Position numbers and translations under genes: made by a program | Assembly: GCA_029261065.1 (NCBI GenBank) | Contig: JAJDCB010000011.1 | Span: 175,168-239,167 of the forward strand | Direction of reading: 5' to 3' | DNA from: Candidatus Omnitrophota bacterium | Lineage (GTDB): Bacteria > Omnitrophota > Gorgyraeia > Zapsychrales > Zapsychraceae | Length of the DNA: 64,000 nt | The notes under the pieces: model-generated | What the model saw: the letters and a program-made list of their open reading frames with translations, nothing else | The model's database searches: none | Told to the model about the DNA's origin: nothing | In this document: piece after piece, positions 1 to 64,000 of the stretch | Position numbering within the stretch: position 1 is the first letter of the stretch | Layout of the letters: the number at the start of each line of letters is the position of its first letter

Positions 1-215
1 CTGAAAAGCCGTATTTTGAAAGCCCGTTTTATTGCCTGGAGGATTATGATTGCATGGGGAGTTTGGCTGAGGGAGAGAAGCTGTGTCAAAATTTTATATA
101 TTCTCAGCTTTATACCCAAAAAGAGGGGGATTTTGAGTGTTTATGCCAAGAGCATATTTGTCAGCCAAAAGAGGCTGGTGTACATCGTCATGATTAGGGT
201 AACAAAATAAAGCTT

Positions 216-289
216 GTCGTCCTGATCCAAAAATTTGTTGTTTATAAGGTCCTAAAACTAAGTAGATTCTCGATGCCTCGGGAATGACA
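216..289. repeat. Degenerate copy of the palindromic MITE/REP-like element
   Basis: TGTCGTCC ... CCTCGGGAATGACAG termini match the family's TIR-like ends. The internal sequence is diverged. Confidence 0.45.
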
Positions 290-375
290 GATTATTGAAC
301 ACCCCACAAATGTTCGTTTCCTTAATTGTGACGAAGTACACTGAGCAGGAGTGAGGAAAAGGATTTGTAAATTAT

Positions 376-404
376 TTTGCTTAAAGCTATGAAGCAGGGT
401 ATAC
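376..404 (+). promoter_or_regulatory. Candidate sigma70 promoter (TTGCTT-17nt-TATACT) for the small basic protein gene
   Basis: -35/-10 hexamers with 17-nt spacer read directly; roughly 160 nt upstream of the SD+ATG at 565. Confidence 0.3.
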
Positions 405-564
405 TTTCAATAAGAAAGGCATATTAATGATCGAAGAATTTTTAGTGGCAATTCCAACGCAAAGCTCCCCATTTCAATGGTTTGCATTATTTTTCCTAAC
501 AAAATTTGTTATGGCACAGGACAATTTTTTAAGAATATCACCCAAAAGGATCAAGGAGGATCTA

Positions 565-797
565 TGAACATTATGGATTTGAGAGAATTGTTAAAGGATA
601 AGCGTGTCATAGAAGAAATTAATAAACATCTTTGGATTGAGAGTCAAAAGGCGGGCTACAGTATCGGAATTGAGCGGGCTACGGATGAATGGTTGAGATT
701 ATATTCGACAGGTTGGATGAAATATAATCAACCTGAAAAATATGCAAAGTTGGTTCGAAAGAAGAAAAAGGCTCCTAAAAAAGTTTCCAAAAGATAA
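565..797 (+). CDS. Small hypothetical protein with a Lys-rich C-terminal tail (KKKKAPKKVSKR)
   Basis: ORF 477..797 trimmed to the ATG at 565, preceded by AAGGAGGA at 553-560. Followed by a strong hairpin terminator. No family recognised. Confidence 0.55.
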
Positions 798-810
798 AAT
801 TTTTGACAAA

Positions 811-846
811 TAAAAAACCCTCTGAGTGATCAGAGGGTTTTTTATT
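811..846. terminator. Bidirectional intrinsic terminator between convergent genes
   Basis: 8-bp perfect stem CCCTCTGA/TCAGAGGG with GTGA loop (818..837), flanked by an A-run upstream and T-run downstream. It can serve both converging transcripts. Confidence 0.8.
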
Positions 847-862
847 TCTATTGGCAGCCCAA

Positions 863-1111
863 TTATTTTCTCTTTGTTGCTTTTTTCTTCGCTGCTTTTC
901 TCTTTGTTGTTTTCTTCTTCGCTGCTTTTTTCTTTGTTGCTTTTTTCTTTGTTGCTTTTTTTCTTGTTACTTTTTTCTTTGCAGCTTTTCTCTTTGTTGC
1001 TTTTTTCTTTGTTGCTTTTTTTCTTGTTGCTTTTTTCTTAGCTGCTTTTTTCTTTGTTGCTTTTCTTTTTGGTGCTGCTTTCTTTCTTGTTGCTTTTCTT
1101 TTTACGGCCAT
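863..1111 (-). CDS. Histone H1-like / Hc-like lysine-alanine repeat nucleoid protein (82 aa, almost pure KKKA(T/A)K repeats)
   Basis: Minus-strand ORF with a strong SD (AAGGAGGAAGAAT-ATG) and the terminator at 818..837. The plus-strand ORFs over the same repeat lack an SD and encode poly-Leu/Phe/Cys nonsense. Composition resembles the eukaryotic H1 C-terminal domain and chlamydial Hc2/AlgP KA-repeats. Confidence 0.75.
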   Translation of the reverse strand: MAVKRKATRKKAAPKRKATKKKAAKKKATRKKATKKKATKRKAAKKKVTRKKATKKKATKKKAAKKKTTKRKAAKKKATKRK

Positions 1112-1274
1112 ATTCTTCCTCCTTTATTAAGAGATTTGTTCGCCTTGTTATAGTTTTATATTAGCATGAAGTTTTTTTTATGCAAAAATAATTTAACTTT
1201 TTTTAGAAAAAAAATGTTTTTAAAATTCATTTTTATTTTATTTTTGAATTGAAAATATAAAAATGACGACGAGA

Positions 1275-1302
1275 GTTTTAATGTTACAATAAGCATTAAA
1301 AC
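1275..1302. promoter_or_regulatory. Perfect 9-bp inverted repeat GTTTTAATG-N10-CATTAAAAC in an ultra-AT-rich divergent promoter region
   Basis: Read directly. It lies in the 265-bp (~15% GC) region between the H1-like gene (minus) and hemW (plus). Confidence 0.3.
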
Positions 1303-1375
1303 TGATAGAATGTTAGCGGAATAAAAAATAAAATAAAATGTCAAAAAAGTTATAAATTAATACAAAAATAAAATT

Positions 1376-2482
1376 ATGTCATCTTTATACGTACATATTC
1401 CCTTTTGTCAGCGAAAGTGTTTTTATTGTTCATTTGTGGTTTCTATCGCACAAGAACAACGCATGGAATCGTATTGTCATTGTTTAGAAAAAGAAATGAG
1501 ACAGTATAAAGATGAAAGCTTAGATACAGTTTATATTGGTGGGGGGACGCCAACGTACCTAAAGGAAAATCAAATCGAATACTTGTTAAAGGCTATTCAC
1601 CAAAACTTCCAAATTTCTTCTAATTGTGAAATAACAATGGAAGCCAACCCAGAAGGGTTGACGCCTTTGAAATTAGATATCATAAAAAAATATGGTGTCA
1701 CCCGTTTAAGTTTGGGGGTGCAATCTTTAAATAATAATTTTTTAAAATACTTGGGCCGAAATCATAATTCTTTAAAAGCTTATGAAGCCTTTAAGCTTTT
1801 AAGAGAACACTCCTTTGATAACATTAATTGTGATCTTATGTTTTCTTTTCCACAACAAACATTGGAGCAATTAAATGAAGATTTAGATGCGATGATGACT
1901 TTAGAGAGTGATCATATATCTCTTTATGGATTAACGATTGAAGAAAGAAGTCGGTTTTTTGTCAAAAATACGATTCTTCCAGATAGTCATCTGCAAGCCG
2001 AGTTTTATACAACCATTCTCAAACGATTAGAAGCTAATGGGTACCAGCAATATGAAATTAGCAATTTTGCAAAACCAGGAAAAGAATCAAAACATAATTT
2101 GAATTATTGGCATGGAGGCAATTATAGAGGCGTAGGTATTGGAGCGCATTCTCATAAAGACGGTAAGCGTTTTTGGAACCTTTCTCAATTGACGCAATAC
2201 ATCAAATGCATAGAAGATGGATTGCCTGTTGTTGAGGAGGGTGAGGAATTAGCAGTACATACTCAAATGATGGAAACGATTTTGTTTGGATTAAGGATGA
2301 ATCAAGGTGTTGATATCAAAGCGATAGAAAGACGTTACGATTGTAGTGTTGATCAAAATACAACGCAACAAATAGAAAGTTTTATCAAAGAAGGGTTTTT
2401 AGTCAAAAGCGATGAGCGATTACAAACGACTCTGAAGGGAAAGTTAGTTTTAGATGAGATAAGTGTTAGATTGATTTCTTAG
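1376..2482 (+). CDS. hemW: Radical SAM family heme chaperone HemW / oxygen-independent coproporphyrinogen-III oxidase-like protein
   Basis: N-terminal HIPFCxxKCxYCSF radical-SAM cysteine motif; GGGTP(T/S) motif; ~370 aa, typical of the HemN-like family. Confidence 0.85.
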   Translation: MSSLYVHIPFCQRKCFYCSFVVSIAQEQRMESYCHCLEKEMRQYKDESLDTVYIGGGTPTYLKENQIEYLLKAIHQNFQISSNCEITMEANPEGLTPLKLDIIKKYGVTRLSLGVQSLNNNFLKYLGRNHNSLKAYEAFKLLREHSFDNINCDLMFSFPQQTLEQLNEDLDAMMTLESDHISLYGLTIEERSRFFVKNTILPDSHLQAEFYTTILKRLEANGYQQYEISNFAKPGKESKHNLNYWHGGNYRGVGIGAHSHKDGKRFWNLSQLTQYIKCIEDGLPVVEEGEELAVHTQMMETILFGLRMNQGVDIKAIERRYDCSVDQNTTQQIESFIKEGFLVKSDERLQTTLKGKLVLDEISVRLIS

Positions 2483-3551
2483 TGGTGTGCAGTTCTCTTA
2501 AGCGGTAACTATGTTGAAAAAGCTGGTGGATGGCATCTGCGATGATTGTTTTATATTTTTTATGCATTTTTAAACTATTTAGGATTTTGTTTGTTTTATC
2601 GATTCTTTCTTGAACGGCGTTAAGGCAATAGTCAAAACTGCCTGCGGCAACAAAAATTTTTCTAATAGTTACGAGATCTTGATAATTTTTAGTTTCCTTA
2701 TTAAAAATTTGAGTAAACTGTTTGCGTTTTTGAGCGGAAAGTTTGTTGTAGGCATGGCAAACAAGTAGAGTTTTCTTTGATTCGGCAAGATCACTTAAAA
2801 TTGATTTTCCGATATTTTTTTGAGAATCAAATATACCAATGATATCATCTTGGATTTGAAAGGCTTGTCCAACAAGAATCCCAAGTTCCGAAAGTTTTTT
2901 GATATCTTTATCATCAGCGCCTGCCAAAATGGCACCTGTGACAAGAGGACAATCAAATGTATAGCGAGCTGTTTTTAGCGTGTAATTTAAAAATACATCG
3001 CTTTCTTTAACTTTGCTTAGTTTTTCAACGCCATGAAGTGTATCAATAAATTCTCCCATCGCCGTGAACGCTGCCGTTTGAATAAAATATTTTAAAGCCC
3101 GCTCCTTACGTTTGGGTGTTTCTTTAATAGAAAGAAAAGCATCGATAGCAAAAGCGTAGACGATGTCTCCTGCAATAATTCCTAAATCATATCCTAACTT
3201 ATCACGATCTTCGGTTTTGATGATGCGTCCTAGAACTTTGTGGAGCGTTGGTTTTCCTCGCCTTAGATTAGAACGATCAATAATATCATCATGTATGAGC
3301 ATGAAGTTATGTAGGAGTTCGATACAGGTGGATGCGTTATATAAACTTTTTGATGTTTTTTTGTTTGGGCTGTATCCCTTATAGCTTAGAATTAAGAGGA
3401 GGGGGCGTAAGCGTTTGCCTTTGCGAAGGGAAAATTCGCGAATGCTCTCATATAGGATGGGATTAACAAGATGGAGTTTGTAATCAACTTTGATCTTATC
3501 CATGAAAGCTTCTAAGCTTTCTTCAATTTTTGCTCGAATTTCTGAAACCAT
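2466..3551 (-). CDS. Polyprenyl diphosphate synthase (trans-isoprenyl diphosphate synthase family; hepta/octaprenyl type)
   Basis: Two aspartate-rich motifs, LIHDDIIDRSNLRRGKPT (FARM) and FQIQDDIIG (SARM). Start moved to the internal Met (MVSEIRAK...) for a typical ~360-aa length. The 3' end overlaps hemW convergently by 17 nt. Confidence 0.8.
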   Translation of the reverse strand: MVSEIRAKIEESLEAFMDKIKVDYKLHLVNPILYESIREFSLRKGKRLRPLLLILSYKGYSPNKKTSKSLYNASTCIELLHNFMLIHDDIIDRSNLRRGKPTLHKVLGRIIKTEDRDKLGYDLGIIAGDIVYAFAIDAFLSIKETPKRKERALKYFIQTAAFTAMGEFIDTLHGVEKLSKVKESDVFLNYTLKTARYTFDCPLVTGAILAGADDKDIKKLSELGILVGQAFQIQDDIIGIFDSQKNIGKSILSDLAESKKTLLVCHAYNKLSAQKRKQFTQIFNKETKNYQDLVTIRKIFVAAGSFDYCLNAVQERIDKTNKILNSLKMHKKYKTIIADAIHQLFQHSYRLRELHTTKKSI

Positions 3552-3760
3552 GAGGCACATCGTATCACAGAAGAGTTTTCCATTCAATATATTTCATTGT
3601 CGAATGTCTTTTCAAACGGTATTAAAATGGTATACTTTACTATATATAGAGAAGAACTTAGAGAAGTGTTTGTAGAATAAAGGTCGTTAATCAGGCAGGC
3701 ATCACTTAAGATGAGCCACATCATTTTTTAAATAAAAGATGATGGAAATCTCGGGAGTTA

Positions 3761-4381
3761 TTGATGAAAAGAATATTATGGAGTTTGTTTTTTATGATGA
3801 TTTGTTGTGTTCCAGAATTGGGAGCAGAGATTGTCCATTTAAAAAGTGGGAATACAGTTATTGGACGAATTACGGAAAGATCTTCATATTATATTGTTAT
3901 TGATAAGGGAGGGGCTGTTGATAAAATATTTCTAAATGAAATTGAGAGTATAGAAGATGAGCCTGCTCCTTTAGAAAATTTTGACGTCGACGATTTTATT
4001 AAGGATGTCCAGATTCAATCCATTAAGTTTGATAGATCTAAATTTCTCGTGATTCCTGAGGAAAAAGTCGATCTTATCGTCAAATTTATGGTTGTCAATG
4101 GGGCTTATGGTCAGATGCAAATTGCATTGGAGCAAGCGATATTAGCAGCACCAAATGACAGGAGAAAGGAAATTAAGGATTTGTTTGTATTAAGTGAAAT
4201 TATCGAAAAATTGGTGCCTGTTTATCATGATTTATTTACTGAGGAAGATTTAACCGCGATGGTTAACTTTTTTGCAAGCCCTACCGGAAAGAAATTTAAG
4301 GATTCTATGCCTCAAATCTATGAGAGAACAGCCCAAGTGGTCATAGAGTACTTTCAGGAAAAACGTAAATTTGTGCTATAA
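3761..4381 (+). CDS. Hypothetical secreted protein (signal peptide)
   Basis: N-terminal hydrophobic signal MMKRILWSLFFMMICCVPELGAE; GGGAG SD upstream. No family recognised. Confidence 0.5.
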   Translation: MMKRILWSLFFMMICCVPELGAEIVHLKSGNTVIGRITERSSYYIVIDKGGAVDKIFLNEIESIEDEPAPLENFDVDDFIKDVQIQSIKFDRSKFLVIPEEKVDLIVKFMVVNGAYGQMQIALEQAILAAPNDRRKEIKDLFVLSEIIEKLVPVYHDLFTEEDLTAMVNFFASPTGKKFKDSMPQIYERTAQVVIEYFQEKRKFVL

Positions 4382-4616
4382 AATCAAATTTTTAAAGCCA
4401 ATCCTACCTAAATTATCCTCGTCCATCAATTACACTTTTGTAAATTCTTCGTAAGTTAGTTTATGTCATTATGATAAGATTCAAATATTATTAAATAATG
4501 GCTGGAAAAAAGTTTAAATTCCAGTAATTGACAGCTTTTATTTTAGGCTGTAAGTATATTTGTTTCAATGGTTTATAAAAGTACGTATAAAAAATAGTGC
4601 TAAATATTTTCTTTTT

Positions 4617-4645
4617 GTTTGACCTTAAAAATTTTCTTTGTTATA
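4617..4645 (+). promoter_or_regulatory. Candidate sigma70 promoter for the pur operon (TTGACC-17nt-TATATT)
   Basis: Hexamers read in the 300-bp intergenic region upstream of purB. AAAGGAG SD at 4669-4675. Confidence 0.35.
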
Positions 4646-4681
4646 TTAGTGAAGTTCAAAATTCGAAAAAGGAGCTAAAGC

Positions 4682-5977
4682 ATGATTGAGCGTTATACAC
4701 TATCAAAAATGGGTAATATCTGGTCGGAGAAGCATAAGATGGAAATTATGCTTAAAATTGAGGTTTTGGCTTGTGAAGCGATGTGTAAATTAGGCCAGAT
4801 TCCCAAGAAATCTTTAGAAAAGATTAAAAAGAACGCAAAATTTGATATTGATGAAGTAAAAAAATTAGAAGAAAAGACAAAGCATGATATTGTTGCTTTT
4901 ATCAATAATGTTGGAGCTTATATAGGCGCTGATTCCCGATACTTGCATATGGGGTTAACATCATCAGATCTTTTGGATACATCCCTTTCCGTTCAATGCG
5001 TTGAGTCAAGTGAGCTTCTTTTGGCAGACATCAAGAAGATGCTCAATGTGTTAAAACAAAAAGCAAAAAAATATAAAGACACCCCTTGTATTGCACGAAC
5101 ACATGGTGTTCATGCGGAACCTACCACATTTGGTTTAAAATTAGCTGTTTGGTACGACGAAATGAAGCGAAATGCTGATCGTATGGAACAAGCTAAAGAA
5201 ATGATGCGTTTTGGAAAACTTTCAGGGGCTGTGGGAACGTATGCTAACATTGATCCTTATGTTGAAGAATATGTTTGTGAAAAGTTAGAGCTTAAGCCCG
5301 CTAATATTGCCACTCAGATTATACAACGTGATCATCATTGTCAATTTGTTACGACGTTAGCCTTGATCGGTTCAACATTAAATAAAATTTCGACAGAAAT
5401 TCGTTTGCTTCAGAAAACAGAGGTGCTTGAAGTAGAAGAACCTTTTTTTAAAGGTCAAATCGGATCCTCGGCGATGCCTCATAAAAGAAATCCCGTTGCC
5501 TGCGAACGAGTATCGGGTCTTTCTCGTCTTTTAAGATCGAATGCTCAAGCATCGTTTGAAAATATTTCTCTATGGCATGAAAGAGACATTAGTCATTCGT
5601 CTGTCGAACGTGTTATCCTTCCAGACAGTGCGATCGCACTTAACTACATGTTTCATACAATAATTCCAATCTTAGATGGGTTATTAGTTTATCCTAAGCA
5701 TATGATTGATAGTTTATCGAAGACGAAAGGTCTTATTTACTCTCAACGTGTTCTTCTTGAGTTAATGAAAAAGGGTTTAACAAGAGAAGCTGCTTATGAA
5801 ATTATTCAGCGTTGTGCTATGCAGGTTTGGCAAGATACGTCTGATTTTAAAGATATTTTAAATCGTGATCGAAAGGTAAGAAAATATCTAAAGCCAAGCG
5901 ATATTGATGCTTGTTTTGATATTAAATATTATACTCGACATACAGATAAAATTTTTAAAAGAGTGGGTTTAAGATAA
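4682..5977 (+). CDS. purB: Adenylosuccinate lyase
   Basis: Characteristic N-terminus MIERYTLSKMGNIWSEKHK and the fumarate-lyase signature GSSAMPHKRNP; 431 aa. Confidence 0.95.
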   Translation: MIERYTLSKMGNIWSEKHKMEIMLKIEVLACEAMCKLGQIPKKSLEKIKKNAKFDIDEVKKLEEKTKHDIVAFINNVGAYIGADSRYLHMGLTSSDLLDTSLSVQCVESSELLLADIKKMLNVLKQKAKKYKDTPCIARTHGVHAEPTTFGLKLAVWYDEMKRNADRMEQAKEMMRFGKLSGAVGTYANIDPYVEEYVCEKLELKPANIATQIIQRDHHCQFVTTLALIGSTLNKISTEIRLLQKTEVLEVEEPFFKGQIGSSAMPHKRNPVACERVSGLSRLLRSNAQASFENISLWHERDISHSSVERVILPDSAIALNYMFHTIIPILDGLLVYPKHMIDSLSKTKGLIYSQRVLLELMKKGLTREAAYEIIQRCAMQVWQDTSDFKDILNRDRKVRKYLKPSDIDACFDIKYYTRHTDKIFKRVGLR

Positions 5978-5992
5978 ACTAAAAAACATAAA

Positions 5993-6709
5993 ATGGAACA
6001 GCTCATGGAAAAAAAAGAAAAACTATATGAAGGAAAAGCAAAGATTCTTTATGCAACAGACGATCCTGATCTTGTAATTCAGTATTTCAAAGATGATGCA
6101 ACCGCATTTAATGCGGCCAAAAAAGGAACTGTTGAATCAAAAGGGATCATGAATAACAAGATCTCGACAAAGATTTTTGAGTTTTTAGCTTCAGAAGGTA
6201 TTCCAACACATTTAGTCAAAATTCTCAGTGATAGAGAAATGTTGGTCAAAAAAGTTGATATTGTTTTGGTAGAGGTGATCATTCGTAATCGCGCTGCTGG
6301 GTCACTATGCCGTTTGCTTGGCATTGAAGAAGGTCGAGAGTTATCTGAACCCATTTTAGAGTTTTGTTATAAGCGCGATGATTTAGGCGATCCGTTGATT
6401 AATGAATATCATATTCATGCCTTAAACTTGGCGACCCCAGAAGAAATAGCAGCGATTCGAGATTACACATTTAAAGTAAATAAGTTAATGAGTAAATTCT
6501 TTGCAAATCTTCAGTTAGAACTTATTGATTTTAAATTAGAATTTGGACGTCATAAAGGCAAAATTATTCTGGCCGATGAAATTTCACCAGACACTTGCCG
6601 CATTTGGGAAGTTGGAACAGGCAAAAGACTTGATAAAGATCGATTTCGTCATGATTTAGGAAATATTGAAGAAGCTTATCAAGAAGTTCTAAGTCGCGTA
6701 AGTAAATAA
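5993..6709 (+). CDS. purC: Phosphoribosylaminoimidazole-succinocarboxamide (SAICAR) synthase
   Basis: LYEGKAKILYATDDP N-terminus and the SAICAR synthetase fold motifs; 238 aa. Confidence 0.95.
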   Translation: MEQLMEKKEKLYEGKAKILYATDDPDLVIQYFKDDATAFNAAKKGTVESKGIMNNKISTKIFEFLASEGIPTHLVKILSDREMLVKKVDIVLVEVIIRNRAAGSLCRLLGIEEGRELSEPILEFCYKRDDLGDPLINEYHIHALNLATPEEIAAIRDYTFKVNKLMSKFFANLQLELIDFKLEFGRHKGKIILADEISPDTCRIWEVGTGKRLDKDRFRHDLGNIEEAYQEVLSRVSK

Positions 6710-6811
6710 ATTTTGATCCTTACAAATTTTGTGTACTGAAAATTTTACCAAATCATAACACAAAATTTTTAAACCATACCCTGCACAATCATAACCTCTA
6801 CTAACAAATAC

Positions 6812-9715
6812 ATGATCTGGCGCATTGAAATAAAACAGAAGAATGGCGTGTTTGATCCCCACCGTGATAGTATACAAAAATCCATCGAAGAGCTTGGTTT
6901 AACTTCTATTACTGACGTTATTGTTGATCGTATTTTTTATCTTCATGGCGATTTAAACGAAACTCTCGTTCAAAAAATTGCTGATGAATTGTTGGTCGAT
7001 AAAATTACACAAGACTACACCTACACATCTAACTTCATATCTCTTAACAATACAAACGATAAAGAATGGAAAGCTATAGAAATTTCCTATAACCCTGGTG
7101 TTATGGATCCTGTTGAAGCCTCAACCGTTAAAGGGATTCGAGACTTGGGATGTCAGGGTGTTACATCCGTGCGTACGGCACAAAAATATTATCTTAAAGG
7201 AAAGGTTTCGAAGCAAAAGTTAGATCTTATTATCAATAAAGTATTATCTAATAAGCTGATTCAGCATGTTGTTGATTATAAGCAGATTGAAAAAAACTTT
7301 ATGCCTGTTGCAACGGATAATAAATTTGAATTGCTTCTAGTCGAATTGCTTAAAGCAAATGACTCTAAACTTAAAAAAATTAGTCAAGAGGGTCAGTTGT
7401 TTTTAAATCTTGATGAGATGAAAACAATACAAAAACATTATAAGAAATTAAAGCGTAACCCAACGGATGTCGAGCTTGAGACGATCGCGCAGACTTGGAG
7501 TGAGCATTGTTTTCACAAAACATTTAGAGGTAACATCCGTTATCAGTCTGTAGAAGGTGGGAAAAAGAAAACAACTTTAATTCGTAATTTGCTTAAATCA
7601 ACAATTGTTAAGGCAACCAAAGAGATTAATAAATCGTGGTGTGTTTCTGTCTTTGATGATAATGCGGGTGTAATAAAGTTTGATAAAGATTCTCATGTGT
7701 GCATTAAGGTAGAAACGCATAACCACCCATCAGCCCTCGAGCCTTTTGGTGGGGCTAATACAGGTATAGGTGGGGTCATTCGCGATATATTAGGAACGGG
7801 GCTTGGCGCAAAACCTATTTGTAACACGGATGTCTTTTGTTTTGCTTCTCCAGATATGGAATTTAAAGATGTCCCTCCTGGTTCTTTGCATCCAAAACGT
7901 GTGATGAAAGGTGTTGTTAGCGGTGTACGTGATTATGGAAATAAAATGGGTATTCCGACAGTCAATGGTTCCATTTTATTTGATGAAAAATTTGTGGGTA
8001 ATCCTTTAGTTTATTGTGGTAGTGTTGGAATTTTGCCGAAAGATAAAGTTAAAAAGAAAGTTTTTAAAGGTGATTTAGTTGTGGTTGTCGGTGGAAAGAC
8101 AGGCCGTGATGGGATTCATGGGGCGACATTTTCTTCGGGAGAATTAACGGATGAGTCAGAGGTTGTTTCCTCGGGTGCTGTTCAGATTGGTGATCCTATT
8201 CAAGAGAAGAAGGTTCTAGATGCGTTATTAAAAGCTCGAGACAAAAATCTTTATACCTCTATTACAGATTGTGGTGCGGGCGGTCTTTCAAGTGCTATTG
8301 GAGAAATGGGACAAGAGTTAGGGGCACGCATTGACTTGGATAAGGTTCCTTTAAAATATGATGGCTTGCGTTACATGGAAATTTGGATTTCAGAGTCTCA
8401 GGAACGTCTTGTTATGTCAGTAAGTCCAAAGAATGTAGATAAATTTTTACAAGTTTTTGCTGATGAAAATGTTGAGGCAACAGTGATCGGAGAGTTTGTC
8501 GATTCAAAACAGCTTGGCCTATTTTTTCATGGCTGTCAGGTGTGTGATTTAAGTATGGAATTTCTATTTGAAGGGACGCCACGAATTACGAAAGAGGCTG
8601 TTTGGAAAACGCCTAGGTTAAGCGAGCCAAAAATTCCTTTGAAGACTGATTTAAATGTCAAATTACTTGAAGCCTTGTCTCATTATAACGTTTGTTCCAA
8701 AGAATGGGTTGTGCGTCAATATGATCATGAAGTTCAGGGGGGAAGTGTTATCAAACCTTTTGTGGGACGTAAAAATGATGGGCCTTCAGATGCTGCTGTT
8801 ATTACACCTAAATTAGATTCAAATAAAGGGCTCGCTATCTCCAATGGTATTAATGTTCGTTTCGGTATGATTGACCCTTTTTGGATGGCAGCCTCTTGTA
8901 TTGATGAAGCGCTACGTCAAATTGTGTCCGTGGGTGGCGATGTTAGTAAAATTGCTATACTCGATAATTTTTGTTGGGGCAATCCTGATAAGCCGGACCG
9001 ATTAGGCTCTATGGTGCGCGCGTCACTTGGGTGTTATAAAGCGGCCGTCGCTTATCAAACACCTTTTATTTCCGGAAAAGATAGCTTGTACAATGAATAC
9101 ACCCAGGGGAAAAAATCAATTGCTATCCCCGGCACGATCTTAATCTCGGCTCTTGGTATTATCGAAGATGTTAGTAAAACGATTACCATGGATTTTAAAG
9201 GGCACGATAATCTTATTTATTGTGTAGGGCAAACATATGATGAGTTGGGCGGTTCGATTTATTTAGATACGTGTGGGTCGTTGGGAAAGAATGTGCCGAT
9301 TGTTAATTTTAAACAGGGGCTTAAAACATTTCAGGCGTTAACGGGTGCTGTTAAAAAGAGATTGATTGCTTCGATGCACGATTGTTCTGAAGGGGGGTTG
9401 GCGGTTGCCTTAAGTGAGATGGCGTTTAGCGGTGGGTTTGGAGTAAGTGTTCGATTAGATCATGTTCCTTATAAAGGAAAGACAAAGCGCAATGACAATA
9501 TTTTGTTTTCCGAATCCAATTCGAGATTTTTAGTCGAGGTGGATCCGAAGAATCAGAAAAAGTTTGAGAAGCAAATGGGTTCAGTTCCACATCGTTGCAT
9601 CGGCACAACAGAGAAGACGCCTGAGTTTATTGTTTATGGGGTTAAACAAGATGTATGCCTGAATGTGTATCTAAAAGATTTAAAGGAAGCGTGGAAAGCG
9701 CCATTACGTTTTTAA
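6812..9715 (+). CDS. purL: Phosphoribosylformylglycinamidine synthase: FGAM synthetase (PurL) fused to an N-terminal tandem PurS-like domain
   Basis: Residues ~1-90 and ~95-180 both resemble PurS (DPHRDSIQKSIEELG...; YNPGVMDPVEASTVKGIRDLG...). The PurL N-terminus starts at ...ETIAQTWSEHCFHKTF. No glutaminase domain; purQ is a separate gene. Confidence 0.9.
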   Translation: MIWRIEIKQKNGVFDPHRDSIQKSIEELGLTSITDVIVDRIFYLHGDLNETLVQKIADELLVDKITQDYTYTSNFISLNNTNDKEWKAIEISYNPGVMDPVEASTVKGIRDLGCQGVTSVRTAQKYYLKGKVSKQKLDLIINKVLSNKLIQHVVDYKQIEKNFMPVATDNKFELLLVELLKANDSKLKKISQEGQLFLNLDEMKTIQKHYKKLKRNPTDVELETIAQTWSEHCFHKTFRGNIRYQSVEGGKKKTTLIRNLLKSTIVKATKEINKSWCVSVFDDNAGVIKFDKDSHVCIKVETHNHPSALEPFGGANTGIGGVIRDILGTGLGAKPICNTDVFCFASPDMEFKDVPPGSLHPKRVMKGVVSGVRDYGNKMGIPTVNGSILFDEKFVGNPLVYCGSVGILPKDKVKKKVFKGDLVVVVGGKTGRDGIHGATFSSGELTDESEVVSSGAVQIGDPIQEKKVLDALLKARDKNLYTSITDCGAGGLSSAIGEMGQELGARIDLDKVPLKYDGLRYMEIWISESQERLVMSVSPKNVDKFLQVFADENVEATVIGEFVDSKQLGLFFHGCQVCDLSMEFLFEGTPRITKEAVWKTPRLSEPKIPLKTDLNVKLLEALSHYNVCSKEWVVRQYDHEVQGGSVIKPFVGRKNDGPSDAAVITPKLDSNKGLAISNGINVRFGMIDPFWMAASCIDEALRQIVSVGGDVSKIAILDNFCWGNPDKPDRLGSMVRASLGCYKAAVAYQTPFISGKDSLYNEYTQGKKSIAIPGTILISALGIIEDVSKTITMDFKGHDNLIYCVGQTYDELGGSIYLDTCGSLGKNVPIVNFKQGLKTFQALTGAVKKRLIASMHDCSEGGLAVALSEMAFSGGFGVSVRLDHVPYKGKTKRNDNILFSESNSRFLVEVDPKNQKKFEKQMGSVPHRCIGTTEKTPEFIVYGVKQDVCLNVYLKDLKEAWKAPLRF

Positions 9716-9739
9716 CGGAATAATAAAAGGTGAGGCCAT

Positions 9740-10426
9740 ATGGGAAATAAAGCACGTATCAAAAAGAACGCAAAAGAAAAAATTTTAGAAATGGAAGATT
9801 TGAAGCTGGAAGACCCTTGGCGCGTTTTTCGTATCATGGCCGAATTTGTTGAAGGGTTTCATGAGATGAAAGATGTTAACAACGCGGTTAGTATTTTTGG
9901 TTCAGCGCGGACGAAAAAAACGCATCGCTGGTACAAACAAGCGGAACGCACTGCTCAGTTACTTGTTAAAGAAGGTTATTCTGTTATTACCGGAGGTGGT
10001 CCTGGTGCTATGGAAGCTGGTAATAAAGGGGCGGCTAAAGCCAAGGGACAGTCTATTGGTTTAAATATCGATTTGCCTTTTGAACAAAAACCAAATCGTT
10101 ATGTGAACCATTTAATTAATTTTCATTATTTCTTTTGTCGAAAAGTTATGTTTGTAAAATACGCCAAAGCTTTTGTTATTTTTCCAGGAGGGTTTGGAAC
10201 GCTTGATGAATTGTTTGAAAGTCTGACTCTTATTCAAACACATCGTACGGAGAAGTTTCCAGTCATTATGTATGATAGTAAATTTTGGGGTGGGCTCATA
10301 GATTGGATTAAAAAAGAGGTTCTAAAGGTAAGAAATATTGATGCTGATGATATGCATTTATTTACAGTCGTTGATTCTCCGGAAGCCGTTATTAAAGTTA
10401 TTAAAGATTATTATAAAACCAAATAA
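9740..10426 (+). CDS. LOG family protein (TIGR00730 Rossmann-fold; cytokinin riboside 5'-monophosphate phosphoribohydrolase-like nucleotide N-glycosidase)
   Basis: VITGGGPGAMEAGNKGA and FPGGFGTLDELFE motifs. Good SD (AAAGGTGAGG). Embedded between purL and purQ. Confidence 0.85.
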   Translation: MGNKARIKKNAKEKILEMEDLKLEDPWRVFRIMAEFVEGFHEMKDVNNAVSIFGSARTKKTHRWYKQAERTAQLLVKEGYSVITGGGPGAMEAGNKGAAKAKGQSIGLNIDLPFEQKPNRYVNHLINFHYFFCRKVMFVKYAKAFVIFPGGFGTLDELFESLTLIQTHRTEKFPVIMYDSKFWGGLIDWIKKEVLKVRNIDADDMHLFTVVDSPEAVIKVIKDYYKTK

Positions 10427-10431
10427 AAGTT

Positions 10432-11244
10432 ATGGCTGCAAAACAACCAAAAGTTATTGTCTTACGTACCGCAGGAACGAATTGTGATCAAGAGACCGCT
10501 TTTGCCTTTAAGTCTTTTGGGGCTAAAGTTGATTGTGTGCATATTAATCAATTGATCAATAAACGTGTTAAGTTAAATGATTATCATATCCTCGCTATTC
10601 CAGGTGGCTTTACGTATGGTGATGACATTGAGTCAGGGCGAGTGCTTGCCAATGAACTTTGTTTATTTTTGGGTTTGGAGTTAAATCAATTTATTGCTGA
10701 TGGCAAAATTGTCATTGGTATATGTAATGGTTTTCAGGTGTTAGTTAAGGCCGGAATTTTGCCGGGTCCTTTAACGGAAGTTGAAGAGTTAGCGCAGGAT
10801 CATTCTCAAAAAATGACATTAACACATAACGATTCAGGAAAATTTGAAGCGCGGTGGACGTATCTTAAAGTCAACAATAAAAGTGTCTGGACTAAGGATA
10901 TGGAAGATGTTGTTTACATACCGGTAGCTCATGCGGAAGGTAAGTTTTTAGTGAAAGACAATAATGCTTTAAATCAATTGGAGAGTAATGGCCAAGTTGC
11001 CTTTCGATACTCAACTCGAACCGGCGCGCGCCCCACATATCCCATGAACCCCAATGGTTCATCAGAAGACATCGCCGGCATTACAGACACCACCGGCCGC
11101 ATCCTAGGCATGATGCCTCATCCCGAACGTCATTTTCTTTTTCATCATCATCCAAGATGGACAAGAAAGAAAAACAGAACTAAGTTTGGAGAAGGCGCCA
11201 AGATTTTTGAGAACGGCGTTACATATGTTAAGAAAAACTTTTAG
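10432..11244 (+). CDS. purQ: Phosphoribosylformylglycinamidine synthase glutamine amidotransferase subunit
   Basis: KVIVLRTAGTNCDQETAFAF N-terminus; the class-I glutamine amidotransferase catalytic Cys context GICNGFQ; the His/Glu region HAEGKF. Confidence 0.9.
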   Translation: MAAKQPKVIVLRTAGTNCDQETAFAFKSFGAKVDCVHINQLINKRVKLNDYHILAIPGGFTYGDDIESGRVLANELCLFLGLELNQFIADGKIVIGICNGFQVLVKAGILPGPLTEVEELAQDHSQKMTLTHNDSGKFEARWTYLKVNNKSVWTKDMEDVVYIPVAHAEGKFLVKDNNALNQLESNGQVAFRYSTRTGARPTYPMNPNGSSEDIAGITDTTGRILGMMPHPERHFLFHHHPRWTRKKNRTKFGEGAKIFENGVTYVKKNF

Positions 11245-11262
11245 TAGTTATACCTATTAACA

Positions 11263-12270
11263 ATGAAAAAAGAATTTACTTATAAGTCTAGTGGTGTTGA
11301 TATCGATAAAGCGAATGTCTTTGTTGATGCGATTAAAAAGGACGTGGCTAAAACGATTCAGCCAGGGACATTATTACGTAAAGGGGCTTTTGGGGGGTTG
11401 TTTGCTTTAGATGTTAAGAAATATAAAGAGCCTATTCTTGTTTCATCCACAGATGGTGTGGGGACGAAGTTATTGTTGGCGCAAACGTTAAATAAACATG
11501 ATACAGTTGGGATTGATTTGGTTGCGATGAATATTAATGATATTTTGTGTGTGGGCGCGAAACCATTATTTTTTCTTGATTATATTGCGTGTGGCAAGTT
11601 GAAACCTAAAATTTTGAAAGATGTTGTTAAAGGCATTTCGCGGGGTTGTGTGCAATCAGGGTGTAGTTTGATTGGTGGGGAGACCGCTGAGATGCCTGAT
11701 ATGTATAAGGGTGATGAGTATGATTTGGCTGGGTTTACGGTAGGTGTTGTTGAAAAGAAAAAAATGTTAGATGGTTCAAAGATTGTGAAGGGCGACTGCG
11801 TTATTGGTTTTCCATCGAGTGGTATTCATTCCAATGGTTATTCGCTGGTGCGTAAAGTGTTATCAAAGCAAGAGCAGAAAAAGTGGGACAAGGAATTGTT
11901 AGCACCAACAAAAATTTATGCGAAAGAAGTGCTCCCATTAATAGAAAATTTTCAATTAAAGGGGATCGCTCATATAACAGGTGGTGCTTGGTATGAAAAA
12001 CTGACAAAGATCTTGCCAAAAGGCAAATGTTTCCATATAAATAGAGGAAGTTGGCCCATACCAAAAGTCTTTTCTATTTTACAGAAAAAAGGTAGAATAA
12101 GTGACATTGAGATGTATCGAACGTTTAATATGGGTATCGGATTAGCCGTTGTCGTTAGCAAGGTTGATCAAAATAAAATAGAATCGTTTTTAAAGCGTAG
12201 AAAGATTAAATATTACCGCATTGGGGAAGTTGCCTTAAATCAAAAAAAGAAAATTGTGTTTAGTGATTAA
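11263..12270 (+). CDS. purM: Phosphoribosylformylglycinamidine cyclo-ligase (AIR synthetase)
   Basis: YKSSGVDIDKAN N-terminus; AIRS N/C domain motifs (VSSTDGVGTKLLLA, GIHSNGYSLVRK). Confidence 0.95.
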   Translation: MKKEFTYKSSGVDIDKANVFVDAIKKDVAKTIQPGTLLRKGAFGGLFALDVKKYKEPILVSSTDGVGTKLLLAQTLNKHDTVGIDLVAMNINDILCVGAKPLFFLDYIACGKLKPKILKDVVKGISRGCVQSGCSLIGGETAEMPDMYKGDEYDLAGFTVGVVEKKKMLDGSKIVKGDCVIGFPSSGIHSNGYSLVRKVLSKQEQKKWDKELLAPTKIYAKEVLPLIENFQLKGIAHITGGAWYEKLTKILPKGKCFHINRGSWPIPKVFSILQKKGRISDIEMYRTFNMGIGLAVVVSKVDQNKIESFLKRRKIKYYRIGEVALNQKKKIVFSD

Positions 12271-12333
12271 TTTTTTATTGATATTGTATACACCATTTAG
12301 ACCTCGCTACGCGGGGTGAAACAGGAGAGATTC

Positions 12334-13635
12334 ATGAATATCTTAATTATTGGTTCCGGCGGACGTGAACATGTTCTTGCTTGGAAAGTTAAAAAGAGCC
12401 CTCTTATCGAAAAGTTGTATTGTGCGCCAGGAAATGCTGGTATTTCCGAAATTGCTGAGTGTGTTGATATTGAAGCGAATGATATTGAAGGGTTGGTTAA
12501 GTTTGCTAAGAAAAATAAAATTAATCTTACAATTGTTGGTCCTGAGGCACCGTTGGTCGACGGTATTGTTGATCGATTTGAAAAAGAAAAACTTATGGTC
12601 TTTGGTCCTAGTCAAGCGGCTGCACGCTTGGAAGGAAGTAAAGTTTTTGCCAAAGAGTTTATGCAGCGCTGTAATATTCCTACCGCTCAATTTCGAGCCT
12701 TTGAAGATCCAAGTAAGGCGCGCGAATTTATTCAAAAAGCTCATTTTCCTTTAGTTATTAAAGCTGATGGTTTAGCTGCCGGAAAGGGCGTCATTGTTTG
12801 TAAAGATATTAAAGAAGCTGATGCAGCAATTTCTCGTATTATGGAAGAAAAAGTTTTTAAAGAAGCGGGTGAAAAAATCATTATTGAAGAATGCCTTGTT
12901 GGTGAAGAGGTTTCTATCTTGGCGATAAGTGATGGAGAAAATTATGTTATCTTGCAACCTTCTCAAGATCATAAACGCATTTTTGATGATGATCTTGGTC
13001 CTAACACGGGCGGAATGGGAGCGTATTGTCCAACACCTTTGCTTGATGAAGTTAGCCTTAAGAAAATTGAAGCGCGTGTGATTGAACCAGCTATTCGAGG
13101 CATGCGTCGAGAAGGAATGCCGTTTAAAGGTGTCTTGTATGCAGGCTTAATGATGACAGAAGAAGGCCCCATGACATTAGAATTTAATGTTCGTTTTGGC
13201 GATCCGGAATCTCAAGTGGTTTTACCAAGATTGAAAAATGATTTAGTTGAATTGATGTTTGCTAGTTGTGAAGAGCGTCTTAATGACATTCAATTAATTT
13301 GGGATAAAAGAGCTTGTGTGACGGTTGTCATGAGTTCGGGTGGATACCCAGGGGAATATGAATCCGGTAAAGAAATTAAGGGGCTTGATCAATTTAAGAA
13401 AGATGAAAATACGATTATATTTCATGCAGGGACCAAAAGTGAAGGGGATAAAGTTGTTACAGCAGGCGGACGCGTATTGGCTATGACATGTTTTGGAAAA
13501 ACAATGGAAAAAGCCATTGAGGATGTTTATAAAAAAATAGAGAAAATTAAATTTGAACGATGCTTCTTTAGACGAGATATAGGGGCGAAAGCCTTAATTA
13601 TCGGTCATCGTTCGCAAGCGGCAGGACATAGATAA
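12334..13635 (+). CDS. purD: Phosphoribosylamine-glycine ligase
   Basis: MNILIIGSGGREHVLAWK N-terminus with a GGAGAG SD. ATP-grasp motifs. The ORF-track start at 12316 was trimmed to the SD-supported ATG. Confidence 0.95.
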   Translation: MNILIIGSGGREHVLAWKVKKSPLIEKLYCAPGNAGISEIAECVDIEANDIEGLVKFAKKNKINLTIVGPEAPLVDGIVDRFEKEKLMVFGPSQAAARLEGSKVFAKEFMQRCNIPTAQFRAFEDPSKAREFIQKAHFPLVIKADGLAAGKGVIVCKDIKEADAAISRIMEEKVFKEAGEKIIIEECLVGEEVSILAISDGENYVILQPSQDHKRIFDDDLGPNTGGMGAYCPTPLLDEVSLKKIEARVIEPAIRGMRREGMPFKGVLYAGLMMTEEGPMTLEFNVRFGDPESQVVLPRLKNDLVELMFASCEERLNDIQLIWDKRACVTVVMSSGGYPGEYESGKEIKGLDQFKKDENTIIFHAGTKSEGDKVVTAGGRVLAMTCFGKTMEKAIEDVYKKIEKIKFERCFFRRDIGAKALIIGHRSQAAGHR

Positions 13636-13656
13636 AGACTAGAAAGAAGGGAGATT

Positions 13657-14139
13657 ATGGCTAACATAACAGTAGCAATTATGATGGGAAGTAAATCGGA
13701 CCTTTCCATTATGGAAGAATCATCCAAGGTGTTAAATGAATTTGGGGTTTCCAATGAGTTAAAGGTTTTGTCTGCGCATCGTACACCTAAAGAATGTTGT
13801 GCGTATGCTGAAAGTTTTAGAAAAGATGGTGGTAAGGTTTTTATATGTGGCGCAGGTGTTTCTGCAGCCCTTTCAGGTGTAGTCGCTGCACACACAACGT
13901 TACCCGTTATTGGCGTTCCAATAGATGCCTCTTCTCTAAATGGTATGGACGCTTTATTATCAACAGTACAAATGCCACCTGGAGTTCCTGTTGGTGCTGT
14001 CGCTATTGGTAAGGCGGGTGCGAAGAATGCAGCTTTGTTAGCGATTCGTATATTAAGTTTGTCAGATTCTTCGCTTGAGGAGAAGCTAGACAATTTTCGA
14101 GAAGAGCAAAAAAAGAAAATTCTTAGCATTGAGATATAA
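13657..14139 (+). CDS. purE: N5-carboxyaminoimidazole ribonucleotide mutase
   Basis: VAIMMGSKSDL and GAGVSAALSGVVAAHTTLPVIGVP motifs; 160 aa; strong SD. Confidence 0.9.
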   Translation: MANITVAIMMGSKSDLSIMEESSKVLNEFGVSNELKVLSAHRTPKECCAYAESFRKDGGKVFICGAGVSAALSGVVAAHTTLPVIGVPIDASSLNGMDALLSTVQMPPGVPVGAVAIGKAGAKNAALLAIRILSLSDSSLEEKLDNFREEQKKKILSIEI

Positions 14140-14162
14140 GGGTTTGTGGATTATTTAATACA

Positions 14163-15230
14163 TTGAAAACAAAAGTCGTCGAAATCCATCCAGAGTTTCC
14201 CGAACTTCAGCAGATAACAAATTGTGCTAAAATCATTCGTGACGGAGGCCTTGTTGTTTTTCCTACCGAAACTGTATACGGTATTGCTGCTGATTTTTCA
14301 AATCCTGTAGCCATGAAGAGATTGAGGGAAGTTAAGAAACGTTCGGAAGATAAACCATTTTCGATTTTGATTTCTCAAAAAGGTTTAATAACAAATTACT
14401 CATCGCTTAAAAATCCTGCTCTTTTTAAACTTATTGATGCGTGTTGGCCTGGACCTTTAACAGTTGTTGTTCCTTCAAGTGAAGATGAAGAAAAAACAGT
14501 TGGTGTGCGTATGCCTGATCATATGATTGCGCTAAGACTTGTACAGGAATCTCACTGTACGATTGTTGCTCCTTCGGCGAATTTTGAAGGAAATCCTCCG
14601 CCAAGGACGTGTGAAGAAGCTTTAAGAGACATGGATGGATTGGTTGATCTCGCTATTGATGGTGGGCGGGCAATGATGGGGCAAGGTTCGTCGGTTGTTG
14701 ATTTAACACAAGAACATCCAAAGATGTTAAGAGAAGGGGTTGTTTCTCTTGATGAAGTTAATAAAATTTCTGGGCGTAAAAATGTTCTTTTTGTTTGTAC
14801 CGGAAATAGTTGTCGCTCTGTCATGGCGGAGTATTTATTAAGACATGCTTTGGGTGATCGTGACGATGTGCTCATTCAATCAGCAGGAACAAGTGTGTTT
14901 ATTCAGTCAGCGGCGAGTGCTGAGACGATTAATGTATTGCGTGAAGAAGGTATTGATGCAACGATGCACACATCACAACCTGTAAGCAGTATCTTATTAA
15001 AAAAAGCAGATTTAATTTTTGTTATGACAAAAGGGCATCGCCAACAAGTCTTGGAGCGTGTTCCAACTGTTGAGAAACGAGTCTATATGTTAAGAGAGTT
15101 TGCGAATATGCCACCTAATTTTGAAGGTGACATTGATATTCCAGATCCAATCGGAAGCTCGCATGCAGCTTATAAAGAATGTAAAAATGTCATCAAAGAT
15201 GCTATACAAAAAATTGTTAGTTTAGTTTAA
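14163..15230 (+). CDS. Fusion protein: threonylcarbamoyl-AMP synthase (TsaC/YrdC domain) + low-molecular-weight protein (Tyr/Arg) phosphatase (YwlE-like)
   Basis: The N-terminal ~195 aa carry YrdC motifs (GGLVVFPTETVYGIAAD; SANFEGNPP). The C-terminal ~150 aa carry the LMW-PTP P-loop VLFVCTGNSCRSVMAEY and DIPDPIG. TTG start. Confidence 0.8.
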   Translation: MKTKVVEIHPEFPELQQITNCAKIIRDGGLVVFPTETVYGIAADFSNPVAMKRLREVKKRSEDKPFSILISQKGLITNYSSLKNPALFKLIDACWPGPLTVVVPSSEDEEKTVGVRMPDHMIALRLVQESHCTIVAPSANFEGNPPPRTCEEALRDMDGLVDLAIDGGRAMMGQGSSVVDLTQEHPKMLREGVVSLDEVNKISGRKNVLFVCTGNSCRSVMAEYLLRHALGDRDDVLIQSAGTSVFIQSAASAETINVLREEGIDATMHTSQPVSSILLKKADLIFVMTKGHRQQVLERVPTVEKRVYMLREFANMPPNFEGDIDIPDPIGSSHAAYKECKNVIKDAIQKIVSLV

Positions 15231-15258
15231 AAAAGTAATTCAATATTGGAGTTATACT

Positions 15259-15714
15259 TTGCAAATATATATTGGTGCAGACCACAGAGGTTTTCAATTT
15301 AAGAAAAAAATTATTGATATCCTAAAATCTTTAGGGCATGAGGTTGTTGATTGTGGTACACAAGATGATCAAGAAAGTTGTGATTATCCGTTAATCGCTT
15401 ATAAGGTAGGCACACATGTTGCCAAAGAAGCGGATAGCCGAGGGCTTTTAGTTTGTATGTCAGGCATTGGTCAATCGATTGCAGCTAACAAAGTCGATGG
15501 TGTCTATGCAGCCTTATGTTATAATGCGGAGGCTGCACAGCTCTCTCGAGAACATAATAATGCAAACGTACTAGTACTAAGTGCTAAATTTGTTCAATCC
15601 GATGAGTTAGAAAAGATCCTCGATGTTTGGCTTAAGACTTCATTTGAAGGAGGTCGCCATGAACGCCGATTTAATCAAATTAAAGACATAGAGCAGGGAA
15701 AAGCTTTAAATTAA
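15259..15714 (+). CDS. rpiB: Ribose-5-phosphate isomerase B
   Basis: RpiB/LacAB family N-terminus [16 protein letters not shown] and the CGTG...GIG catalytic-region motifs; 151 aa; TTG start after a GGAG SD. Confidence 0.9.
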
Positions 15715-15751
15715 AATGTCAGATTCATTATTAGCAGAGAAAGGGAGTCAG

Positions 15752-16999
15752 ATGTCCGATTTACAAAAGAATGATCCTGAAATTTACGGTGCGATAGTAG
15801 ATGAACTTAAGCGCCAACAAAATAATTTAGAACTTATAGCTTCAGAAAATATTGTTTCAAAAGCGGTCCTTGAAGCGCAGGGAAGTGTTTTAACTAATAA
15901 ATACGCTGAAGGTTATCCAGCGGCTCGTTGGTATGATGGATGTGAGTATGTGGATGTTGCAGAAACCTTGGCGATTAATCGAGCTAAACAACTTTTTAAA
16001 GCGGAACACGTAAACGTTCAAGCTCATTCTGGATCGCAAGCCAACATGGCTGTCTATATGGCAGCCTTAGAGTATGGTGATACTGTTCTTGCTATGGATC
16101 TTGCTTGTGGAGGTCATTTAACGCATGGTATGAAGCTAAACTTCTCCGGTAAGTCCTATAACTTTGTTGCTTATGGAGTAGATAAAGAAACAGAGCAATT
16201 AGATTATGATGATATTGCTGCAAAGGCGCGTGAACACAAACCGAAAATGATTGTCGCAGGGGCCTCAGCTTATTCTAGAATTATTGATTTTGGAAAGTTT
16301 AGAGAAATTTGTGATGAAGTTGGAGCTTTATTATTTGTCGACATGGCACATATTGCGGGGCTAGTTGCAGCTGGTTTACATCCTAATCCTGTTGAATATG
16401 CCGAATTTGTTACAACAACAACACATAAAACATTGCGTGGCCCACGCGGGGGTATGGTTCTCTGTCATGAGAAGTATGCTAAAAAGATTAACTCAAGAAT
16501 TTTTCCTGGCATCCAAGGTGGTCCATTGATGCATGTGATTGCCGCTAAAGCCGTGGCTTTTAAAGAAGCGTTAAGTGACGAATTTAATGAGTATCAAAAA
16601 CAAGTGGTTAAAAATGCTAAAGCTTTTTCAGATGAGATGGCATCTTGTGGATATCGAATTGTTGCCGGAGGAACAGAAAATCATTTATTCATGGTTGATT
16701 TGCGCTCGAAAAATGTCAGTGGCAAAGATGCAGCAAGTACACTTGATAAGGTGGCGATAACAGTTAATAAAAATCTTATACCTTATGATCCGGAAGTTCC
16801 TGCTGTGGCAAGCGGTATTCGTATAGGAACGCCAGCTGTTACTACACGAGGTATGAAGGAAGAACAAATGAAAGAGATTGCCCAATTGTGTGATCAAGCG
16901 ATTGTTCAAAGGGATGATGATGAAGCGTTAAAGAAAGTTAAGTCAAGTGTTGAAGCACTGACACAGCAATTTCCTATTTATTCTGATATTGCTTATTAA
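15752..16999 (+). CDS. glyA: Serine hydroxymethyltransferase
   Basis: DPEIYGAI...[10 protein letters not shown]...HLTHG...[15 protein letters not shown] motifs. Start trimmed to the SD-supported ATG (GGGAG upstream). Confidence 0.95.
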
Positions 17000-17019
17000 T
17001 TAAAGGGCTCCACATTCGT

Positions 17020-17487
17020 ATGAAATGCCCCGCATGTAGCTATAATGAAACAAAGGTTATTGATTCTCGTCTAAATACAGATGGAACATCTGTTAGACGA
17101 AGACGAGAGTGTTTAAAGTGTCAAAAGCGTTTTACAACATACGAATATGTTGAGCAAGTACCTTTAATGATCGTAAAACGCGATGGGCGTCGGCAACCTT
17201 TTGATCGTAAGAAAATAATTTCTGGTCTAATAAAGGCTTGCGAGAAACGTCCAGTTAGTATTGATAAAATGGAAGAAGTGACAAGTGAGGTCGAGCGAAA
17301 TATTCAAAAGAAATTTGATCGGGAAGTTGAATCGAAGGATGTGGGTGAGTTGATTATGGAGAAGTTAGCAGGCATTGATGAAGTTGCTTATGTGCGCTTC
17401 GCTTCCGTTTATCGTCAGTTTCGAGACGTGAATCAGTTTATGAGTGAACTAAAAGGGATGTTAGATAAGGAAAAAAGTAAGACGTAG
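17020..17487 (+). CDS. nrdR: Transcriptional repressor NrdR
   Basis: MKCPACSYNETKVIDSR...CLKCQKRFTTYE zinc ribbon followed by an ATP-cone; 155 aa. Confidence 0.95.
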   Translation: MKCPACSYNETKVIDSRLNTDGTSVRRRRECLKCQKRFTTYEYVEQVPLMIVKRDGRRQPFDRKKIISGLIKACEKRPVSIDKMEEVTSEVERNIQKKFDREVESKDVGELIMEKLAGIDEVAYVRFASVYRQFRDVNQFMSELKGMLDKEKSKT

Positions 17488-17512
17488 AGGATTCTTAAAG
17501 GACAATAAACTC

Positions 17513-17929
17513 ATGGCAAATTTAATACAAGTTGAACTTAGTAAAATTATTATTGATGAGAAAAGGCAAGATCAGATCATTGTGTTAAAAGAGAAGAAAG
17601 GTGATCGTCAGTTTCCTATTGTGATCGGTTTTTTAGAAGCATCCAGCATTAAGTTAAAACTTTCTGGTGTTAAACCACCACGTCCTATGACACATGATTT
17701 GCTGATGGTAACCATTAAAGAGTTTGGTGCAAAGCTAGATCGTTTAATTATCGATAAGATGGTTGATAATACGTTTCATGCCAAATTGGAACTTAAAACA
17801 AAGCGCGGGCGTTCGATTGTGATTGATGCGCGGCCTTCTGATGGACTTGCGTTGGCGGTAAGAACAGAAGATGCTTTAATATTTGTAGAAGAAGAAGTCT
17901 TAAATCAGGCAGAAATATTTAAAAGTTAA
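17513..17929 (+). CDS. Bifunctional nuclease family protein (DUF151)
   Basis: FPIVIGFLEASSIKLKL...VIDARPSDGLALAVR motifs typical of DUF151. Confidence 0.7.
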   Translation: MANLIQVELSKIIIDEKRQDQIIVLKEKKGDRQFPIVIGFLEASSIKLKLSGVKPPRPMTHDLLMVTIKEFGAKLDRLIIDKMVDNTFHAKLELKTKRGRSIVIDARPSDGLALAVRTEDALIFVEEEVLNQAEIFKS

Positions 17930-18017
17930 TAAATTTGACTTGTTAGGCCGATTTATTTCATATGATTTGTTTATGAAATACTAAAACCAAAGACAAGTCA
18001 TTTTTATTTGTAACGCT

Positions 18018-19445
18018 ATGACATTATTTAAACAATATCCCAATTTAGAAATTATTCAATCTTTAGCCAAGCAATCAAAGGTTAAAGTGCATCTTGTTGG
18101 TGGTTTTTTGCGTGATTTTGTCTTAGAGCGTGAAGGATGTGATTTTGACTTTGCTGTCGAGAAAAGGGCTTTGAAGCTTGCCCAAGTGTTTGCTGACAAA
18201 ATTAAGGGTGCTTATATCGTTTTAGATGAACAGCGTGGTTGTGCTCGCGTTGTCAAAAAGAAGGAAGGTCGTATTTATTCGTATGACTTCTCCGACTATC
18301 GAGCCAAAACGTTTTTGGAAGATCTAAAAGATCGAGATTTTACTGTTAATACCTTGTCTTTAAATTTGTCTGAAGCAAACGCCCAAACAATTTTGTCTGA
18401 GGCGATAGTGGATCATACTCGCGCGATGAAGGATATCAAGGATAAGCGCATCAAAAGAGTTTCTATAAGAGCTTTCCGTGATGATCCTTTACGGATGATG
18501 CGAGCGTTTAGTCTAAAGGCTAATTATGGATTTAAAATTGAGTTAAAGACTTTAAATCAAATTCGTAAGGAAAAAGAGTTAATCAAAAATGTTTCGTATG
18601 AGCGTATTCGTGAGGAGTTGTTTAAGGTTCTTGAGTCTGAGAAAACATTTGATGTTTTAAATACCATGGATCGCTCTGGTTTGCTTGAACATGTGATACC
18701 GCAACTTCATGTGATGTTTAAATGTAAGCAAGGAGGATATCATCACTTGGATGTTTGGCCGCATTCATTGGAAGCTGTTCGTCAATTAGAGAAAGTTTTT
18801 AGACAACAAAAAGATAATCCTGATGTGGATGGCTATTTAAATGAAATCATTGCTGGTGATCATTCTCGGCGGAGTTTGATTAAATTGGCAACACTGTTAC
18901 ATGATATTGGAAAACCTGATACGCGAAAAAAAGAAGGCAATAAGCTTTCCTTTCACGGGCATGAGAATGTTGGCAAACATATTGTTAAAGCGATTGCTTT
19001 GATGTTAAAGATATCAACCAAAGAACGTCATGCCATAGAAGATATGGTTCAGCTTCATTTAAGGCCTGGTTATTTATCTAATTTTAAAAAGCCAAGTGAA
19101 CGAATGATTTTTCGTTATTTCAGAGATGCTAAAGATGAAACGGCGAGTGTTCTATTATTATCATTGGCCGATCAACGCGCAACACGAGGGCCATTAACGA
19201 GTCAAGAAGATCAAAAACATCATGAAAAGATTTGTTTGCAGTTGGTGGATCGATATTTTGAAAAGAAAAAAGAGAAACCTTTTGTTCCGTTGGTGGATGG
19301 AAATTATATAATGAAGAAGTTGAAGCTTAAGCCTTCGCCGCTTGTTGGTAAAATTTTAACTGAGTTGGAAGAGGCTCAAGTTTTGGGGAAGATTACGACG
19401 AAGAAAGAGGCTCTTGAGGTGGCGGAGGGAATCATAAAGAAGTAA
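18018..19445 (+). CDS. cca: CCA tRNA nucleotidyltransferase / poly(A) polymerase family protein with HD domain
   Basis: Nucleotidyltransferase head VHLVGGFLRDFVL...DFDFAV and the HD domain motif LLHDIGKP; 475 aa. Confidence 0.85.
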   Translation: MTLFKQYPNLEIIQSLAKQSKVKVHLVGGFLRDFVLEREGCDFDFAVEKRALKLAQVFADKIKGAYIVLDEQRGCARVVKKKEGRIYSYDFSDYRAKTFLEDLKDRDFTVNTLSLNLSEANAQTILSEAIVDHTRAMKDIKDKRIKRVSIRAFRDDPLRMMRAFSLKANYGFKIELKTLNQIRKEKELIKNVSYERIREELFKVLESEKTFDVLNTMDRSGLLEHVIPQLHVMFKCKQGGYHHLDVWPHSLEAVRQLEKVFRQQKDNPDVDGYLNEIIAGDHSRRSLIKLATLLHDIGKPDTRKKEGNKLSFHGHENVGKHIVKAIALMLKISTKERHAIEDMVQLHLRPGYLSNFKKPSERMIFRYFRDAKDETASVLLLSLADQRATRGPLTSQEDQKHHEKICLQLVDRYFEKKKEKPFVPLVDGNYIMKKLKLKPSPLVGKILTELEEAQVLGKITTKKEALEVAEGIIKK

Positions 19446-19447
19446 TC

Positions 19448-19522
19448 ATGTCGTCCCCGCTGAAATGACACGATTACTTGTTATTTCTACACCTATTTGT
19501 CATCCCCGCAAAAGCGGGGAAC
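19448..19522. repeat. Palindromic MITE/REP-like element copy (TGTCGTCCCCGC...TGACACGATTAC...TGTCATCCCCGCAAAAGCGGGGAA)
   Basis: Shares the core TCCCCGC-NNNN-GCGGGGA and the TGTCRTCC / TGACACGATTAC modules with copies at 216, 22680, 25155, 30858 and 62246. Confidence 0.8.
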
Positions 19523-19530
19523 CGTGCGAT

Positions 19531-20460
19531 ATGAAAATAAAAAACACCAAAATTGAAATTATCCAAGGCGACATCACCGACCTACACGTTGATGCCATCG
19601 TTAATCCCGCGCAACCCTCCCTTGTGATGGACGCTGGTCTTGCAGGTGTCATCAAAGGTAAGGCTGGTAAAATTGTCGCCGATGAGGCCGCAGAGAAGGG
19701 GCCCGTTGATGTGGGAGCATCAGTTTTTACAAACGCAGGACAACTTAATGCTAATTTTGTGATTCATGCGGTTACCGTTGATGAGAGTTCCAAAATAAAT
19801 GAACATCAAGTGCGTGCAGCTGTTCGTTCGGCCCTTGAGTGTGCCCAAGAGTTAAAGGTCGCTCGATTAGCGTTACCTGCTATAGGATGTGGTGCTGGTG
19901 GATTTCCTTTTGTGGGATCAGCTAAGATTATGGTTCAGGAAATATTAAAGTTTTGTCGAAAAGACGATGTCGCGCTGACTGAAATTATATTTTGCTTAAA
20001 TGATCAAGAAACATTTGAGATATTCGATAAGCAGGTGCGCGGTTACATAACTCATATCCAAGAAGAGCTTGGTCCTGGGCCTTATGTCACAGTCGATATT
20101 ATCATCGAATTAGAAGAGGGGCTTGTTATTATCGAAAGATCCAATCCTCCTTATGGATATGCTTTACCTGGTGGTTTTCTCGATCGTGGGGAAAGTCTTG
20201 AACAAGCAGCGTGTCGGGAGGCCAAAGAAGAGACGAATATGGATCTTAAAAATTTGAGACAGTTTCATACCTACTCAGATCCCAATCGTGATCCCCGATT
20301 TCACACCATTTCCACCGTTTTTATTGCTAAGGGCGAGGGAACCCCTCAATTTGGCGATGATGCAAAGGGGCTAAAAGTTGTTCCCTACGCTGAACTTCTC
20401 ATTCAAACCTACGCTTTTGACCACAAATCCGTTATTCAAGATTATTTAAATCAGAGATAA
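19531..20460 (+). CDS. Macro domain (ADP-ribose/O-acetyl-ADP-ribose processing) :: NUDIX hydrolase fusion protein
   Basis: N-terminal macro motifs IEIIQGDITDLHVDAIVNPAQ...GCGAGGFP. C-terminal Nudix box GFLDRGESLEQAACREAKEETN. The start was moved to 19531 because the upstream 22 codons lie inside the repeat element. Confidence 0.8.
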   Translation: MKIKNTKIEIIQGDITDLHVDAIVNPAQPSLVMDAGLAGVIKGKAGKIVADEAAEKGPVDVGASVFTNAGQLNANFVIHAVTVDESSKINEHQVRAAVRSALECAQELKVARLALPAIGCGAGGFPFVGSAKIMVQEILKFCRKDDVALTEIIFCLNDQETFEIFDKQVRGYITHIQEELGPGPYVTVDIIIELEEGLVIIERSNPPYGYALPGGFLDRGESLEQAACREAKEETNMDLKNLRQFHTYSDPNRDPRFHTISTVFIAKGEGTPQFGDDAKGLKVVPYAELLIQTYAFDHKSVIQDYLNQR

Positions 20461-20518
20461 GAATTTATTTTTTTCGAATGAATTCCCTTCCAAATAAAGG
20501 AGTTGTGTAAAATTTATT

Positions 20519-20547
20519 ATTGACCAAGAAGTCATTTTAGGGTAATC
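20519..20547 (+). promoter_or_regulatory. Candidate sigma70 promoter (TTGACC-17nt-TAATCT) for paralog A
   Basis: Hexamers read directly upstream of the 20589 start. Confidence 0.3.
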
Positions 20548-20588
20548 TAATCTCTTCGATCTTAATGCAACACCTAATAAAGGTAGAA

Positions 20589-22667
20589 ATGATTAGAAAA
20601 TCCTTGGCTGGGCTATTAGCCCTTTGCGCTGTTCTTATCTTTTCAACATCCCTGTTAGCTTCTTCTCATCGAGAAGAACCTCTGATTTCCCCTTCTCTAG
20701 TCACACAAATCACACCCCAAGAAATAGAAAATTTACCTAACCCAGGCCGCAATTTTTCCGATTTTGCGAATATGACACCAAATGTTCATGTAGATGATAC
20801 GGTTGGGCAAGGGTCTGGATATGCTAATGTTGTTATTAGAAGAGAAGGCGCTGTTGGTGAATCTTTTAATCCACAGTTAGGTTCAACCCTAGGTGGTCCG
20901 CTGATAAAAGACAAATTGTGGTTTTTTGGAAATTTTTCAACGAGTCCCAGCAGTGGTATGACGCAGGCCCCAATCAGCAGCCTTCTACAAGGTGGTTTTG
21001 TCGATTTACAATTTACTGGCCGGGATAATCCTACAGGATATATTGGGGATCTCAATTTGCATAATAATACAGGCGATCTTTTCTTTGGGACGATGCCTAA
21101 TGGGACCAATCTTATCCCCAATGATCCATCCGTTCAAAGGATGTCAACGAGTGGTAATTTTGGTGGTCCTATTTTTCCTGGTTCAACATTTACTACTCCT
21201 TTAAATGGATTTTGTAACGATCACAGCTCTTTTCCTCCGCCTGCTACTTTTTCACAACCCCTTTCTTTAACAACCCCCAATGCACAGAGTTCTACAACGA
21301 TTTCAGACGATAGTTCTACGCCAAAAGTTGATCTTACGCGTTGGGCCGTTTTGCAAAGCGGTATTGATCCTTCTAAAGATTTTTATATTACGGCCGATGC
21401 CATAAACCTTTTTAACGAAGATTATGTTATTGCAAAAGTGCCTGGCATTTCTACGGATTATTTAACGGAATTAGCCACGTTACCAGATCTGTCTAACATT
21501 GTAGATACGATGATTCAGAATAATGAGATCAAACCAACGGGCTTGCCTAGTCAAATGAATAGAGACACTACCATTCAATGGAGCACGTGGTTGTTTAGAG
21601 ACAATTTTGATATTCAAAGTGGTGAGAAAAAGATAGAAGATCAAGTAGAACAGTCGGGAGGATCGCAGACATCTGAACAAATTCAAGAGTTGAATGAAAA
21701 CATATGGGGTAATATTCGTTTGGTTAACAAAAAGTTAAAAGAGAATGTTGTAGCAACAGCGCCTAAGATAGCCGATAAACCTAAGGAAGAATGTCCAAAG
21801 TCATTTCGTGAGCAAATGTTGGAACGAGAGTTAAAACAAAAAATGCGGGAAAAAGGTTTGGTTGAAGATTCTTTAGAGAGAATGAAAGGCTGGTTAGAAG
21901 AAATTAATAGCGATCCGGATTATGATGAAAAGACAAGTAAGTATTCAAAAAGCGGGTTACGTCGAGATATTGGGACGACAAAGGGTTTTCTAGATGAGAT
22001 TAATCAAGCGATTGATGATTTAACTAAGCAAATTGAAGAAGAAAGGAAAAAGGATAAATGTAAAGATAAGACGAGTTTTCGTGTTTTTGAATTTTTTGAA
22101 ATGCTTGTTGATGCGATCACACTAACAAATCCTGCTTTTGCTGATGGCGATATTGTTCTTTCGCTAGATGAAGCACGAGCGCAAGCTTTTCGAGCGATTG
22201 ATAAAGCCTTATATGTTTATACGAAGCTTCAACATCTAACGTTTGATTTAGAAAAAATTGCTGAGACTCCGTATGCTAAGAAAAAATCAAAGTTAAAAAA
22301 GAAAGTATTAAAACAGATACGTACCGAGTTAGGAGAGTTGCAGCTTTTTATGCACACATCAAAAGCTAAGTTTGATAAAACAAAGAAATTAACTGATAAG
22401 AACTTTCTTGAGGTTCGAGACATCAATGGCCATCTTTATGTGAAGGGCGGGGCGTTTGATAAATACTGGAGAAGCGTTGAATCTCGATTGGAAAAAAATT
22501 ATGCAAAGTGGGATGACGCGTATTTAAAATTGCTTGAGAGAAGTGAGCAATCTAAACGAGAAGGAAAAGATTATTTGGCTGATTTCAATCGAGATGAGGC
22601 TGAGTTTTTTAAGGTGTTTTCGAGGGTGAAGTTGTATTGGTTGGTTTTGGAAAAAATATATAATTAA
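20589..22667 (+). CDS. Large secreted protein of unknown function, paralog A (signal peptide; N-terminal beta-rich region; C-terminal K/E-rich coiled-coil region)
   Basis: Signal MIRKSLAGLLALCAVLIFSTSLLASS. It shares motif blocks (NPTGxIG, VQRMS, HPPPA, IxPTGLP, TGGSQTxEQIxxLNENxWGNxRLVxKK, C-terminal FFxVFSxVKLY) with the 22835 gene. Confidence 0.7.
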   Translation: MIRKSLAGLLALCAVLIFSTSLLASSHREEPLISPSLVTQITPQEIENLPNPGRNFSDFANMTPNVHVDDTVGQGSGYANVVIRREGAVGESFNPQLGSTLGGPLIKDKLWFFGNFSTSPSSGMTQAPISSLLQGGFVDLQFTGRDNPTGYIGDLNLHNNTGDLFFGTMPNGTNLIPNDPSVQRMSTSGNFGGPIFPGSTFTTPLNGFCNDHSSFPPPATFSQPLSLTTPNAQSSTTISDDSSTPKVDLTRWAVLQSGIDPSKDFYITADAINLFNEDYVIAKVPGISTDYLTELATLPDLSNIVDTMIQNNEIKPTGLPSQMNRDTTIQWSTWLFRDNFDIQSGEKKIEDQVEQSGGSQTSEQIQELNENIWGNIRLVNKKLKENVVATAPKIADKPKEECPKSFREQMLERELKQKMREKGLVEDSLERMKGWLEEINSDPDYDEKTSKYSKSGLRRDIGTTKGFLDEINQAIDDLTKQIEEERKKDKCKDKTSFRVFEFFEMLVDAITLTNPAFADGDIVLSLDEARAQAFRAIDKALYVYTKLQHLTFDLEKIAETPYAKKKSKLKKKVLKQIRTELGELQLFMHTSKAKFDKTKKLTDKNFLEVRDINGHLYVKGGAFDKYWRSVESRLEKNYAKWDDAYLKLLERSEQSKREGKDYLADFNRDEAEFFKVFSRVKLYWLVLEKIYN

Positions 22668-22679
22668 TATGATTATGTT

Positions 22680-22810
22680 GAGATCCCCGCTTTCGCGGGG
22701 ATGACAATATTGTTTTCTTATAGGGTGCAGCGAAATAGAAAAAGTGTCGTCCTCGCTCCATTTGTCATTCCCGCGAAAGCGGGAATCCATGGGGCGGGGA
22801 TGACACTATT
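22680..22810. repeat. Composite palindromic MITE/REP-like element (two palindromic units plus a conserved linker CGAAATAGAAA..GTGTCGTCC)
   Basis: TCCCCGCTTTCGCGGGGATGACAATATT ... CGAAATAGAAAAAGTGTCGTCC ... TGTCATTCCCGCGAAAGCGGGAAT ... GGGGATGACAC. About 95 bp are near-identical to the copy at 30858. Confidence 0.85.
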
Positions 22811-22834
22811 AATTTAAAAAAACGGGAGATACTC

Positions 22835-25153
22835 ATGCGCAAAATTTTCACAGCATTATCAATGTTTATTCTATTTACATCCCCAGTCCATGCCATGGAC
22901 GTTGTCATGACTCCAGAAGATTCTGTTGAATGTCCATCAGCGTGTCCATGCTGTGATGATATTATTCCAAATTTAAAAAACAATATGGAAGATTTCAATG
23001 AATATATTGATGACATGAAGAAATATACAGAAGAAAACTATGATTTTAAAAAGGTAAGGCAAAATCACACGGTACGTCAAGATGCGGTTAATCGATCGCA
23101 AAGTTCTGATAGAGATACATCGCGTCAAGGTCATTCCGATTATAGAGATATTGCAGAAAAATTTAAGGACAAGGAAGCTAGTATTACAGAGGATCATAAT
23201 GACATTGATGACTCCTTAGATGACATGGAGCAGATGGCCCAAGATATTATTGCAGATATTGACAAGTTAAAAAACTGTCCTTGTTGGGCTGAAGTTTTAG
23301 AATGTTGTGGAGGTGTCTTGTGTGAACGGTTTCTTTCAGATCGCGCGCAGACAGCTAAAGATTTTCTTGAGAATAAATTGCCTGATTTAAAAAAGAATAA
23401 TGGTTTAGCAAGAAACGGGGCTATGGCGGTTGTGTTAAGTTATAGTGAAGACGCCCAACGCGTTGCAAAAGATGCGATGAAAAATTTACAAAAAGGTTTT
23501 CAAGATCTTTGGAAGTTTGATCCGAGCATTGTTAAAAAGATTGGCGATTGTTGTAAAAAGGGGAAAGACGAATGTTTTGAAGATACCGTCGCTGGCGATT
23601 ATGCATTACCTTTAGATTGGTTGACAGATAGTGGATCAGCCTTAATTGATTTTACGGGTGCTAATAATCCTACAGGGGATATTGGATCTATAGCTGTAAC
23701 AAATCTTACTGGAAAGCCAATGACATTTACTGTGCCAGCAGGAAGTGTTTTAAGTACAGGAGACAACACCGTTCAGCGGATGTCTGTTACTGAGGGTATT
23801 AGAGGAACGGTTAATCCAGGTGAGACTGTTAATTTCCCAGTCCATGGCGTTTGCATGGATTCAACTCTTCACCCGCCACCAGCTTCGACAACAAGTGATA
23901 TAAGTCTCCCAGGTCTTCCTGATTTTTCAGATCTTTTTTCAGGTTTAAATTTAACTCCATCCTCTGGAAGTTTTTGGAAAGACCATGGACTTGATTCGTT
24001 GTTTGGAAATTTAGATGATTTAAAAGAAGAATATGGAGATAAATTGGGCGGCCTTTTGGTTGATGCCTTACCATTTTTTGGAGTTACACCAGACCAAATT
24101 AAACAAATACTTGAAGAGCTTGAACAAGATCAGCAAACAGATATTGATGCGCAATATGATGACATCTTGGATCATTTATGGGAAGAACTTAACACTATGG
24201 GTTTTTCCTCAGAAGTATTTGTTGATATTGCGTTAACAGAGTTCCTTGAAGATTACTTAGATGATCTTTATAAATTTGGTTTAATACCACCCACAGGTCT
24301 TCCTATAGAAACCGAACGAGAAACGCTTTTGCAATGGTTGTATTGGTCGGTCTTAGATGGGTTCGATGAAATGGATGGAGAAAATAAAATAGCGACTGAG
24401 GTAGAAGAAACGGGTGGATCTCAGACGCCTGAACAAATTGCACAATTAAATGAGAACTTGTGGGGCAATGTGCGATTGGTTAAAAAGAAAGCCAAGGAAG
24501 ATCTTACAAATGCAGCCGGCGGGAGTAACACGGGTGCTTTTAAGAGAAAACAAAATTTTTATCAACTTGTCTTAAACTGGCAAAGTGCTTTGAGCGGCTT
24601 AAAGAATATTGTTACTCTGCCGGAAGCTCACGCGCAGAAGTCTTTAAGTATAGAAGAACAGAGGGTTCAGACAGCAAATGCCATGAGACGATTTCAAACA
24701 GTGAAATCTTCTTTGATCAACTTTACATTTGATGTTGAAAATTTAGTTAAGAATGCTGTCTCAATGAAGATTGCTAAAACAAATCAATCAACAGCCGAGT
24801 TTACACGGGCTCAACTTGCTGGTTTAACTCAACAGATTAAAGCCGGTCGACCGACGGTCAACAAAGAGACCGGCATGGATCAGGCGTATTTACAAAGTGT
24901 ATATGCCCACACGCATCAGTTTGTAAAAAAAGATGGAACATTTAACAGCACATGGAAAGACATCAAAAATGATTTGGGTGGTGTTTATAAGAAATGGGAG
25001 GCTAAATATAAAAAGCTTCTTTCTAAAAGCCGTAAGTCTGTTAAGAAGGGTAATCATTATTTAGAAAAGTTGGACCGTGATGAGAGGAAATTTTTTGTTG
25101 TGTTTTCTAAAGTGAAGTTGTATACGATGATTTTGGATAGTATTTATAAATAA
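22835..25153 (+). CDS. Large secreted protein of unknown function, paralog B (Cys-rich N-terminal region)
   Basis: Signal MRKIFTALSMFILFTSPVHA; strong SD (GGGAGA). It carries about 13 Cys in its first ~250 aa, where paralog A is Cys-poor. It shares the motif blocks with paralog A. Confidence 0.75.
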   Translation: MRKIFTALSMFILFTSPVHAMDVVMTPEDSVECPSACPCCDDIIPNLKNNMEDFNEYIDDMKKYTEENYDFKKVRQNHTVRQDAVNRSQSSDRDTSRQGHSDYRDIAEKFKDKEASITEDHNDIDDSLDDMEQMAQDIIADIDKLKNCPCWAEVLECCGGVLCERFLSDRAQTAKDFLENKLPDLKKNNGLARNGAMAVVLSYSEDAQRVAKDAMKNLQKGFQDLWKFDPSIVKKIGDCCKKGKDECFEDTVAGDYALPLDWLTDSGSALIDFTGANNPTGDIGSIAVTNLTGKPMTFTVPAGSVLSTGDNTVQRMSVTEGIRGTVNPGETVNFPVHGVCMDSTLHPPPASTTSDISLPGLPDFSDLFSGLNLTPSSGSFWKDHGLDSLFGNLDDLKEEYGDKLGGLLVDALPFFGVTPDQIKQILEELEQDQQTDIDAQYDDILDHLWEELNTMGFSSEVFVDIALTEFLEDYLDDLYKFGLIPPTGLPIETERETLLQWLYWSVLDGFDEMDGENKIATEVEETGGSQTPEQIAQLNENLWGNVRLVKKKAKEDLTNAAGGSNTGAFKRKQNFYQLVLNWQSALSGLKNIVTLPEAHAQKSLSIEEQRVQTANAMRRFQTVKSSLINFTFDVENLVKNAVSMKIAKTNQSTAEFTRAQLAGLTQQIKAGRPTVNKETGMDQAYLQSVYAHTHQFVKKDGTFNSTWKDIKNDLGGVYKKWEAKYKKLLSKSRKSVKKGNHYLEKLDRDERKFFVVFSKVKLYTMILDSIYK

Positions 25154-25154
25154 A

Positions 25155-25252
25155 GTCGCACGGGTCCCCGATTAAAGCATTCGGGGATGACACGATTACG
25201 CTGTCTCCCTGTGCTTTTTAAATAATGTCGTCCCCGCGAAAGCGGGGATCCA
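25155..25252. repeat. Palindromic MITE/REP-like element copy
   Basis: GGGTCCCCG-ATTAAAGCAT-TCGGGGATGACACGATTACGCTGTC ... TGTCGTCCCCGCGAAAGCGGGGATC. Shares the TGACACGATTAC module with the 19448 copy. Confidence 0.8.
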
Positions 25253-25265
25253 GTAGGAGAAAAAA

Positions 25266-28200
25266 ATGCTAATAAGATTTCTTCTTTGTGCCGTATTTTC
25301 ATTTTTTGCGCTAACCTCAACTTCCCTCGCCGACCCCGACAGCGTCAACTGGGAAAACATCAATCTCAATTATAAAGCCCCCAAGGCCCCTGTCGAAGAT
25401 AAACAAGATGATACAACGGATAATCTAGTATCAATGCCATCTTTTGAGTATCGACCAGACTCTTTTTTAGATGCGCGCATTGATTTTGAATATTTACTGA
25501 CAGAGCAGAATGGTTTATCCCATCACAAGGATATGGTTTCTTCTACAGCGACATCAAGTCATCTAAATGCTATCAATCAAGATACCATTTTTATTGATAA
25601 TCAAATAAATGCCTTTCAGTATGATTTTGGACGTTCTTTTAATGCGACGCGAGGCGGAGCATTAACACCTATTGAACAACGGGCCTTTGCTACAAATCCT
25701 AATTCTAGTGCTTTTACAATTGATCATGTTCCTACGGGTTTACATTTTGTTACTCCGGATAATCCTTTTACAGATAATGGTTTGCGTTACAATTCGCCGA
25801 TGCTATTTGACGGTAATAATAATTTAATCAGAACTTCCAATCCGTTATTTAATGAGTTTGTTCCCCAGTCAGGGGCTTTTGGTAATCCTGGGGGAGAGTT
25901 GTTTCCGCCAGGAGGATCTTCTGGAATTTCACCTATTAGTGGTTTTGGTACACAGCCACCTGGGGCAACAACCGGTACGCCAGATTCATTTTATGTCAAT
26001 GATACATGGCAGTTAAATGATAAATGGTCTTTTAATACGGGAACACGATTTGATGATCCATCTGGTGCGCCAACGACAGGTGGGAATCAAATAGGTGGTT
26101 TTGGAACGCCGTTTCCACCATCTTTAACAGGTAGTCCTTTTGGCACGCCAGGATTACCAGGTGAGACCAACGGGATTCATGGTCCGATGATTGGGTGTGG
26201 ACGCGTGAATAACGAATGCACCTTGGTTGTCTATGATGCGTCTGGTGCGACGGTGGGAAGTGTTACGGCCGATGAATTATCTGCAGATCCCTATCGTACA
26301 ACCAATTTATTAAATCTCGCCGAGACACGCAGCCGTGATTATTTTGGTGATGATGTTTTTGGCGATTCGAATATTGATCCTATTTTTGCCGATGGATTTG
26401 AATCAGGTGATACATCCGCATGGACAGATTCAGCAGGAAGCGGATCAACAACGCCAAGAGGCAATACATCAACAGAAAATAATGTTTCTCCTGATGCTAT
26501 CTTTGCCGATGGGTTTGAATCGGGGGATACTTCTGCGTGGTCAGATTCACCAAGTGGGGGATCAACAGCGCCAAGTAATAATAATTCGAGTAATGATACA
26601 AATTCAGCTCCAGCTCCAACTCCAACAGCGCCGGATAATGCTGCAGAAATTGCAAGTTTGAAGGATCAAATTAAAGGTATGAAAAAAGGTCTAGATGCGG
26701 CACCCGCAGGAGGAGACAGTTTAGCGAATGCTATGTATGATACTCTCAAAGATAGTTTAGCGAATGCAGAAGCACGTCTGACGGAATTGCAGGGACAAAA
26801 TAATACGACACCAACACCTTCTGAAACAAATTTAAGTTCTCAGCCAGCACCACCTTTGGCGTACGAGGGGCCGTTTAGTCCAACAACAAGATTAGATGGA
26901 GAAAGCGTATATGGATTTCCAAATGCGAGTGCGGGTTCTCCTTCTTCAAGATCGCAGTTAAATTTTGACACCTCATTTACAGGCACAGATCGTTTACAGC
27001 AACATATACCGTCGGGTTACGCTCCTGGAAACGATGCGTCTTTTGGTCAATTTCAAAGGGGATCAACCCTTGAACCGTTTAACCCTTTTGCAAACAATAA
27101 TACCTTCACCGATAGCGCTAGTCAATATCCTCCAGTCAGCGACACGTTTAATCCATCTGCTATGGCAGTAACACGTCTTGGAAATTCTCCAGGAGACACA
27201 GCACATTTAGCCGGCATTCTTAACAGTACGCTCAGTTGTCGCTCTTCCGGCTATGGGCCAAATTGTTTTGACGTATTAGTAAAGTGTGAGGTTTATATTT
27301 ATGTGACGGAAGATGGAAAGGTCTACATTGTGGCTGATAAAGATAGAAAGGCCACAGACAAAACGCCGAATGATCCGTATTACTTTACTGAAGTTAAAAA
27401 GAAAAAGAAGTTGCTTGGTATTATTGGAAGTAATAAAAAGCCTAAGATTAGTATTGGTAGTAATATGAAAATCGGGAAGTCGGTACTTGGGGCAGGGAGC
27501 AGCATCTCTAAGAAAAAATCAAATATTAAAGATCAATGGGGAATCCGTGATGTTGGGTTTTTACCAACAACAGATCCTAATTCTGCTTGGAATTTAGTGG
27601 ATTCAGAAAAACGCAATGTAACCATCGCCATGATTGATTCCGGTCTTGATATGGAACATCCGGATGGACCCAAATATATTTGGAAAAACGAAGGGGAAAT
27701 TCCAGGCAATGGCATTGATGATGATAACAACGGTTATATCGATGATGTTAATGGTTGGAATTTTTTGGATAATAATAATGATCTAACCGACTATAGAGGC
27801 CATGGGACGTTTACCACCGGTATCGTTGCCGCTAAACGTAACAATGGTATTGGGATTGCAGGAATAAATCCAGGCGCTGTCATTATGCCGCTTAAGGTTA
27901 CGGATGATGAGGGTTTAAGCAATAGCATTAATATTTTTCGTGCTGTGAAGTATGCTGTTGATAATGGTGCGAAGATCATCAATATTTCTATCGCAGGCAA
28001 AGAGTTATCAAAAATTTTACAGCTCGCTTTTAATTATGCGCATCGTAAAAATGTGTTAGTTGTTGTTGCTAGTGGAAATGAAGGTGAGTCTCTTGAGGAT
28101 TATGGGCCTGGTGGAGCACAACACGTTATGGCAATTGGGGCTGTTGATTATGGCGGAACGCATAGTGTTATTTCAAGTTGGGGACCGAATAATGCTTTAT

Positions 28201-28793
28201 TAGCTCCAGGTGAAGAAATTTTTTCACTGGCTTCAAAGGATGCGAAAAAGATTTTGCCATCATTACGTAAAGCGGGGATTTATTCTCAATCCGGAACATC
28301 TTATTCGGCACCCATGGTTGCTGCAACAGCATCATTGTTGTTAACGAAATATCCTCATCTAACAAGTGGACAGCTTGAAGATATTATTGTGAGTACATCC
28401 GTAGATATGGGAGAAGAAGGTTGGGATGATAAGAATGGGGCTGGTTTATTGAATGCTGCAGCAGCACTACAATTTAATCAGGATGAGATTCTTCATGTGA
28501 AGTTTAATAAGATTAAAATTAATAAAAACGAAAAGGGAAAGCTTCTGAATGTTGATGTGTTTGCCACCGTGCAAGGAAATATTGAGGAGTTTAGTGTTGA
28601 GGCGGGTAAGAAAAAGATCGCTAAGAAATTTAAGACGGTAGCAGGTCCTTTTAAAGTTCATGCAGATAATAGTTGGGTGGCTCGCATTGATGCAAAGGAT
28701 TTAAAAGGGAATAAAAATTGGACCATTCGTTTAAATGCGTTACACAAAGATGGAACAACAAAAACAGCAAAATCTATCATAACTCTTAATTAA
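25266..28793 (+). CDS. Secreted S8 family (subtilisin-like) serine peptidase with a ~700-aa low-complexity G/P/T/S/N-rich N-terminal extension and a C-terminal accessory domain
   Basis: Catalytic triad contexts IAMIDSGLD (Asp), HGTFTTGIVAA (His) and GTSYSAPMVAATASLL (Ser). Signal peptide; strong SD. Tandem IFADGFESGDTSAW(T/S)DS repeats in the extension. Confidence 0.85.
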   Translation: MLIRFLLCAVFSFFALTSTSLADPDSVNWENINLNYKAPKAPVEDKQDDTTDNLVSMPSFEYRPDSFLDARIDFEYLLTEQNGLSHHKDMVSSTATSSHLNAINQDTIFIDNQINAFQYDFGRSFNATRGGALTPIEQRAFATNPNSSAFTIDHVPTGLHFVTPDNPFTDNGLRYNSPMLFDGNNNLIRTSNPLFNEFVPQSGAFGNPGGELFPPGGSSGISPISGFGTQPPGATTGTPDSFYVNDTWQLNDKWSFNTGTRFDDPSGAPTTGGNQIGGFGTPFPPSLTGSPFGTPGLPGETNGIHGPMIGCGRVNNECTLVVYDASGATVGSVTADELSADPYRTTNLLNLAETRSRDYFGDDVFGDSNIDPIFADGFESGDTSAWTDSAGSGSTTPRGNTSTENNVSPDAIFADGFESGDTSAWSDSPSGGSTAPSNNNSSNDTNSAPAPTPTAPDNAAEIASLKDQIKGMKKGLDAAPAGGDSLANAMYDTLKDSLANAEARLTELQGQNNTTPTPSETNLSSQPAPPLAYEGPFSPTTRLDGESVYGFPNASAGSPSSRSQLNFDTSFTGTDRLQQHIPSGYAPGNDASFGQFQRGSTLEPFNPFANNNTFTDSASQYPPVSDTFNPSAMAVTRLGNSPGDTAHLAGILNSTLSCRSSGYGPNCFDVLVKCEVYIYVTEDGKVYIVADKDRKATDKTPNDPYYFTEVKKKKKLLGIIGSNKKPKISIGSNMKIGKSVLGAGSSISKKKSNIKDQWGIRDVGFLPTTDPNSAWNLVDSEKRNVTIAMIDSGLDMEHPDGPKYIWKNEGEIPGNGIDDDNNGYIDDVNGWNFLDNNNDLTDYRGHGTFTTGIVAAKRNNGIGIAGINPGAVIMPLKVTDDEGLSNSINIFRAVKYAVDNGAKIINISIAGKELSKILQLAFNYAHRKNVLVVVASGNEGESLEDYGPGGAQHVMAIGAVDYGGTHSVISSWGPNNALLAPGEEIFSLASKDAKKILPSLRKAGIYSQSGTSYSAPMVAATASLLLTKYPHLTSGQLEDIIVSTSVDMGEEGWDDKNGAGLLNAAAALQFNQDEILHVKFNKIKINKNEKGKLLNVDVFATVQGNIEEFSVEAGKKKIAKKFKTVAGPFKVHADNSWVARIDAKDLKGNKNWTIRLNALHKDGTTKTAKSIITLN

Positions 28794-28805
28794 GAGGAGA
28801 AAAAC

Positions 28806-29393
28806 GTGATGAAGATATTTAAATATTTTTTAGGTTCTGTGGCATTAGTTGCGATCGTTATGAGTTCTGCCAACGTTACAGCCGCTACATTTGTTATTGA
28901 TCCAGCATACTCCAATATTATCTTTAAGATTGATCATTTAAATGGTTATAACATTGGCGCCTTTCGAAGTTTTGGAGGCTACATCACTCTTAATGATACA
29001 AATGATCAGATTGATAGTGTTATGGCAAGCGTTGATGTCACAAGCATCTATACCAAAAGCCTTGAGCGCGATGCGTTGTTGCGTTCAGAATTATTTTTTG
29101 ATACAGATAAATTTCCTGAAGCAAAGCTTGTTGGGAAAACGATAAAAGATAAGAAGTTGATTTGTGATTTGACGATTAAGGGGAAAACTAGAGAAGTTAT
29201 TTTTGATCTTAAGTTTGGTGCGATTGGTAAAGATCCAAAGGGGATGGTTAAATTTAGTTTATTTGCTAATGGTTCTTTTAATCGGAATGATTTTGGAATC
29301 AAGTTTAATCAAAAGTTGCCAGGAAAGAAGAAGTTGTTAGGAGAGGATGTTGAAATTAAACTTGAATGGGAAGCAACGTTGGTAGGAGCGTAA
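28806..29393 (+). CDS. YceI-like family periplasmic protein
   Basis: Signal peptide; ~190 aa; YceI-like fold features (FVIDPAYSNIIFKIDHL...). Confidence 0.6.
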   Translation: MMKIFKYFLGSVALVAIVMSSANVTAATFVIDPAYSNIIFKIDHLNGYNIGAFRSFGGYITLNDTNDQIDSVMASVDVTSIYTKSLERDALLRSELFFDTDKFPEAKLVGKTIKDKKLICDLTIKGKTREVIFDLKFGAIGKDPKGMVKFSLFANGSFNRNDFGIKFNQKLPGKKKLLGEDVEIKLEWEATLVGA

Positions 29394-29396
29394 AAT

Positions 29397-30125
29397 ATGA
29401 ATGATAATGAGAGAGTAGCTGTTGTAACAGGATCCAATCGTGGCATAGGATTAGAAATCGTAAGACAACTATCTAAATTAGGGATGCATGTTGTCTTAAC
29501 GAGCCGAGATGAAGCCAAGGGATTAAAAGTTTGTGAAGATTTACACACGCAAGAACTTCCCGTTCGTTATTATCAATTAGATGTAACGCATGCGGCAAGT
29601 ATAGATAAACTTAAAGATTTTGTTACAAAGGAATTTGGTCGCTGCGATATTCTTGTTAATAATGCAGGCATTTTTCCAGATTCGGGAAATGCCAGTGACA
29701 ATAGTTGGCCTAGTGTTTTAGAAACATCGATTGAGACGATGCGCAAAGGGATGGAAACAAATGTGTATGGTCCTGTGTTATTATCTCAGGCCTTTATTCC
29801 GCTTATGAAAAAAAATAATTATGGGCGCATTGTTAATTTATCAAGTGGCATGGGACAATTGACGAACATGAACGGATTTTGTCCGTCGTACCGTATTTCA
29901 AAAACAAGTATTAATGCCTTAACGCGTATTCTCGCCGAAGAATTAAAAGAAACCAATATCCTTGTTAATAGTATGTGTCCCGGTTGGGTCAAGACGGATA
30001 TGGGTGGGCCAAACGCTACGCGTCCCTTAGAAGAAGGCGCTGATACCGCGATATTTCTAGCCACACTTCCGGATGACGGGCCATCAGGTCAGTTTTTCAG
30101 GGATAGAAAAGTATTTGATTGGTAG
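29397..30125 (+). CDS. Short-chain dehydrogenase/reductase (SDR) family oxidoreductase
   Basis: TGSNRGIG cofactor motif, NNAG, and the S...YxxxK catalytic region (YRISK). Confidence 0.85.
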   Translation: MNDNERVAVVTGSNRGIGLEIVRQLSKLGMHVVLTSRDEAKGLKVCEDLHTQELPVRYYQLDVTHAASIDKLKDFVTKEFGRCDILVNNAGIFPDSGNASDNSWPSVLETSIETMRKGMETNVYGPVLLSQAFIPLMKKNNYGRIVNLSSGMGQLTNMNGFCPSYRISKTSINALTRILAEELKETNILVNSMCPGWVKTDMGGPNATRPLEEGADTAIFLATLPDDGPSGQFFRDRKVFDW

Positions 30126-30158
30126 TTTAGGGTGTAGGTGTTAGGTCTTTGAATTGAT

Positions 30159-30845
30159 ATGAAAAATTATAAGTTAAACAAGATTGTTCTTTCCATAAAA
30201 AATTCTCCTGAGAAGTTTTTAAATGGTTTAACGTCCAATGAGCTGGATAAATCGAATAATGCCTTTTTAACTATTAATGGGCGGATACTTGCGACCTTTG
30301 ATCAGTTAAAGATTAATGAAAATCAATTCATTATCCTTGTTGAAAAGCCATATGTTGAGGGGCTTTTAACTCATTTAGAACGTTATCGCATGTTAAGTGG
30401 AGCTGAGATAGAACAATTAGACAGACATGTCTATTTTGATATTGATCCAGTTGAAGAACAACCAGGTTCATGTTTGCTTAGCTGTTGGATAATTCCTCAA
30501 AAGAAAGGCCGTATTATTATTTCCGAGGAACCCTTGGAAACTAATGTGAGTGAAGAGACCTTTACGTTATTTCGTTTAGATAACAACATCCCGGTGCATG
30601 GTATAGATTTTAAAGATGAAATGTTGCTTAATGTTTCGACGACCGAGTTTGTTTCGTTTACGAAAGGATGTTATTTGGGGCAGGAGCCGATATCAAAGGT
30701 TTATAATCGATCGAAGCCGACGTGGAAGTTGGTGGTGAAGTATGAAGATGAGTGTGGTGATGAAGAGCGTGGGAAGATGACATCGGTGATGAAGGAATTG
30801 GGGGCGTCCCGCAGGAAGGGGTTTGTTTTTGTACGCAATGTGTGA
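30159..30845 (+). CDS. ygfZ: Folate-binding YgfZ/CAF17 family protein (aminomethyltransferase-like fold)
   Basis: Signature KGCYLGQE near the C-terminus; GcvT-like N-terminal region. Confidence 0.65.
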   Translation: MKNYKLNKIVLSIKNSPEKFLNGLTSNELDKSNNAFLTINGRILATFDQLKINENQFIILVEKPYVEGLLTHLERYRMLSGAEIEQLDRHVYFDIDPVEEQPGSCLLSCWIIPQKKGRIIISEEPLETNVSEETFTLFRLDNNIPVHGIDFKDEMLLNVSTTEFVSFTKGCYLGQEPISKVYNRSKPTWKLVVKYEDECGDEERGKMTSVMKELGASRRKGFVFVRNV

Positions 30846-30857
30846 TCACTATTGGTG

Positions 30858-31003
30858 GGTCCCCGCTTTCGCGGGGATGACAATATTATTTTTACTTGGC
30901 ACCGTGGTGTTACGAAATAGAAATCGTGTCGTCCCCGCGTAGGCGGGGATTCGTGCGCCATAATTACTATTACTTGATCCCCGCTTCCACGGGAATGACA
31001 TGA
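30858..31003. repeat. Composite palindromic MITE/REP-like element (three palindromic units)
   Basis: GTCCCCGCTTTCGCGGGGATGACAATATT ... CGAAATAGAAATCGTGTCGTCCCCGCGTAGGCGGGGAT ... GATCCCCGCTTCCACGGGAATGACA. Closely related to the 22680 copy. Confidence 0.85.
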
Positions 31004-31024
31004 TTTCTATTTTGAGGAAATGAT

Positions 31025-31621
31025 ATGATCGAAATACTCAATTCACTCGGCCTATTATTCGGCGGCTCCTGGGCTTCAGGCATTAATTTTTATTTAACAA
31101 CAGCGGGCTTGGGCATTGCTCATCGCATGGAATTGATTGTTCTTCCCGGCGAACTTGATGTGTTAGCGCATCCATTAGTCATCGGAGTTGCGATTACGTT
31201 GTACGCGATTGAATTCTTCGCTGATAAAATTCCATATGTCGATTCCGCTTGGGATAGTGTGCACACCTTTATTCGACCGATTGGCGCAACGGCGTTAAGT
31301 TATATGGCGCTCAATGATGTGAACCCTGCTTTTCAGACGTCATTGTCGTTGGTTGCTGGATCTATCGCTTTAGATGCCCATCTTACAAAAGCCACCGCAA
31401 GAGCGGCGATTAATACATCCCCTGAACCTATTACCAATTCCGTCGCAAGTGTGACGGAAGATATTTCCGTTTTAGGTGCGTTATATCTCATTATCAAACA
31501 TCCTGTTGTGATGTCAGTTTTAGTTATTATTTTTATCATTTTCTCAATTTGGTTTTTAAAAAAGATGTTTAAATTCTTTAAAAAAATATTTTCTAGAAAA
31601 AAGATCAAACATGTTGGATAA
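31025..31621 (+). CDS. DUF4126 family membrane protein
   Basis: FADKIPYVDSAWDSVHTFIRP motif and multiple TM segments typical of DUF4126. Confidence 0.65.
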   Translation: MIEILNSLGLLFGGSWASGINFYLTTAGLGIAHRMELIVLPGELDVLAHPLVIGVAITLYAIEFFADKIPYVDSAWDSVHTFIRPIGATALSYMALNDVNPAFQTSLSLVAGSIALDAHLTKATARAAINTSPEPITNSVASVTEDISVLGALYLIIKHPVVMSVLVIIFIIFSIWFLKKMFKFFKKIFSRKKIKHVG

Positions 31622-33623
31622 AAAATATGTCTTTGTTGTATTCGTATTTCTAATTCCTTTTCTTTCTTTATCTTGCCAAAGCCTTTCTCCTCAAAACATA
31701 AAACAAGACCCAACAATGTTACAAATACTCAAAGGCTTCTCTTTGCCTGAAAAAGAATTTGTTATTAATGATACAGGAAAAGAGGATGTTCTTGATTATA
31801 CGGAGTATGGGACATTTGTTAACCTAGGAGAAAAAGGGTATCAGTACGAGATAACGAATGAGAAGAAATTAAATGAAGATCTGGGTGTCGGTATTTTCCC
31901 AAACTATGAAGGTGTTCAACAGGAGCCGAACTTTAAGGTTATGTTTGAACAAGGTCTTTTAAACGAGCACCATTGGAAGATATTAACATCGAAAAATAAG
32001 CAGCAGGCTTTTTATACATGGGCGATGACGAATGAAGAGCCTGGGGTTAAAGCTTTTTTTACAGCAAGGATATTGGAGGAGTCGGGGCATATGGTACAAG
32101 CCATAAAGTCTTATTACTCGGCTGTAGTTCATTTTCCAAAATCTGTCGGCTGGGGCCAGGATCAAAGTTTTGTTTGGTACATTGCCCCTGCGGCCATTGG
32201 TCAAATTAAGCGTCTCTGTCGGGATTATCCAGAGTTAAATTTGGAATACGTTGATGCCATGTTTGACGTTGAGAATGGAGGTGATACGGATCTTAGCAAT
32301 GATATAATCACTCTTAACCCAGGACGTTTTATTAAAAAAGATTATGATGAAAAGTTAAATGATTTGCCACAGCTAGATAGTCAAAAAGTTGTTGATCGAA
32401 GGGGGACGGGAAGGGTTCAACTCATTAAGTACGCCAATGGTCATTGGCAGATGCGTGTTGATGATAAACCCTTTATTGTTAAAGGTATGACTTATGGCCC
32501 CACGGAGATAGGAATTGGCCCGCAAAATGATTTTAATTTTGATCAGCGTTGGATGTTTAGAGATAAAAATCAGAATAAAAAAATAGATGCTCCTTATGAG
32601 GCCTGGGTGGATAAGAATAAAAATGGTCAGCAGGATAAGGATGAACCGAATATTGGTGATTTTCAAATTTTGAAGGATATGGGTCTTAATGCGATTCGAT
32701 TGTATATTCCCAATAAAACGTCTACGGAATATGATCCAAGTTTTATCAATAAAGAATTATTGAGAGACTTATATAACAGTTATGGGATAAGTATTATTGC
32801 TGGTGATTTTTTAGGAGCCTACACTGTTGGATCAGGCGCTGATTGGCTGACGGGGACAGACTATAGAGATGAAAAGCAACGTGCTGTTATGAAAGAAATT
32901 GTTCGACAAAAAGTGTTAGATCTAAAGGATGAGCCTTTTGTTTTAATGTGGTTGCTGGGTAATGAGAATAATATGCCTGTGGATAATCTGGGGGTTAACG
33001 CGACACGAACAAATGCCGAGTTATATCCGGAACGTTATGCTCAATTTTTAAATGAGGTTGCTGCCATGATTCATGAATTGGATCCGAATCATCCGGTGGC
33101 GGTGGGAAATCTTGGGACGGGTTTGATGGAATATTATGATCAATATGCCTCAGAGATAGATATTCTCGGGGTCAATTCTTATCCGGGTAAATCTGGTTTT
33201 GGTACGTTATGGGGGGATGTGAAAAGAAAATTTGATCGCCCCGTTTTAATCACAGAATACGGAGCTGATGTTTACGATGAAAATCTTCAGACGCCTAATG
33301 AAGAAGGTCAGCGCGATTATTATTTAGGAAATTTACGGGATATTGTTTTTAATCAAGCCGGTGGACTCTATGAAGGAAATGCGATTGGTGGTGTTGTTTT
33401 TGAATATTTGGATGAATGGTGGAAAGACAGTCAAGGTCATTCCGTTTTTGAACAACAACATAAACCTCAATTTTCAGCAGCTTTTTTTGACGGTTATGAC
33501 CATGAGGAGTGGTTTGGTATTGTTGGTCAGGGCAGCGGCGATCACAGTCCTTTTGAAAGAAGGTTGCGAGAAACTTACTATATGTTTAAGTCTTATTGGA
33601 ATTCAGAAGATAGAGAAGAGTAA
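31611..33623 (+). CDS. Secreted/lipoprotein glycoside hydrolase-like protein (clan GH-A TIM-barrel-like)
   Basis: Signal peptide with a possible lipobox (FLSLSC). Acid/base-like LLGNEN and nucleophile-like ITEYGAD motifs, spaced as in GH-A hydrolases. Family not determined. Confidence 0.5.
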   Translation: MLDKKYVFVVFVFLIPFLSLSCQSLSPQNIKQDPTMLQILKGFSLPEKEFVINDTGKEDVLDYTEYGTFVNLGEKGYQYEITNEKKLNEDLGVGIFPNYEGVQQEPNFKVMFEQGLLNEHHWKILTSKNKQQAFYTWAMTNEEPGVKAFFTARILEESGHMVQAIKSYYSAVVHFPKSVGWGQDQSFVWYIAPAAIGQIKRLCRDYPELNLEYVDAMFDVENGGDTDLSNDIITLNPGRFIKKDYDEKLNDLPQLDSQKVVDRRGTGRVQLIKYANGHWQMRVDDKPFIVKGMTYGPTEIGIGPQNDFNFDQRWMFRDKNQNKKIDAPYEAWVDKNKNGQQDKDEPNIGDFQILKDMGLNAIRLYIPNKTSTEYDPSFINKELLRDLYNSYGISIIAGDFLGAYTVGSGADWLTGTDYRDEKQRAVMKEIVRQKVLDLKDEPFVLMWLLGNENNMPVDNLGVNATRTNAELYPERYAQFLNEVAAMIHELDPNHPVAVGNLGTGLMEYYDQYASEIDILGVNSYPGKSGFGTLWGDVKRKFDRPVLITEYGADVYDENLQTPNEEGQRDYYLGNLRDIVFNQAGGLYEGNAIGGVVFEYLDEWWKDSQGHSVFEQQHKPQFSAAFFDGYDHEEWFGIVGQGSGDHSPFERRLRETYYMFKSYWNSEDREE

Positions 33624-33647
33624 ATGATTTTAAGAAAGGGAGGGTGT

Positions 33648-35267
33648 ATGCGTTACCAATTAAAAATGTGTCTGCTTGTCATTTTGTCGTTGTGTGCCGC
33701 AGGCTGTATTGATACCAAACAAGAATTTTTTCTTAATCCGGATGGGTCAGGAAAAGTTATTCATGAAACTAGCTTGCAGTCGTTGAATATTACTATAGGA
33801 ATACAAGAGTCTGCTGAGAGTAAACAAAAGAAAATGGTGAAGGCTGAGATTGAGAAGTCTATTGGTATTGAGACTTGGAAAGATGTCTCTTTTGAACCTG
33901 TAGGGGATGATCAGGTAAAATTTAAGGGAACGGCTTATTTTAAAGATGTTAATAAGCTTAAGATTCATAATGGAGGAGCTTCAATTTCTTTTGTTGGCCA
34001 TATTGATTATCAAATAAAGGGAGATGAAATTTTTTTAGAATTGAAAAATAAAGAAGAGAAGAAAAAGAGCCAAGAGGATGGGCCCGTTAATTATACAGAA
34101 GAAGAATTAGCCGCCAAAATTGAAGAGAATAAAAGGGAATATCAAAAAACAAGAGTGATGTTGGCGGGTGTTCTTCCATCATTAAGGCATGAGAGAATTT
34201 TTCATCTTCCAGGAAAAGTTGAATCTATGCATAATTTTACGAGAAGAGATGATGGGGCGTTGGTAAATATTGTGGAAGGTACAAAGATGCTTGAGGCCAT
34301 GGATAAACTTATGGAAGATGAAGAATTGATTGCTCGTCAAATAAAATCAGGTCGTAACGTTATGAAAGATGGTTTTGGTAATGAATATCAATCTAACGAA
34401 ATATTTTTTGAGGAAAATGCCCCTGTACAGGCAACACTTTGGGATGCAAGGACACCGTTGTTTGATTATGCATCCGAAGTTGAGGAGGCGAAGCAAAACT
34501 ATGCCAAGGTGTCTGCTTTATTAGATCTACCGAAAAAGGTTACTGTGAGACCTTCAGATATTGGTGAATTTAAAGTGGTGGGAGTTAGATTGATTACATT
34601 CTCTGACCAGGATAACGGTATTCGCCCCTTTAATTTTGATGAAGGTTATACGTTATCTATCATGGGTGCTTTACCAGAAAAGGTACTTAAGGCTACAGAA
34701 GGTAAGGTCATATCTGCTATCGCTGATAATGGAACAAATTTATTATCTGAGAAAGGCTGGGACCGTAAAATTAATTTTATTACGTTAGGTGAAGATCAAC
34801 AGACTGTGATTTTTGATGTTAATCTTAAGCTGCCTTCAAAAGATGTAAAAGGCTTAAAAGAAGTTTCAGGTGATATTGTATTTGTTACATCTCAAGGATT
34901 TAAAGAAGTGGATTTGCAATTGAGTCAGTTTACTACTGGAGCCAAGGGGGGAGAATTTGATGCCGAGATCGTTAAGATTGGAGAAGATCAATGGACGCCA
35001 GGGAAACAGAGTATTGAGTTAAAGTTATCTTTAGCTAAATATAAAATAAAAGATATTGAGTTTTTTGACAGCAGTAATCAGAAGCTGGTTGTTGAGTCCG
35101 CCGGTTCAAGTACATGGGAAGATAGTTCAACGTTGAATTATCGTCTAAAAGATGGCGAAGCATTTCCTGCATCTGGAAAAGTTGTGATTCATGTTTATGA
35201 AAACTTGCAAAATTTTGAGATGCCGTTTATACTAAGCGACATTTCACTGTTAGGTGAAACAAAATAA
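33648..35267 (+). CDS. Hypothetical lipoprotein (539 aa)
   Basis: Lipobox LCAAGC after MRYQLKMCLLVILS. GGGAGGG SD ahead of the ATG at 33648 (ORF-track start trimmed). No family recognised. Confidence 0.6.
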   Translation: MRYQLKMCLLVILSLCAAGCIDTKQEFFLNPDGSGKVIHETSLQSLNITIGIQESAESKQKKMVKAEIEKSIGIETWKDVSFEPVGDDQVKFKGTAYFKDVNKLKIHNGGASISFVGHIDYQIKGDEIFLELKNKEEKKKSQEDGPVNYTEEELAAKIEENKREYQKTRVMLAGVLPSLRHERIFHLPGKVESMHNFTRRDDGALVNIVEGTKMLEAMDKLMEDEELIARQIKSGRNVMKDGFGNEYQSNEIFFEENAPVQATLWDARTPLFDYASEVEEAKQNYAKVSALLDLPKKVTVRPSDIGEFKVVGVRLITFSDQDNGIRPFNFDEGYTLSIMGALPEKVLKATEGKVISAIADNGTNLLSEKGWDRKINFITLGEDQQTVIFDVNLKLPSKDVKGLKEVSGDIVFVTSQGFKEVDLQLSQFTTGAKGGEFDAEIVKIGEDQWTPGKQSIELKLSLAKYKIKDIEFFDSSNQKLVVESAGSSTWEDSSTLNYRLKDGEAFPASGKVVIHVYENLQNFEMPFILSDISLLGETK

Positions 35268-35295
35268 ATAAAAACTACATCAGGGGAGAGAAGCA

Positions 35296-36195
35296 ATGTT
35301 TAATGGTTTTAAAAATTTAATGTTATGTCTTTGTATTATCGGTTTAACTTCTTATTCATGGGCGGATGAAATTCATTTATCGAATGGGGATAAAATTACA
35401 GGAAAATTGATTTCTGAAACGCAGACAGAGATGACTGTTGAGACAAAAGCTATGGGGGAAATCTTTATTAAGAAAATACTTGTGAAAGATCACGTCACGC
35501 AAGCTCAGATTGAGGCCGCTAAGAGAAAAAAAGAAGGGCCTCAGTGGGATCGGTCGTTGTCTCTTGGTTATACGCAGGCTAATGGAAATACAGATAAGAG
35601 TAGTTTTTCTGGAGGTGTATCGGTAAATCGAAAAACAGAACAAGATGAATGGACAGGAAAAATCAATAGTTATCTTTCAACGTCAGATAAAAAAATGGAT
35701 GGAAAAAAGTTTACAGGTTTAGCCCAGTATAAGCGTAAGCTTCCTGATAGTCCGAAGTGGGATCATTTTGCGAAGTTGGAGGCGAGTCAAGATCGATTTG
35801 CGAATGTGCATTATCGGCTCACACCAACCTATGGTATTGGTTATCAAGCACATGATGAAGATGATTTTAAACTACGCGGCGAGCTTGCAGCTGGTTTTGA
35901 GCATACGAATTATCGTGATGGTACAAAGAGCGATAATGAAGCCATTCTTGTTCCTCGTGGCTATTTTGAAAAAGTGTTGTTTGGTGATTTAAGGTTTAAA
36001 GAAGATGTTACGCTTTATCCTTCATTAAGCGAAACAGGTGAATTTCGTTTACGTGCAGAATCGATTTTGGAAAATCCAATTTCTGAGAAAATGTTTTGGA
36101 AGTTAAGTTTCTTAGAAGAGTTTGATTCAAACCCTCAAGGAACGGCCAAAAAGAATGACACGCGACTTGTCACATCTTTAGATGTAAAGTTCTAA
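35296..36195 (+). CDS. DUF481-like outer-membrane beta-barrel protein
   Basis: Signal peptide. Alternating beta-strand pattern. C-terminal aromatic residue (KF) typical of OMPs. Resemblance to YdiY/DUF481 proteins. Confidence 0.5.
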   Translation: MFNGFKNLMLCLCIIGLTSYSWADEIHLSNGDKITGKLISETQTEMTVETKAMGEIFIKKILVKDHVTQAQIEAAKRKKEGPQWDRSLSLGYTQANGNTDKSSFSGGVSVNRKTEQDEWTGKINSYLSTSDKKMDGKKFTGLAQYKRKLPDSPKWDHFAKLEASQDRFANVHYRLTPTYGIGYQAHDEDDFKLRGELAAGFEHTNYRDGTKSDNEAILVPRGYFEKVLFGDLRFKEDVTLYPSLSETGEFRLRAESILENPISEKMFWKLSFLEEFDSNPQGTAKKNDTRLVTSLDVKF

Positions 36196-37401
36196 ATGAA
36201 TGATTCACCTCAGAATGTGTTTCAGAAAAATATAGTCTATTTGTTTATATGTGCATTGATGATGTTGGTCGTGGTGAGTTTTATTGGTCAACTATATCAG
36301 GCACAAAGCAAACCATTCTGGGGTGATGAGGAATATGGAATTGAGACGTCCGTCGCGTACTTTAGTTACGGACATATGCTTCTTCATGGCGCTCAAGGTC
36401 AGGGAAGTCCCGCCCCTTTAGATTATCTCGCTTTAAAAATTTTTGATGACATGAAAATTCATGTGGATACCTTTGGTTTATCTGATGAAGTTTATTATCG
36501 TTTATGGGCCAATGGGGTAACCGTTGTTATGTGTTTTATCATGGCTTTGTTGTTACTAGGCGACATCAACTCCTCAAGAAGTACAATCTCAATAAAATCT
36601 ATTCAAATGACGCTTGTTGTTTTTGCATGCGTTACATTTTTGTTTAGTCGCATGGTGTATTATTATGCTGCTGAAGCTCGACCCTATGCTTTATGGAACG
36701 TCCTTTGGATGTTTTCTTTGGTGGTCAGTTTGTCTGAACAAAAATCAAAGCGATTGCTAATCATTTCTCTTTGTTTATTAGCCATGTCGGCTACAGCCTC
36801 TATTTTTCAAATATTAATGATGGCCATTGCGTTTGGAATTTTTGAGTTTTTAAAAGAAAAGAAATTTCAACAAACAATTTTAAAAACGATGAAAATATTT
36901 GTGTTGCCTTTTTTGATTTCTTTCTATTACTGTTTACAAGCAGATAAGTGGAGTATCGTAGAGGCGGGAGGAACGTTTCATGATTTTTTGGATTTATGGA
37001 ATCATAAAGCAACAACCATTCCTTTAATGGGAGTTGCTATTGGTTTATGTTTTATTGGCAGAGACAATCGAAAGCATGCATTAGCTCCATTAAGTGTTCT
37101 TTTATTATTTCTTATCGGTCCATTGATTTTTTGGGTCACACGATTAAAAGGTTTTTTTTATGCCGAAAGGCAATTTGTCTATTATGATTTAACTTATGCG
37201 GTTTTTCTCTTAACCGTCATGAAATGTTTGCCATCCATTTTTTCTAGAATTAAGCTTAATAAACTAAAAATGGGGGTGTTTGCCCTAATTTTTTTTATTG
37301 GATTCTCGATGACGTTTCGAAAAAAGCTTCTTCGAAAAGTAGAGAAATCCACTCAAGCCACCATATCTTTTCTCAAAGAGCCTTCACACCTTAATTTATA
37401 G
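36196..37401 (+). CDS. Polytopic membrane protein, possible GT-C-fold glycosyltransferase-like
   Basis: About 10-12 predicted TM segments. Acidic motif PFWGDEEYG in the first extracytoplasmic loop. The ATG overlaps the upstream stop (TAAATG), suggesting translational coupling. Confidence 0.35.
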   Translation: MNDSPQNVFQKNIVYLFICALMMLVVVSFIGQLYQAQSKPFWGDEEYGIETSVAYFSYGHMLLHGAQGQGSPAPLDYLALKIFDDMKIHVDTFGLSDEVYYRLWANGVTVVMCFIMALLLLGDINSSRSTISIKSIQMTLVVFACVTFLFSRMVYYYAAEARPYALWNVLWMFSLVVSLSEQKSKRLLIISLCLLAMSATASIFQILMMAIAFGIFEFLKEKKFQQTILKTMKIFVLPFLISFYYCLQADKWSIVEAGGTFHDFLDLWNHKATTIPLMGVAIGLCFIGRDNRKHALAPLSVLLLFLIGPLIFWVTRLKGFFYAERQFVYYDLTYAVFLLTVMKCLPSIFSRIKLNKLKMGVFALIFFIGFSMTFRKKLLRKVEKSTQATISFLKEPSHLNL

Positions 37402-37471
37402 TAATTTTTTGGATTTTAACCTATTTAATAGCAGTGTTTTACAGCAAATTTAGGTGTCCGGGACTGTCATG

Positions 37472-37500
37472 TTGACTAATATACTTATTCTTACTAAAAT
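37472..37500 (+). promoter_or_regulatory. Candidate sigma70 promoter (TTGACT-17nt-TAAAAT) for the putative pilus-like locus
   Basis: Hexamers read directly in the 142-bp intergenic region. Confidence 0.3.
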
Positions 37501-37543
37501 AAATATTGTCAGATAATCAAAATACGAATTATTAAGGCATAAT

Positions 37544-38935
37544 ATGTATTACAACGATTTGCATAAATTAAAAAAGATGAGTCTTCTTGTACTATCGACG
37601 ATACTTATCTGTTCCTTTCCTTCAAAAGCGACTGCCTCGCTTAGGCTTAGCATAAGGCCGATTGATGGGGGCAACAGCCTGCGCTTTGGGCGTGTTGATA
37701 TTCCATCAAAATCCAACCAAGAGGTACGCCTAACAATTACATCTAGCGATAATAAACAGTATCAAGTTTTTCAACGTTTGGTTGAACCTTTTGTCAATGA
37801 ACGAGGGGAGAGCTTGAATCGATCTGTTATGACTGTCTCTGCCTTAACAGGTTCTAACATGGCAGGAACGGTATTTGTTCAAGAAGCGGAGAGAGTAGGC
37901 TATTCGGAACAGCTCATTTATACCTCTGATGGCAATGGAGATAGTGATGCGTTTACATTGGTTTATCAAGTTAATGAAGATACGTTTTCCCAGTCCGGCA
38001 ATTTTTTTGGAAAGGTTATTTATACCGTTCGTGCTGTTGGAAGTTCTAATCAGGACGAATCGTTGTTAAATATTTTTTTTGAATCCGCAGATGATTTTAA
38101 GTTCTCGGTTGATACCTCATCAGCCAGTCAATTTGTAAGATTAAATTCGGAAAGTGAACAGACCTTTCAAGGGTATGTTAAGTTTTCTTACTCAGGGCAT
38201 CATTCTGGTTCGTTAAGTATTGATCAAGATATATTTCTTTATCCAGCCAATGATGTGAATGAAGATATACAAAAAGAGATTGTTACATTTTTTGTTCAAG
38301 CAAAACAAGAGTCGGATGTTAAGATTCAAGAACCAGAAAATTTAGATTTTGGTTTACGTCAGTTGTATTCATCGCGATCAGATGAGGATGAGGTTATAGT
38401 TTATTTTCAATTAAATAAGGATATGGTTGATCAGCAAATTCAAGGGGATTATAGGGGGAAGATAAAGTTTAGCGTTGAGAGTTCGCAAGTTCACGAAGTG
38501 ATTGACGTTGATCTAGAAATTTCTATTTCACCGATTTTTGAACTTGTTGTGGATTATCCTCCTGAGGGAATGAGTTTTCGGGAGCTCGTTCCACACGGTG
38601 AGGCGCAAACAAAAGAAATTTCTGTTCGTGTTCGTTCTAATCTCGGCCGGCCTTATGTTGTTGGTCAAAATGTCAGTGGGCTTTTAACAAACGAGGAAGG
38701 AAGCGAACTGGTTAATACGAATTTTACGCAGAATGTAGAGTTAGTAGGGTCAACAACAGGTGAGGTTGAGATTCTGGATTTTGTGCCTGTTGAAGATGGT
38801 GAAACGTCTTTATTTCATTCTGATAAAGAGGGATCATCGGCACAATTTAAAGTGCATTATCGTATCAAGCCTTATCAAAAGATGAAGGCTGGAGATTATA
38901 AAACAGCTGTTATTTATTCTTTAAGTGAAGTGTGA
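37544..38935 (+). CDS. Secreted protein with three tandem spore-coat-U (SCPU)/DUF4402-like modules (candidate pilus tip/multi-domain subunit)
   Basis: Signal peptide. Post-signal alternating hydrophobic stretch LRLSIRPI (donor-strand-like). Three modules each end in G(D)YxGK(I/V)xYxV-type motifs (NFFGKVIYTVRAV; GDYRGKIKFSVES; AGDYKTAVIYSLSEV-stop). Confidence 0.45.
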   Translation: MYYNDLHKLKKMSLLVLSTILICSFPSKATASLRLSIRPIDGGNSLRFGRVDIPSKSNQEVRLTITSSDNKQYQVFQRLVEPFVNERGESLNRSVMTVSALTGSNMAGTVFVQEAERVGYSEQLIYTSDGNGDSDAFTLVYQVNEDTFSQSGNFFGKVIYTVRAVGSSNQDESLLNIFFESADDFKFSVDTSSASQFVRLNSESEQTFQGYVKFSYSGHHSGSLSIDQDIFLYPANDVNEDIQKEIVTFFVQAKQESDVKIQEPENLDFGLRQLYSSRSDEDEVIVYFQLNKDMVDQQIQGDYRGKIKFSVESSQVHEVIDVDLEISISPIFELVVDYPPEGMSFRELVPHGEAQTKEISVRVRSNLGRPYVVGQNVSGLLTNEEGSELVNTNFTQNVELVGSTTGEVEILDFVPVEDGETSLFHSDKEGSSAQFKVHYRIKPYQKMKAGDYKTAVIYSLSEV

Positions 38936-38999
38936 TATGAGCTGAGGGGAAATCTAAGGTATTCATTTAATTAAACAGTTACAAAGAAGGGGGTATGAG

Positions 39000-39617
39000 A
39001 TGAAAAAATTAGGTTTAAATCTTTTTGCTTTATTTGCGATTCTTGGCTTAACGGCAAGTATTGCCTCGGCACAATCGAGTGAAACATTTACTGTTCAAGC
39101 GGAGATCTTACCATCTAATGGTGCGACTTTTTCAGTTAGTAAGGTTACTCCTGGAAATCCAGATCAATTTCAAAGTGTAAATACAACGGATTTGGATTTT
39201 GGTGTGCTTACGTTAAATACTAATTTGGGAATTTTTCTTCCATCATTTTTTTGGGTGATTGATGTTGCTCCAAATGGTGCTGGTAATCCGGATATTGATA
39301 TTGAATATTTGGACACGGGTGCTCCAGCGGGTGCTATAGCAACATTGGGTCAAAGAGGAACGATTAGTTTTGCAGAAGTTATTCCGCAACCAAACAATCA
39401 GCCTGATCAAGTAAATGTTATTAAGGGAGAAAGTTTAGCCGAAGCTGATGGCGATTCCATCGATGAAACACAATTTGCAGCTGGTTTTGCTCGGATTTCT
39501 GTTTCAACAGCTACGGGAGATCCAAATTTACAAGAAGGAACGGCTCAACCATTTACAGCATTGGATAAAGATGGTGTTTATAATGGTCAATTAAAAATAA
39601 CGACGACATTTGATTAA
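39000..39617 (+). CDS. Secreted SCPU/DUF4402-like single-domain protein (candidate major pilin subunit)
   Basis: Signal peptide. N-terminal alternating hydrophobic stretch TFTVQAEIL. C-terminus GVYNGQLKITTTFD-stop, matching the GxYxGxlxvtvxF ending of spore-coat-U/Csu-type pilins. Confidence 0.45.
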   Translation: MKKLGLNLFALFAILGLTASIASAQSSETFTVQAEILPSNGATFSVSKVTPGNPDQFQSVNTTDLDFGVLTLNTNLGIFLPSFFWVIDVAPNGAGNPDIDIEYLDTGAPAGAIATLGQRGTISFAEVIPQPNNQPDQVNVIKGESLAEADGDSIDETQFAAGFARISVSTATGDPNLQEGTAQPFTALDKDGVYNGQLKITTTFD

Positions 39618-39665
39618 TAATAAAAGGTATAGGGGGGGGGCGTGAGCCTCCCCTAAGTTTTTATA

Positions 39666-40475
39666 ATGAAAAAAAATATTTTTATAGTTTTATTAATTTT
39701 AGTGATAAGTGGAATTGCAAATCTTGCACAGGCTCAGATCTTAATGGAGAAAAGCAAGGTTAACTTGACAGTTGCACCTGGTGAAACTGTTGTTGATCAT
39801 ATCAATCTCCATAATACAGGTGAAATCACAAAATCTATTAAAATCTACTGGGAAGATTTTGAATATATTCATCCCTTTAATGGAAAAAAGACTTTTTTAC
39901 CACCTGGAACGTCACAATATTCTATGAGCGATTGGATTACTTATGCCCCAATAGAAGTTACCATCCCCCCGAAATCTAAGAAAAAAATTGATTTTACAAT
40001 TAATGTGCCTATCGATGCTGTTGGAGGTCATTACGGTGTTCTTTTTTTTGAAGATATACCAACGGGTGGAACAGGTAGTAATGTTGGTGTTAGCATTATT
40101 ACCAGATTGGGATCTTTGTTTTATATTGATTCTACAAATAAAGATAAGTCAGCAACGATCGAGGATATCAAAGTTTACGATGATGAATTTGTTGGGAAGT
40201 TTTTGAATCAAGGTAATATTTTTATGATTCCGAAAGGTGTCTATTACGTGATGGACAAAGATGGCTTGGTTGTTACTCGAGGAGAGGTTGGTAAGATCTA
40301 TTTGCCTCCTTCAGCGAAGACTTCTTTTTCTGTGTCTTTAGCAGACGTTAAGCGTCCAGGTGAGTATATGCTTGTTCTGACATTTGATTTAGATGAGGGG
40401 GATAGTGTTGTTAGTGAAATAGATTTTTTAATAAATCAGGATCGATCGCTTCATATTCATCAAGTAAGAAATTAA
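39666..40475 (+). CDS. Secreted protein, candidate periplasmic pilus chaperone (PapD-like two-Ig-domain size and N-terminal pattern)
   Basis: Signal peptide plus ~245 aa mature protein. N-terminal VNLTVAPGETVVDHINLHNTGEITKSIKIYWED resembles the chaperone N-domain pattern (v.l..s..i..g....l.l.N.g...p.l.q.wie). Not verified. Confidence 0.35.
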   Translation: MKKNIFIVLLILVISGIANLAQAQILMEKSKVNLTVAPGETVVDHINLHNTGEITKSIKIYWEDFEYIHPFNGKKTFLPPGTSQYSMSDWITYAPIEVTIPPKSKKKIDFTINVPIDAVGGHYGVLFFEDIPTGGTGSNVGVSIITRLGSLFYIDSTNKDKSATIEDIKVYDDEFVGKFLNQGNIFMIPKGVYYVMDKDGLVVTRGEVGKIYLPPSAKTSFSVSLADVKRPGEYMLVLTFDLDEGDSVVSEIDFLINQDRSLHIHQVRN

Positions 40476-40595
40476 GCTTGAGCATTTGTTTCCTAAGCTA
40501 AATAAAGAAATGTAATGATAATTTTTATTCAAGGACCAAATTGATGCTCAAAGGAAAATTAAGATTAGTAACTGTATGTTGTAATTTGTTTCGTT

Positions 40596-43500
40596 ATGAA
40601 AAAAAATATTTGGCCTATTCATATAATTTTAATTTTATTATTGGTTTTTCAGCCTACTTTGGTTTGGGCGCAAAACCCAAGCACCTACCAGCTCTATCTT
40701 CAGTTAGGTAAATATGCTTTAAGAGATGACAACTTTGAAAAAGCTTATTTTTATATGCAAGCCGCTTACATGTCCGACCCCAAGCGACCTGAAGCGCAAC
40801 GGTATTTAGAGCGAATTCCTAATTTCCCCGATTATCAATATTCTTATTCTCATTATATGGCATTAGCTTATGACGCCTTAGATGCAAGCCGCTTTCATTT
40901 GGCGTATCTTTATTTTGATGCTGCGCATAACGTCAATCCTTCAGCTTATGAGCCTTTGGAAAACATTAAACGTTTAAGTTTATTTCGTTCTCCTAGAAAA
41001 GGTAAGAAACGTAAGAAGATAGTTAAAAGAAGTCGTCCCATAAAGCGAACTAAAAAAATTGTACAAAAAACTAAATCTTTTCCGATTCTACCTAAGAAAG
41101 AAATTCGTGTGGAATCTTCTGTGGATACCAAAAAGAGTGTTAGGACATATAGTAAACCCAAAGAAGTAGAGAAGACACCATCGTCTAGGGCAGAGGAGAT
41201 AACAAGATCTCAAACAGTTGAAAAAGAGTTTCAAAAAGATAAAACGTCTCCTCTTATAAAGAGTAAAATAACATTTAGTGTAAATGAGGATTTGAAAGTT
41301 GCTGAGACACTTCTCTTAAGCGATGAGTTGTGGGACGCTCGATCAACAAAAACGATTGAGATCGAAATCGGTCATTCTGTTATCTTGGAAGGTCAGAATA
41401 TCGAACGGTACTTAGTTATTACCCAGGGCATGATTGAGGTTTCTCGTCTTGATCGTAATCGTATAGAGATTCAAAGTTTAAAACGGGGCTCCACACTCTT
41501 TCATGTGTGGGATGATAGGGGGCGGTGGACTTTTAATATTGTGGGCACGTTGCCTGAAAAGATTGTTAATGAAAGGGCGGAGAAAGAAAAACAGATTGAA
41601 GAACATACAGAGAATTTTAGGTTTGGTTATTCTAATAATTGGGATACTTTTTATGTAGGTGATAGTGTCAAAAATTTAGAGCAAGAAAGTTTGTTCTTTA
41701 GGCAATGGTTGGGTATTTATGGGCCGACACCTTATGGCTATTTTGACGGTTCTGTTAACTATTTCAAATTTAAAGAATCAACGGAGCTTGTTGGTCAGAC
41801 ATTTGGTTTAACAGATGCGCAGATAGGGCCTTTTAAAGATTTCTCTCTTCGTGGTTATGATGCAACGAAAAGGTTTTCGGAGTTATCATTGCCGGGTCGT
41901 TCTTTTCGAGGAGTGTTGTTAGATGCGTATGCTTTTCAGCGGCGTTTAAAGTATTCCCTTTTAAAAGGGCAAGATCGAGCCGTGTTTTTGACTGTTTCTC
42001 CAGGAAGTAACGAAGAGAGGAATTCATATATCGAGGGAGCTAAAGTTATTTTATTCCCTGATCAAGAAACTCAATTTTCCTTTAATTATGCCAGAGGTTA
42101 TGGAGATGAACGATTAGCATTTTTAAAGAGTAAAGTTTATTCAATTGAAGCCCAAACGAAATTCGAAAATTTATTTACGCAGGCAGAGTTAGCTTATGAT
42201 GAAGATGTTTTTGCAAGTATTATTCGCACGCGTTTGGAGCGAGAAAATTATTCGTTAAGAGTAAATTTACGAGATGTTGATAAAAATTTTCTTACGATTA
42301 CCTCGCGCTCCTCGGCTACAGGCGAAGTGGGAGGGAATATCATTTTTAATTGGGATCCTAAAGATCGAGATATTCAATTTTCAACCAATTTAGATATTTA
42401 TCGTGATCGTGAAATACCAAACGAAGACAACCCAAATGATGTCAATCTTGATTTGGGGATGTTTATTTCTAAATCTTTCTCTAAGTCGACAAAACTAAGT
42501 AGTTCGTTCTTCTTCGTGCATACCCCACAGTTAATTTCTCCGCGTGATAATTTGAGATGGAATAATACTTTATCCCATACTTTTAGAATATGGCAAGAGA
42601 AGGCTTTAACAACATTTGTTACTGCCTCGTATCAACGTAGTCGTTTTGATTTTTCCTCTTCTTCAGAGTTTGATCGTTATAGCCTACGTGCTGGATTCCG
42701 ACTTCCGTTGTTAGATGGTTTATCTTATTTTGCAAATTACGAATATTCTTGGGTGGATGAAGTGGAAACAGGAGACACCAATAGTCCTACAGTTTTTCTA
42801 ACAGGATTAAGCTACTCCAAACGTTTTCATGATCTTCTATCCGGAAGAATAAGCTTCTTCTATAGAGACGAACAGAATGCAGAGAGTGACTTAAGTTTTC
42901 TTTCAGGCCAAGACGATATCCGAACTAACTTTGGTCTCTCTTATCGACCTAATCCCGATGTGGAAGTTTTTATGGATGGAAGTTTTCGCAGTGTCTGGAG
43001 TGAGAATGAAGATCAAGCTGCCTTTAATGATGCGGATTTGCGTTTAGGGTTACGTTCCTCGTGGGATCTATTATTTCGATGGGATCCAAAAGCCAAGATT
43101 TCTGGCGTTGTGTTTAAAGATTTAGATGGGAATGGTCTTCAAAATAATGGTGAGCCTGGCATAGCAGATATATTAATTAATGTAGGGAGAAAATCGGCAA
43201 AAACTAATAAAGAAGGGAAATATGCTTCAAGCATACGAGCAAAAAAGATTGCAGTAGCGATAAATACAGGATCTATCCCACAAGGGTTTTTACTATCTAC
43301 GGATTTAGAGAAAAGCGTTGAAATTGAGCATCTTCAAAAATATAGCGTTAATTTTGGCTTAATGGCTCGCACAAGTATTTACGGTGTTGTCTTTGTTGAT
43401 AACAATAAGAATAAGGCGCTGGATCGATCAGATAAAAGGATAGCCAATGCTAAACTAACGCTTAATGGCAAGCAATCCACGCAGTCAAATGCTGATGGGA

Positions 43501-43658
43501 CATATTATTTTGAAAATATCAACCCAGGAAAGCATACCCTCGTTTTGGACGTTAATTCCCTACCTTTAAAATATCTTCCCATGATTAAAATTAAAAATAC
43601 TTTTTCAGTAAAAGAGGGAACAACCTTCACGTTGCATGTACCGCTTGAGAAAAAATAG
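40596..43658 (+). CDS. Large outer-membrane protein (1020 aa): TPR-like N-terminus, polybasic linker, pilus-assembly N-like beta domain, beta-barrel region, two C-terminal carboxypeptidase-regulatory-like domains; candidate usher-like pore
   Basis: Signal peptide. K/R-rich segment RSPRKGKKRKKIVKRSRPIKRTKKIVQKTK. IEIEIGHSVILEG...GSTLFHVWDD resembles the pilus-formation/secretin N-type domain. Beta-strand-rich middle. GVVFKDLDGNGLQNNGEPGIADILINV and IYGVVFVDNNKNKALD...GTYYFENINPGKHTL CarboxypepD_reg-like repeats. Confidence 0.45.
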   Translation: MKKNIWPIHIILILLLVFQPTLVWAQNPSTYQLYLQLGKYALRDDNFEKAYFYMQAAYMSDPKRPEAQRYLERIPNFPDYQYSYSHYMALAYDALDASRFHLAYLYFDAAHNVNPSAYEPLENIKRLSLFRSPRKGKKRKKIVKRSRPIKRTKKIVQKTKSFPILPKKEIRVESSVDTKKSVRTYSKPKEVEKTPSSRAEEITRSQTVEKEFQKDKTSPLIKSKITFSVNEDLKVAETLLLSDELWDARSTKTIEIEIGHSVILEGQNIERYLVITQGMIEVSRLDRNRIEIQSLKRGSTLFHVWDDRGRWTFNIVGTLPEKIVNERAEKEKQIEEHTENFRFGYSNNWDTFYVGDSVKNLEQESLFFRQWLGIYGPTPYGYFDGSVNYFKFKESTELVGQTFGLTDAQIGPFKDFSLRGYDATKRFSELSLPGRSFRGVLLDAYAFQRRLKYSLLKGQDRAVFLTVSPGSNEERNSYIEGAKVILFPDQETQFSFNYARGYGDERLAFLKSKVYSIEAQTKFENLFTQAELAYDEDVFASIIRTRLERENYSLRVNLRDVDKNFLTITSRSSATGEVGGNIIFNWDPKDRDIQFSTNLDIYRDREIPNEDNPNDVNLDLGMFISKSFSKSTKLSSSFFFVHTPQLISPRDNLRWNNTLSHTFRIWQEKALTTFVTASYQRSRFDFSSSSEFDRYSLRAGFRLPLLDGLSYFANYEYSWVDEVETGDTNSPTVFLTGLSYSKRFHDLLSGRISFFYRDEQNAESDLSFLSGQDDIRTNFGLSYRPNPDVEVFMDGSFRSVWSENEDQAAFNDADLRLGLRSSWDLLFRWDPKAKISGVVFKDLDGNGLQNNGEPGIADILINVGRKSAKTNKEGKYASSIRAKKIAVAINTGSIPQGFLLSTDLEKSVEIEHLQKYSVNFGLMARTSIYGVVFVDNNKNKALDRSDKRIANAKLTLNGKQSTQSNADGTYYFENINPGKHTLVLDVNSLPLKYLPMIKIKNTFSVKEGTTFTLHVPLEKK

Positions 43659-43668
43659 GAGTAATATT

Positions 43669-43908
43669 TTATTTGGGGACTATGGTAATGAGGGTAATTC
43701 TTTGATCATTTCTCCAAAGTTCTTCTGAGATGTGATCAAAATCTTCCTTTTCAAAAGATCTTTCAGAGAGAGCTGGTGTATTAAATCCAGCGATGGCAGG
43801 GATCGTGACACTAATGCGATACGTAACACTAGATGATGCCATTAAAAGAGGTGTGTTTAAAATTATTATGATAAGTGTGATTAAACATAGGTGAAGATAT
43901 CGAGACAT
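43669..43908 (-). CDS. Small secreted hypothetical protein (79 aa)
   Basis: Signal peptide MSRYLHLCLITLIIIILNTPLLMASSS. Its ATG overlaps the stop of the upstream minus-strand gene by 1 nt (coupling). ORF-track start trimmed. Confidence 0.45.
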   Translation of the reverse strand: MSRYLHLCLITLIIIILNTPLLMASSSVTYRISVTIPAIAGFNTPALSERSFEKEDFDHISEELWRNDQRITLITIVPK

Positions 43909-44288
43909 TACTGTCTCCTTATTTCTCTCTCCCCATTGAATGTATCGAGAGACAATGGAGGGAAGCCCGAAGGCAGTCTTGACCACCCGCGGGCTGGGAA
44001 GATTGAAGGTTTAAGACCTTCAATATCAAGTAAACAAATTTCCAGCCTTCTATCATCCAGCCAAAATTCATCTGAATATTTTTTCCAATCATTGTGATAA
44101 TTGGAATTACGTAATTGTTCTTTTATTTGATTGATTATTAGGTAATCGATGGGGGTAATCGAGTCATGGTCAATGACTTTAATACTCAGGGCATTTTTGG
44201 ATAGCTGCAGAGTATTTGCTGCTAACGCATAGGTTGCAACAAATTGTAGGGCGACTACAAATATGCAGATTTGGATTAATTTTTTCAT
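43908..44288 (-). CDS. Small secreted hypothetical protein (126 aa)
   Basis: Signal peptide MKKLIQICIFVVALQFVATYALAAN; GAGAAG SD upstream. Confidence 0.55.
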   Translation of the reverse strand: MKKLIQICIFVVALQFVATYALAANTLQLSKNALSIKVIDHDSITPIDYLIINQIKEQLRNSNYHNDWKKYSDEFWLDDRRLEICLLDIEGLKPSIFPARGWSRLPSGFPPLSLDTFNGEREIRRQ

Positions 44289-44313
44289 CTTCGCTTCTCT
44301 TTCTTTGAGTTAC

Positions 44314-44355
44314 CCCAAAAAAGGGGCAAAAAAAATACCCTCGAAAGAGAGGGCG
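44314..44355 (-). terminator. Strong minus-strand intrinsic terminator (hairpin CCCTC-N6-GAGGG + U8 + second hairpin CCCC-U6-GGGG)
   Basis: Read on the minus strand as CGCCCUCUCUUUCGAGGGUAUUUUUUUUGCCCCUUUUUUGGGG. It terminates a transcript coming from higher coordinates. Confidence 0.65.
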
Positions 44356-44580
44356 AAGGTCAAAATTGACGGAATTCATTTTCATGAATGAATCACGGCA
44401 GTCAGACAACCTTATTCCGGGGGGCCAGAATGTAGGCTCACGACTTTGTCTACGAGCGCTTTCGCGTTCATAGCCAAGTATCTTTAAGGATACTTGGGCC
44501 CTACTCTTTCGAGATAGTTTACCTTTCAAAATTAAAAGATCGATAAGATCACTTAAATAGCGTTGATCTTAAGAGCTAAT
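44314..44580 (-). ncRNA. Candidate structured small RNA (unclassified), ~260 nt, minus strand
   Basis: sigma70-like promoter on the minus strand (TTGCCT-17nt-TATACT; plus-strand coordinates 44584..44612). Several perfect hairpins: 9-bp CCAAGTATC/GATACTTGG, 8-bp TAAGATCA/TGATCTTA, ATTCAT-GAAA-ATGAAT. Strong terminator. No credible ORF. Class not identified; it could instead be part of the leader/promoter of the ECF sigma gene. Confidence 0.25.
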
Positions 44581-44652
44581 TGAAGTATAACATAGGATAT
44601 ACCTGAAGGCAAAAATTTGGCCTTCTTCTGCCTTGAAAAATATAGGGATATT

Positions 44653-45291
44653 ATGGATAACCTAAGCTCTGCAAAGAGTTACGAAGATGATCCGGATGTG
44701 AAATTAATGTTGGAATTTCAAGCTGGGGATAAGGCTAGCTTTGAGAAGCTGATGGTTAAATATTATCCTCGTATTCTGAATTTTATCTATCGGTTTATCC
44801 CAAGTCGTGAGGTTTCAGAAGATATTGCGCAGGAGGCATTTATGCGTGTGTATAAATCTGTCCAAAGCTATCGACCACAATCAAAATTCAATACATGGCT
44901 TTTTACGATAGCTAAGAACTTAAGTCTCAATGAGTTACGAAAAAATAAAAAAAAAGGTGCTTCGTTAGATGCTCCAATTAAATCTAGTGAAGGGAGTTTT
45001 ATACGTCAAGTTGAAGATAAAAATGCTTTAAATCCATCAGATGATTTGATACAAAGTGAAGTCTCCCAAGTGGTTAAAGCCGCAATCGAAGAGCTGCCAG
45101 AAAATCAGCGTATGGCTGTGTTATTACGCCGATATGAAAACTTATCCTATGATGAAATTGCGAAAACCATGAACACCACAGCGAAAGCTGTAAAGTCTTT
45201 GCTCAGTAGGGCTAAGGAAAATTTGAAGGTTAGGTTAGCGAGTTTTAAGAAATCAGGGGATTTGCAGGAAAATCCAAATCAAAAAGGCTAG
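44653..45291 (+). CDS. ECF-type RNA polymerase sigma-70 factor
   Basis: Region 2 (LMLEFQAGDKASFEKLMVKYYPRILNFIYRFI...AQEAFMRVY) and region 4 HTH (NQRMAVLLRRYENLSYDEIAKTMNTTAKAVKSLLSRAKENL). Start set at MDNLSS. Confidence 0.85.
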   Translation: MDNLSSAKSYEDDPDVKLMLEFQAGDKASFEKLMVKYYPRILNFIYRFIPSREVSEDIAQEAFMRVYKSVQSYRPQSKFNTWLFTIAKNLSLNELRKNKKKGASLDAPIKSSEGSFIRQVEDKNALNPSDDLIQSEVSQVVKAAIEELPENQRMAVLLRRYENLSYDEIAKTMNTTAKAVKSLLSRAKENLKVRLASFKKSGDLQENPNQKG

Positions 45292-45370
45292 ATTCTTAAC
45301 GAAACTTTTTTACCTAAATAGTGTTAAAATAGATAGAAGTTATGAAATAATTATTTGAAGGAGGGGAAAC

Positions 45371-45916
45371 ATGGATTGCCAGAATATTAGGAAGCTCATT
45401 CCAACCTATCTCGATCAAGAGCTGGATAACGAACAAACAGCGATGGTCAAAGATCATACTTCTAAATGTGTTGCCTGCCAAAAAGAGTTAAATCAATATC
45501 AAAAATCTTGGGATATGCTTGATCACCTTCAGGAGATTGAACCAGATCCCCATTATATGTCACGTTTTTGGACTAAGGTGTCTGAAGAAAAACCTTGGTA
45601 CGAAACTATTCTAGATAATATCAGGACAGGACTATTCGCAAACAAACTGATTCCAGCTTTAGCTGTAAGTTGCTTTCTCTTTGTTATGAGTTTTACTGTT
45701 TTTCAACGATATCAGTCTGCCAATATGGATCAGCAAATTCTTGAATTATCTAAGGAAGATTATGATGTGGTGAGTACTCTTGAATTGGTGGAAAATTTAG
45801 ATATCATCGAAGATATTGATTTAATTGAAGAATTGGATATTATAGATAGCTTAGATACAACTGATAATTTACAAAGTGAATTAAAAAATATTAGAAAGAG
45901 ATTGTATCATGTGTAG
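45371..45916 (+). CDS. Putative zinc-finger (ZAS-type) anti-sigma factor with a transmembrane segment
   Basis: HxxxCxxC motif (HTSKCVACQKE) near the N-terminus. Single TM helix (LIPALAVSCFLFVMSFTVF). Positioned immediately after the ECF sigma gene. Strong SD. Confidence 0.6.
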   Translation: MDCQNIRKLIPTYLDQELDNEQTAMVKDHTSKCVACQKELNQYQKSWDMLDHLQEIEPDPHYMSRFWTKVSEEKPWYETILDNIRTGLFANKLIPALAVSCFLFVMSFTVFQRYQSANMDQQILELSKEDYDVVSTLELVENLDIIEDIDLIEELDIIDSLDTTDNLQSELKNIRKRLYHV

Positions 45917-45951
45917 AGATAAAAAATACGATGTAGAGATTGGAGAAAAAA

Positions 45952-46452
45952 ATGAATACGAAACAACTATATAAAGTTAATTTTATAACACTTATTGTGG
46001 TATGTTTTCTAGCAAACGTAGGGTTTGCTCAAGATGATATTGCCTATGAGTCTCAAGAGTTTCAGAGGTTTGTTCAAGCCAATAAAGAAAGATGGCCTGA
46101 GTTGCAAGATCGTTGGGAGAATATGGCGGAAGATGATAAAAAAAGGATGAGAGGGCGTTGGAAGAAGTGGCAGCAATTGGATGAAGGAAAAAAGGAAACG
46201 ATTAAGAAACGCCATGAAAAATTTAAAAATCTGCCGCCGGAGAAAAAGAAAGAAATTAAAGAGAAATGGAATCGGTACAAAGATTTAGATCCTCAAGAGC
46301 GAAAGAGGTTAAAGACGAAACATGAGCGTTGGAAAAATATGTCAGAAGAAGATAAGCAAAAGTTTAAGAAAAAACGTAAAAAGATGAAAAATATGACGCC
46401 AGAAGAGCGTAAGGAATTTCGTAAACAAAGAAGGAAAGACAGGCAAGATTAA
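45952..46452 (+). CDS. Secreted K/E/R-rich repeat protein, DUF3106-like
   Basis: Signal peptide. Repeated W-x-x-(L/M)-x-x-E-E/D-(R/K)-K modules (RWENMAEDDKKRM; KWNRYKDLDPQERKRL; RWKNMSEEDKQKF; MKNMTPEERKEF), as in DUF3106 proteins of sigma-E-type operons. Confidence 0.5.
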   Translation: MNTKQLYKVNFITLIVVCFLANVGFAQDDIAYESQEFQRFVQANKERWPELQDRWENMAEDDKKRMRGRWKKWQQLDEGKKETIKKRHEKFKNLPPEKKKEIKEKWNRYKDLDPQERKRLKTKHERWKNMSEEDKQKFKKKRKKMKNMTPEERKEFRKQRRKDRQD

Positions 46453-46484
46453 GTCTGTTTAGAAAAACATTTATAGAAAAAATC

Positions 46485-47249
46485 ATGAAAGTAAATATAA
46501 TTTCGTACAGTTTTGTTTTATTAGTGGCATTGTTTCTTAGTGGCTACAAGACAGTTAACCTTGCTGATCTAGAGACGGCTGTTGTTAAAAAAGAATATAG
46601 TCGTGCCAAGAAAATGGCTCAGGATGTTCTAAGTCGTGAGAAGGTCTCTGCAAAACGTTTTGAAGCTAAGTATTATTTAGGCTTAGTTCATCTGGCTTTA
46701 GGCGAAAACAAAAATGCTTTAAATGTTTTTAAAGCGCTATCCTCTGAGAAATTATCTCAGCCCTTAAAAGATAAAGTTCAGTTAGCTCTATTCGATTCTT
46801 ATTATGTTCTTGAACAATATAAAGAAGCTTTAAAGTCGGTTAAAAAGCTGGGAAGAAAAAGGCGGAAGTCAGAATTTTTAAGTTTAATTTATCTAAAGGT
46901 TGCTCGCGCCAATTTGAAGTTAGCTAGATGGGATGATGCGCAGTTATATCTTAATAAAATTGTTAATGAACTTCCCAATAGTTTTGAGGCACATATTGCG
47001 CAACAGCTTTTAGGAGAAAAGCATTTTTACGCAGTACAAGTCGGAGCTTTTTTAGAACAAAAGCGAGCAGAACAACTGTCGAGGGAATTAAAACAACAGG
47101 ATGAATATGCTTATATCGTAGAAACTGTTGATCGTCAGCAACGCAAGTTTTATCGCGTTCGCGTAGGTCAAATGACAGAGTTAAGTGAAGCAAAACTTTT
47201 AAAAACCAGGTTTTCTAAACTAGGTTACCCCGCCCAAATTTATCCTTAA
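46485..47249 (+). CDS. SPOR domain protein with an N-terminal TPR-like region
   Basis: C-terminal SPOR domain YAVQVGAF...YRVRVGQMTELSEAKLLKTRFSKLGYPAQIYP. Confidence 0.7.
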   Translation: MKVNIISYSFVLLVALFLSGYKTVNLADLETAVVKKEYSRAKKMAQDVLSREKVSAKRFEAKYYLGLVHLALGENKNALNVFKALSSEKLSQPLKDKVQLALFDSYYVLEQYKEALKSVKKLGRKRRKSEFLSLIYLKVARANLKLARWDDAQLYLNKIVNELPNSFEAHIAQQLLGEKHFYAVQVGAFLEQKRAEQLSRELKQQDEYAYIVETVDRQQRKFYRVRVGQMTELSEAKLLKTRFSKLGYPAQIYP

Positions 47250-47254
47250 TTTAA

Positions 47255-48196
47255 ATGAAGAATTCCAATAGCATTATATTTATAGTCGGACCTACTGCCG
47301 TAGGTAAGTCGAACGTTGCTTTTCATTTAGCGCAACGACTAGGTGGAGAAATTCTTTCATGTGACTCTATGCAGGTTTATAGCCAAGTTGATATTGTTTC
47401 TGATAAGCCGAGTCAAGATAGTCAAGATACCGTATCGCATCATTTGATAAATGTATTAAGCGTTGAGGAATCCTTTGATGTGGCTCAATATTATAAGTTA
47501 GCCACTGAAACGATTAAGGATATTCTTAAACGTGAAAAAGTTCCAATTGTATGTGGGGGCAGTGGTATGTATATGATGATTCTTCTAGATGGTATTTTTC
47601 AAAAGGGGGCTCGTGATGACAAATATAGAGAAGAGTTATGGCGTATAGCTAAAGAAGGGAGCCAAGGTGATCAGGTCTTGTATGACCAATTAAAGGAGGT
47701 AGATCCGCAATCCGCTTTAAAAATTCATCCGCATGATGTTAAGAAAGTTATACGTGCTTTGGAGGTTTATCATTCACAAGGAAAGCCAATTTCCCAATTG
47801 CAGCCTGAGCGTCGTGGGCTTTGGGGAGAATATGATATTCGTTTATATTGTTTAAATAGAGATCGCCAAGAGCTTTATCAAAGAATAAATACGCGTGTTG
47901 ATGAGATGTTTGAAAAGGGTTTATTGAGAGAGATAAAGAAATTAAATGATATGGATTTAAGCCTGACGGCGCAGGCAAGTATTGGCATTAAAGATTTAAA
48001 GCGTTATTTGGATAAGGAATGTTCTCTGGAGGAAGCAAAAGAAAAAATGAAGCAAAGAACGCGCAATTTTGCAAAACGTCAGTTAACATGGTTTAGAAAA
48101 GAGAGTCGATTGAAGTGGATTGACTTAAACAAAGAGGATGCACCAGAAAAGATCGCAAATGGTATTTATGACGATCTAAAGGATAATAATGACTGA
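47255..48196 (+). CDS. miaA: tRNA dimethylallyltransferase
   Basis: P-loop IVGPTAVGKS and the MiaA family layout; 313 aa. Confidence 0.9.
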   Translation: MKNSNSIIFIVGPTAVGKSNVAFHLAQRLGGEILSCDSMQVYSQVDIVSDKPSQDSQDTVSHHLINVLSVEESFDVAQYYKLATETIKDILKREKVPIVCGGSGMYMMILLDGIFQKGARDDKYREELWRIAKEGSQGDQVLYDQLKEVDPQSALKIHPHDVKKVIRALEVYHSQGKPISQLQPERRGLWGEYDIRLYCLNRDRQELYQRINTRVDEMFEKGLLREIKKLNDMDLSLTAQASIGIKDLKRYLDKECSLEEAKEKMKQRTRNFAKRQLTWFRKESRLKWIDLNKEDAPEKIANGIYDDLKDNND

Positions 48197-49457
48197 AGCC
48201 AAAGTCGTCAAAGATGAAACTAAAGAACGTGTTCTTCTGGTTATTGTCGATGAGAAGATAAAAAATGATCCTTGGAGTGTTGATGATGTTCAGTATGAGA
48301 TGACAGAATTAGTGAAGGCTTGTGGAGGAGAGGTTGTTGAGTCTATGGTTTGTCATCTTCGAACGCCAACAGCGAAATATTTTATTACGGAAGGGAAAGT
48401 AACAGATATTATTGATTATTGTACAATTAAGGAAGTCGATACGGTTATTTTCACTCATGATCTTAAGGGGAGTCAGCAACGAAATTTAGAAGATAGAATA
48501 AAGGTGAAAATCATTGATCGTACACAATTGATTCTTGATATTTTTGCGAAACATGCCACAAGTAAAGAAGGAAAGATGCAAGTGGAATTAGCGCAATTAG
48601 AATATCTCTTGCCTCGACTTGTCGGAAAAGGTGTTGAGTTGTCTCGATTAGGTGGTGGTATTGGAACCTTAGGACCAGGGGAAACAAAGTTAGAGGCTGA
48701 TCGGCGAAGGATAGCTCAGAGAATTACAAAATTAAAGAGGAGTATTAACGACGTTGTGGCTAATCGTCAGTTAAAACGAAAAAGGCGAAAGGATCGAGGT
48801 GTTGCTACGATTTGTTTGGTTGGTTACACCAATGCTGGAAAATCGAGTTTACTCAATGCATTAACGCAATCTTCCCAAATAACAAAAGATGGTTTGTTTA
48901 CAACGCTCGATTCTTTATCACGACAACTGACACTATCTAATCACCAAAAAGTCGTTATCTCAGATACCGTTGGTTTTATGCATGCCTTGCCGCATCGTTT
49001 AATCGAGGCATTTAAAGCAACTTTAGAAGAGGTTAAGCAGGCTGATTATTTATTGCATGTTTTAGATGTTAGTCATGCTAATTTTCGTAATTTATATGAT
49101 TCGGTATGTGATGTTTTAAAAGACCTTGAGGCTTTTGATAAGCCGACTATTGTGGTCCTCAACAAAATCGATAAATGGGATAATGACAGCGGCTTAGAAA
49201 GCATTAAGAAAAATTTTGATGATTGCGTTTTGATATCAGCTCTTAAGGGGACCAACATTGATCAGCTGCTTGATAAGATTCTGGGGCTGTTAACGGAACA
49301 ATTTGTAGATATTCATGTTGATATCCCTATTAATCGCATGGATCTTGTGAATCTCGCTCATAAAGAGGGGGAGGTTTATTCTATAAAATACTATAACGAT
49401 AAAATCAATATCCGCGCTTCAATCCCTGCCTTAATGGCCAATCGTTTTTATATGTAG
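48189..49457 (+). CDS. hflX: GTPase HflX
   Basis: HflX N-domain motif GTLGPGETKLEADRR and the G-domain (GYTNAGKSSLLNALT; DTVGF; NKID). Confidence 0.9.
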   Translation: MTEAKVVKDETKERVLLVIVDEKIKNDPWSVDDVQYEMTELVKACGGEVVESMVCHLRTPTAKYFITEGKVTDIIDYCTIKEVDTVIFTHDLKGSQQRNLEDRIKVKIIDRTQLILDIFAKHATSKEGKMQVELAQLEYLLPRLVGKGVELSRLGGGIGTLGPGETKLEADRRRIAQRITKLKRSINDVVANRQLKRKRRKDRGVATICLVGYTNAGKSSLLNALTQSSQITKDGLFTTLDSLSRQLTLSNHQKVVISDTVGFMHALPHRLIEAFKATLEEVKQADYLLHVLDVSHANFRNLYDSVCDVLKDLEAFDKPTIVVLNKIDKWDNDSGLESIKKNFDDCVLISALKGTNIDQLLDKILGLLTEQFVDIHVDIPINRMDLVNLAHKEGEVYSIKYYNDKINIRASIPALMANRFYM

Positions 49458-49463
49458 TTAGAA

Positions 49464-49486
49464 TTTCTAATTAAAATAATTAGAAA
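49464..49486. promoter_or_regulatory. Perfect 9-bp palindrome TTTCTAATT-N5-AATTAGAAA, candidate operator of the MerR/HspR-like regulator
   Basis: Read directly; it abuts the -35 of the promoter at 49490. Confidence 0.35.
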
Positions 49487-49489
49487 ATA

Positions 49490-49518
49490 TTGACAAAATG
49501 ATGAGGATAAGTTATACT
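49490..49518 (+). promoter_or_regulatory. Consensus-like sigma70 promoter TTGACA-17nt-TATACT
   Basis: Read directly; about 25 nt upstream of the SD+ATG of the MerR-family gene. Confidence 0.5.
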
Positions 49519-49543
49519 CTTATTGGAACTAAGGAGAAGGATT

Positions 49544-49837
49544 ATGGCGCCTGAAGATTATATCGAGTTTGAATTTAACATAAATCCGGAGGCCCCGCTT
49601 TTTATCATCAGTATCGTTAGTGAGATGGTGAGTATGCCTGTTTGGACGTTAAGAAAGCTGGATGATTGTGGTGTTGTTAAGCCTGAGCGGATTGGGAAGA
49701 AGGCGAGATGTTATTCAAAGGTTCAAATAAAAAAACTTCACTATATTAGATATCTTATGGAAATTAAAAAAGTCAACATTAGCGGCATAAAACATATTTT
49801 AGAAATTGAAATTAATAAGGAGGTTCAAGATGAATGA
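49544..49837 (+). CDS. MerR family transcriptional regulator (HspR-like heat-shock regulator candidate)
   Basis: MerR-type HTH (LFIISIVSEMVSMPVWTLRKLDDCGVVKPER). GGAGAAGG SD. Sits immediately upstream of hsp20-clpB. Confidence 0.6.
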   Translation: MAPEDYIEFEFNINPEAPLFIISIVSEMVSMPVWTLRKLDDCGVVKPERIGKKARCYSKVQIKKLHYIRYLMEIKKVNISGIKHILEIEINKEVQDE

Positions 49838-49867
49838 TGTTATCGAAGTATTTAGGGCCATTTTTTT

Positions 49868-49894
49868 TGTCCAACAATTAGCACTCAATGAAGA
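49868..49894 (+). promoter_or_regulatory. CIRCE operator (TTAGCACTC-N9-GAGTGCTAA), perfect consensus, upstream of hsp20-clpB
   Basis: Exact match to the HrcA-binding CIRCE inverted repeat, read directly. Confidence 0.85.
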
Positions 49895-49943
49895 AGAGTG
49901 CTAACAAATTAAGCAAAACGTGTTAAACAAAGGAGGAGTAAAA

Positions 49944-50390
49944 ATGAATTTAATTAAATGTAAACCCAAACAAGTAGATCCTTTTACACAATTTGATGTC
50001 TTTGATCTTGACCACCCTTTTTGGGGGGTCTCACTTTTTCCAGGATTCAAATCAGGAGAAAGTGCCTGGCCATCTATTGATGTTAGCGAAGATAAAGTTA
50101 ATACTATTGTGAAAGCCGACATTCCTGGGTTAAAGAAGGAAGACATCACATTAAAGGTAGAAGGTTCCGTTTTAACCATTCAGGGAGAAAGAAAAACGGA
50201 AACAGAAGAAAAGGATAAAAATTATCACAGAGTAGAAAGAAGCTATGGTCGCTTCGAAAGAAGTGTTGATTTGCATCTTCCCATTGATCAAACAAAAGTA
50301 AAAGCAAACTACAAAAATGGGGTATTAGAGGTGATTGTTCCAAAAATAGAAAAGGCAACCGCCTCTAATATTGTTATTGAAGAAAAGTAA
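49944..50390 (+). CDS. Hsp20/alpha-crystallin family small heat shock protein
   Basis: Alpha-crystallin domain (DVSEDKVNTIVKADIPGLKKEDITLKV...LTIQGER...VKANYKNGVLEVIVPK). GGAGGAG SD ahead of the ATG at 49944. Confidence 0.9.
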   Translation: MNLIKCKPKQVDPFTQFDVFDLDHPFWGVSLFPGFKSGESAWPSIDVSEDKVNTIVKADIPGLKKEDITLKVEGSVLTIQGERKTETEEKDKNYHRVERSYGRFERSVDLHLPIDQTKVKANYKNGVLEVIVPKIEKATASNIVIEEK

Positions 50391-50455
50391 CAATGAAAGG
50401 GGGCATCTCTTAAGATGTTCCCTTCATTGATAATTTAAAAAAGGGGGTGAATAAA

Positions 50456-53050
50456 ATGATTCGTTTAGAAAAATTCACACATAAAAATCAGGAAGCCATC
50501 GCGAAAGCGTTTGAGTTGGCTGATGAACTTTCTCATCAACAAATTGACGTCGATCATCTTTTATATGCCTATTTAAAGGAAGAAGACGGCTTGTTTAATT
50601 CATTATTAAATCGTTTTCAGATTAAGACAGAAAATGTACTTTCGCAGTTAGATGTACAACTAGAAAAAAAGCCTGTGGTTGAGGGGGCAAAACAACCTGT
50701 ATTAGATGCAAAACTAGATGTTCTTTTACGTCAGTCTCAAAAAGAAGCGTCAAAGATGAAAGATGATTATGTTTCTCAGGAGCATATTTTTCTTGTGATG
50801 GGTCGAGATTCGAATACTCTTGTTGGGGCGGAGCTTAAGAAGAATGGAATTTCACAAAAAGATATCTTAGAGGTTTTAAGTCAAATTCGAGGAGGTCAAA
50901 AAGTGACAGATATGAATCCTGAAGATAAATATCAGGCATTACAAAAATATGGGCGCGATCTTACGGAATTGGCAGAAAAGGGCAAATTAGATCCTGTGAT
51001 TGGTCGGGATGAGGAGATAAGGCGAATTATTCAGGTGCTATCAAGGCGGACAAAAAATAACCCTGTTTTAATTGGTGAACCGGGGGTAGGAAAAACAGCT
51101 ATCGCAGAAGGTTTAGCGCAACGTATTGTTTCAGGCGATATTCCAGAAGGTTTAAAAAATAAAAAAGTTGTGACCCTTGATATGGGACAGCTTTTAGCTG
51201 GGACAAAGTATCGTGGAGAGTTTGAAGATAGATTAAAAGCGGTCGTTAAGGAAATTGAAAATCAACAGGGTGGTATCATTTTGTTTATTGATGAGGTTCA
51301 CACCATCGTTGGAGCTGGAAAAACAGAAGGATCTATGGATGCTTCTAATATGTTAAAACCAGCGTTAGCGCGTGGATTATTACGCTGTGTGGGCGCCACA
51401 ACGTTGGATGAATATAGAAAATATATAGAAAAAGATTCAGCACTTGAGCGACGTTTTCAACCGGTTATGGTTAACGAGCCAAATGTAGATGATGCAGTTG
51501 CCATTTTGCGGGGTTTAAAAGAAAAATATGAAATTCATCATGGGGTGCGTATTCAAGATTCTGCGTTAATTGCCGCGGTTGCTATGTCTCATAGGTACAT
51601 TACAGAACGTTTTTTACCAGATAAGGCAATTGATCTTATTGATGAGGCTGCAAGTCGACTGCGTATAGAGATTGACAGTATGCCTCAGGAGTTAGATATT
51701 AGTGAACGCAAAATTCGTCAACAAGAAATTGAAAAGCAGGCTTTAAAGAAAGAAAAGGATGACGCGTCAAAAGAAAGGTTGAAGAAGTTGGAGTCCGATT
51801 TACAAATCGCAAAGGAAGAAAATAAGAGATTGAGACTTCGTTGGGAGAAAGAGAAAGATGCGATAGAACAAATCCGTTCCATTAAATCTAGTATTGAAGA
51901 TAAAAAATTAGAATCTGAACAATTTGAAAAACAAGGTGATCTTAACAGGGTTGCTGAGATTCGATATGGATTGTTAGTTAACTTGGAAAAAGAACTGGAG
52001 GTAAAGAATAAGCTATTGATGAAAATTCAAGAAGGCGGTTCCATGCTTAAAGAAGAAGTTGATGATCAGGACATTGCTGAGGTGGTCTCCAAATGGACAA
52101 AAATTCCTATGACGAAGTTGATGGAGGGAGAAACAGAAAAACTGATTCATATTGAATCCAGTTTAAAAAAACGTGTGGTTGGACAAGATCAAGCCATTGA
52201 TCTTATTTCTAATTGTTTGCGTCGATCACGAACAGGTTTAAGTGATCCTAATAGGCCTATTGGTTCTTTCATTTTTGTTGGACCAACGGGAGTCGGGAAG
52301 ACCGAGCTTGCTAAATCATTGGCTTGGTTTTTATTCGACGATGAGTCGTCTCTGATTCGCATTGACATGAGTGAGTATATGGAAAAGCATAGTGTCTCAA
52401 GACTCATCGGAGCTCCTCCTGGATATGTGGGTTATGATGAGGGTGGTCAACTGACAGAGGCTGTTCGACGTCGTCCTTTTGCTGTGATTCTTTTTGATGA
52501 GATTGAAAAGGCACATAGTGATGTTTTTAACACGTTACTCCAAATTTTGGATGACGGTCGTCTGACAGATGGTCAAGGGCGTGTGGTCAACTTTAAGAAT
52601 TGTATTATCATTATGACGTCAAATATTGGGACAGAATCCATTGGTTTAACAGATGATAGATTGACGATTGAGAAAAACATTCAAGAAGCTCTACGAAACA
52701 GTTTTAGGCCAGAGTTTCTTAATCGGATCGATGAGACCATTATTTTTAATCGTCTTAAAGAAAAGGATATTGAGAAAATCGTAGAGATTCAGTATGGAAT
52801 CATAAAAAATAGGTTAAAAGAGAGACATATTGATCTAGAGCTTACGGATGCGGCCAAATTGAAACTCAGTCACGCTGGTTTTGACGAGCTTTATGGGGCC
52901 AGACCATTAAAACGCGTTATGCAAAGGGCTCTTCAAGATCAAATTGCTATGAAATTATTGACCGGTGAAGTCAAAGAAAAGGATAGAATAAGAATAGATT
53001 CAGACAAAAATGGGGGTGTTTTATTGAAGATAAATAGTTCTAATCGTTAA
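50456..53050 (+). CDS. clpB: ATP-dependent chaperone ClpB
   Basis: Two AAA+ modules ([15 protein letters not shown]; [15 protein letters not shown]) and the coiled-coil middle domain; ~865 aa. Confidence 0.95.
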
Positions 53051-53112
53051 TGTTTCATTAAAGAAAAAGTGATATAATATGCTTTAATTGAAAACAGCTG
53101 TATGATTAAATT

Positions 53113-54057
53113 ATGAAAAATATTTTTCTAGTTGGCTTTATATTATTTTTTTCTTTACCATCCTTAGTCTACGCACAGTTCATAAAGCGAACAATAGAAG
53201 ATGGAATTTATAAAGAACTTTATGATTCTGGTGAGGTGCGTAAGCGACTAACTTATAAAGATGGTAAGCCTAATGGTCCTTTTAATACATATTATAAAAG
53301 TGGAAAGTTAATGGGGGAAGGATTGTATGTTGAGGGAGCTCTTGAGAAAAGAGCGAGATCTTATTATTTAAATGGTTTAACTAAAATGGAAACGCGTTAT
53401 AAGTATGGTCGGTTGCATGGAAAAATTATTGAATATTTCGACGATGGTGCGGTAAAACGAGAATCCGATTATGTTGATGGAAAATTGCATGGAAAGGTAA
53501 AAGATTATGCGCGAAATGGTAAGCTTGAATATGAAAAAGAATTTAGAAATGGCATGGAGGAGGGGGAGGCCAAAAAAATCTCTGCTTTAGGTTCGGTTGA
53601 TCGTACGGTTCAGTTTGAGCAGGGTCAACAAAAAGGTATTATTCGTGATTTTGAATATAGTGGACGTCTTAAACGAGCGTTTGAAGCGCTTGACGGTGTT
53701 CCGCATGGTGTTGTGAAAGAATATTATGAGACGGGTGAGTTAAAAAGTGAAAGTACAATTGAGAAGGGAGAGTTTGTAAACACTTACGTTAAAGAATTTT
53801 ATAAGACAGGTGAATTGTTGCGAGAGGTTAACCTTGTTGAAGGAATTAGAGTTGGAGAATTTAAAGAATACTACCCGAGTGGGAAAATTAAGATAAGTGG
53901 GCAGTATCAAAATGATAAACAGCATGGCGTGTTTCGTGTATTTCACGCAAATGGCTACCTAAAGAGTGAGAAAGTTTTTGAGAAAGGTGTAAAGGTTTCA
54001 TCTCGTGAATTTGATGATTACGGAAATATTATTTTGCACAGCGATAGTTTGCTTTAG
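53113..54057 (+). CDS. Secreted MORN-repeat (MORN_2 variant) protein
   Basis: Signal peptide. Repeated Y-x-x-G-x-L-x-G-x-x-x-x-Y-Y-x-x-G units throughout. Confidence 0.65.
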   Translation: MKNIFLVGFILFFSLPSLVYAQFIKRTIEDGIYKELYDSGEVRKRLTYKDGKPNGPFNTYYKSGKLMGEGLYVEGALEKRARSYYLNGLTKMETRYKYGRLHGKIIEYFDDGAVKRESDYVDGKLHGKVKDYARNGKLEYEKEFRNGMEEGEAKKISALGSVDRTVQFEQGQQKGIIRDFEYSGRLKRAFEALDGVPHGVVKEYYETGELKSESTIEKGEFVNTYVKEFYKTGELLREVNLVEGIRVGEFKEYYPSGKIKISGQYQNDKQHGVFRVFHANGYLKSEKVFEKGVKVSSREFDDYGNIILHSDSLL

Positions 54058-54094
54058 AAGTAATCCGGATAACTTTTAAACAAGTAGAAAAAAT

Positions 54095-54799
54095 ATGAAA
54101 ATAGCTTTAATTGTTGGTGGTTTAATAGTCGCTTATGTTATTTTTAATATCTTTTTTTCTGGAAAAGGAAAGACAAGGGACGAATCTCTTCTGGATTTAG
54201 AAAAGTTTCTTGAGGGTAAGCTCGAATTAATTAAAGGTATCGAGAATTCTTTTAGGTTAAGTTTTACGTTTGAAGGTATTGCGTTATCTTTTGAAGATTT
54301 AGAAGTGCAGGGGTTTAACGATAAGGTGAATAAAGGGTTTTTGAAAGCCAAGACGGTTAGTAGTTTGAATTTGACGTTTTCTGAAAAAATTGCGGGTCAA
54401 GGCACAAGATCAAAAATGATTATAGCCTCTGATTTAGAGGCTAATCCGGGGCAAGCTGACATTAAGATAAATATGCCAAAATATTTGCAAGATCTTGAGG
54501 TTCATACCAATGATAAAGTAATGGTAAATCGTTTATTCCAAGATCCAAGAATTATTAACATTTTTTCAGAATATAAAAACTTTAACTTGCGTGGAAGTCC
54601 TCTCATGCCATTATCTGTAAAAGAGGGGGTTGTGCATCTTGAATTTTATGAAACAGATATGATGAAACCTAGTATTGTCGCTTTACGTAAAGATATACCC
54701 TCAATTGAAAAAATATTGGCTAAAATGAGTGTATTGGTGAAAAAAATTGATGCCTTGGACCGCGACGATGAAAGTCCTATTAAGAAAATGAAGAGATAA
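54095..54799 (+). CDS. Hypothetical membrane-anchored protein
   Basis: Single N-terminal TM helix (IALIVGGLIVAYVIFNIFF). No family recognised. Confidence 0.45.
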   Translation: MKIALIVGGLIVAYVIFNIFFSGKGKTRDESLLDLEKFLEGKLELIKGIENSFRLSFTFEGIALSFEDLEVQGFNDKVNKGFLKAKTVSSLNLTFSEKIAGQGTRSKMIIASDLEANPGQADIKINMPKYLQDLEVHTNDKVMVNRLFQDPRIINIFSEYKNFNLRGSPLMPLSVKEGVVHLEFYETDMMKPSIVALRKDIPSIEKILAKMSVLVKKIDALDRDDESPIKKMKR

Positions 54800-54801
54800 T
54801 T

Positions 54802-55410
54802 ATGGATAAAATAAAAGCATTCTTTCTAACATCTGTTCTTGGGGGTGTTACGGTCATATTACCAACAGTCATTTTGATATCTGTTTTTTCTTGGCTGTTT
54901 AATTTTGTTAGAAAACTGATTGCACCTATAACTAATTTATTAGTTTCTAAGTCTGAGATTCACAGTTTATTGGCTGATGTCATTGTTATTATTATTATTA
55001 TTGGTGTTTGTTTTGCTGTTGGAATCTTGGTAAAAACGCGATTTGGTAAATTTTTACATCGATTGGTTGAAGAAAAATTATTAAAGGTTGCTCCGGGGTA
55101 TACGTTAATAAAGGAGACCGTTTTACAAATAATAGGCAACAAAAAATCACCTTTTTCTTCAGTTGCTTTGGTACAAATTTTTGGAAATGAAACTATGGTG
55201 ACGGCCTTTGTAACGGATGAACATGAAGATGGTCGTTTTTCGGTTTTTGTCCCAACGGGACCAAATCCAACTTCGGGTAATATCTATCATTTAAAGAGCG
55301 AGTATGTGCATCCTGTGTCAGTTTCTGTAGAAGATGCCATGCGTTCCATTATTAGTTGTGGGGCTGGATCTTCAACTTTAGTTGCCAAATATAAAGGGAA
55401 AAACGCTTAA
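54802..55410 (+). CDS. DUF502 family membrane protein
   Basis: Two N-terminal TM helices and the C-terminal FVPTGPNPTSG region typical of DUF502. Confidence 0.55.
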   Translation: MDKIKAFFLTSVLGGVTVILPTVILISVFSWLFNFVRKLIAPITNLLVSKSEIHSLLADVIVIIIIIGVCFAVGILVKTRFGKFLHRLVEEKLLKVAPGYTLIKETVLQIIGNKKSPFSSVALVQIFGNETMVTAFVTDEHEDGRFSVFVPTGPNPTSGNIYHLKSEYVHPVSVSVEDAMRSIISCGAGSSTLVAKYKGKNA

Positions 55411-55475
55411 ATAAGGCGTTTTTCTTCCATCCATAAGTTATTCTCTTGCATGGTGATTTCTTAAAAATTTGTTTA

Positions 55476-55503
55476 TTGACATAAAAAAGTTTTTTGTTAT
55501 AAT
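55476..55503 (+). promoter_or_regulatory. sigma70 promoter TTGACA-16nt-TATAAT (with TGn extended -10) for the hrcA-grpE-dnaK-dnaJ operon
   Basis: Read directly; immediately upstream of CIRCE. Confidence 0.6.
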
Positions 55504-55510
55504 GCCTAAA

Positions 55511-55537
55511 TTAGCATTCTAGGCATAGGAGTGCTAA
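55511..55537 (+). promoter_or_regulatory. CIRCE operator (TTAGCATTC-N9-GAGTGCTAA) upstream of hrcA
   Basis: Inverted repeat matching CIRCE with one mismatch in the left arm; positioned at the promoter/TSS as in Bacillus. Confidence 0.8.
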
Positions 55538-55667
55538 AATTGATTTAGATACAGGGGCCATATAGTTATATTACATAAGTACTTAAGGCTCTAATAGATA
55601 TGTTTCTAATTTTTTAGTTTATCAACATTATCTAGCTGTTTAACCCCTTTTCTAGAAGAGGTCAACA

Positions 55668-56405
55668 ATGCCAACAAAAAATGAAGAATTACAAGAGCGA
55701 AAGGATAGCATCTTAGCTATCGCCATTAACAGATATATAGATACTGTTTCGCCTGTAAGTTCAAAAATAATTGCTGATGAGATTTCTCTAGACTTAAGTT
55801 CTGCCACGATTCGTAATACTTTGGCTGAATTAGAGGAAGAGGGATATTTGACTCATCCGCACACATCCGCTGGTCGTGTGCCTACACATAAAGGTTATCG
55901 TTATTTTGTGGATAATTTGATGAATGAGATTATTTTTTTAGAAGAAGAAAAAAAGCGGATTAAATCAGAATACCAGAAGCAGTCTTTAGAATTGGAGTCC
56001 TTATTAGAGAAGACATCACAAGATCTATCTACGTTAACGCGATATACAAGTATTGTTTCGGTTGATGGTTGGGGAACTAAGATTTTTTGTCAGGGAACCA
56101 GTTATGTTGTTGAATATCCTGATTATCAAGATGTGCAAAAAATTAAAAATATATTAGAAGCGTTAGATGAAAAGAAGAGTTTATTGGAGATTATTAATCG
56201 TGATTTGGAAAGTAAAGTTGGTATTTTCATAGGACAAGAAATTGCCCTCTCAGAGATGAGTCACTGCTCATTAGTCGTTTCAAGTTATAAGTTAAAACAA
56301 GGCCCCAGCGGACGTATTGCTATTTTAGGGCCTGCTCGCATGCATTATGATCGCGTAATTTCCACACTTGAATATTTTTCAAACCTGATGGAAGAAATCG
56401 TTTAA
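55668..56405 (+). CDS. hrcA: Heat-inducible transcription repressor HrcA (short, 245 aa)
   Basis: N-terminal winged-helix region ILAIAINRYIDTVSPVSSKIIADE...ATIRNTLAELEEEGYLTHPHTSAGRVPTHKGYRYFVD. Operon context with CIRCE-grpE-dnaK-dnaJ. Confidence 0.85.
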   Translation: MPTKNEELQERKDSILAIAINRYIDTVSPVSSKIIADEISLDLSSATIRNTLAELEEEGYLTHPHTSAGRVPTHKGYRYFVDNLMNEIIFLEEEKKRIKSEYQKQSLELESLLEKTSQDLSTLTRYTSIVSVDGWGTKIFCQGTSYVVEYPDYQDVQKIKNILEALDEKKSLLEIINRDLESKVGIFIGQEIALSEMSHCSLVVSSYKLKQGPSGRIAILGPARMHYDRVISTLEYFSNLMEEIV

Positions 56406-56420
56406 AACTGAATTAAACAC

Positions 56421-57002
56421 ATGAAAGAGAATAAAGATATGAATGATGCTGATGTTGAAGAACAAGTTGAAGAACAGCTTATAGACGTTGAGAGTAAAGC
56501 TGAGAAGAAGAAAAAAGATAAGGTGTTAAAAATAAAAGAATCCGAATATGCCAAGATTGTAGAGGAAGGCAAAGAATATAAGGATAAATATCTTCGTCTT
56601 TTTGCGGAGTTTGACAATGCTCGTAAACGTATGGATCGGGAAAAACAAGACTTCGTTAAATATGCCAATGAAGAATTAATCGTCGAGATATTAACTATTC
56701 TTGATGGTTTGGAGTTATCCATTAAATCTGCTAAGGCAAAAGACAGTGAAGATGGAGAGGCGTTTTTAAAAGGTATTGAGATGGTTGTAACGCAAATGCA
56801 TGCGTTTTTAAATAAATACGGTGTTAAGCCGATTAAGGCATTAGGCACCATTTTCGATCCTCACAATCATGAAGTTCTTCTTCAAGAAGAAACTAGCGAA
56901 CATGACGATGGGCTTGTGTTAGAAGAGTTACAAAAGGGATATTTATTAGGAGAAAAAGTCGTTAGAACAGCAAAGGTAAAAATAGCTAAACAAAAAAATT
57001 AA
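56421..57002 (+). CDS. grpE: Nucleotide exchange factor GrpE
   Basis: YLRLFAEFDNARKRMDRE motif and the C-terminal beta-domain; 193 aa. Confidence 0.9.
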   Translation: MKENKDMNDADVEEQVEEQLIDVESKAEKKKKDKVLKIKESEYAKIVEEGKEYKDKYLRLFAEFDNARKRMDREKQDFVKYANEELIVEILTILDGLELSIKSAKAKDSEDGEAFLKGIEMVVTQMHAFLNKYGVKPIKALGTIFDPHNHEVLLQEETSEHDDGLVLEELQKGYLLGEKVVRTAKVKIAKQKN

Positions 57003-57070
57003 ATTGCATTTCTAAAATTAAGTTTAGAGAAGCGAATATGACGTTATTAATTTTCTAGGAGGTATTTTCA

Positions 57071-59023
57071 ATGAGTAAAGCAATTGGTATTGATTTAGGA
57101 ACATCAAATTCAGCGGCATCTGTTTTAGAAGGTGGACGCCCAACAATTATTCCTTCAGCAGAAGGAGCCGGGGTTGCTTCTGGCAAGGCTTTTCCTTCAT
57201 TCGTGGCTTTTACGAAAGATGGACAACGTCTTGTTGGAGAGCCAGCTCGACGACAAGGTCCAGTAAATTCTGAAGGGACCATTTATGCGGCAAAGCGTAA
57301 AATGGGAACAACTGATAAATTTAAAGTTTTTGATAAAGAGTTTACTCCTCAACAAATTAGCGCTTTTATTTTACAAAAAATAAAGGCTGATGCTGAGAAG
57401 TTTTTAGGTGATACAGTTGATGAAGCTGTTATCACGGTACCTGCTTATTTTAATGATAATCAAAGACAAGCAACTAAAGATGCTGGAGAAATTGCAGGTC
57501 TTAAGGTATTACGTATTATTAATGAACCAACAGCTGCGTGTTTAGCTTATGGTTTAGATAAAGCAGGAAAAGAACAAAAGATTATGGTTTTTGATTTTGG
57601 TGGCGGAACCCTTGATGTTACGATTCTTGAGATGGGTTGGGATGAAGAACATAAGGCTGCTACTTTTGAAGTTTTATCGACGAGTGGTGATAATCATTTA
57701 GGTGGAACGGATATGGATAACCTACTTATTGATTATATCACTGATGAGTTTAAGAAAGAATCTGGTGTTGATTTAAAAAATGATAAAATGGCTTTTCAAC
57801 GTTTAAGAGAAGCGGCTGAGAAAGCCAAAGTCGAATTATCAAGTACTGTTAACACAGATATAAACCTACCCTTTATTACCGCTGATGCAAGCGGTCCCAA
57901 ACATTTAAATCTTACTATAGAAAGAGCCAAATTAGAATCCATGGTTTCTTCCATTGTTGATCGTTGCCGAGGTCCGATTGTGCAGGCGATGAAAGATGCT
58001 TCTGAAAAATTAGGAGAAGACGTCAATGTTGATAAGGTGATCTTAGTTGGTGGTCCGACGAGAATGCCAATCGTTCAAGATTTTGTTGAAAAAGAAGTGG
58101 GGCAAAAAATTGAACGTGGTATTGATCCTATGGAATGTGTGGCTCTTGGGGCATCGATTCAAGCGGGAATTATTAAGGGGGACGCCAAAGAAGTTCTACT
58201 TCTTGATGTAACTCCTCTTACTCTTGGTATTGAAACTATGGGTGGTGTGATGACAAAGCTTATCGAACGCAACACAACGATTCCTATTAAGAAGAGTCAA
58301 ACATTTTCAACAGCTGCGGATAATCAACCTGCTGTGGACGTTCGTGTGTTACAAGGTGAGCGATCCATGTCTAATGACAATACGCAATTAGGTTTGTTTC
58401 AATTAGATGGTATACCACCAGCTCCTCGAGGTGTTCCTCAGATCGAAGTAACCTTTGATATTGATACCGACGGGATTATCCATGTTTCGGCTAAGGATAA
58501 AGGAACAGGTAAAGAACAATCCATCAAGATTACAAGCTCTACTAAGCTTTCTGATGAAGATATTGAGACAATGGTCAAGGAAGCTGAAAAGTTTGCTGAA
58601 GAAGACAAAAAAGCAAAAGAGCAAGCAGAAGTTGTTAATCAAGCGAATGCGCTTGTATTTAGTACAGAAAAATCAGTTAAAGATTATGGAGATAAGATTT
58701 CCGATGATGATAAGGCAAATATAGAGAAAGAACTTAAAAGCCTTAAAGAAGCCATTGAATCTAAAGATCAAGATAGAATTAAAAAAGGAATGGAAGAGCT
58801 TTCAAAGGTAAGTCATAAGCTAGCTGAAGAAGTTTATAAAGAAACAGCTTCTCAACAAGCTACTCAAGGTGCCGGTGCCGGAGCTGAGGGTGCAGGAGAT
58901 CCAGCAGCCCAAGGAGGAGCTCAAGGAGCTCAACCAGGTGGAGATTCTGCTCAAGCAAAACCAGAAGATAAAAAGGAAGATGTTATTGATGCTGATTTTA
59001 AAGCAGAAGATGATAAAGCTTAA
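57071..59023 (+). CDS. dnaK: Molecular chaperone DnaK (Hsp70)
   Basis: [10 protein letters not shown]; DLGGGTLD; [11 protein letters not shown]; C-terminal lid; 650 aa. Confidence 0.97.
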
Positions 59024-59029
59024 CAATTT

Positions 59030-60166
59030 ATGAAAAAAGATTATTACGACATTCTGGGCGTTCCAAAAGAATCAAACCTTCAACAGGTAAAAAAAGCTTA
59101 TCGTTCTTTAGCGTTAAAACATCACCCTGATCGCGTTGAAGAATCAAAAAAAGCAGAATCAGAAGAAACGTTTAAAGAAATATCGGAGGCGTACGGGGTT
59201 TTATCTGATCCTAAAAAGCGTCAAATGTATGATCAATATGGTCATGCAGGTATAGATCAAAACTTTACCTCTGATGATATCTTTAAAGGGGCTGATTTTA
59301 GCAGTGTTTTTGGAGACTCCGGTTTAGGTGATATCTTTGGTTCTTTTTTTGGTGGTGGTGCCTCCGACATTTTTGGTGGAGGCGGTTCTCAAAGAAAGCA
59401 ACGAGGCCGTGATATTCAATACGAAGTTGATATTAAGCTTTCAGATGCATTCACGGGTGTTGAGAAAAAGATTAAAGTTCCTCGCAATGAATTCTGTAAG
59501 AAATGTGATGGAAGCGGGGCAAAGCCTGGCAGTAAATCAAAAACATGCACCACCTGTGGGGGCCAAGGGCAAGTCATTATGCAGAGTGGATTTTTTAGAA
59601 TGCAACAAGCATGTTCGGAGTGTTCGGGCTCAGGAAAAATCATTACCGAATATTGTCCCCAATGTCATGGAAGAGGACAAGAGCGTGTTACGCGCAATAT
59701 TGATGTGAATATTCCAGCAGGCGTTGATGATAGTTCAAGGCTTAGGGTTCGTAATGAAGGAGAAGTGGGTGCCGCCGGACCAGGTGATCTCTACATTTAT
59801 ATCCATGTCCTTCCACACGATACGTTTCAGAGGGATCATAACGATCTACATATGCAATTACCTGTCAGTTTTGTGAAAGCTGCTTTGGGAGGAGAGGTTT
59901 CGATTCCAACATTAAACGGTAACGTTTCGATGAAGATTCCATCAGGAACACAAAGTGGAAAGTTATTTCGATTAAAAAGTAAGGGGATGCCAGACTTAAG
60001 AGCAGGAGCAAAAGGGGATCTCTACGTAAGAGTTATGCTATCTGTACCAAAGAAGTTATCAACCCCGCAGAAAAAACTATTAGAAGATTTCGCTAAATTA
60101 AGCGGTGAAGAAGTGGGGCATGTAGGAGATTCTATTAAGGAAAAAATCAAGAAAGTATTTAAGTAG
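59030..60166 (+). CDS. dnaJ: Molecular chaperone DnaJ
   Basis: J-domain with HPD (KHHPDR), G/F-rich region, and four CxxCxGxG zinc-finger repeats. Confidence 0.95.
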   Translation: MKKDYYDILGVPKESNLQQVKKAYRSLALKHHPDRVEESKKAESEETFKEISEAYGVLSDPKKRQMYDQYGHAGIDQNFTSDDIFKGADFSSVFGDSGLGDIFGSFFGGGASDIFGGGGSQRKQRGRDIQYEVDIKLSDAFTGVEKKIKVPRNEFCKKCDGSGAKPGSKSKTCTTCGGQGQVIMQSGFFRMQQACSECSGSGKIITEYCPQCHGRGQERVTRNIDVNIPAGVDDSSRLRVRNEGEVGAAGPGDLYIYIHVLPHDTFQRDHNDLHMQLPVSFVKAALGGEVSIPTLNGNVSMKIPSGTQSGKLFRLKSKGMPDLRAGAKGDLYVRVMLSVPKKLSTPQKKLLEDFAKLSGEEVGHVGDSIKEKIKKVFK

Positions 60167-60199
60167 ACGTTATAAAAATTTTTAATTTTAGGATACAAA

Positions 60200-60502
60200 A
60201 TGCCAACATATACATACGAATGCGATGCCTGCGGACATAGTTTTGATCATCTTCAATCTATGTTAGATAAAAGGCTTAAAAAATGTCCTGTGTGTAGTAA
60301 AAATAAGCTTGTAAGGCTTATCGGGGCTGGTTCTGGTGTCATTTTTAAAGGAACGGGGTTTTACGAAACAGATTATAAGAAGAAGTCGGAAAGTAGCCAA
60401 GCAGAAAAAGGGTCCAAAAAGCAGGGCGCGTCTTCAAGTAATCCTGGAAAAAAGAAAGATTCGACCAAAAAGGCTGCAAGTAAACCAGCTGCAAAAGAGT
60501 AG
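60200..60502 (+). CDS. FmdB family zinc ribbon protein
   Basis: MPTYTYECDACGHSF...CPVCSKNKL CxxC pairs with a Lys/Ser-rich tail. Confidence 0.75.
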   Translation: MPTYTYECDACGHSFDHLQSMLDKRLKKCPVCSKNKLVRLIGAGSGVIFKGTGFYETDYKKKSESSQAEKGSKKQGASSSNPGKKKDSTKKAASKPAAKE

Positions 60503-60547
60503 TCTGCAAGTTTGGCAAGTGGTCAATAAGGTCAAGTAGCCATAAGA

Positions 60548-60925
60548 ATGCGAATTGACAATTTTCTTAGATTTTGGTTTCCAGTTTTGGCTTATTCTGG
60601 TATTATCTTTTATATGTCTTCCCTGCCTAATTTAAAGGCAGGTGGAGAAATTGTTCATTTAGATAAAGTTTTGCATACTTTCGAGTATATGCCTTTTGGC
60701 TATTTAATGGCAAGGGCTTTTGATCGTGCTTTAACTGTGAAATTAAGACATTTCATTGTTTTATATGCCTTTCTTGGCTCTTTAGCCTATGGAATCAGTG
60801 ATGAGTATCATCAATCTTTTGTGATGGGAAGATCAGCTGATGCAATTGATGCTGTTTTCGACACCTTTGGTGGCTTGTTGGGGGCGGTTATCTATGTATG
60901 TTTAACAAAAACTATTAAAGAATAG
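60548..60925 (+). CDS. VanZ-like family membrane protein
   Basis: Four TM helices and the conserved DKxxH / DEYHQ positions typical of VanZ-like proteins. Confidence 0.5.
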   Translation: MRIDNFLRFWFPVLAYSGIIFYMSSLPNLKAGGEIVHLDKVLHTFEYMPFGYLMARAFDRALTVKLRHFIVLYAFLGSLAYGISDEYHQSFVMGRSADAIDAVFDTFGGLLGAVIYVCLTKTIKE

Positions 60926-60934
60926 GAACTTATT

Positions 60935-62197
60935 GTGTCTATAAAGCCGTTTAAAGCAGTTTATTACAATACAAAAAAAGTAGAAGATCTTACCAAGGTT
61001 GTTTCGCCTCCTTACGATGTTATTTCTGAAGAAGAACAATCCTTCCTACATAATTTAAGTTCAAGTAATTTCACACATATTGATTATGGTCGCGATAAAC
61101 CGAATGATGATAAAAATAACAATAAATATACGCGCGCTAAGAAAGTTTTTGAAGAATGGTTAAAGAAAAATATTATGGTTCAAGATGAAGAGCCGTGTGT
61201 TTATTTTTATAAGCAAGAGTATAAAATTCAAGGCCAAAAGCACAGCCGTTTAGGGTTTGTTTCGTTGATGGAGCTTGAAGATGAGGAGGATTCTAAAGTC
61301 CATCCTCATGAGAATACGCATGCTTATGCGGTGGAAGATCGATACAAGCTTCTTAAGTCACTTAATTCTGGTTTAAGCTGTATTTTCGTCTGTTACTCAG
61401 ATAGCCAGAAAAAGGTAGAGAAAATTTTTAATAAAGATGTTTATGTTCAAGATCCTCTTTTAGATGTGGTTGATAAAGATCAGGTGCGTCATAGAATTTG
61501 GAGGATGTCCGATTCTCAGCGTATCAAAGAGATTAAGGATTCATTGTCCAATCAGAATCTTTTTATCGCAGATGGACATCATCGTTATAAAGTAGCCACA
61601 GAATACCGTAAATCACGTTTGGAACGCAAACAAAACTCAGACGGCCAAGAACCATATAATTTCGTAATGACATATTTTACAAACATGGATTCAAAAGATC
61701 TTCAGATTTTTCCTATGCACAGAATTGTCAAGAATTTACCTGTGGAATTAGATTTCTTAGAAGATTTTTTCCGAATTGATAAAGTAAAAGATAAGGAAGA
61801 CTTGATTATATTGTTAGCAAAAGCCGGTAGAAATGAGCATGCTTTTGGTTTATACATGAAAGATGGTATTAAATTACTAAGATTAAAAAATAAAATGTTG
61901 ATTGATGAGCATATCAAAGAAGGCTCAAAAGAGTATAAAAGTTTGGATGCAACTATTTTGAAGTATTTTGTTTTTGATCGGGTCGGGGTTAAATCGGATG
62001 ATATTATTTATACAAAAGATATTCAGGAAGCCACGGGCATGGTTGATGATGGTCAGGCAAGTGCGAGTTTTATTATGAATCCGGTAAAAATTTCGCAACT
62101 TAAGTCTATCGCCTTAAATGGTGAACGCATGCCTCCAAAGACGACATATTTTTATCCGAAAGTTTTGTCTGGTTTGACAGTGTATAAAATGGACTGA
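60935..62197 (+). CDS. DUF1015 domain protein
   Basis: N-terminus MSIKPFKAVYYN...VVSPPYDVISEEEQ is characteristic of DUF1015. Confidence 0.75.
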   Translation: MSIKPFKAVYYNTKKVEDLTKVVSPPYDVISEEEQSFLHNLSSSNFTHIDYGRDKPNDDKNNNKYTRAKKVFEEWLKKNIMVQDEEPCVYFYKQEYKIQGQKHSRLGFVSLMELEDEEDSKVHPHENTHAYAVEDRYKLLKSLNSGLSCIFVCYSDSQKKVEKIFNKDVYVQDPLLDVVDKDQVRHRIWRMSDSQRIKEIKDSLSNQNLFIADGHHRYKVATEYRKSRLERKQNSDGQEPYNFVMTYFTNMDSKDLQIFPMHRIVKNLPVELDFLEDFFRIDKVKDKEDLIILLAKAGRNEHAFGLYMKDGIKLLRLKNKMLIDEHIKEGSKEYKSLDATILKYFVFDRVGVKSDDIIYTKDIQEATGMVDDGQASASFIMNPVKISQLKSIALNGERMPPKTTYFYPKVLSGLTVYKMD

Positions 62198-62245
62198 TAG
62201 CCGCCATCACCCATTTAGTCAAAAAGGCGGGAAGAAATTTTACTA

Positions 62246-62326
62246 ATGTCATCTCCGCGTAGGCGGATATCCGAAACAAAAGTTGTATCATTTATTTTTG
62301 GATTGTCCTTGTCGTGGGAATGACAT
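62246..62326. repeat. Palindromic MITE/REP-like element copy (degenerate)
   Basis: TGTCATCTCCGCGTAGGCGGATATC ... CTTGTCGTGGGAATGACA. Shares the termini and core with the other copies. Confidence 0.7.
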
Positions 62327-62356
62327 TATTTTTTATTTTTGGAGGGTGATGCTTCT

Positions 62357-63235
62357 ATGGCTCTTTTCGGTCGAAAAAAAGATAAGCTTGCAAATAACAA
62401 TAATAAGAAAAAAGAAATGCCCGCAGGGCTTTGGACGAAATGTCCAGAGTGCCAAGCACCTACCTATAAAAAAGAACTCGCCAATAATTTAAACATTTGT
62501 CCAAAATGTGAATTTCATTGCACACTTAACTCTAAAGAGAGAATAGATTTACTTATTGATCACGGGACTTTTCAAGAGATGGATGCTAATCTTTTATCGG
62601 CAGATCCTTTGCAATTTAAAGGTCCTAAGACGTATAAAGAGAAATTAGATGCAGATAGAAGGGCGACAGGTTTGCGCGATGCTGTGATTACGGGGCACGG
62701 TAAATTACAAGGTAAGCGTATTGTTATTGCCGTGACAGACTCAAGGTTTATTATGGGTTCCATGGGATCAGTCGTTGGAGAGAGAATTACACGAGCTATT
62801 GAATATGCAACGGAAAATAAACTTCCTGTTTTGATTGTTTCGGGTTCCGGCGGAGGGGCAAGGATGTATGAGGGGGTGTTTTCTCTCATGCAAATGGCCA
62901 AAACATGTGGGGCTTTATCTAAACATGCGAGAGAAGGTTATTTACATATTTCTTTGCTGACAAATCCAACGATGGCTGGGATTATGGCATCTTTTGCAGG
63001 GGTTGGAGATGTGATTATGGCTGAACCAAAGGCTCTAATAGGGTTTGCTGGACCTCGCGTTATTGAGCAGACGATTCGTCAAAAACTTCCGGAAGGGTTT
63101 CAACGTTCTGAGTTTTTATTAGCACATGGCTTGATTGATATGATTGTGGATCGCAAGGACTTACGAGATAGAATTGGAAATATTATCGAATATACGCATA
63201 TTAATGCCAGCGTTAAAAGGGCTGAGGTTTTTTAG
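62357..63235 (+). CDS. accD: Acetyl-CoA carboxylase carboxyltransferase subunit beta
   Basis: N-terminal zinc ribbon CPECQAPTYKKEL...CPKCEFH and the carboxyltransferase domain. The start was moved to the ATG at 62357 after a GGAGGG SD (the ORF-track start is a TTG inside the SD). Confidence 0.9.
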   Translation: MALFGRKKDKLANNNNKKKEMPAGLWTKCPECQAPTYKKELANNLNICPKCEFHCTLNSKERIDLLIDHGTFQEMDANLLSADPLQFKGPKTYKEKLDADRRATGLRDAVITGHGKLQGKRIVIAVTDSRFIMGSMGSVVGERITRAIEYATENKLPVLIVSGSGGGARMYEGVFSLMQMAKTCGALSKHAREGYLHISLLTNPTMAGIMASFAGVGDVIMAEPKALIGFAGPRVIEQTIRQKLPEGFQRSEFLLAHGLIDMIVDRKDLRDRIGNIIEYTHINASVKRAEVF

Positions 63236-63256
63236 GCATCCTATAAGAAATATTCG

Positions 63257-63285
63257 TTGCAATATCAAGGGTTTGTATATAGAAT
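63257..63285 (+). promoter_or_regulatory. Candidate sigma70 promoter TTGCAA-17nt-TAGAAT
   Basis: Read directly upstream of the ABC ATPase gene. Confidence 0.3.
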
Positions 63286-63313
63286 ATGGAACTAATCTTG
63301 AGGGAAAAATAAT

Positions 63314-64000
63314 ATGGCTCAAATCAGTTTAAAAAATATTTCAAAAACCTATACCACCGGCAGTAAAGCTGTAGATAATATCAATTTAGGTATTGAGAAT
63401 AAAGAATTTATGGTCTTAGTTGGGCCTTCTGGATGTGGAAAGTCTACGACGCTACGTATGATTGCTGGCTTGGAAGAAATTTCTGAAGGAACGGTTCACA
63501 TAGGGGATCGTGAGGTTAACAATGTTCCGGCTAAAGACCGTGATATTGCTATGGTTTTTCAGAACTATGCTCTTTATCCGCACATGACAGTAGCTGAGAA
63601 TATGTCGTTTGGTTTGAAGTTAAGAAAATTTCCAAAAAGTGAGATTAATAGACGTGTGAGTGAGGCGACTGAAATTCTTGGTATTAAACATCTCATCAAT
63701 CGTAGGCCTCGCCAATTATCAGGTGGAGAACGTCAGCGGGTCGCTTTAGGGCGTGCGATTGTTCGAAAACCAACTGCCTTTTTATTCGATGAACCTTTAA
63801 GTAATCTAGATGCCAAGATGCGTGTTCAGATGCGTACTGAAATTCATAAATTACGCGTTCGGTTGCAAACAACTTTTATTTATGTCACCCACGATCAAAC
63901 GGAGGCCTTAACGCTTGGTGATCGTATTTGTGTTATGAAGGATGGTAAGATTCAGCAATGTGCTGATCCTATGACCATTTATGATAAGCCTGCCAATAAG
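63314..64000 (+). CDS. ABC transporter ATP-binding protein (MalK/UgpC-type sugar/polyamine importer ATPase), 3'-truncated by the window end
   Basis: Walker [11 protein letters not shown]-loop, signature [14 protein letters not shown], Walker [13 protein letters not shown]-loop VTHDQ. Absent from the ORF track because no stop lies within the window. Confidence 0.9.

Follow-up and report, generated by a model that had tools for sequence, protein, structure and literature searches.

Intergenic palindromes of an Omnitrophota bacterium appear to belong to a known family of oriented, Ssn-linked hairpin repeats

We analyzed a 64-kb stretch of an Omnitrophota genome ("the window") in which GC-rich palindromes had been predicted at six loci. 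All six are short spacers whose flanking ORFs are co-directional on the + strand. The copies had been predicted to concentrate around a putative accessory island; four of the six loci bracket a region that encodes a large S8 subtilase and two divergent proteins that are paralogues of each other. (By eye, one of the two paralogues and the subtilase have an N-terminal signal-peptide-like sequence.) The palindrome is present at all six loci, although the 216-289 locus is heavily degraded and forms no fold.

The repeated unit has the consensus TGTC-(A/G)T(C/T)CCCGC-GNAR-GCGGG(G/A)A(T/C)-CCA, made up of a TGTC tag that is unpaired, a GC-rich stem of 7-8 bp closed by a G-N-A-R tetraloop, and a tail of the CCA type. 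Every unit in the window has the tag on one side only and the CCA-type tail opposite, and the fully symmetric consensus of the original prediction (TGTCRTCCCCGC-N4-GCGGGGAYGACA) is found in no single unit. The loops had also been described as GNRA or UUCG types on either strand; the G-N-A-R loop is present on the tagged strand only (a TTTC loop is the GAAA of the opposite strand), and there is no UUCG-type loop among the window units. We tallied conservation across 150 pattern matches, from 120 loci and the window, at the positions that the pattern left free. The first position of the loop is G in 147 of 150 matches, the third is A in 145, and the fourth is A or G in 131; the tail has the consensus Y-C-C-A. 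Co-variation is seen at the outermost pair of the stem (A-T in 41, G-C in 20).

Some units stand alone, others form tag-inward or tag-outward dimers, and low-GC spacer modules are interspersed among them (Table 1); these arrangements are a small NIME/BIME-like mosaic. Aligning the shared modules and doublets bore out the composite states and inverted pairs that had been predicted. The loci at 22668 and 30846 have about 84 nt in common (about 95 bp had been claimed for 22680 and 30858), including CGAAATAGAAA..GTGTCGTC, and the module claimed to be shared by 19448 and 25155 is real (loci 19440 and 25150 have ATGACACGATTAC in common). The half-unit pattern seen at 22745 is also found in other phyla. 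When short reads of this organism were assembled, a break fell within the loop of the unit at 30852 (the first base of Logan contig L126 is window position 30865).

Table 1. Units and spacer modules at the six loci.
Feature	Positions	Strand	Evidence and context
Degenerate left unit of tag-outward doublet, TGTCGTCCTGATCC..., hairpin lost	211..245	+	Covariance match 211-233, 11 bits, E 0.7; no fold
Degenerate right unit, doublet partner of 211..245; tagged strand TGTCATTCCCGAGGCATCGAGAATC	259..293	-	14.4 bits, E 0.07
Truncated unit TGTCGTCCCCGC-TGAAA-TGACA (tag + 5' half-stem), then GACACGATTAC module	19448..19469	+	Sequence, alignment; module common to 25190-25202 (alignment)
Full unit TGTCATCCCCGC-AAAA-GCGGGGAACCG	19494..19528	+	37.6 bits, E 9e-9; SRM match; DNA fold -9.4 kcal/mol, z -3.75; ends 3 nt ahead of ATG at 19531
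Full unit, tagged strand TGTCATCCCCGC-GAAA-GCGGGGATCTC	22676..22710	-	45.2 bits, E 5e-11; -10.8 kcal/mol, z -5.5
Low-GC spacer module (RS-like), ATATTnTTTT...GGTG..CGAAATAGAAA..G	22707..22744	.	Common to 30883-30926
Half unit TGTCGTCCTCGC (tag + 5' half-stem)	22745..22756	+	Inverted pair I2 with 22794-22805, 82% complementary; 6 nt upstream of full unit 22759..22793
Full unit TGTCATTCCCGC-GAAA-GCGGGAATCCAT	22759..22793	+	45.1 bits; -9.0 kcal/mol; SRM match
Half unit GCGGGGATGACA (3' half-stem + tag, opposite orientation)	22794..22805	-	Match at 22778-22809, 9.2 bits, E 2.3
Variant unit, 9-nt loop, TGTCATCCCCGA-ATGCTTTAA-TCGGGGACCCGTGCG, then GACACGATTAC module	25157..25196	-	24.5 bits, E 7e-5; -7.2 kcal/mol
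Full unit TGTCGTCCCCGC-GAAA-GCGGGGATCCAG	25222..25256	+	45.3 bits, E 4e-11; -9.2 kcal/mol, z -4.5; 10 nt upstream of subtilase gene ATG
Full unit TGTCATCCCCGC-GAAA-GCGGGGACCCAC	30852..30886	-	46.9 bits, E 2e-11; SRM match
Spacer module matching 22707-22744	30883..30926	.	Alignment; with flanking units, imperfect palindrome with 44-nt arms, tag-inward dimer (pair I1, 73% complementary)
Full unit TGTCGTCCCCGC-GTAG-GCGGGGATTCG	30923..30957	+	35.2 bits, E 4e-8; left arm of 74-bp tag-outward doublet 30927-31000 (pair I2, 36-nt arms, 83% complementary)
Unit TGTCATTCCCGT-GGAA-GCGGGGATCAAG, right arm of doublet 30927-31000	30970..31004	-	25.6 bits, E 3e-5; -4.3 kcal/mol
Eroded unit TGTCATCTCCGC-GTAG-GCGGATATCCG, left arm of tag-outward doublet 62247-62325	62243..62277	+	18.2 bits, E 0.005; doublet 79 bp, 16-nt arms, 81% complementary
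Degenerate right arm TGTCATTCCCACGACAAGGACAATCC of doublet 62247-62325	62295..62329	-	8.7 bits, E 3.4; no stable fold

The palindromes are real and non-random. The proposed pattern TCCCCGC-N4-GCGGGGA has 5 matches in the window, versus 0.00 in 100 shuffles. Allowing up to one mismatch, CCCGC-N4-GCGGG occurs 7 times (0.14 expected), and GGGRATGACA occurs 9 times (0.15 expected). A covariance model of the unit, run unfiltered over all 64 kb, identified nine units at E < 0.01, every one within the six loci, and about six further degenerate or half units that were again confined to them (chance expectation, 0); it found no convincing unit elsewhere in the window. The weaker matches include the partner units at 259-293, 211-233, 22778-22809, and 62295-62329. 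Orientation is nearly balanced, with six units on the + strand and seven on the - strand. The well-preserved units fold as DNA with energies of -9 to -11 kcal/mol (z-scores of -3.1 to -5.5). The nine clear units all lie in spacers between ORFs. The description of a dispersed, REP-like, intergenic palindromic family holds.

Judging by their sequences, the units are CGTC-tagged REPs of family 1 (CGTC-1), equivalent to the dRS3/NTS repeats of Neisseria and to Ssn-related motifs (SRMs), whose partner is Ssn, a small GIY-YIG nuclease acting on ssDNA (PMC3733652, PMC1797815, PMC11893778). CGTC-1 is defined by a CGTC or TGTC tag, an 8-bp stem starting with AT, a 4-nt loop, and a CCA tail, and it takes in Neisseria dRS3 and Rickettsia RPE-6 (Di Nocera et al. 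2013, PMC3733652). The window units share with CGTC-1 the unpaired tag at one end, the stem of about 8 bp with A-T and T-A as outer pairs, the 4-nt loop, and the CCA-like tail; they also share the location between unidirectional genes, the frequent inverted dimers, the lack of an adjoining transposase, and the occurrence in several phyla (PMC3733652). However, about half of the window units have G-C, G-T, or A-C in place of A-T as their outermost pair, most have CCCCGC in place of TCCCGC in the inner stem, one unit has a 9-nt loop, and Omnitrophota is absent from the phyla named in 2013 (PMC3733652). As for RPE-6, which was equated with CGTC-1 (PMC3733652), the tag-outward doublet at 30927-31000 shares 77% identity across 74 nt with a locus from a Rickettsiales MAG (L099). 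The copies in the window are all intergenic. In this they differ from some RPE families, which insert in-frame in genes.

The likeness to Neisseria is close as well. An exact dRS3 (ATTCCC-N8-GGGAAT) lies at 22767-22786, inside the unit at 22759..22793, and 22763-22790 matches the NTS consensus CGTCATTCCCGCGMAVGCGGGAATCYRG at 26 of 28 positions (2 mismatches). Like the NIMEs (Parkhill 2000; Bentley 2007, PMC1797815), the window has GC-rich hairpins alternating with recurrent low-GC spacers (22707-22744 and 30883-30926), and its units cluster beside genes for proteins with signal-peptide-like N-termini. Unlike in Neisseria, the arrays are tiny (2-4 units versus dozens), and most units have ATCCCC/GGGGAT arms. 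The published SRM pattern has three matches in the window, versus 0.05 expected in shuffles. The strict pattern fits only three of the nine clear units; those starting with TGTCG miss it because it has W at position 5. All nine have the GTC tag, and most have a C after the palindrome (the unit at 30923 has T instead), which is reported to be the most critical position for binding by SsnA (Chenal et al. 2025, PMC11893778). Since the units map to a published repeat family, we do not consider them novel, as had been claimed.

The same oriented unit recurs in many phyla, at no fewer than 120 genome loci, and is also found at 57 loci from IMG/VR. A gene of about 95 amino acids encoding a GIY-YIG protein lies near the unit, often between two units, at 14 of these 177 loci (Pfam PF01541, E 1e-16; seven each among the 120 genome loci and the 57 IMG/VR loci). 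For example, the layout at L031, L045, and L048 is TGTCAT-hairpin-CCAG, then ATG...stop, then CTGG-hairpin-ATGACA, with the units tag-outward. In a Pfam census of the 150 ORFs nearest to the motifs, no other protein family recurred. These results independently recover, in other genomes, the SRM-ssn-SRM arrangement (PMC11893778); an SRM lies near 71% of ssnA homologues, and SsnA cleaves only the tagged strand of ssDNA (Chenal et al. 2025, Nat Commun 16:2388; PMC11893778). In contrast, the window has no Ssn-type GIY-YIG ORF or remnant and no transposase gene, and none of the best 120 homologues of one Ssn query was labelled as Omnitrophota.

In the window, the spacer between the DUF1015 gene and accD is about 140 bp and contains the 79-bp doublet 62247-62325. 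In two Omnitrophota relatives (L123 and L124), this spacer is just 24 bp and 51 bp, and both are unit-free. That both relatives lack the doublet at the orthologous site suggests that it arose by insertion instead of being lost twice; this comparison involves a single locus and relatives with only about 82% identity in DnaK. The repeat family is probably mobile.

We considered four other explanations. The inverted doublets might be REPINs copied by a single-copy RAYT (an HUH/Y1 transposase) encoded elsewhere in the genome. Both systems have inverted doublets of hairpin units (those at 30927-31000 and 62247-62325 are the right size) and work through hairpins of ssDNA; in both, the gene for the enzyme usually sits between copies of its own repeat, and there are far more non-autonomous copies than genes (Bertels & Rainey 2011; Nunvar 2010). 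Also, such a system was proposed for the identical repeat of Neisseria: ATTCCCGCGCAGGCGGGAATC was taken as the Neisseria REPIN master sequence and assigned to the Group 2 RAYT NMAA_0235 (Bertels & Rainey, 10.1101/2021.07.10.451892). However, the tag in the window is TGTC/CGTC, not the GTAG of typical RAYT-associated REPs, and CGTC repeats flank no RAYT gene (Di Nocera et al., PMC3733652). The IS200/IS605 TnpA or RAYT that had been expected was not found in the window or at the 177 motif loci; phmmer with E. coli RayT as the query (a single-sequence search with limited sensitivity) gave no match in either set, and no transposase family recurred in the Pfam census. The partner gene that does recur, 14 times in the same sample, encodes a GIY-YIG nuclease instead of an HUH/Y1 transposase. 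We therefore consider copying by a RAYT to be improbable. A classical MITE, that is, a deletion derivative of a DDE-type IS that has TIRs and target-site duplications and is moved by the IS transposase, would account for the inverted ends (TGTC...GACA), the several length states, and the one insertion polymorphism. But the apparent TIRs are two self-complementary, oriented hairpin units in inverted arrangement, which also occur singly and tag-inward, and no transposase ORF is present in the window or recurrent near the motif elsewhere. Inspection of three doublet flanks by eye revealed no direct duplication, so these are not classical MITEs, and this part of the original prediction is very unlikely to be correct.

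Alternatively, the units could be host-selected RNA elements: transcribed hairpins at the 3' ends of genes that terminate transcription or shield mRNA from 3' exonucleases. The stems are stable, all of the units are in spacers downstream of co-directional genes, and in E. coli, REPs stabilize the upstream mRNA. Many units are suggested to be transcribed (Di Nocera et al., PMC3733652). Against this, there is no T-run after any of the units, and the 12 terminator-like sites that a scan picked up in 19000-32000 all lie away from the units, so the hairpins are not the canonical intrinsic terminators that had been proposed. Both orientations are about equally common, the element is absent from the orthologous site in relatives, and the tag, loop, and tail are conserved with respect to the strand of the unit, whichever strand is transcribed. 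A plain RNA hairpin needs no conserved tag or tail, and both match positions that matter for SsnA (PMC11893778). We doubt that selection on RNA explains the units. Finally, IS110-family elements or filamentous phages could use the units as attachment or target sites, or could have spread them, in the way that Nf/MDA prophages use dRS3 in Neisseria. dRS3 is reported to be the integration target of a phage-encoded recombinase (PMC1797815, PMC11893778), and the motif also occurs on the 57 IMG/VR contig stretches. But a role as a target leaves the repeat's origin and multiplication unexplained, the window has no IS110-type or phage gene, and no such family is recurrent near the motif, so this explanation seems remote.

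Overall, we think it quite likely that the six loci carry the known oriented hairpin repeat that is linked to Ssn. As ssDNA, the tagged strand folds into a hairpin to which the cognate Ssn binds, making a nick a few nucleotides 5' of the tag; in Neisseria, this nicking restricts incoming transforming ssDNA (Chenal et al. 2025, PMC11893778). In the Omnitrophota bacterium, a cognate Ssn that recognizes the units would be encoded outside the window. The units may have spread into intergenic spacers via this nuclease or another partner; Ssn is not known to transpose anything. The tag-outward doublets could correspond to the SRM-ssn-SRM arrangement minus the gene, and any effects on mRNA 3' ends would be secondary. 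NIMEs were stated not to be observed outside of Neisseria (Bentley et al. 2007, PMC1797815); later work, like the window, shows that at least the core unit occurs widely beyond that genus. Because the partner enzyme and the repeat family are already described in many bacteria, this would be an ordinary new occurrence and not a new kind of element.

The six dispersed palindromes of the original prediction (at 216-289, 19448-19522, 22680-22810, 25155-25252, 30858-31003, and 62246-62326) are oriented hairpin units of the CGTC-1/SRM type, arranged in NIME-like mosaics. (CGTC-1 REP, dRS3, and NTS/SRM are names for one published repeat.) The units are intergenic and multi-copy, and one orthologous site is empty in relatives. 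The window has a GC content of about 37%, and the hairpins at the six loci are GC-rich. Five copies of the core TCCCCGC-N4-GCGGGGA are present in the 64 kb and none in 100 dinucleotide-preserving shuffles; a looser core, CCCGC-N4-GCGGG, occurs seven times versus 0.14 expected, and the flank GGGRATGACA occurs nine times versus 0.15 expected. With a covariance model built from 93 unit copies, we scanned the whole window with filters off. Nine units had E < 0.01 (hereafter "clear units"), every one of them inside the predicted loci, and there was no convincing match elsewhere in the 64 kb. Orientation was balanced, with about six units on the + strand and seven on the - strand. The predicted dispersal is therefore real. 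Units are present at the six loci, as predicted, but 216-289 is heavily eroded. The predicted sharing of modules between copies was also borne out: about 84 nt are common to 22668-22815 and 30846-31010, and ATGACACGATTAC is common to 19440-19530 and 25150-25260. The symmetric consensus was mistaken because it merges two orientations, and in each unit TGTC and a CCA-like tail are at opposite ends. Neither Rfam at gathering thresholds nor a search for tRNAs gave any match in the window.

The sequence of a unit, on the strand with the tag, is TGTC-(A/G)T(C/T)CCCGC-[GAAA, GTAG, GGAA, AAAA]-GCGGG(G/A)A(T/C)-CC(A/G). All nine clear units start with TGTC, and none has a tag at both ends. The loop is 4 nt in eight of them (9 nt in 25157-25196), and the tails are CCA (three units), CCG (three units), CTC, TCG, and CAA. 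Seven clear units, the best preserved, have T-A as the second stem pair; this pair is broken in the eroded 30970 and 62243 units. The first stem pair of the window units is A-T in two, G-T in two, and mismatched in the rest. In the 93-sequence seed alignment, which is mostly from other genomes, this outermost pair co-varies (A-T in 41, G-C in 20, G-T in 5, and other combinations in 27). The folding energies of the well-preserved units as single-stranded DNA are -9 to -11 kcal/mol (z-scores, -3.1 to -5.5); eroded units fold poorly.

Hairpin units and their arrangements in the window (E values are from the covariance model)
Feature	Position	Strand	Detail
Clear unit	19494-19528	+	E < 0.01
Clear unit	22676-22710	-	E < 0.01
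Clear unit	22759-22793	+	E < 0.01
Clear unit	25157-25196	-	E < 0.01
Clear unit	25222-25256	+	E < 0.01
Clear unit	30852-30886	-	E < 0.01
Clear unit	30923-30957	+	E < 0.01
Clear unit	30970-31004	-	E < 0.01
Clear unit	62243-62277	+	E < 0.01
Weak partner unit	259-293		covariance model
Weak partner unit	211-233		covariance model
Weak partner unit	22778-22809		covariance model
Weak partner unit	62295-62329		covariance model
Tag-inward dimer	22684-22789
Tag-inward dimer	25168-25252
Tag-inward dimer	30860-30953		44-nt arms, imperfectly complementary
Tag-outward dimer	30927-31000		36-nt arms, 83% complementary
Tag-outward dimer	62247-62325		79-bp doublet
Tag-outward dimer	216-289		locus heavily eroded
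Half unit	19448-19459
Half unit	22745-22756
Half unit	22794-22805

All six loci are short spacers between + strand ORFs. Two divergent tandem paralogues (20565-22667 and 22835-25153; 28-32% identity in blocks, without a Pfam family) come before a 1175-aa S8 subtilase (25266-28793), and repeat units separate each of these genes from the next. By eye, the subtilase has an N-terminus that resembles a signal peptide, as does the second paralogue. This placement resembles that of the NTS clusters beside surface-protein genes in Neisseria. Near the start of the window, a 15-nt tandem repeat at 866-1104 (consensus TTTTTTCTTTGTTGC, about 15 copies that also show a 60-nt higher-order period) overlaps a 100-aa ORF at 851-1153 and is unrelated to the palindromes.

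The original prediction called the family novel. Judged by its sequence, the repeat family is known and has recently been characterised, and what appears to be new is its occurrence in Omnitrophota. In Neisseria, dRS3 is ATTCCC-N8-GGGAAT and flanks RS elements in neisserial intergenic mosaic elements (Bentley et al. 2007, PMC1797815); these 20-bp repeats flank recurring RS families of 50-150 bp in arrays. The window has one exact dRS3 (22767-22786), ATCCCC/GGGGAT variants in the other units, and two spacer modules that recur between loci, but its arrays hold only two to four units, and the dRS3/NIME family is defined for Neisseria. CGTC-tagged REP family 1 was described as a CGTC/TGTC tag, an 8-bp stem that opens with A-T and T-A, a 4-nt loop, and a CCA tail; the tag tetranucleotide (CGTC, or TGTC/CCTC) is unpaired and at one end, and the family was equated with dRS3 and with Rickettsia RPE-6 and found in five phyla (Di Nocera et al. 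2013, PMC3733652). Units of this family lie mostly between genes, where the ORFs are unidirectional or convergent, and often as inverted dimers. The window units have the one-ended tag, the 8-bp stem with a 4-nt loop, the CCA-like tail, and the intergenic inverted dimers of this family. More recently, dRS3 was widened into an oriented 28-nt sequence named NTS, CGTCATTCCCGCGMAVGCGGGAATCYRG, and a degenerate form was defined as the Ssn-related motif, or SRM (Chenal et al. 2025, PMC11893778). The window matches NTS with two mismatches at 22763-22790. It also has three matches to the SRM pattern HGTCWYN(0-2)YYVSBRHN(0-5)WNVSBRGN(0-2)RNCYNB (19498, 22763, and 30855), whereas 100 dinucleotide shuffles average 0.05; the remaining units miss this pattern at single positions (e.g., G for W after GTC). 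Omnitrophota is a largely uncultured phylum that was not named in the 2013 survey of CGTC REPs, and the family is now recorded there.

We scanned one genome per species for exact matches to TCCCCGC-N4-GCGGGGAYGACA and obtained at least 120 stretches, although some matches in GC-rich genomes may be due to chance (our own estimate is tens over the whole collection). The matches listed are from Alpha-, Beta-, and Gammaproteobacteria, Patescibacteria, Planctomycetota, Fibrobacterota, Bacteroidales, Omnitrophota, Rickettsiales, Coxiellaceae, and others. Another 57 stretches with the pattern are from IMG/VR, and some of these hold four to nine copies. Among the 150 pattern matches listed, the first loop position, which the pattern leaves free, is G in 147; the third is A in 145, the fourth is A or G in 131, and the consensus of the four bases after the stem is Y-C-C-A. 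Because free positions are conserved and the outer pair co-varies, these are one oriented family and not random hairpins. Many of the matches listed have the doublet form GTCATTCCCGCGAAAGCGGGAATCCAG-N10-20-CTGGATCCCCGC..GCGGGGATGACA. An Omnitrophota metagenome-assembled genome (MAG; L028) also carries the family, including a variant with a CCCCGG stem; in that MAG, a 126-aa ORF at 7499-7879, immediately upstream of a strong unit, looks by eye like the four-helix-bundle "23S rRNA intervening sequence protein" family. Full units stand in head-to-tail arrays in a betaproteobacterial MAG (L048, 1950-2178, with a period of 54-55 nt, directly downstream of a GIY-YIG gene) and in IMG/VR contigs (L146, L151, and L184), and some viral or proviral contigs have four to nine pattern matches per ~10 kb.

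CGTC-1/SRM units are strand-specific single-stranded DNA hairpins for a cognate GIY-YIG nuclease, Ssn: the 94-aa SsnA binds the hairpin only as single-stranded DNA and only on the tagged strand, and it cuts a few nucleotides upstream (Chenal et al. 2025, PMC11893778). In the same report, SRM lies near 71% of ssnA homologues and flanks 42% on both sides, a SRM-ssn-SRM layout that was likened to an insertion sequence, and the SsnA/NTS pair modulates natural transformation in N. meningitidis. In Neisseria, the GTC of the tag matters for cleavage and the C after the palindrome matters for binding (PMC11893778). Each of the nine clear units retains GTC, and most have the C (the 30923 unit has T). 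When we clustered the ORFs of the 120 genome loci listed, one small family adjoined the motif, a GIY-YIG protein of about 95 aa (Pfam PF01541, E = 1e-16). An HMM of this family matched at 7 of these 120 loci and at 7 of the 57 viral loci. In three genome loci (L031, L045, and L048), the gene lies exactly between two tag-outward units, in the layout TGTCATTCCCGC-GNRA-GCGGGAATCCAG, 1-6 nt, ATG...stop, 3-11 nt, CTGGAT(T/C)CCCGC..GGGA(A/G)TGACA. The SRM-GIY-YIG association is thus independently reproduced from raw sequence, in both genomes and IMG/VR contigs. A Ssn-like gene of a Fibrobacterales MAG (L085, 632-985) has the same layout but sits between hairpins of another sequence, TGTCATTGCGAGGGGAG...CTTCGCGTTGCTCGCAATGACA; with the TGTCAT/ATGACA tags unchanged and another stem, it is an apparent variant in specificity. 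Genes for Ssn are of the cd10448 type, encode a single GIY-YIG domain, and typically have the motif at their flanks. Down to 25 aa, the window has no Ssn-like or RayT-like ORF or remnant, and none of the best 120 homologues of a Phycisphaerae Ssn is labelled as Omnitrophota. Among the Ssn-type proteins that we collected (P0241-P0360), those labelled as Phycisphaerae, Gemmatimonadota, Latescibacterota, Thermodesulfobacteriota, Deltaproteobacteria, and a CPR (Daviesbacteria) MAG are 67-78% identical to each other, and most are on contigs of under 2 kb, which fits with horizontal spread and with assembly breaks induced by the repeats.

Two loci bear on insertion and copy number. DnaK proteins of Omnitrophica/Omnitrophota MAGs share 82-84% identity with that of the window, and the order dnaK-dnaJ-...-DUF1015-accD is conserved in two relatives (L123 and L124). 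Between DUF1015 and accD, these have 24 and 51 bp, versus about 140 bp in the window, where the spacer holds the 79-bp doublet; the relatives have no unit in this spacer nor anywhere in 22 kb. At this one locus, the comparison fits with a recent insertion of the doublet at 62247-62325 in the window's lineage, with loss in the relatives as the alternative. At the 30.9-kb locus, relatives L127-L129 are not syntenic and their upstream gene is unrelated. Run SRR15505515 contains a protein with 100% identity to the DUF4126 protein of the window, and a short-read Logan contig from the same organism (SRR15505515_173009) starts at window position 30865, in the loop of the unit at 30860-30882. A start within the loop is the usual sign of a multi-copy repeat that breaks short-read assembly; it suggests that there are enough copies in the genome to break a de Bruijn graph.

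Several other accounts of these elements are less supported. One is that they are REPINs mobilised by a RAYT; the original prediction suggested an IS200/IS605 TnpA or a RAYT as the cognate transposase to look for. The same Neisseria 21-mer has been assigned as the REPIN of a Group 2 RAYT (Bertels & Rainey, 10.1101/2021.07.10.451892), so the mobilising enzyme of the Neisseria repeat is disputed. However, the tag is TGTC and not the GTAG type of REPIN-RAYT systems, and phmmer with E. coli RayT found no matches among the ORFs of the window, the 120 genome loci listed, or the 57 viral loci (177 motif-bearing loci together). Nor is there a recurrent Y1 family: when the 150 ORFs closest to the motifs were assigned to Pfam families, those besides GIY-YIG were unrelated housekeeping families, none of which was present at more than two loci. 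MITEs mobilised by a DDE-type transposase would have terminal inverted repeats and a target-site duplication, but the inverted ends here are the hairpin units themselves, and by eye there are no direct repeats beside the doublets at 216-289, 30927-31000, and 62247-62325. Target sites for IS110 or phages are a further reading that we consider less supported.

The hairpins were also proposed to act as terminators or RNA stabilisers. We rejected Rho-independent termination because no hairpin is followed by a T-run; the 19000-32000 region has 12 terminator-like sites (10.3 expected), and none of them is at a unit. Any effect on mRNA 3' ends is probably secondary because conservation tracks the unit's strand and not the transcribed strand, and there are no U-tracts. 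Type I-E CRISPR repeats also have a CCCCGC-N4-GCGGGG hairpin. A degenerate array of this type was rejected because the orientations are mixed and the spacing is irregular (33-56 nt within loci and kilobases between them); also, some spacers are common to more than one locus.

Two features of the arrangement go beyond simple dimers. At 30913-31014, the complementarity of the 30927-31000 doublet runs about 12-14 nt past the TGTC/GACA tags (AAATAGAAATCG ... TGATTTCTATTT), so this doublet sits within a longer palindrome, like the CGTC-1 dimers of Halothiobacillus neapolitanus (Di Nocera et al., PMC3733652). Also, about 10% of units, from unrelated phyla, are preceded by the block "flank (4-9 nt) + tag + 5' half-stem", present one to three times in tandem. 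This occurs at 22745-22789 in the window, where TGTCGTCCTCGC-TCCATT precedes the full unit at 22763, and at motif-bearing loci of other genomes (L001, L005, L006, L007, L012, L019, L025, L046, L055, L067, L083, and L110); on the opposite strand it reads GCGGGGATGACA-N4-9-GCGGGGATGACA. The boundary of the half-unit repeat is close to the reported cut position of SsnA. None of the papers that we consulted describes it.

For the CGTC-1/SRM units of this bacterium, we propose that a Ssn would be encoded in the genome, outside of the window, and that the units may have spread with its help. The tag-outward doublets would be gene-less versions of SRM-ssn-SRM. If Ssn does transpose the units, the half-unit duplications could be footprints of its nicking followed by repair. 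It is a tentative idea, and on balance an improbable one, that the doublets at 30927-31000, 62247-62325, and 216-289 are internally deleted, non-autonomous copies of SRM-ssn-SRM that Ssn still transposes in this Omnitrophota lineage. On whether Ssn mobilises CGTC/SRM repeats, there are small leads in the empty site and the duplicated half units. CGTC REPs were described in 2013 as a superfamily that "apparently lacks a dedicated transposase" (PMC3733652); if Ssn does still transpose such non-autonomous copies, it would be the missing mobilising enzyme of this superfamily.

Follow-up and report, generated by a model that had tools for sequence, protein, structure and literature searches.

Secreted paralogs with an invariant glutamine and cysteine, encoded beside a subtilase in an Omnitrophota genome, show a tentative resemblance to thioester domains

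Thioester domains (TEDs; Pfam PF08341 TED and PF20610 TED_2) are found in the TIE adhesins of Gram-positive bacteria, such as SfbI, CpTIE, BaTIE and the TIE protein of pLS20. They lie at the N-terminus of proteins that also carry LPXTG, isopeptide or ester stalk domains, and combine a six-stranded barrel with a three-helix bundle whose second helix bears a Q-x-x-phi-W motif. [quoted passage not shown] The thioester proteins of the alpha2-macroglobulin/complement group are also secreted and contain a buried reactive Cys/Gln pair; their hallmarks are a CxEQ motif, an alpha/alpha-toroid TED, a chain of MG domains, a protease-sensitive segment and a coupling to proteases. A different kind of association is found in the dentilisin of Treponema, where the subtilase PrtP has two dedicated accessory proteins, PrcA and PrcB. 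The locus described here, part of a 64,000-nucleotide stretch (the window) of a Candidatus Omnitrophota contig, contains two genes for secreted proteins, A and B, followed by the gene for a secreted S8 subtilase (Table 1).

The initial annotation presented A and B as paralogs sharing collinear motif blocks. BLASTP aligned the two proteins over 342 columns (117 bits, E=2e-31) and, in a second segment, over the C-terminal 169 residues (94.7 bits, E=4e-24). Fifty shuffled versions of B gave a mean score of 18.7 bits against A and a maximum of 23.5 bits; thus, the likeness is not compositional and A and B are true paralogs. All six of the blocks listed were found in both proteins (A / B): FTGRDNPTGYIGD / FTGANNPTGDIGS; VQRMST / VQRMSV; GFCNDHSSFPPPA / GVCMDSTLHPPPA; IKPTGLP..TIQW / IPPTGLP..LLQW; GGSQTSEQIQELNENIWGNIRLVNKKLKE / GGSQTPEQIAQLNENLWGNVRLVKKKAKE; and FFKVFSRVKLY..LEKIY / FFVVFSKVKLY..LDSIY. 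The near-identical fifth block is real, its size and identity being 22 of 29 residues as opposed to the 20 of 27 reported. Gene A may alternatively start at an internal ATG (position 20589), giving the 692-residue database protein P0002 beginning with MIRKSL; its N-terminal sequence, MIRKSLAGLLALCAVLIFSTSLLA, resembles a signal peptide. Gene B corresponds to database protein P0001.

Table 1. Features of the A/B-subtilase locus (window coordinates; residues are numbered within each protein).
Feature	Position	Strand	Basis or remark
Gene A, 700 aa	20565..22667	+	ORF; secreted paralog without Cys-rich head
A head, residues 43-145	20691..20999	+	weak resemblance to TonB-dependent receptors: beginning of Plug, followed by the first strands of the barrel
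A beta-sandwich module, residues ~134-225	20964..21239	+	AF2 pLDDT 94-98
A invariant Gln191	21135-21137	+	Gln in 90/90 modules
A invariant Cys217, in GFCNDHSSFPPPA	21213-21215	+	Cys in 90/90 modules
A linker, variable, mostly disordered	21240..21464	+	pLDDT 41-59
A helical subdomain, residues ~301-395	21465..21749	+	AF2; Q338..W342 (IQWSTW) on second helix
A near-identical block GGSQTSEQIQELNENIWGNIRLVNKKLKE, residues 365-393	21657..21743	+	alignment, AF2
A C-module, residues ~532-700, helical	22158..22664	+	BLASTP segment E=4e-24; stand-alone homologues
Two GC-rich REP-like hairpins (TCCCCGC-N4-GCGGGGA)	22684..22785		A-B intergenic gap
Gene B, 772 aa	22835..25153	+	ORF; secreted paralog with Cys-rich head
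B Cys-rich helical head, residues 33-252	22931..23590	+	Cys positions; AF2 helices
B beta-sandwich module, residues 258-352	23606..23890	+	AF2 and family alignment
B invariant Gln314	23774-23776	+	90/90 modules
B invariant Cys340, in GVCMDSTLHPPPA	23852-23854	+	90/90 modules
B helical subdomain, residues 459-562	24209..24520	+	AF2; Q500..W504 (LQWLYW)
B near-identical block GGSQTPEQIAQLNENLWGNVRLVKKKAKE, residues 527-555	24413..24499	+	alignment, AF2
B C-module, residues ~604-772, helical bundle	24644..25150	+	BLASTP, AF2
REP-like hairpin	25231..25248		B-subtilase gap
Secreted S8 subtilase, 1175 aa	25266..28793	+	Pfam Peptidase_S8 E=1.8e-47
Subtilase catalytic domain, residues 783-1060	27612-28445	+	Pfam Peptidase_S8

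The A/B family is rare, unannotated and found in Omnitrophota-type genomes. An exhaustive HMMER search of 1.84 billion representatives yielded 102 clusters, whose matches resolve into three separable modules, and no Pfam or NCBIfam model covers the family. Signal peptides or lipoboxes occur throughout. The beta and helical modules are found together in 67 proteins, with the helical module mostly at the C-terminus. From its N- to its C-terminus, the core comprises a head that differs between members, the beta-sandwich, a disordered linker of ~20 to 400 aa and a four-helix subdomain. An AlphaFold2 (AF2) model of the A core (pLDDT 83 overall, above 94 in the core) comprises the sandwich, the disordered linker and four helices (164-185, 196-212, 217-231 and 237-264 of the construct), with Q205 and W209 on the second helix. 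In the helical module, the tryptophan of this motif is conserved at 100% and the glutamine at 95%, being replaced by glutamate in 3 of 61 members.

Alignment of 90 beta modules identified only two columns with 100% conservation, one glutamine and one cysteine. The glutamine, in a YQRM-type motif, precedes the cysteine by 26 residues. The cysteine, part of G[YF]C[LA]D...PP, is predicted to close the last long beta strand (75-84 of the core construct), which leads towards the helical subdomain. This pair, along with the thioester-domain-like motifs around it, is the most informative feature of the two proteins and had been overlooked in the initial annotation.

Several observations connect the core to TEDs. 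The Pfam TED profile was the most recurrent weak match, with hits from 7 of the 35 domain-only sequences and a best E-value of 1.1e-4. Relative P0030 scored 21.2 bits, the cut-off being 22, with residues 299-410 covering profile positions 2-99 of 102, from the GYC motif to beyond the QxxxW helix; on the same model, the experimentally supported pLS20 TED scored only 23.6 bits. The family motifs GYCLDP..PP, YQRM and QxxxW resemble those of TEDs. In particular, the pLS20 segments VYCIDPDKPAPYG and SSYQRLMSS resemble GYCLDPEKLPPA and YQRM[IVF], and these are exactly the two segments that hhalign selected, at a probability of only ~5%. As in TEDs, a secreted protein joins a beta subdomain to a helical one with Q-x-x-phi-W on its second helix, the invariant glutamine sits in a phi-Q-zeta-phi-phi-like motif (YQRLM in pLS20), and cysteine and glutamine alone are universally conserved.

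Other comparisons set the family apart. Neither A nor B matched TED in Pfam, no family member reached the Pfam cut-off, and NCBIfam gave no thioester or TQXA match. Profile searches against PDB sequences, in native and permuted motif order, returned no TED, a weak test given that the genuine pLS20 TED finds none either. Foldseek comparison of both models with the PDB gave no match with E under 0.1, and the top 50 contained no TED. The order of motifs is glutamine, cysteine, helices, whereas it is cysteine, helices, glutamine in TEDs, and the AF2 model has no strand after the helices. Judged from the geometry of a canonical sandwich rather than from coordinates, the glutamine (start of strand 5) and the cysteine (end of strand 7) would lie at opposite poles and may not be neighbours. 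Moreover, the module lies at the C-terminal end of the core protein, a sandwich with four helices replaces the barrel and three-helix bundle, LPXTG and stalk domains are absent, the hosts have Omnitrophota-type genomes, and the thioester itself is putative. Matches to the helix motif include designed armadillo repeats (EEVIQEAVWAIAN). Six of 35 members have a weak match to DUF4232 (PF14016) over the opening ~70 residues of their beta module, always below cut-off; DUF4232, a family without known function, adds no mechanism.

The fifth block had been taken for a functional site. It is indeed strongly constrained; in the AF2 models, however, the GGSQT...LNEN.WGN sequence forms the alpha3-alpha4 loop and last helix of the helical subdomain, an integral part of a folded unit rather than an isolated site, and only W, L/V and K are well conserved in the wider family. 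Since unfused relatives stop 5-10 residues past the block, this sequence marks the domain end and fusion junction. The C-module beyond it (~170 aa) is homologous to stand-alone secreted proteins of ~235 aa (P0016, P0018, P0019 and others), whose gene lies directly downstream of the core gene in all five loci having one. Thus, A and B are each a natural fusion of two partners, core protein and helical C-module, encoded elsewhere by separate adjacent genes.

A cysteine-rich head was claimed for B only, and such a module is absent from A, which has the invariant Cys217, one cysteine in the signal peptide (21) and two further ones at 410 and 499. The first 250 residues of B contain 12 cysteines and not about 13 (33, 37, 39, 40, 148, 150, 157, 158, 163, 239, 240 and 247), the thirteenth being the family-invariant C340. 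They form three clusters, CxxxCxCC, CxCx6CCx4C and CCx6C, at or near the ends of long helices predicted mostly with pLDDT above 90 (38-61, 71-88, 93-146, 161-202, 205-223 and 230-252). The clusters are kept in P0003 and partly in P0004, B-like proteins from other samples, and the head can be aligned, down to a CC..C / EC cluster that immediately precedes the beta module, with the helical N-terminus of relatives of 416-420 aa. The A head found no match among PDB sequences; in Pfam it gave sub-cut-off matches, in the right collinear order, to Plug (E=0.053, residues 43-92) and OMP_b-brl_4 (E=0.0031, residues 104-145). The suggestion that different heads had been placed on a common scaffold was borne out, with its direction probably reversed: because the B head is common to these proteins and the A head is not, sequence comparison makes A, rather than B, the more likely replaced-head copy.

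The subtilase has a long low-complexity N-terminal extension, and its DSG, HGT and GTS motifs could be read from the sequence. It shares 45% identity over 551 aa with the subtilase beside a relative at locus L001; in NCBIfam it gave a partial match to denti_PrtP, with the mycosin model scoring higher and still below cut-off. Of the five informative loci, four (the window, L001, L002/L003 and L011) have an S8 gene next to the family gene. At L010, the core and C-module pair has no adjacent S8 gene. None occurs in the available 3.5 kb downstream of the fused gene at L018, where the contig breaks off at the 5′ end of the gene, and most of the distant members have no protease nearby. The likeness to dentilisin, a secreted or surface S8 protease encoded beside non-catalytic secreted partners, is one of gene arrangement.

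We tentatively propose, with a probability of roughly 0.4, that the core is a TED-like capture module with a reactive cysteine, acting together with the protease. It would be a remote, rewired relative of the adhesin TEDs, in which the cysteine and one of the conserved glutamines form, or can form, a reactive thioester-type centre. Through such a centre, the secreted protein could bond covalently with a nucleophile of a partner or target surface, and the subtilase might process the core protein, at the linker or fusion junction, or be delivered by it. A non-covalent scaffold is a rather unlikely alternative: an Ig-like sandwich and helical bundle for protein or glycan binding or C-module assembly, with structural or redox roles for cysteine and glutamine and convergent or chance TED motifs. 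It would account for the lack of a Foldseek match, the sub-threshold level of every TED sequence signal and the permuted order; the armadillo match indicates that such helices recur without chemistry, and the uncharacterised DUF4232 matches the same beta module. Packing alone, however, hardly explains why secreted domains of ~20% identity should all (90 of 90) keep a lone unpaired cysteine and, just as strictly, a glutamine, and the TED matches are consistently anchored on the cysteine motif.

Less probable still, the core might serve the subtilase as a substrate, a bait-type inhibitor or a maturation factor, cleavage of the linker or post-block junction exposing the reactive cysteine by a logic like the bait-and-trap of alpha2-macroglobulin. 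The parallel would extend to secretion, a putative buried Cys/Gln pair, a putatively protease-sensitive disordered segment and linkage to a protease. The frequent S8 adjacency, the position of the linker between the cysteine-bearing sandwich and the helices, and a caspase/Peptidase_C14 domain within the polypeptide of one distant member, P0081, all fit, as would the candidate HExxH strings seen by eye in the family proteins P0020, P0021 and P0022. Against this stand the absence of a CxEQ motif, toroid TED and MG chain (the sole Foldseek echo was a cobra venom factor MG domain, E ~0.4) and the lack of a nearby protease at L010 and in most of the distant members. The original reading, with the 29-residue block as a signal for processing or anchoring and the B head as a swapped-in metal- or disulfide-rich effector, appears improbable: no stretch of the close subfamily is more conserved than the block, which lies at the junction, and P0003 keeps the cysteine clusters, but a helix predicted with pLDDT above 90 inside a bundle would be no exposed linear motif, and it is the A head that differs from those of B, P0003 and P0004. 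An alpha-helical pore-forming toxin, inserting its long helical head and C-module into target membranes, is very improbable. SmhB and AhlB, components of tripartite toxins of this type, were among the top Foldseek rows for full-length B, yet their scores (E 0.5-0.7, probability at most 0.13, TM-score below 0.2) do not set them apart from generic helical bundles, and no hydrophobic hairpin was noted.

REP-like hairpins like those between the three genes are present seven times in the window, the expected number being 0.01.

The products of the tandem open reading frames A and B were compared by BLASTP, which aligned their central parts (117 bits, E=2e-31) and their C-terminal 169 residues (94.7 bits, E=4e-24). 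Since all of 50 residue shuffles of B scored at most 23.5 bits against A, the similarity is not compositional, and the paralogy proposed in the initial annotation was borne out. Every motif block listed there was found in both proteins, whereas the start assigned to A, 20589, proved to be an internal ATG (product of 692 aa). The near-identical GGSQT...LNEN.WGN block, which had been taken for a functional site, is indeed highly similar, with 22 of 29 residues the same; an AlphaFold2 model of the A core places it in the loop before helix 4 and most of helix 4 itself. A pair of paralogs is in itself ordinary; the family behind this one is unannotated.

For A and B, matches to models of Pfam, NCBIfam and PADLOC stayed at noise level, and a profile of the A+B core (beta module, linker and helical module) gave no match among PDB sequences. 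A word-index protein search with B retrieved only B itself, and the same search with a three-sequence core alignment gave no match. Exhaustive HMMER searching of 1.84 billion representatives with the A/B core yielded 102 clusters of relatives at E<=1e-3, 12 of them at E<=1e-30. The sole relative found in reference genomes was in one Candidatus Omnitrophota MAG, and a metagenome scan added only one further family locus. Together with the giant 6249-aa gene product of locus L011, this makes Omnitrophota the probable source lineage of the window. Mapping with purpose-built HMMs split the matches into three separable modules (see the table). The beta and helical modules occur together in 67 proteins, and the helical module mostly reaches the extreme C-terminus of its protein.

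Features of the A-B-subtilase cluster, modules of the family and palindrome copies
Feature	Position	Size	Basis or remark
A	20565..22667 (+)	700 aa	ORF, same strand as B; signal-peptide-like start
B	22835..25153 (+)	772 aa	ORF, same strand as A; signal-peptide-like start
S8 subtilase, secreted	25266..28793		downstream of B; PF00082, E=1.8e-47
A head, Plug / OMP-barrel-start pieces (GGPLIKDKLWFFGNF)	20691-20999 (A residues 43-145)		collinear sub-threshold Pfam matches
B head, long helices	B residues 38-252		AlphaFold2
B sandwich	B residues 258-340		AlphaFold2; followed by a partly helical linker
B helical subdomain	B residues 459-562		AlphaFold2
B helical C-module	B residues 606-771		AlphaFold2
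Beta module (family)		~95 aa	
Helical module (family)		~85 aa	after the beta module, linker of ~20 to 400 aa
C-terminal module (family)		~170 aa	
Palindrome copies	19503-19520, 22684-22701, 22768-22785, 25231-25248, 30860-30877, 30932-30949, 30978-30995		

The C-terminal module (C-module) is also found alone, in secreted proteins of about 235 aa (P0016, P0018, P0019 and others). At locus L001, from an Omnitrophota MAG, a 416-aa core protein stops six residues past its copy of the block (...LNENIWAGIDLVKKEVTKR), and the next gene, which overlaps the stop codon of the core gene, encodes a 238-aa C-module protein with a separate signal peptide. In each of the five loci that have a stand-alone C-module (L001, L002/L003, L008, L009 and L010) its gene comes after the core gene, while the two parts are fused in A, B, P0003, P0004, P0011 and the protein of L018. 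That they are joined in some genomes and split in others indicates, from gene arrangement, that core and C-module act together. Some core proteins (L010 5701-6981 and P0017) carry lipoprotein-type signals (…LCMVAGC…, …CMISGC…), and part of the family is therefore probably membrane-anchored rather than free. HExxH strings lie outside the core domain in P0020, P0021 and P0022 (HEKGH, HEFTH and HEFHH, respectively); they hint at fused metalloprotease-like regions, for which a Pfam search of the three proteins gave no match. A further member, P0081, combines TPR repeats with a caspase domain.

Conservation was read from 90 complete beta modules, one per 50%-identity cluster, aligned to an HMM. Full (100%) conservation is confined to two columns, one Gln (A Q191, B Q314) and, 26 residues further on, one Cys (A C217, B C340). 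The Gln lies in VQRMS in A and B and in YQRM-like sequences in the family; the Cys lies in GFCND (A) or GVCMD (B), with a family consensus GYCLD followed by P..PP, and falls at the end of a strand predicted by AlphaFold2. The helical module has a fully (100%) conserved Trp, and the Gln four positions ahead of this Trp is 95% conserved (A Q338/W342, B Q500/W504). This second-helix motif reads IQWSTW in A and LQWLYW in B, and takes forms such as T[VI]IQRALW and TITQWTIW in the family. In three of 61 members (P0031, P0082 and P0091) the helix Gln is replaced by Glu (IERALW), and both the invariant Cys and the upstream Gln are kept. A residue at the start of strand 5 of a canonical sandwich is at the opposite pole from one at the end of strand 7, from which we reason that the invariant Gln may not be the partner of the Cys; the alternative candidate is the helix Gln (Glu in those three members).

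The core model, built for A residues 134-398 from a 35-sequence alignment, had a mean pLDDT of 83, with 94-98 in its ordered parts. It comprises a beta-sandwich with strands within model residues 13-103, a disordered stretch at ~105-160 and four helices (164-185, 196-212, 217-231 and 237-264). Full-length B was modelled at pLDDT 79.9. Foldseek searches of PDB with the A-core and full-length B models returned nothing at E<=1e-3 and no thioester domain (TED) of the Gram-positive adhesin type; the top rows for both were generic sandwiches or helical bundles. A reading of the proteins as pore-forming toxins was dropped, the Foldseek matches being without significance. The family represents a well-delimited and confidently modelled domain that has no Pfam entry.

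The conserved residues bring to mind TEDs, in which a Cys and a Gln are likewise the only universally conserved residues (PMC4450167, PMC6194298). The bond-forming Cys of TEDs lies on a strand in the motif [YFL]C-phi-zeta, the motif TQxx-phi-W on helix alpha2 touches the Cys, and the bond-forming Gln lies on the last strand in phi-Q-zeta-phi-phi (PMC4450167, PMC6194298). All three motif types have actual or possible counterparts in the family core: the Cys motif, present in 90/90 modules at the end of a predicted strand, conforms to that of TEDs, and QxxxW, on the second helix of the bundle, may correspond to the motif on alpha2. The order differs, however, being Cys, helix, Gln in TEDs and Gln, Cys, helix in the family; and whereas the TED Gln is on the last strand, no strand follows the helices in the family, where unfused proteins end. 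Nor does the A/B core show the TED fold of a six-stranded beta barrel with a three-helix bundle. A and B also depart from the TIE architecture (N-terminal TED, isopeptide/ester stalk repeats, LPXTG anchor), since they end in the helical C-module and Pfam and NCBIfam scans found neither stalk repeats nor anchor. In alpha2-macroglobulin and C3, CxEQ is set in an alpha-helical TED accompanied by MG domains, unlike the GFCND and GVCMD contexts seen here, and no A2M-family match was obtained for A or B in Pfam or NCBIfam.

The Pfam TED model (PF08341) was the most recurrent weak match, to 7 of 35 domain-only sequences at E<=10 (best E=1.1e-4), with no member of this set at or above the gathering cut-off. 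The best-scoring member, P0030, reached 21.2 bits where the cut-off is 22; its match covers residues 299-410 (profile positions 2-99 of 102), beginning at GYC (Cys301) and extending beyond TVIQRALW (360-367). By comparison, the class II TED of plasmid pLS20, which has been validated genetically, scored only 23.6 bits on the same model. A and B themselves had no Pfam TED match at E<=1, double-module family proteins had no TED match, no match to PF20610 was seen, and no NCBIfam thioester or TQXA model matched. The pLS20 motifs VYCIDPDKPAPYG and SSYQRLMSS closely resemble those of the family, and hhalign of family profiles against this TED selected exactly these two segments, at E ~0.007 and a probability of only 5%. 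A word-index search with the pLS20 TED found two close relatives only, too few for a TED profile. A family profile permuted into TED order found no TED in PDB, only designed armadillo repeats; since the genuine pLS20 TED finds none there either, this search has little power for TEDs. The same designed repeats (5mfi) were the only PDB match of the 35-sequence family profile (E=1e-10 to 1e-11), through helix EEVIQEAVWAIAN. Four repeats each pair with one helix-turn-helix (in B, for example, residues 478-507), and we set the match aside as a helix similarity amplified by repetition; it follows that the QxxxW motif alone is not diagnostic.

With no cut-off passed, a different motif order and no fold match, we call the core TED-like rather than a member of the TEDs, and infer from the conserved motifs that it contains a reactive-Cys centre. 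The best-supported mechanism, to which we give a probability of about 0.4, is that the core would be a TED-like covalent capture module working alongside the subtilase. The three points that hold us back from TED membership also speak for the main rival of this mechanism, a non-covalent scaffold, which we consider possible, if rather doubtful; the Cys and Gln fixed in every beta module are the observation on the covalent side. A bolder proposal is that the core is a genuine, circularly rewired TED, forming a fused or two-gene system with its helical partner and a dedicated secreted subtilase, with which cells of Omnitrophota type, possibly epibiotic or predatory, would attach themselves covalently to target cells or polymers. 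We hold it to be unlikely; if true, it would take TED-type covalent capture beyond Gram-positive bacteria for the first time. The literature searched contained no paper tying thioester domains to Omnitrophota, Planctomycetes or diderm bacteria.

The family is striking for its invariant Cys and Gln, which form a pair with TED-like motifs in a changed order. Should the pair form a thioester, covalent adhesion chemistry would extend beyond Gram-positive pathogens to an uncultured candidate phylum, and in a different chain topology, which is of relevance to protein evolution and would offer a new self-reactive scaffold for ligating proteins. Core, C-module and subtilase, with their conserved coupling, would in that case make up a small secreted machine, in organisms about whose interactions between cells next to nothing is known. 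Even without a thioester, one Cys and one Gln offer a clear experimental handle on the family.

The N-terminal heads of the paralogs differ on their shared scaffold, as initially described. The Cys-rich N-terminus of B has no counterpart in A; it holds 12 cysteines (residues 33-247) besides the conserved C340, rather than the ~13 first counted. They form the clusters CxxxCxCC, CxCx6CCx4C and CCx6C, which recur in P0003 and partly in P0004, and the last of which aligns with a conserved Cys (KEC/KNC/RNC) just N-terminal of the beta module in most relatives of 416-451 aa. On these grounds the B head looks like the usual family head with cysteines added. The A head matched Plug (14.5 bits, E=0.053, cut-off 23.9) and the barrel start OMP_b-brl_4 (16.4 bits, E=0.0031, cut-off 30) in Pfam, the two collinear matches jointly spanning only ~100 residues. 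A Plug with a 22-strand barrel above cut-offs, as in TonB-dependent receptors, was not found at the A N-terminus, and the head had no PDB match and no paralog in the window; it may be a receptor-gene remnant, at most, fused onto the paralog. Since B keeps a family-type head and A does not, it is likelier that A had its head replaced after duplication than that a Cys-rich head was swapped onto B.

The subtilase gene scored 162.5 bits on PF00082 (cut-off 21.8), and its translation contains the Asp, His and Ser motifs of S8 proteases (IDSGLD, HGTFTTG and SGTSYSAP). Over 551 residues it shares 45% identity with the L001 subtilase, whose gene precedes the L001 core gene. S8 genes also neighbour the family genes in L002/L003 and in L011, where the B-like P0004 is encoded; none was next to the core and C-module pair of L010 and none was seen on the short contig of L018. 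The family is linked to a helical partner and, often, to a subtilase. The long N-terminal extension of the window subtilase contains a duplicated motif, IFADGFESGDTSAW(T/S)DS, at 26391-26432 and 26508-26549 (residues ~376-389 and ~415-428), which appears again (PIFTDGFESGDTSAWSTEAP) at the end of the unrelated tail of P0009. In L011, a giant gene (1-9033; product of at least 6249 aa, with HEAT, methyltransferase and asparaginase matches) lies just upstream of P0004, and between P0004 and a 1449-aa S8 protease there is a DUF805 gene.

More distant members lie in unrelated contexts, some of them beside TPR proteins or a transposase. The gene for the minimal member P0033 (232 aa; L005/L006/L007 8001-8699) overlaps the stop of a gene for a 4801-aa exoprotein with a two-partner-secretion (TPS) domain and is followed by a DUF6941 gene. 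The slot right after such an exoprotein is where an accessory or immunity gene usually sits.

In the window, the three-gene cluster is flanked by housekeeping genes: upstream SHMT, NrdR-like, CCA-adding-enzyme-like (the last two labelled from their translations, not from family matches) and Macro-NUDIX, downstream YceI and a short-chain dehydrogenase. A promoter and terminator scan of 20300-29500 gave the same counts as shuffles and was uninformative. The GC-rich palindrome TCCCCGC-N4-GCGGGGA occurs seven times in the window against 0.01 expected by chance, all copies falling within intergenic gaps around the cluster or on the border of one. They resemble a REP-like repeat family, with possible roles as hairpins at transcript ends or as sites of recombination.

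What the first reader, a model, noticed from the sequence alone, without database searches (positions are those of the whole stretch)
37472..43658. Candidate divergent archaic (spore-coat-U/Csu-type) chaperone-usher-like pilus locus
Four consecutive signal-peptide proteins in one orientation:
- A 463-aa protein with three tandem modules, each ending in a G(D)YxGK(I/V)xYxV motif.
- A 205-aa protein ending in GVYNGQLKITTTFD-stop.
- A 269-aa protein of periplasmic-chaperone size with a PapD-N-like pattern.
- A 1020-aa outer-membrane protein.

The C-terminal GxYxGxlxvtvxF motif and the post-signal alternating-hydrophobic stretches (TFTVQAEIL; LRLSIRPI) are what is expected for SCPU/DUF4402-type pilins that polymerise by donor-strand exchange. 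Gene order (tip/multidomain subunit, major subunit, chaperone, usher) mirrors sigma/archaic CU operons.

The match is remote. This could be a new variant of CU-like surface fibre assembly in this lineage.
Basis: inference. Interest (0 to 1): 0.65.

Follow-up and report, generated by a model that had tools for sequence, protein, structure and literature searches.

The report
Chaperone-usher-like pilus cassette in Omnitrophota
Four neighbouring genes, conserved across the uncultured phylum Omnitrophota, most likely build a surface fibre the way chaperone-usher pili are built, yet their sequences fit no known pilus family and are closest to the Gram-positive WxL and CPR "Pam" systems.

Summary
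Four co-oriented genes encode signal-peptide proteins: A 463 aa, B 205 aa, C 269 aa, D 1020 aa. A has three homologous 149-aa modules, and B ends in GVYNGQLKITTTFD.

- C models confidently (pLDDT 94.8) as a two-domain PapD-like fold. Its best PDB matches are Enterococcus WxLIP, then many true CU chaperones.
- D models as a TPR region, a small beta-domain, a barrel of about 26 strands and two C-terminal beta-sandwiches. Its nine best PDB matches are full-length FimD/PapC ushers, but TM-scores are low and no plug insertion is seen.
- No member of any of the four families hits the Pfam PapD, Usher, SCPU or Fimbrial models, and DUF4402 gives only isolated weak hits. So it is not an archaic Csu/SCPU locus.
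- By sequence, C is related to WxLIP and to the membrane-anchored chaperones in CPR Pam pilus loci, but it lacks their anchor.

The A-B-C-D cassette is intact in 51 of about 80 Omnitrophota loci, and its flanks vary. B keeps an N-terminal strand and a C-terminal strand whose Gly lies exactly 14 residues from the end. A conserved hairpin follows B.

Best reading: a new, phylum-wide, diderm variant of donor-strand pilus assembly. The subunit folds were not modelled.

The parts
37472..37500 (+). Sigma-70-like promoter match (TTGACT-17-TAAAAT) upstream of gene A
   Evidence: Best-scoring promoter-like site in 37300-44700, matching 10 of 12 positions. This is a consensus match only. The number of such sites in the region is no higher than in shuffled sequence.
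37544..38935 (+). Gene A: 463-aa secreted protein made of three tandem homologous beta-rich modules. Proposed multi-domain (tip or fibrillum) subunit.
   Evidence: ORF. Motif at residues 152, 301 and 450. Modules homologous at HHalign probability 95.6-99%. Found in 72 related loci. The last motif's Gly lies 14 residues from the C-terminus in 62 of 65 members. Seven of 45 members give weak hits to NF058581 CPR_Pam_pilin_C.
37637..38041 (+). A module 1 (residues 32-166). Starts with the conserved strand LSLSVxPVDGxNSLRFGR and ends with GNFFGKVIYTV.
38042..38488 (+). A module 2 (residues 167-315). Ends with GDYRGKIKFSV.
38489..38932 (+). A module 3 (residues 316-463). Ends with GDYKTAVIYSLSEV, which is also the C-terminus of the protein.
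39000..39617 (+). Gene B: 205-aa secreted single-domain protein. Proposed major fibre subunit.
   Evidence: ORF. Family of 72 sequences, with extra paralogs in some loci. No Pfam, NCBIfam or PDB sequence match.
39084..39113 (+). B N-terminal strand directly after the signal peptide (TFTVQAEILP; family consensus F-x-[VIL]-S-A-x-[VIL]-P). Proposed donor strand.
   Evidence: Present in 67 of 72 members at mature position 4-5. Among the five most conserved 10-residue stretches of B. The donor role is inferred.
39573..39614 (+). B C-terminal strand GVYNGQLKITTTFD (consensus G-t-Y-t-G-T-L-t-i-T-A-T). Proposed acceptor-groove edge (F-strand-like).
   Evidence: The most conserved stretch of B, with information content 3.18 against a mean of 2.25. 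The Gly lies exactly 14 residues from the C-terminus in 61 of 68 members. The same type of terminal motif is seen in Pam pilins of L003 and L005.
39633..39654 (+). GC-rich hairpin plus T-run between the B stop and the C start. Proposed attenuator or mRNA stabiliser that gives an excess of B.
   Evidence: Terminator-like site with 9 pairs, 7 of them G-C. A strong hairpin at this junction is conserved: median best 40-nt MFE is -19.6 kcal/mol, against -8.4 to -9.6 at the other three junctions, and 60% of 55 loci reach -15 or lower.
39666..40475 (+). Gene C: 269-aa soluble periplasmic protein with a PapD/WxLIP-like two-domain fold. Proposed chaperone.
   Evidence: AF2 model with pLDDT 94.8. Foldseek top matches are WxLIP 9i1y/9i25, then CfaA, CsuC, Caf1M, FimC and EcpB. 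Weak Pfam WxLIP_PGBD/WxLIP_HBD hits in 33 and 11 of 74 members, and none to PapD. No C-terminal TM helix, unlike the distant relatives P0099-P0104.
40026..40133 (+). C residues 121-156: last two strands of domain 1 and their loop (GGHYGVLFFE ... GVxIVTRVGCLFFIEP). Proposed donor-strand-complementing hairpin, containing the invariant R147.
   Evidence: The only lower-confidence part of the model, pLDDT 67-85 at residues 131-150. R147 is invariant in 68 of 68 close members, and K/R31 in the first strand is basic in all 68. The function is inferred by analogy with PapD G1 and the WxLIP hairpin (PMC10599100).
40596..43658 (+). Gene D: 1020-aa outer-membrane protein with usher-like architecture. 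Proposed assembly and secretion pore.
   Evidence: AF2 model with pLDDT 79.6, and mostly about 85-96 in the barrel. The nine best PDB matches are full-length FimD/PapC, E 1.8e-20 to 1.2e-14. Thirty family members were aligned.
40683..40988 (+). D N-terminal TPR-like helical domain (residues 30-131), followed by a disordered Lys-rich linker (132-235)
   Evidence: Helices in the model. TPR_2 hits in 23 of 30 members.
41304..41549 (+). D small periplasmic beta-domain (residues 237-318), T2SS-T3SS_pil_N-like
   Evidence: PF13629 hits in 24 of 30 members, best E 4.3e-10. Strands in the model.
41619..43067 (+). D beta-barrel, about 26 strands (residues 342-824), with no inserted plug domain
   Evidence: Counted from the DSSP elements of the model.
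43089..43652 (+). D two C-terminal beta-sandwich domains (residues 832-1019), SdrD_B/CarboxypepD_reg type
   Evidence: SdrD_B hits in 30 of 30 members. Model. They occupy the position of usher CTD1 and CTD2.

Best explanation
The four genes form a self-contained operon for a chaperone-and-pore-assisted surface fibre, working like a chaperone-usher pilus.

Proposed steps:
1. A and B are exported by Sec.
2. In the periplasm, the soluble two-domain protein C holds each subunit by inserting the hairpin formed by the last two strands of its first domain (residues 121-156) into the subunit's incomplete beta-sandwich. That hairpin would lie next to the conserved C-terminal strand. The two invariant basic residues (K31, R147) are candidates for gripping the subunit's terminal carboxylate.
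3. C-subunit complexes dock on the periplasmic domains of D.
4. The N-terminal strand of the incoming B (F-x-V-S-A-x-V-P) replaces C's strand in the previous subunit (donor-strand exchange).
5. The growing fibre leaves through D's barrel of about 26 strands.

B is the major, over-produced subunit. A, with its three fused pilin-like modules, is a specialised subunit at one end of the fibre, probably the tip.

Shown by tool results: the genes, their conservation as a unit, the fold of C, the architecture of D, the terminal motifs and the hairpin after B.
Inferred: strand complementation and exchange, polymerisation, and the roles assigned to A and B.
For: - C has a confident PapD-like fold. Its best PDB matches are WxLIP and then more than 40 CU chaperone chains.
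- C is a significant sequence relative of anchored chaperone-like proteins (phmmer E 7.5e-11 to 9e-6). One of them, P0101, sits between a true Pam pilin (166 bits, cutoff 55) and a PamR-like gene.
- Pam pili are shown by cryo-EM to assemble by donor-strand exchange with PapD-like chaperones (bioRxiv 10.64898/2026.03.03.709456). WxLIP is predicted to complete WxL by strand insertion (PMC10599100).
- C has invariant basic residues in the first and last strands of domain 1.
- D's nine best PDB matches are full-length ushers, 5 to 10 orders of magnitude better in E-value than any other barrel protein. The domain order is periplasmic beta-domain, large barrel, then two beta-sandwiches.
- B and A keep a C-terminal strand whose Gly is exactly 14 residues from the end (61 of 68 and 62 of 65). 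B keeps an alternating-hydrophobic N-terminal strand, and both strands are among the most conserved parts of B.
- A conserved strong hairpin follows B only, as expected if B is made in excess.
- Some loci carry extra B paralogs.
- Only these four genes are conserved together.
Against: - No structural model of A or B was obtained, so an incomplete fold and a donor strand are not shown.
- No sequence-level membership in any CU family. HHalign against FimC, FimD and FimA is not significant.
- TM-scores of D to ushers are low (0.19-0.38, or 0.42-0.45 for barrel-only entries). Much of the E-value advantage may come from the flanking beta-sandwich domains: an SdrD fragment alone reaches E 3.6e-13. 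The barrel alone matches ushers (E about 4e-10) hardly better than MOMP (E about 1e-9).
- There is no plug insertion and the strand count differs from ushers.
- Whether K31 and R147 lie in the inter-domain cleft could not be checked.
- There are no experimental data for any member.
Confidence: 0.65

Rival explanations
1. A non-polymerising surface-display complex of the WxL/WxLIP type. C stays bound to A and B as a stable strand-complemented partner, and D exports or anchors these complexes at the outer membrane. No fibre is formed.
For: By sequence and by Foldseek rank, C is closest to WxLIP. WxLIP is proposed to bind and stabilise WxL proteins on the cell surface rather than to build polymers (PMC10599100). 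Polymerisation of A or B is not shown here.
Against: - C lacks the C-terminal membrane anchor that WxLIP and PamC/D have.
- A and B are not WxL-domain proteins.
- The conserved hairpin after B implies B is made in excess over C, which fits catalytic chaperone use better than a 1:1 complex.
- B has a conserved N-terminal strand of donor-strand type.
Confidence: 0.15
2. D is a TPR-plus-barrel exporter of another class, with A, B and C as cargo or accessory proteins unrelated to pilus assembly. Candidates are a Slam-like translocon for surface proteins, or a PgaA/BcsC-like polysaccharide porin.
For: D has an N-terminal TPR domain ahead of a barrel. One D-family member hits PF04575 SlipAM at E 4e-4. 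The barrel alone is not clearly closer to ushers than to other barrels. In this window a GT-C-like membrane protein lies upstream.
Against: - Full-length ushers are the nine best structural matches.
- No glycosyltransferase or synthase gene is conserved with the cassette, and the upstream genes of the window are found in none of the related loci.
- The obligate partners are a PapD-fold protein and two secreted beta-rich proteins.
- According to general knowledge, Slam barrels are much smaller (14 strands).
Confidence: 0.08
3. One reading: a genuine but very divergent member of the archaic (sigma, Csu/spore-coat-U) chaperone-usher family.
For: CsuC is among the good structural matches of C, with target-normalised TM 0.56-0.62. 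The subunit termini resemble the SCPU/DUF4402 pattern (from memory). Gene order is subunits, then chaperone, then pore.
Against: - No PapD_N/C, Usher, PapC_N/C or SCPU hit in any member of the four families. DUF4402 gave one member each in A and B, at E 0.15-0.16.
- The significant sequence relatives of C are WxLIP and Pam-type proteins instead.
- D lacks the plug insertion and has different terminal domains.
Confidence: 0.05

Closest known systems
Chaperone-usher pili of Proteobacteria (Fim/Pap classical, CFA/I alternate, Csu archaic)
   Same: - A soluble periplasmic two-domain PapD-fold protein.
- A large outer-membrane barrel protein with an N-terminal periplasmic beta-domain and two C-terminal beta-sandwich domains.
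- Small secreted subunits with an N-terminal alternating-hydrophobic strand and a C-terminal strand whose Gly is 14 residues from the end.
- All encoded in one operon, with a hairpin after the major subunit gene.
   Different: - No sequence membership in PapD_N/C, Usher, PapC_N/C, Fimbrial or SCPU.
- The barrel has about 26 strands rather than 24, with no plug inserted in it.
- D has an extra N-terminal TPR domain and a long disordered linker.
- The N-terminal beta-domain is T2SS-T3SS_pil_N-like and the C-terminal domains are SdrD_B-type.
- One subunit is a fusion of three homologous modules.
Pam pili of CPR/Patescibacteria (PamA/B pilins, PamC/D chaperones, PamT, PamR; bioRxiv 10.64898/2026.03.03.709456)
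   Same: - C is a significant sequence relative of the chaperone-like gene in a Pam locus: P0101 at E 2.7e-8, with shared GGHYGV.FF and following-strand motifs.
- A modules give recurrent weak hits to the Pam pilin C-terminal domain model.
- B and Pam pilins end in the same kind of G-x-Y-x-x-T-x-T-x-x-A-T strand.
   Different: - Pam is a monoderm system with membrane-anchored chaperones and no trans-envelope pore. Here the chaperone is soluble and an outer-membrane barrel protein is always present.
- No PamT or PamR is present.
- A and B fall far below the Pam pilin cutoff: 12.9 bits against 55 for A, and no hit for B.
- Pam pilins have an NTD-linker-CTD layout, which is not seen here.
- The preprint reports Pam pilins as exclusive to CPR.
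WxL/WxLIP (DUF916-DUF3324) clusters of Bacillota
   Same: C's best Pfam matches are WxLIP_PGBD and WxLIP_HBD, and its best PDB structural matches are E. faecium WxLIP 9i1y/9i25. WxLIP is predicted to complete its client's beta-sandwich with a hairpin strand (PMC10599100).
   Different: - The window's C scores 23.8 bits, below the 27.3 gathering score.
- C has no C-terminal TM helix.
- The clients are not WxL-domain proteins.
- An outer-membrane component is present.
- WxL systems are not known to polymerise.

Membership tests
Chaperone-usher pathway (classical/alternate/archaic) | Periplasmic chaperone with the two-Ig-domain PapD fold | tested here: met
   AF2 model with pLDDT 94.8 and two beta-sandwich domains. 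Foldseek probability 1.00 to CfaA, CsuC, Caf1M, FimC, CupB2, EcpB, DraB and YadV, with target-normalised TM up to 0.65.
Chaperone-usher pathway (classical/alternate/archaic) | Chaperone belongs to Pfam PapD_N (PF00345) / PapD_C (PF02753) | tested here: not met
   No hit at E <= 1 for the window protein. PapD_N/C are absent from the 25 most recurrent families among 74 members. HHalign against FimC gives probability 0.4%.
Chaperone-usher pathway (classical/alternate/archaic) | Conserved basic pair in the A1 and G1 strands (PapD Arg8/Lys112) that anchors the subunit carboxylate in the cleft | tested here: inconclusive
   K/R31 in the first strand and R147 in the last strand of domain 1 are basic in 68 of 68 close members.
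Chaperone-usher pathway (classical/alternate/archaic) | Usher: 24-strand barrel with a plug domain inserted between strands 6 and 7, plus NTD, CTD1 and CTD2; Pfam Usher, PapC_N and PapC_C | tested here: not met
   - Architecture is partly similar: the nine best PDB matches are FimD/PapC, with an N-terminal beta-domain and two C-terminal beta-sandwiches.
- The model has about 26 strands and no insertion after strand 6.
- None of 30 members hits Usher or PapC_N/C.
- HHalign against FimD gives probability 0.3%.
Chaperone-usher pathway (classical/alternate/archaic) | Subunits with an incomplete Ig fold (missing G strand) and an N-terminal donor strand | not testable with these tools
Sequence features are consistent: a conserved N-terminal alternating strand, and a C-terminal strand in fixed register to the C-terminus.
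Archaic CU subunits (SCPU PF05229 / DUF4402 PF14352) | Subunit matches the SCPU or DUF4402 profile | tested here: not met
   No hit for the window's A or B. One of 64 B members and one of 45 A members hit DUF4402, at E 0.15-0.16. No SCPU hit.
WxL/WxLIP cluster | WxLIP = DUF916 (PF06030) + DUF3324 (PF11797) + C-terminal TM helix | tested here: inconclusive
   The window's C hits PF06030 at E 4.9e-5 with 23.8 bits, below the 27.3 cutoff. Of 74 members, 33 hit PF06030 and 11 hit PF11797. It is the top structural match. C ends without a TM helix, whereas P0099-P0104 have one.
WxL/WxLIP cluster | Client proteins carry a WxL domain (PF13731) | tested here: not met
   No WxL hit in the A or B families. 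HHalign of B against two authentic E. mundtii WxL proteins gives probability <= 0.15%. The positive control, the E. mundtii WxL protein, hits PF13731 at E 1e-51.
Pam pilus system (CPR) | Pilins match NF058581 (Pam pilin C-terminal domain), with an NTD-linker-CTD layout | tested here: not met
   The window's A scores 12.7-12.9 bits against a cutoff of 55. Seven of 45 A members give weak hits, best E 8e-4. None of 64 B members hits. HHalign of A modules and B against Pam CTDs gives probability <= 7.5%.
Pam pilus system (CPR) | Membrane-anchored PapD-like chaperones (PamC/D), PamT tip, PamR anchor, no outer-membrane component | tested here: not met
   C is homologous to the chaperone-like gene of a Pam locus but is not anchored. 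No PamT or PamR match was found in the window genes. An outer-membrane barrel gene is present in 77 of 81 loci.

The most novel reading that the evidence does not exclude
This would be a previously unrecognised, phylum-wide lineage of donor-strand-exchange pili in Omnitrophota. Its chaperone shares ancestry with the monoderm WxLIP and PamC/D proteins, and its outer-membrane pore is an independently evolved, plugless, roughly 26-strand analogue of the usher (or a very deep branch of it). If so, it is a diderm bridge between the Gram-positive/CPR strand-complementation systems and the proteobacterial chaperone-usher pathway. It would also show that the Pam-type machinery is not confined to CPR bacteria.
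Probability: 0.45. Interest if true: 0.8.

Novelty: new variant of a known kind. Interest (0 to 1): 0.68.

Why it matters
- Omnitrophota are ultra-small, uncultured bacteria, probably host-dependent or predatory. Their known attachment repertoire is limited to type IVa and Tad pili and giant ORFs (PMC10066038). No paper in the searched library links them to chaperone-usher systems.
- A conserved four-gene fibre cassette would add a candidate adhesion organelle for cell-cell contact in this phylum. It was found in 104 species representatives, and the chaperone family has 787 clusters at 50% identity.
- It connects three systems so far treated separately: proteobacterial CU pili, Gram-positive WxL/WxLIP clusters and the CPR Pam pili described in 2026. 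That makes the origin of the PapD-type chaperone and of the usher directly testable.
- It gives a compact four-gene unit that could be expressed heterologously.

Tried and rejected
- Pfam and NCBIfam scans of the four window proteins, and of every member of the A, B, C and D alignments, found no PapD, Usher, SCPU, Fimbrial or WxL hit.
- Sequence and profile searches of A, B, C and D against PDB chains gave nothing significant.
- HHalign of the C, D and B families against E. coli FimC, FimD and FimA was not significant. These were single-sequence templates, so it is a weak test.
- HHalign of B against two E. mundtii WxL proteins, and of A modules and B against Pam pilin C-terminal domains, was not significant beyond the terminal strand.
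- The Deinococcus plasmid locus was tested as a possible parallel cassette. Only the SdrD_B tandem of its 1058-aa protein matches D.
- Flanking genes were tested as possible parts of the system: the DUF481 OMP, the GT-C-like membrane protein, the small minus-strand ORFs and the ECF sigma/anti-sigma pair. None is conserved with the cassette.
The idea of submitting the in-frame B-C stretch as a fusion was therefore never submitted, and the intergenic spacer also contains five stop codons.

Full report
**What is in the sequence.** Four co-oriented ORFs lie at 37544-38935 (A, 463 aa), 39000-39617 (B, 205 aa), 39666-40475 (C, 269 aa) and 40596-43658 (D, 1020 aa). Each begins with a Sec-type signal peptide, judged by reading the sequences. 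The window is ordinary chromosomal DNA of about 36-39% G+C, with purL, a CCA-adding enzyme, ClpB, DnaK and an ECF sigma/anti-sigma pair nearby. A carries G-x-[YF]-x-G-K-[VI]-x-[YF]-x-V at residues 152, 301 and 450, exactly 149 residues apart. Its three modules are homologous to each other, with HHalign probability 99, 99 and 95.6%. B ends in GVYNGQLKITTTFD.

**Conservation.** Homologues of C are numerous: about 100 in the word-indexed search, almost all from Candidatus Omnitrophota MAGs. A scan of one genome per species (GTDB) found 104 relatives. Essentially all were Omnitrophota, with a few bins labelled otherwise. In the 80 or so fetched loci the order A-B-C-D is intact in 51. Most of the others are cut by contig ends, and a few carry extra B paralogs (BABCD, BBBACD, ABBCD). 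None of the window's flanking genes is conserved with the cassette. The unit is therefore exactly these four genes. A profile of C against 1.84 billion representative proteins gave 787 hits at E <= 1e-30 and about 17,000 at E <= 1e-3.

**Protein C.**
- Pfam and NCBIfam give no PapD_N or PapD_C hit. The only signals are sub-threshold WxLIP_PGBD (E 4.9e-5) and fn3_5.
- Across 74 members, 33 hit WxLIP_PGBD, 11 hit WxLIP_HBD and none hits PapD.
- The AF2 model is confident (pLDDT 94.8). It has two beta-sandwich domains and one less confident hairpin loop at about residues 131-146.
- Against the PDB, the best Foldseek matches are E. faecium WxLIP (9i1y, and 9i25 bound to a WxL protein). Dozens of authentic CU chaperones follow: CfaA, CsuC, Caf1M, FimC, CupB2, EcpB, DraB and YadV. 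All have probability 1.00, with target-normalised TM up to 0.65.
- In the 68 close members, position 31 in the first strand is always K or R, and position 147 at the start of the last strand of domain 1 is always R. An alternating-hydrophobic segment, GVxIVTRVGCLFFIEP, follows R147. This parallels the Arg8/Lys112 pair and G1 strand of PapD (general knowledge). I could not verify the three-dimensional position of these residues.
- The distant sequence relatives P0099-P0104 (E 7.5e-11 to 9e-6) share the GGHYGV.FF motif. Unlike C, they end in a transmembrane helix with a basic tail.

**Links to known strand-complementation systems.**
- One distant relative, P0101, lies between a gene scoring 166 bits on NCBIfam's Pam pilin model (cutoff 55) and a PamR-like gene. 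It is therefore the chaperone-like gene of a CPR Pam pilus locus.
- A 2026 preprint (10.64898/2026.03.03.709456) solved PamA and PamB filaments by cryo-EM and showed donor-strand exchange. It identified PapD/FimC-like chaperones that carry a C-terminal membrane anchor, found no trans-envelope machine, and reported Pam pilins as exclusive to CPR.
- For Gram-positive WxL clusters, AlphaFold predicts that a WxLIP hairpin strand completes the WxL beta-sandwich (PMC10599100).
- C therefore belongs, by sequence, to a superfamily whose known members hold clients by strand insertion. It is the soluble, periplasmic form expected in a diderm.

**Protein D.**
- Pfam finds SdrD_B in 30 of 30 members, CarboxypepD_reg in 28, T2SS-T3SS_pil_N in 24 and TPR in 23. 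There are no Usher or PapC_N/C hits.
- The AF2 model (pLDDT 79.6, mostly about 85-96 in the barrel) contains five parts. These are TPR helices (30-131), a disordered Lys-rich linker (132-235), an eight-strand beta-domain (237-318), about 26 long barrel strands (342-824) and two beta-sandwich domains (832-1019). No inserted domain is seen within the barrel.
- The nine best PDB matches are full-length FimD and PapC, with E from 1.8e-20 to 1.2e-14 over 750-850 aligned columns. An SdrD fragment follows at 3.6e-13. Barrel-only FimD and PapC come next at about 4e-10, and other barrels (MOMP, Cir, OpdK, MtrB) lie at 1e-9 to 1e-7.
- TM-scores are low, 0.19-0.45. I read this as similarity of overall architecture, meaning a periplasmic beta-domain, a large barrel and two C-terminal beta-sandwiches. 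It is not proof of homology, and the barrel alone is not distinctive.
- The absence of a plug insertion and the different strand count mean the defining usher features are not met.

**Proteins A and B.**
- Neither matches any Pfam, NCBIfam or PDB sequence family at a meaningful level.
- The exceptions are recurrent weak hits of A modules to the Pam pilin C-terminal domain (7 of 45 members, best E 8e-4) and isolated DUF4402 hits at E about 0.15.
- B (72 sequences) has an N-terminal strand straight after the signal peptide, F-x-[VIL]-S-A-x-[VIL]-P, in 67 of 72 members. Its C-terminal strand is G-t-Y-t-G-T-L-t-i-T-A-T.
- The Gly of the C-terminal strand lies exactly 14 residues from the C-terminus in 61 of 68 B members and in 62 of 65 A members. 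The C-terminal strand is the most conserved stretch of B, and the N-terminal strand is among the top five.
- A fixed register to the terminal carboxylate, alternating hydrophobic residues and a Gly 14 residues from the end are the classical signature of CU pilins (general knowledge, not tested here).
- Pam pilins in L003 and L005 end in the same kind of strand, aGaYtaTmTyIATatF. The overall profile similarity is not significant.

**Expression signal.** A GC-rich hairpin with a T-run lies between the B stop and the C start, at 39633-39654. Across 55 complete cassettes, the best 40-nt hairpin downstream of B has a median energy of -19.6 kcal/mol. The other three junctions give -8.4, -8.9 and -9.6, and 60% of loci reach -15 or lower at the B-C junction. 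This fits B being produced in excess over C and D, as for a major structural subunit. It argues against a 1:1 C-B end product.

**Mechanism and confidence.** I consider a chaperone-and-pore-assisted, donor-strand-type fibre the most likely function (0.65). B would be the major subunit, A a three-module specialised subunit, C the periplasmic chaperone and D the outer-membrane assembly pore.
- Shown: gene content, conservation as a unit, the fold of C, the architecture of D, the terminal motifs and the hairpin.
- Inferred: incomplete subunit folds, strand complementation and exchange, polymerisation, and the roles of A and B.
- Rivals: a non-polymerising WxL-like display complex (0.15), a different class of TPR-barrel exporter (0.08), and true membership of the archaic Csu/SCPU family (0.05).

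**Comparison, novelty and limits.**
- The system works like a CU pilus but fails the sequence-membership tests for CU, WxL and Pam families alike.
- It combines a Pam/WxLIP-type chaperone that has lost the anchor with an usher-like but plugless outer-membrane protein.
- The main Omnitrophota study discusses only type IVa and Tad pili and giant ORFs. No paper in the searched library links Omnitrophota with chaperone-usher systems.
- I rate it a new variant of a known kind.

Noticed in passing
L087 (Deinococcus psychrotolerans plasmid NZ_CP034185, record 13019-18765): A WxLIP/C-like 281-aa gene is flanked by hypothetical genes of 291, 175 and 1058 aa. The 1058-aa protein shares only the tandem SdrD_B region with D (HHalign 97%). 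This may be a parallel cassette in another diderm phylum.
   Followed up: partly
L071:1794-7807; also P0158, P0223, P0228, P0266, P0275 and others: One Omnitrophota locus carries three C-like genes in a row. The representative search lists C-like proteins of 515-591 aa with two matched stretches, which look like tandem-duplicated chaperone-like proteins.
   Followed up: no
L019, L030, L048, L064, L079, L084: Some cassettes have two to four B paralogs placed before or after A. This resembles the minor-pilin sets of classical pilus operons.
   Followed up: partly
window 43669-44288 (- strand) and 44354-44337 (- strand): Two small overlapping ORFs lie convergent to D (105 and 126 aa; the 126-aa one has a signal peptide), with a terminator-like hairpin nearby. 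The 126-aa ORF is found in none of the related loci and the 105-aa ORF in only 2, so neither is conserved with the cassette.
   Followed up: partly
window 44617-45916: An ECF sigma factor (Sigma70_r2/r4_2) and a zf-HC2 anti-sigma factor lie immediately downstream of the cassette. They are not conserved with it in other genomes.
   Followed up: partly
window 33624-37401: Upstream lie a 547-aa putative lipoprotein, a DUF481 outer-membrane protein (E 3.5e-34) and a 401-aa multi-pass membrane protein with weak TMEM260/GT-C-like similarity. None is conserved next to the cassette elsewhere.
   Followed up: partly
L005:2583-7932: A probable CPR locus has four paralogous 312-359-aa genes, three of them with weak Pam pilin C-domain hits. 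An anchored C-like gene (P0103) follows, and an FtsX/MacB-type gene lies upstream. It looks like a divergent Pam-type locus.
   Followed up: partly
window 25266-28793: A 1175-aa protein has a C-terminal subtilase (Peptidase_S8) domain and about 780 N-terminal residues with no Pfam match. The two preceding large ORFs (700 and 772 aa) also have no Pfam match.
   Followed up: no
D family alignment A2: One D-family member hits PF04575 SlipAM (surface lipoprotein assembly modifier, a TPR-plus-barrel protein) at E 4e-4. This is the only hint of a non-usher barrel family.
   Followed up: no
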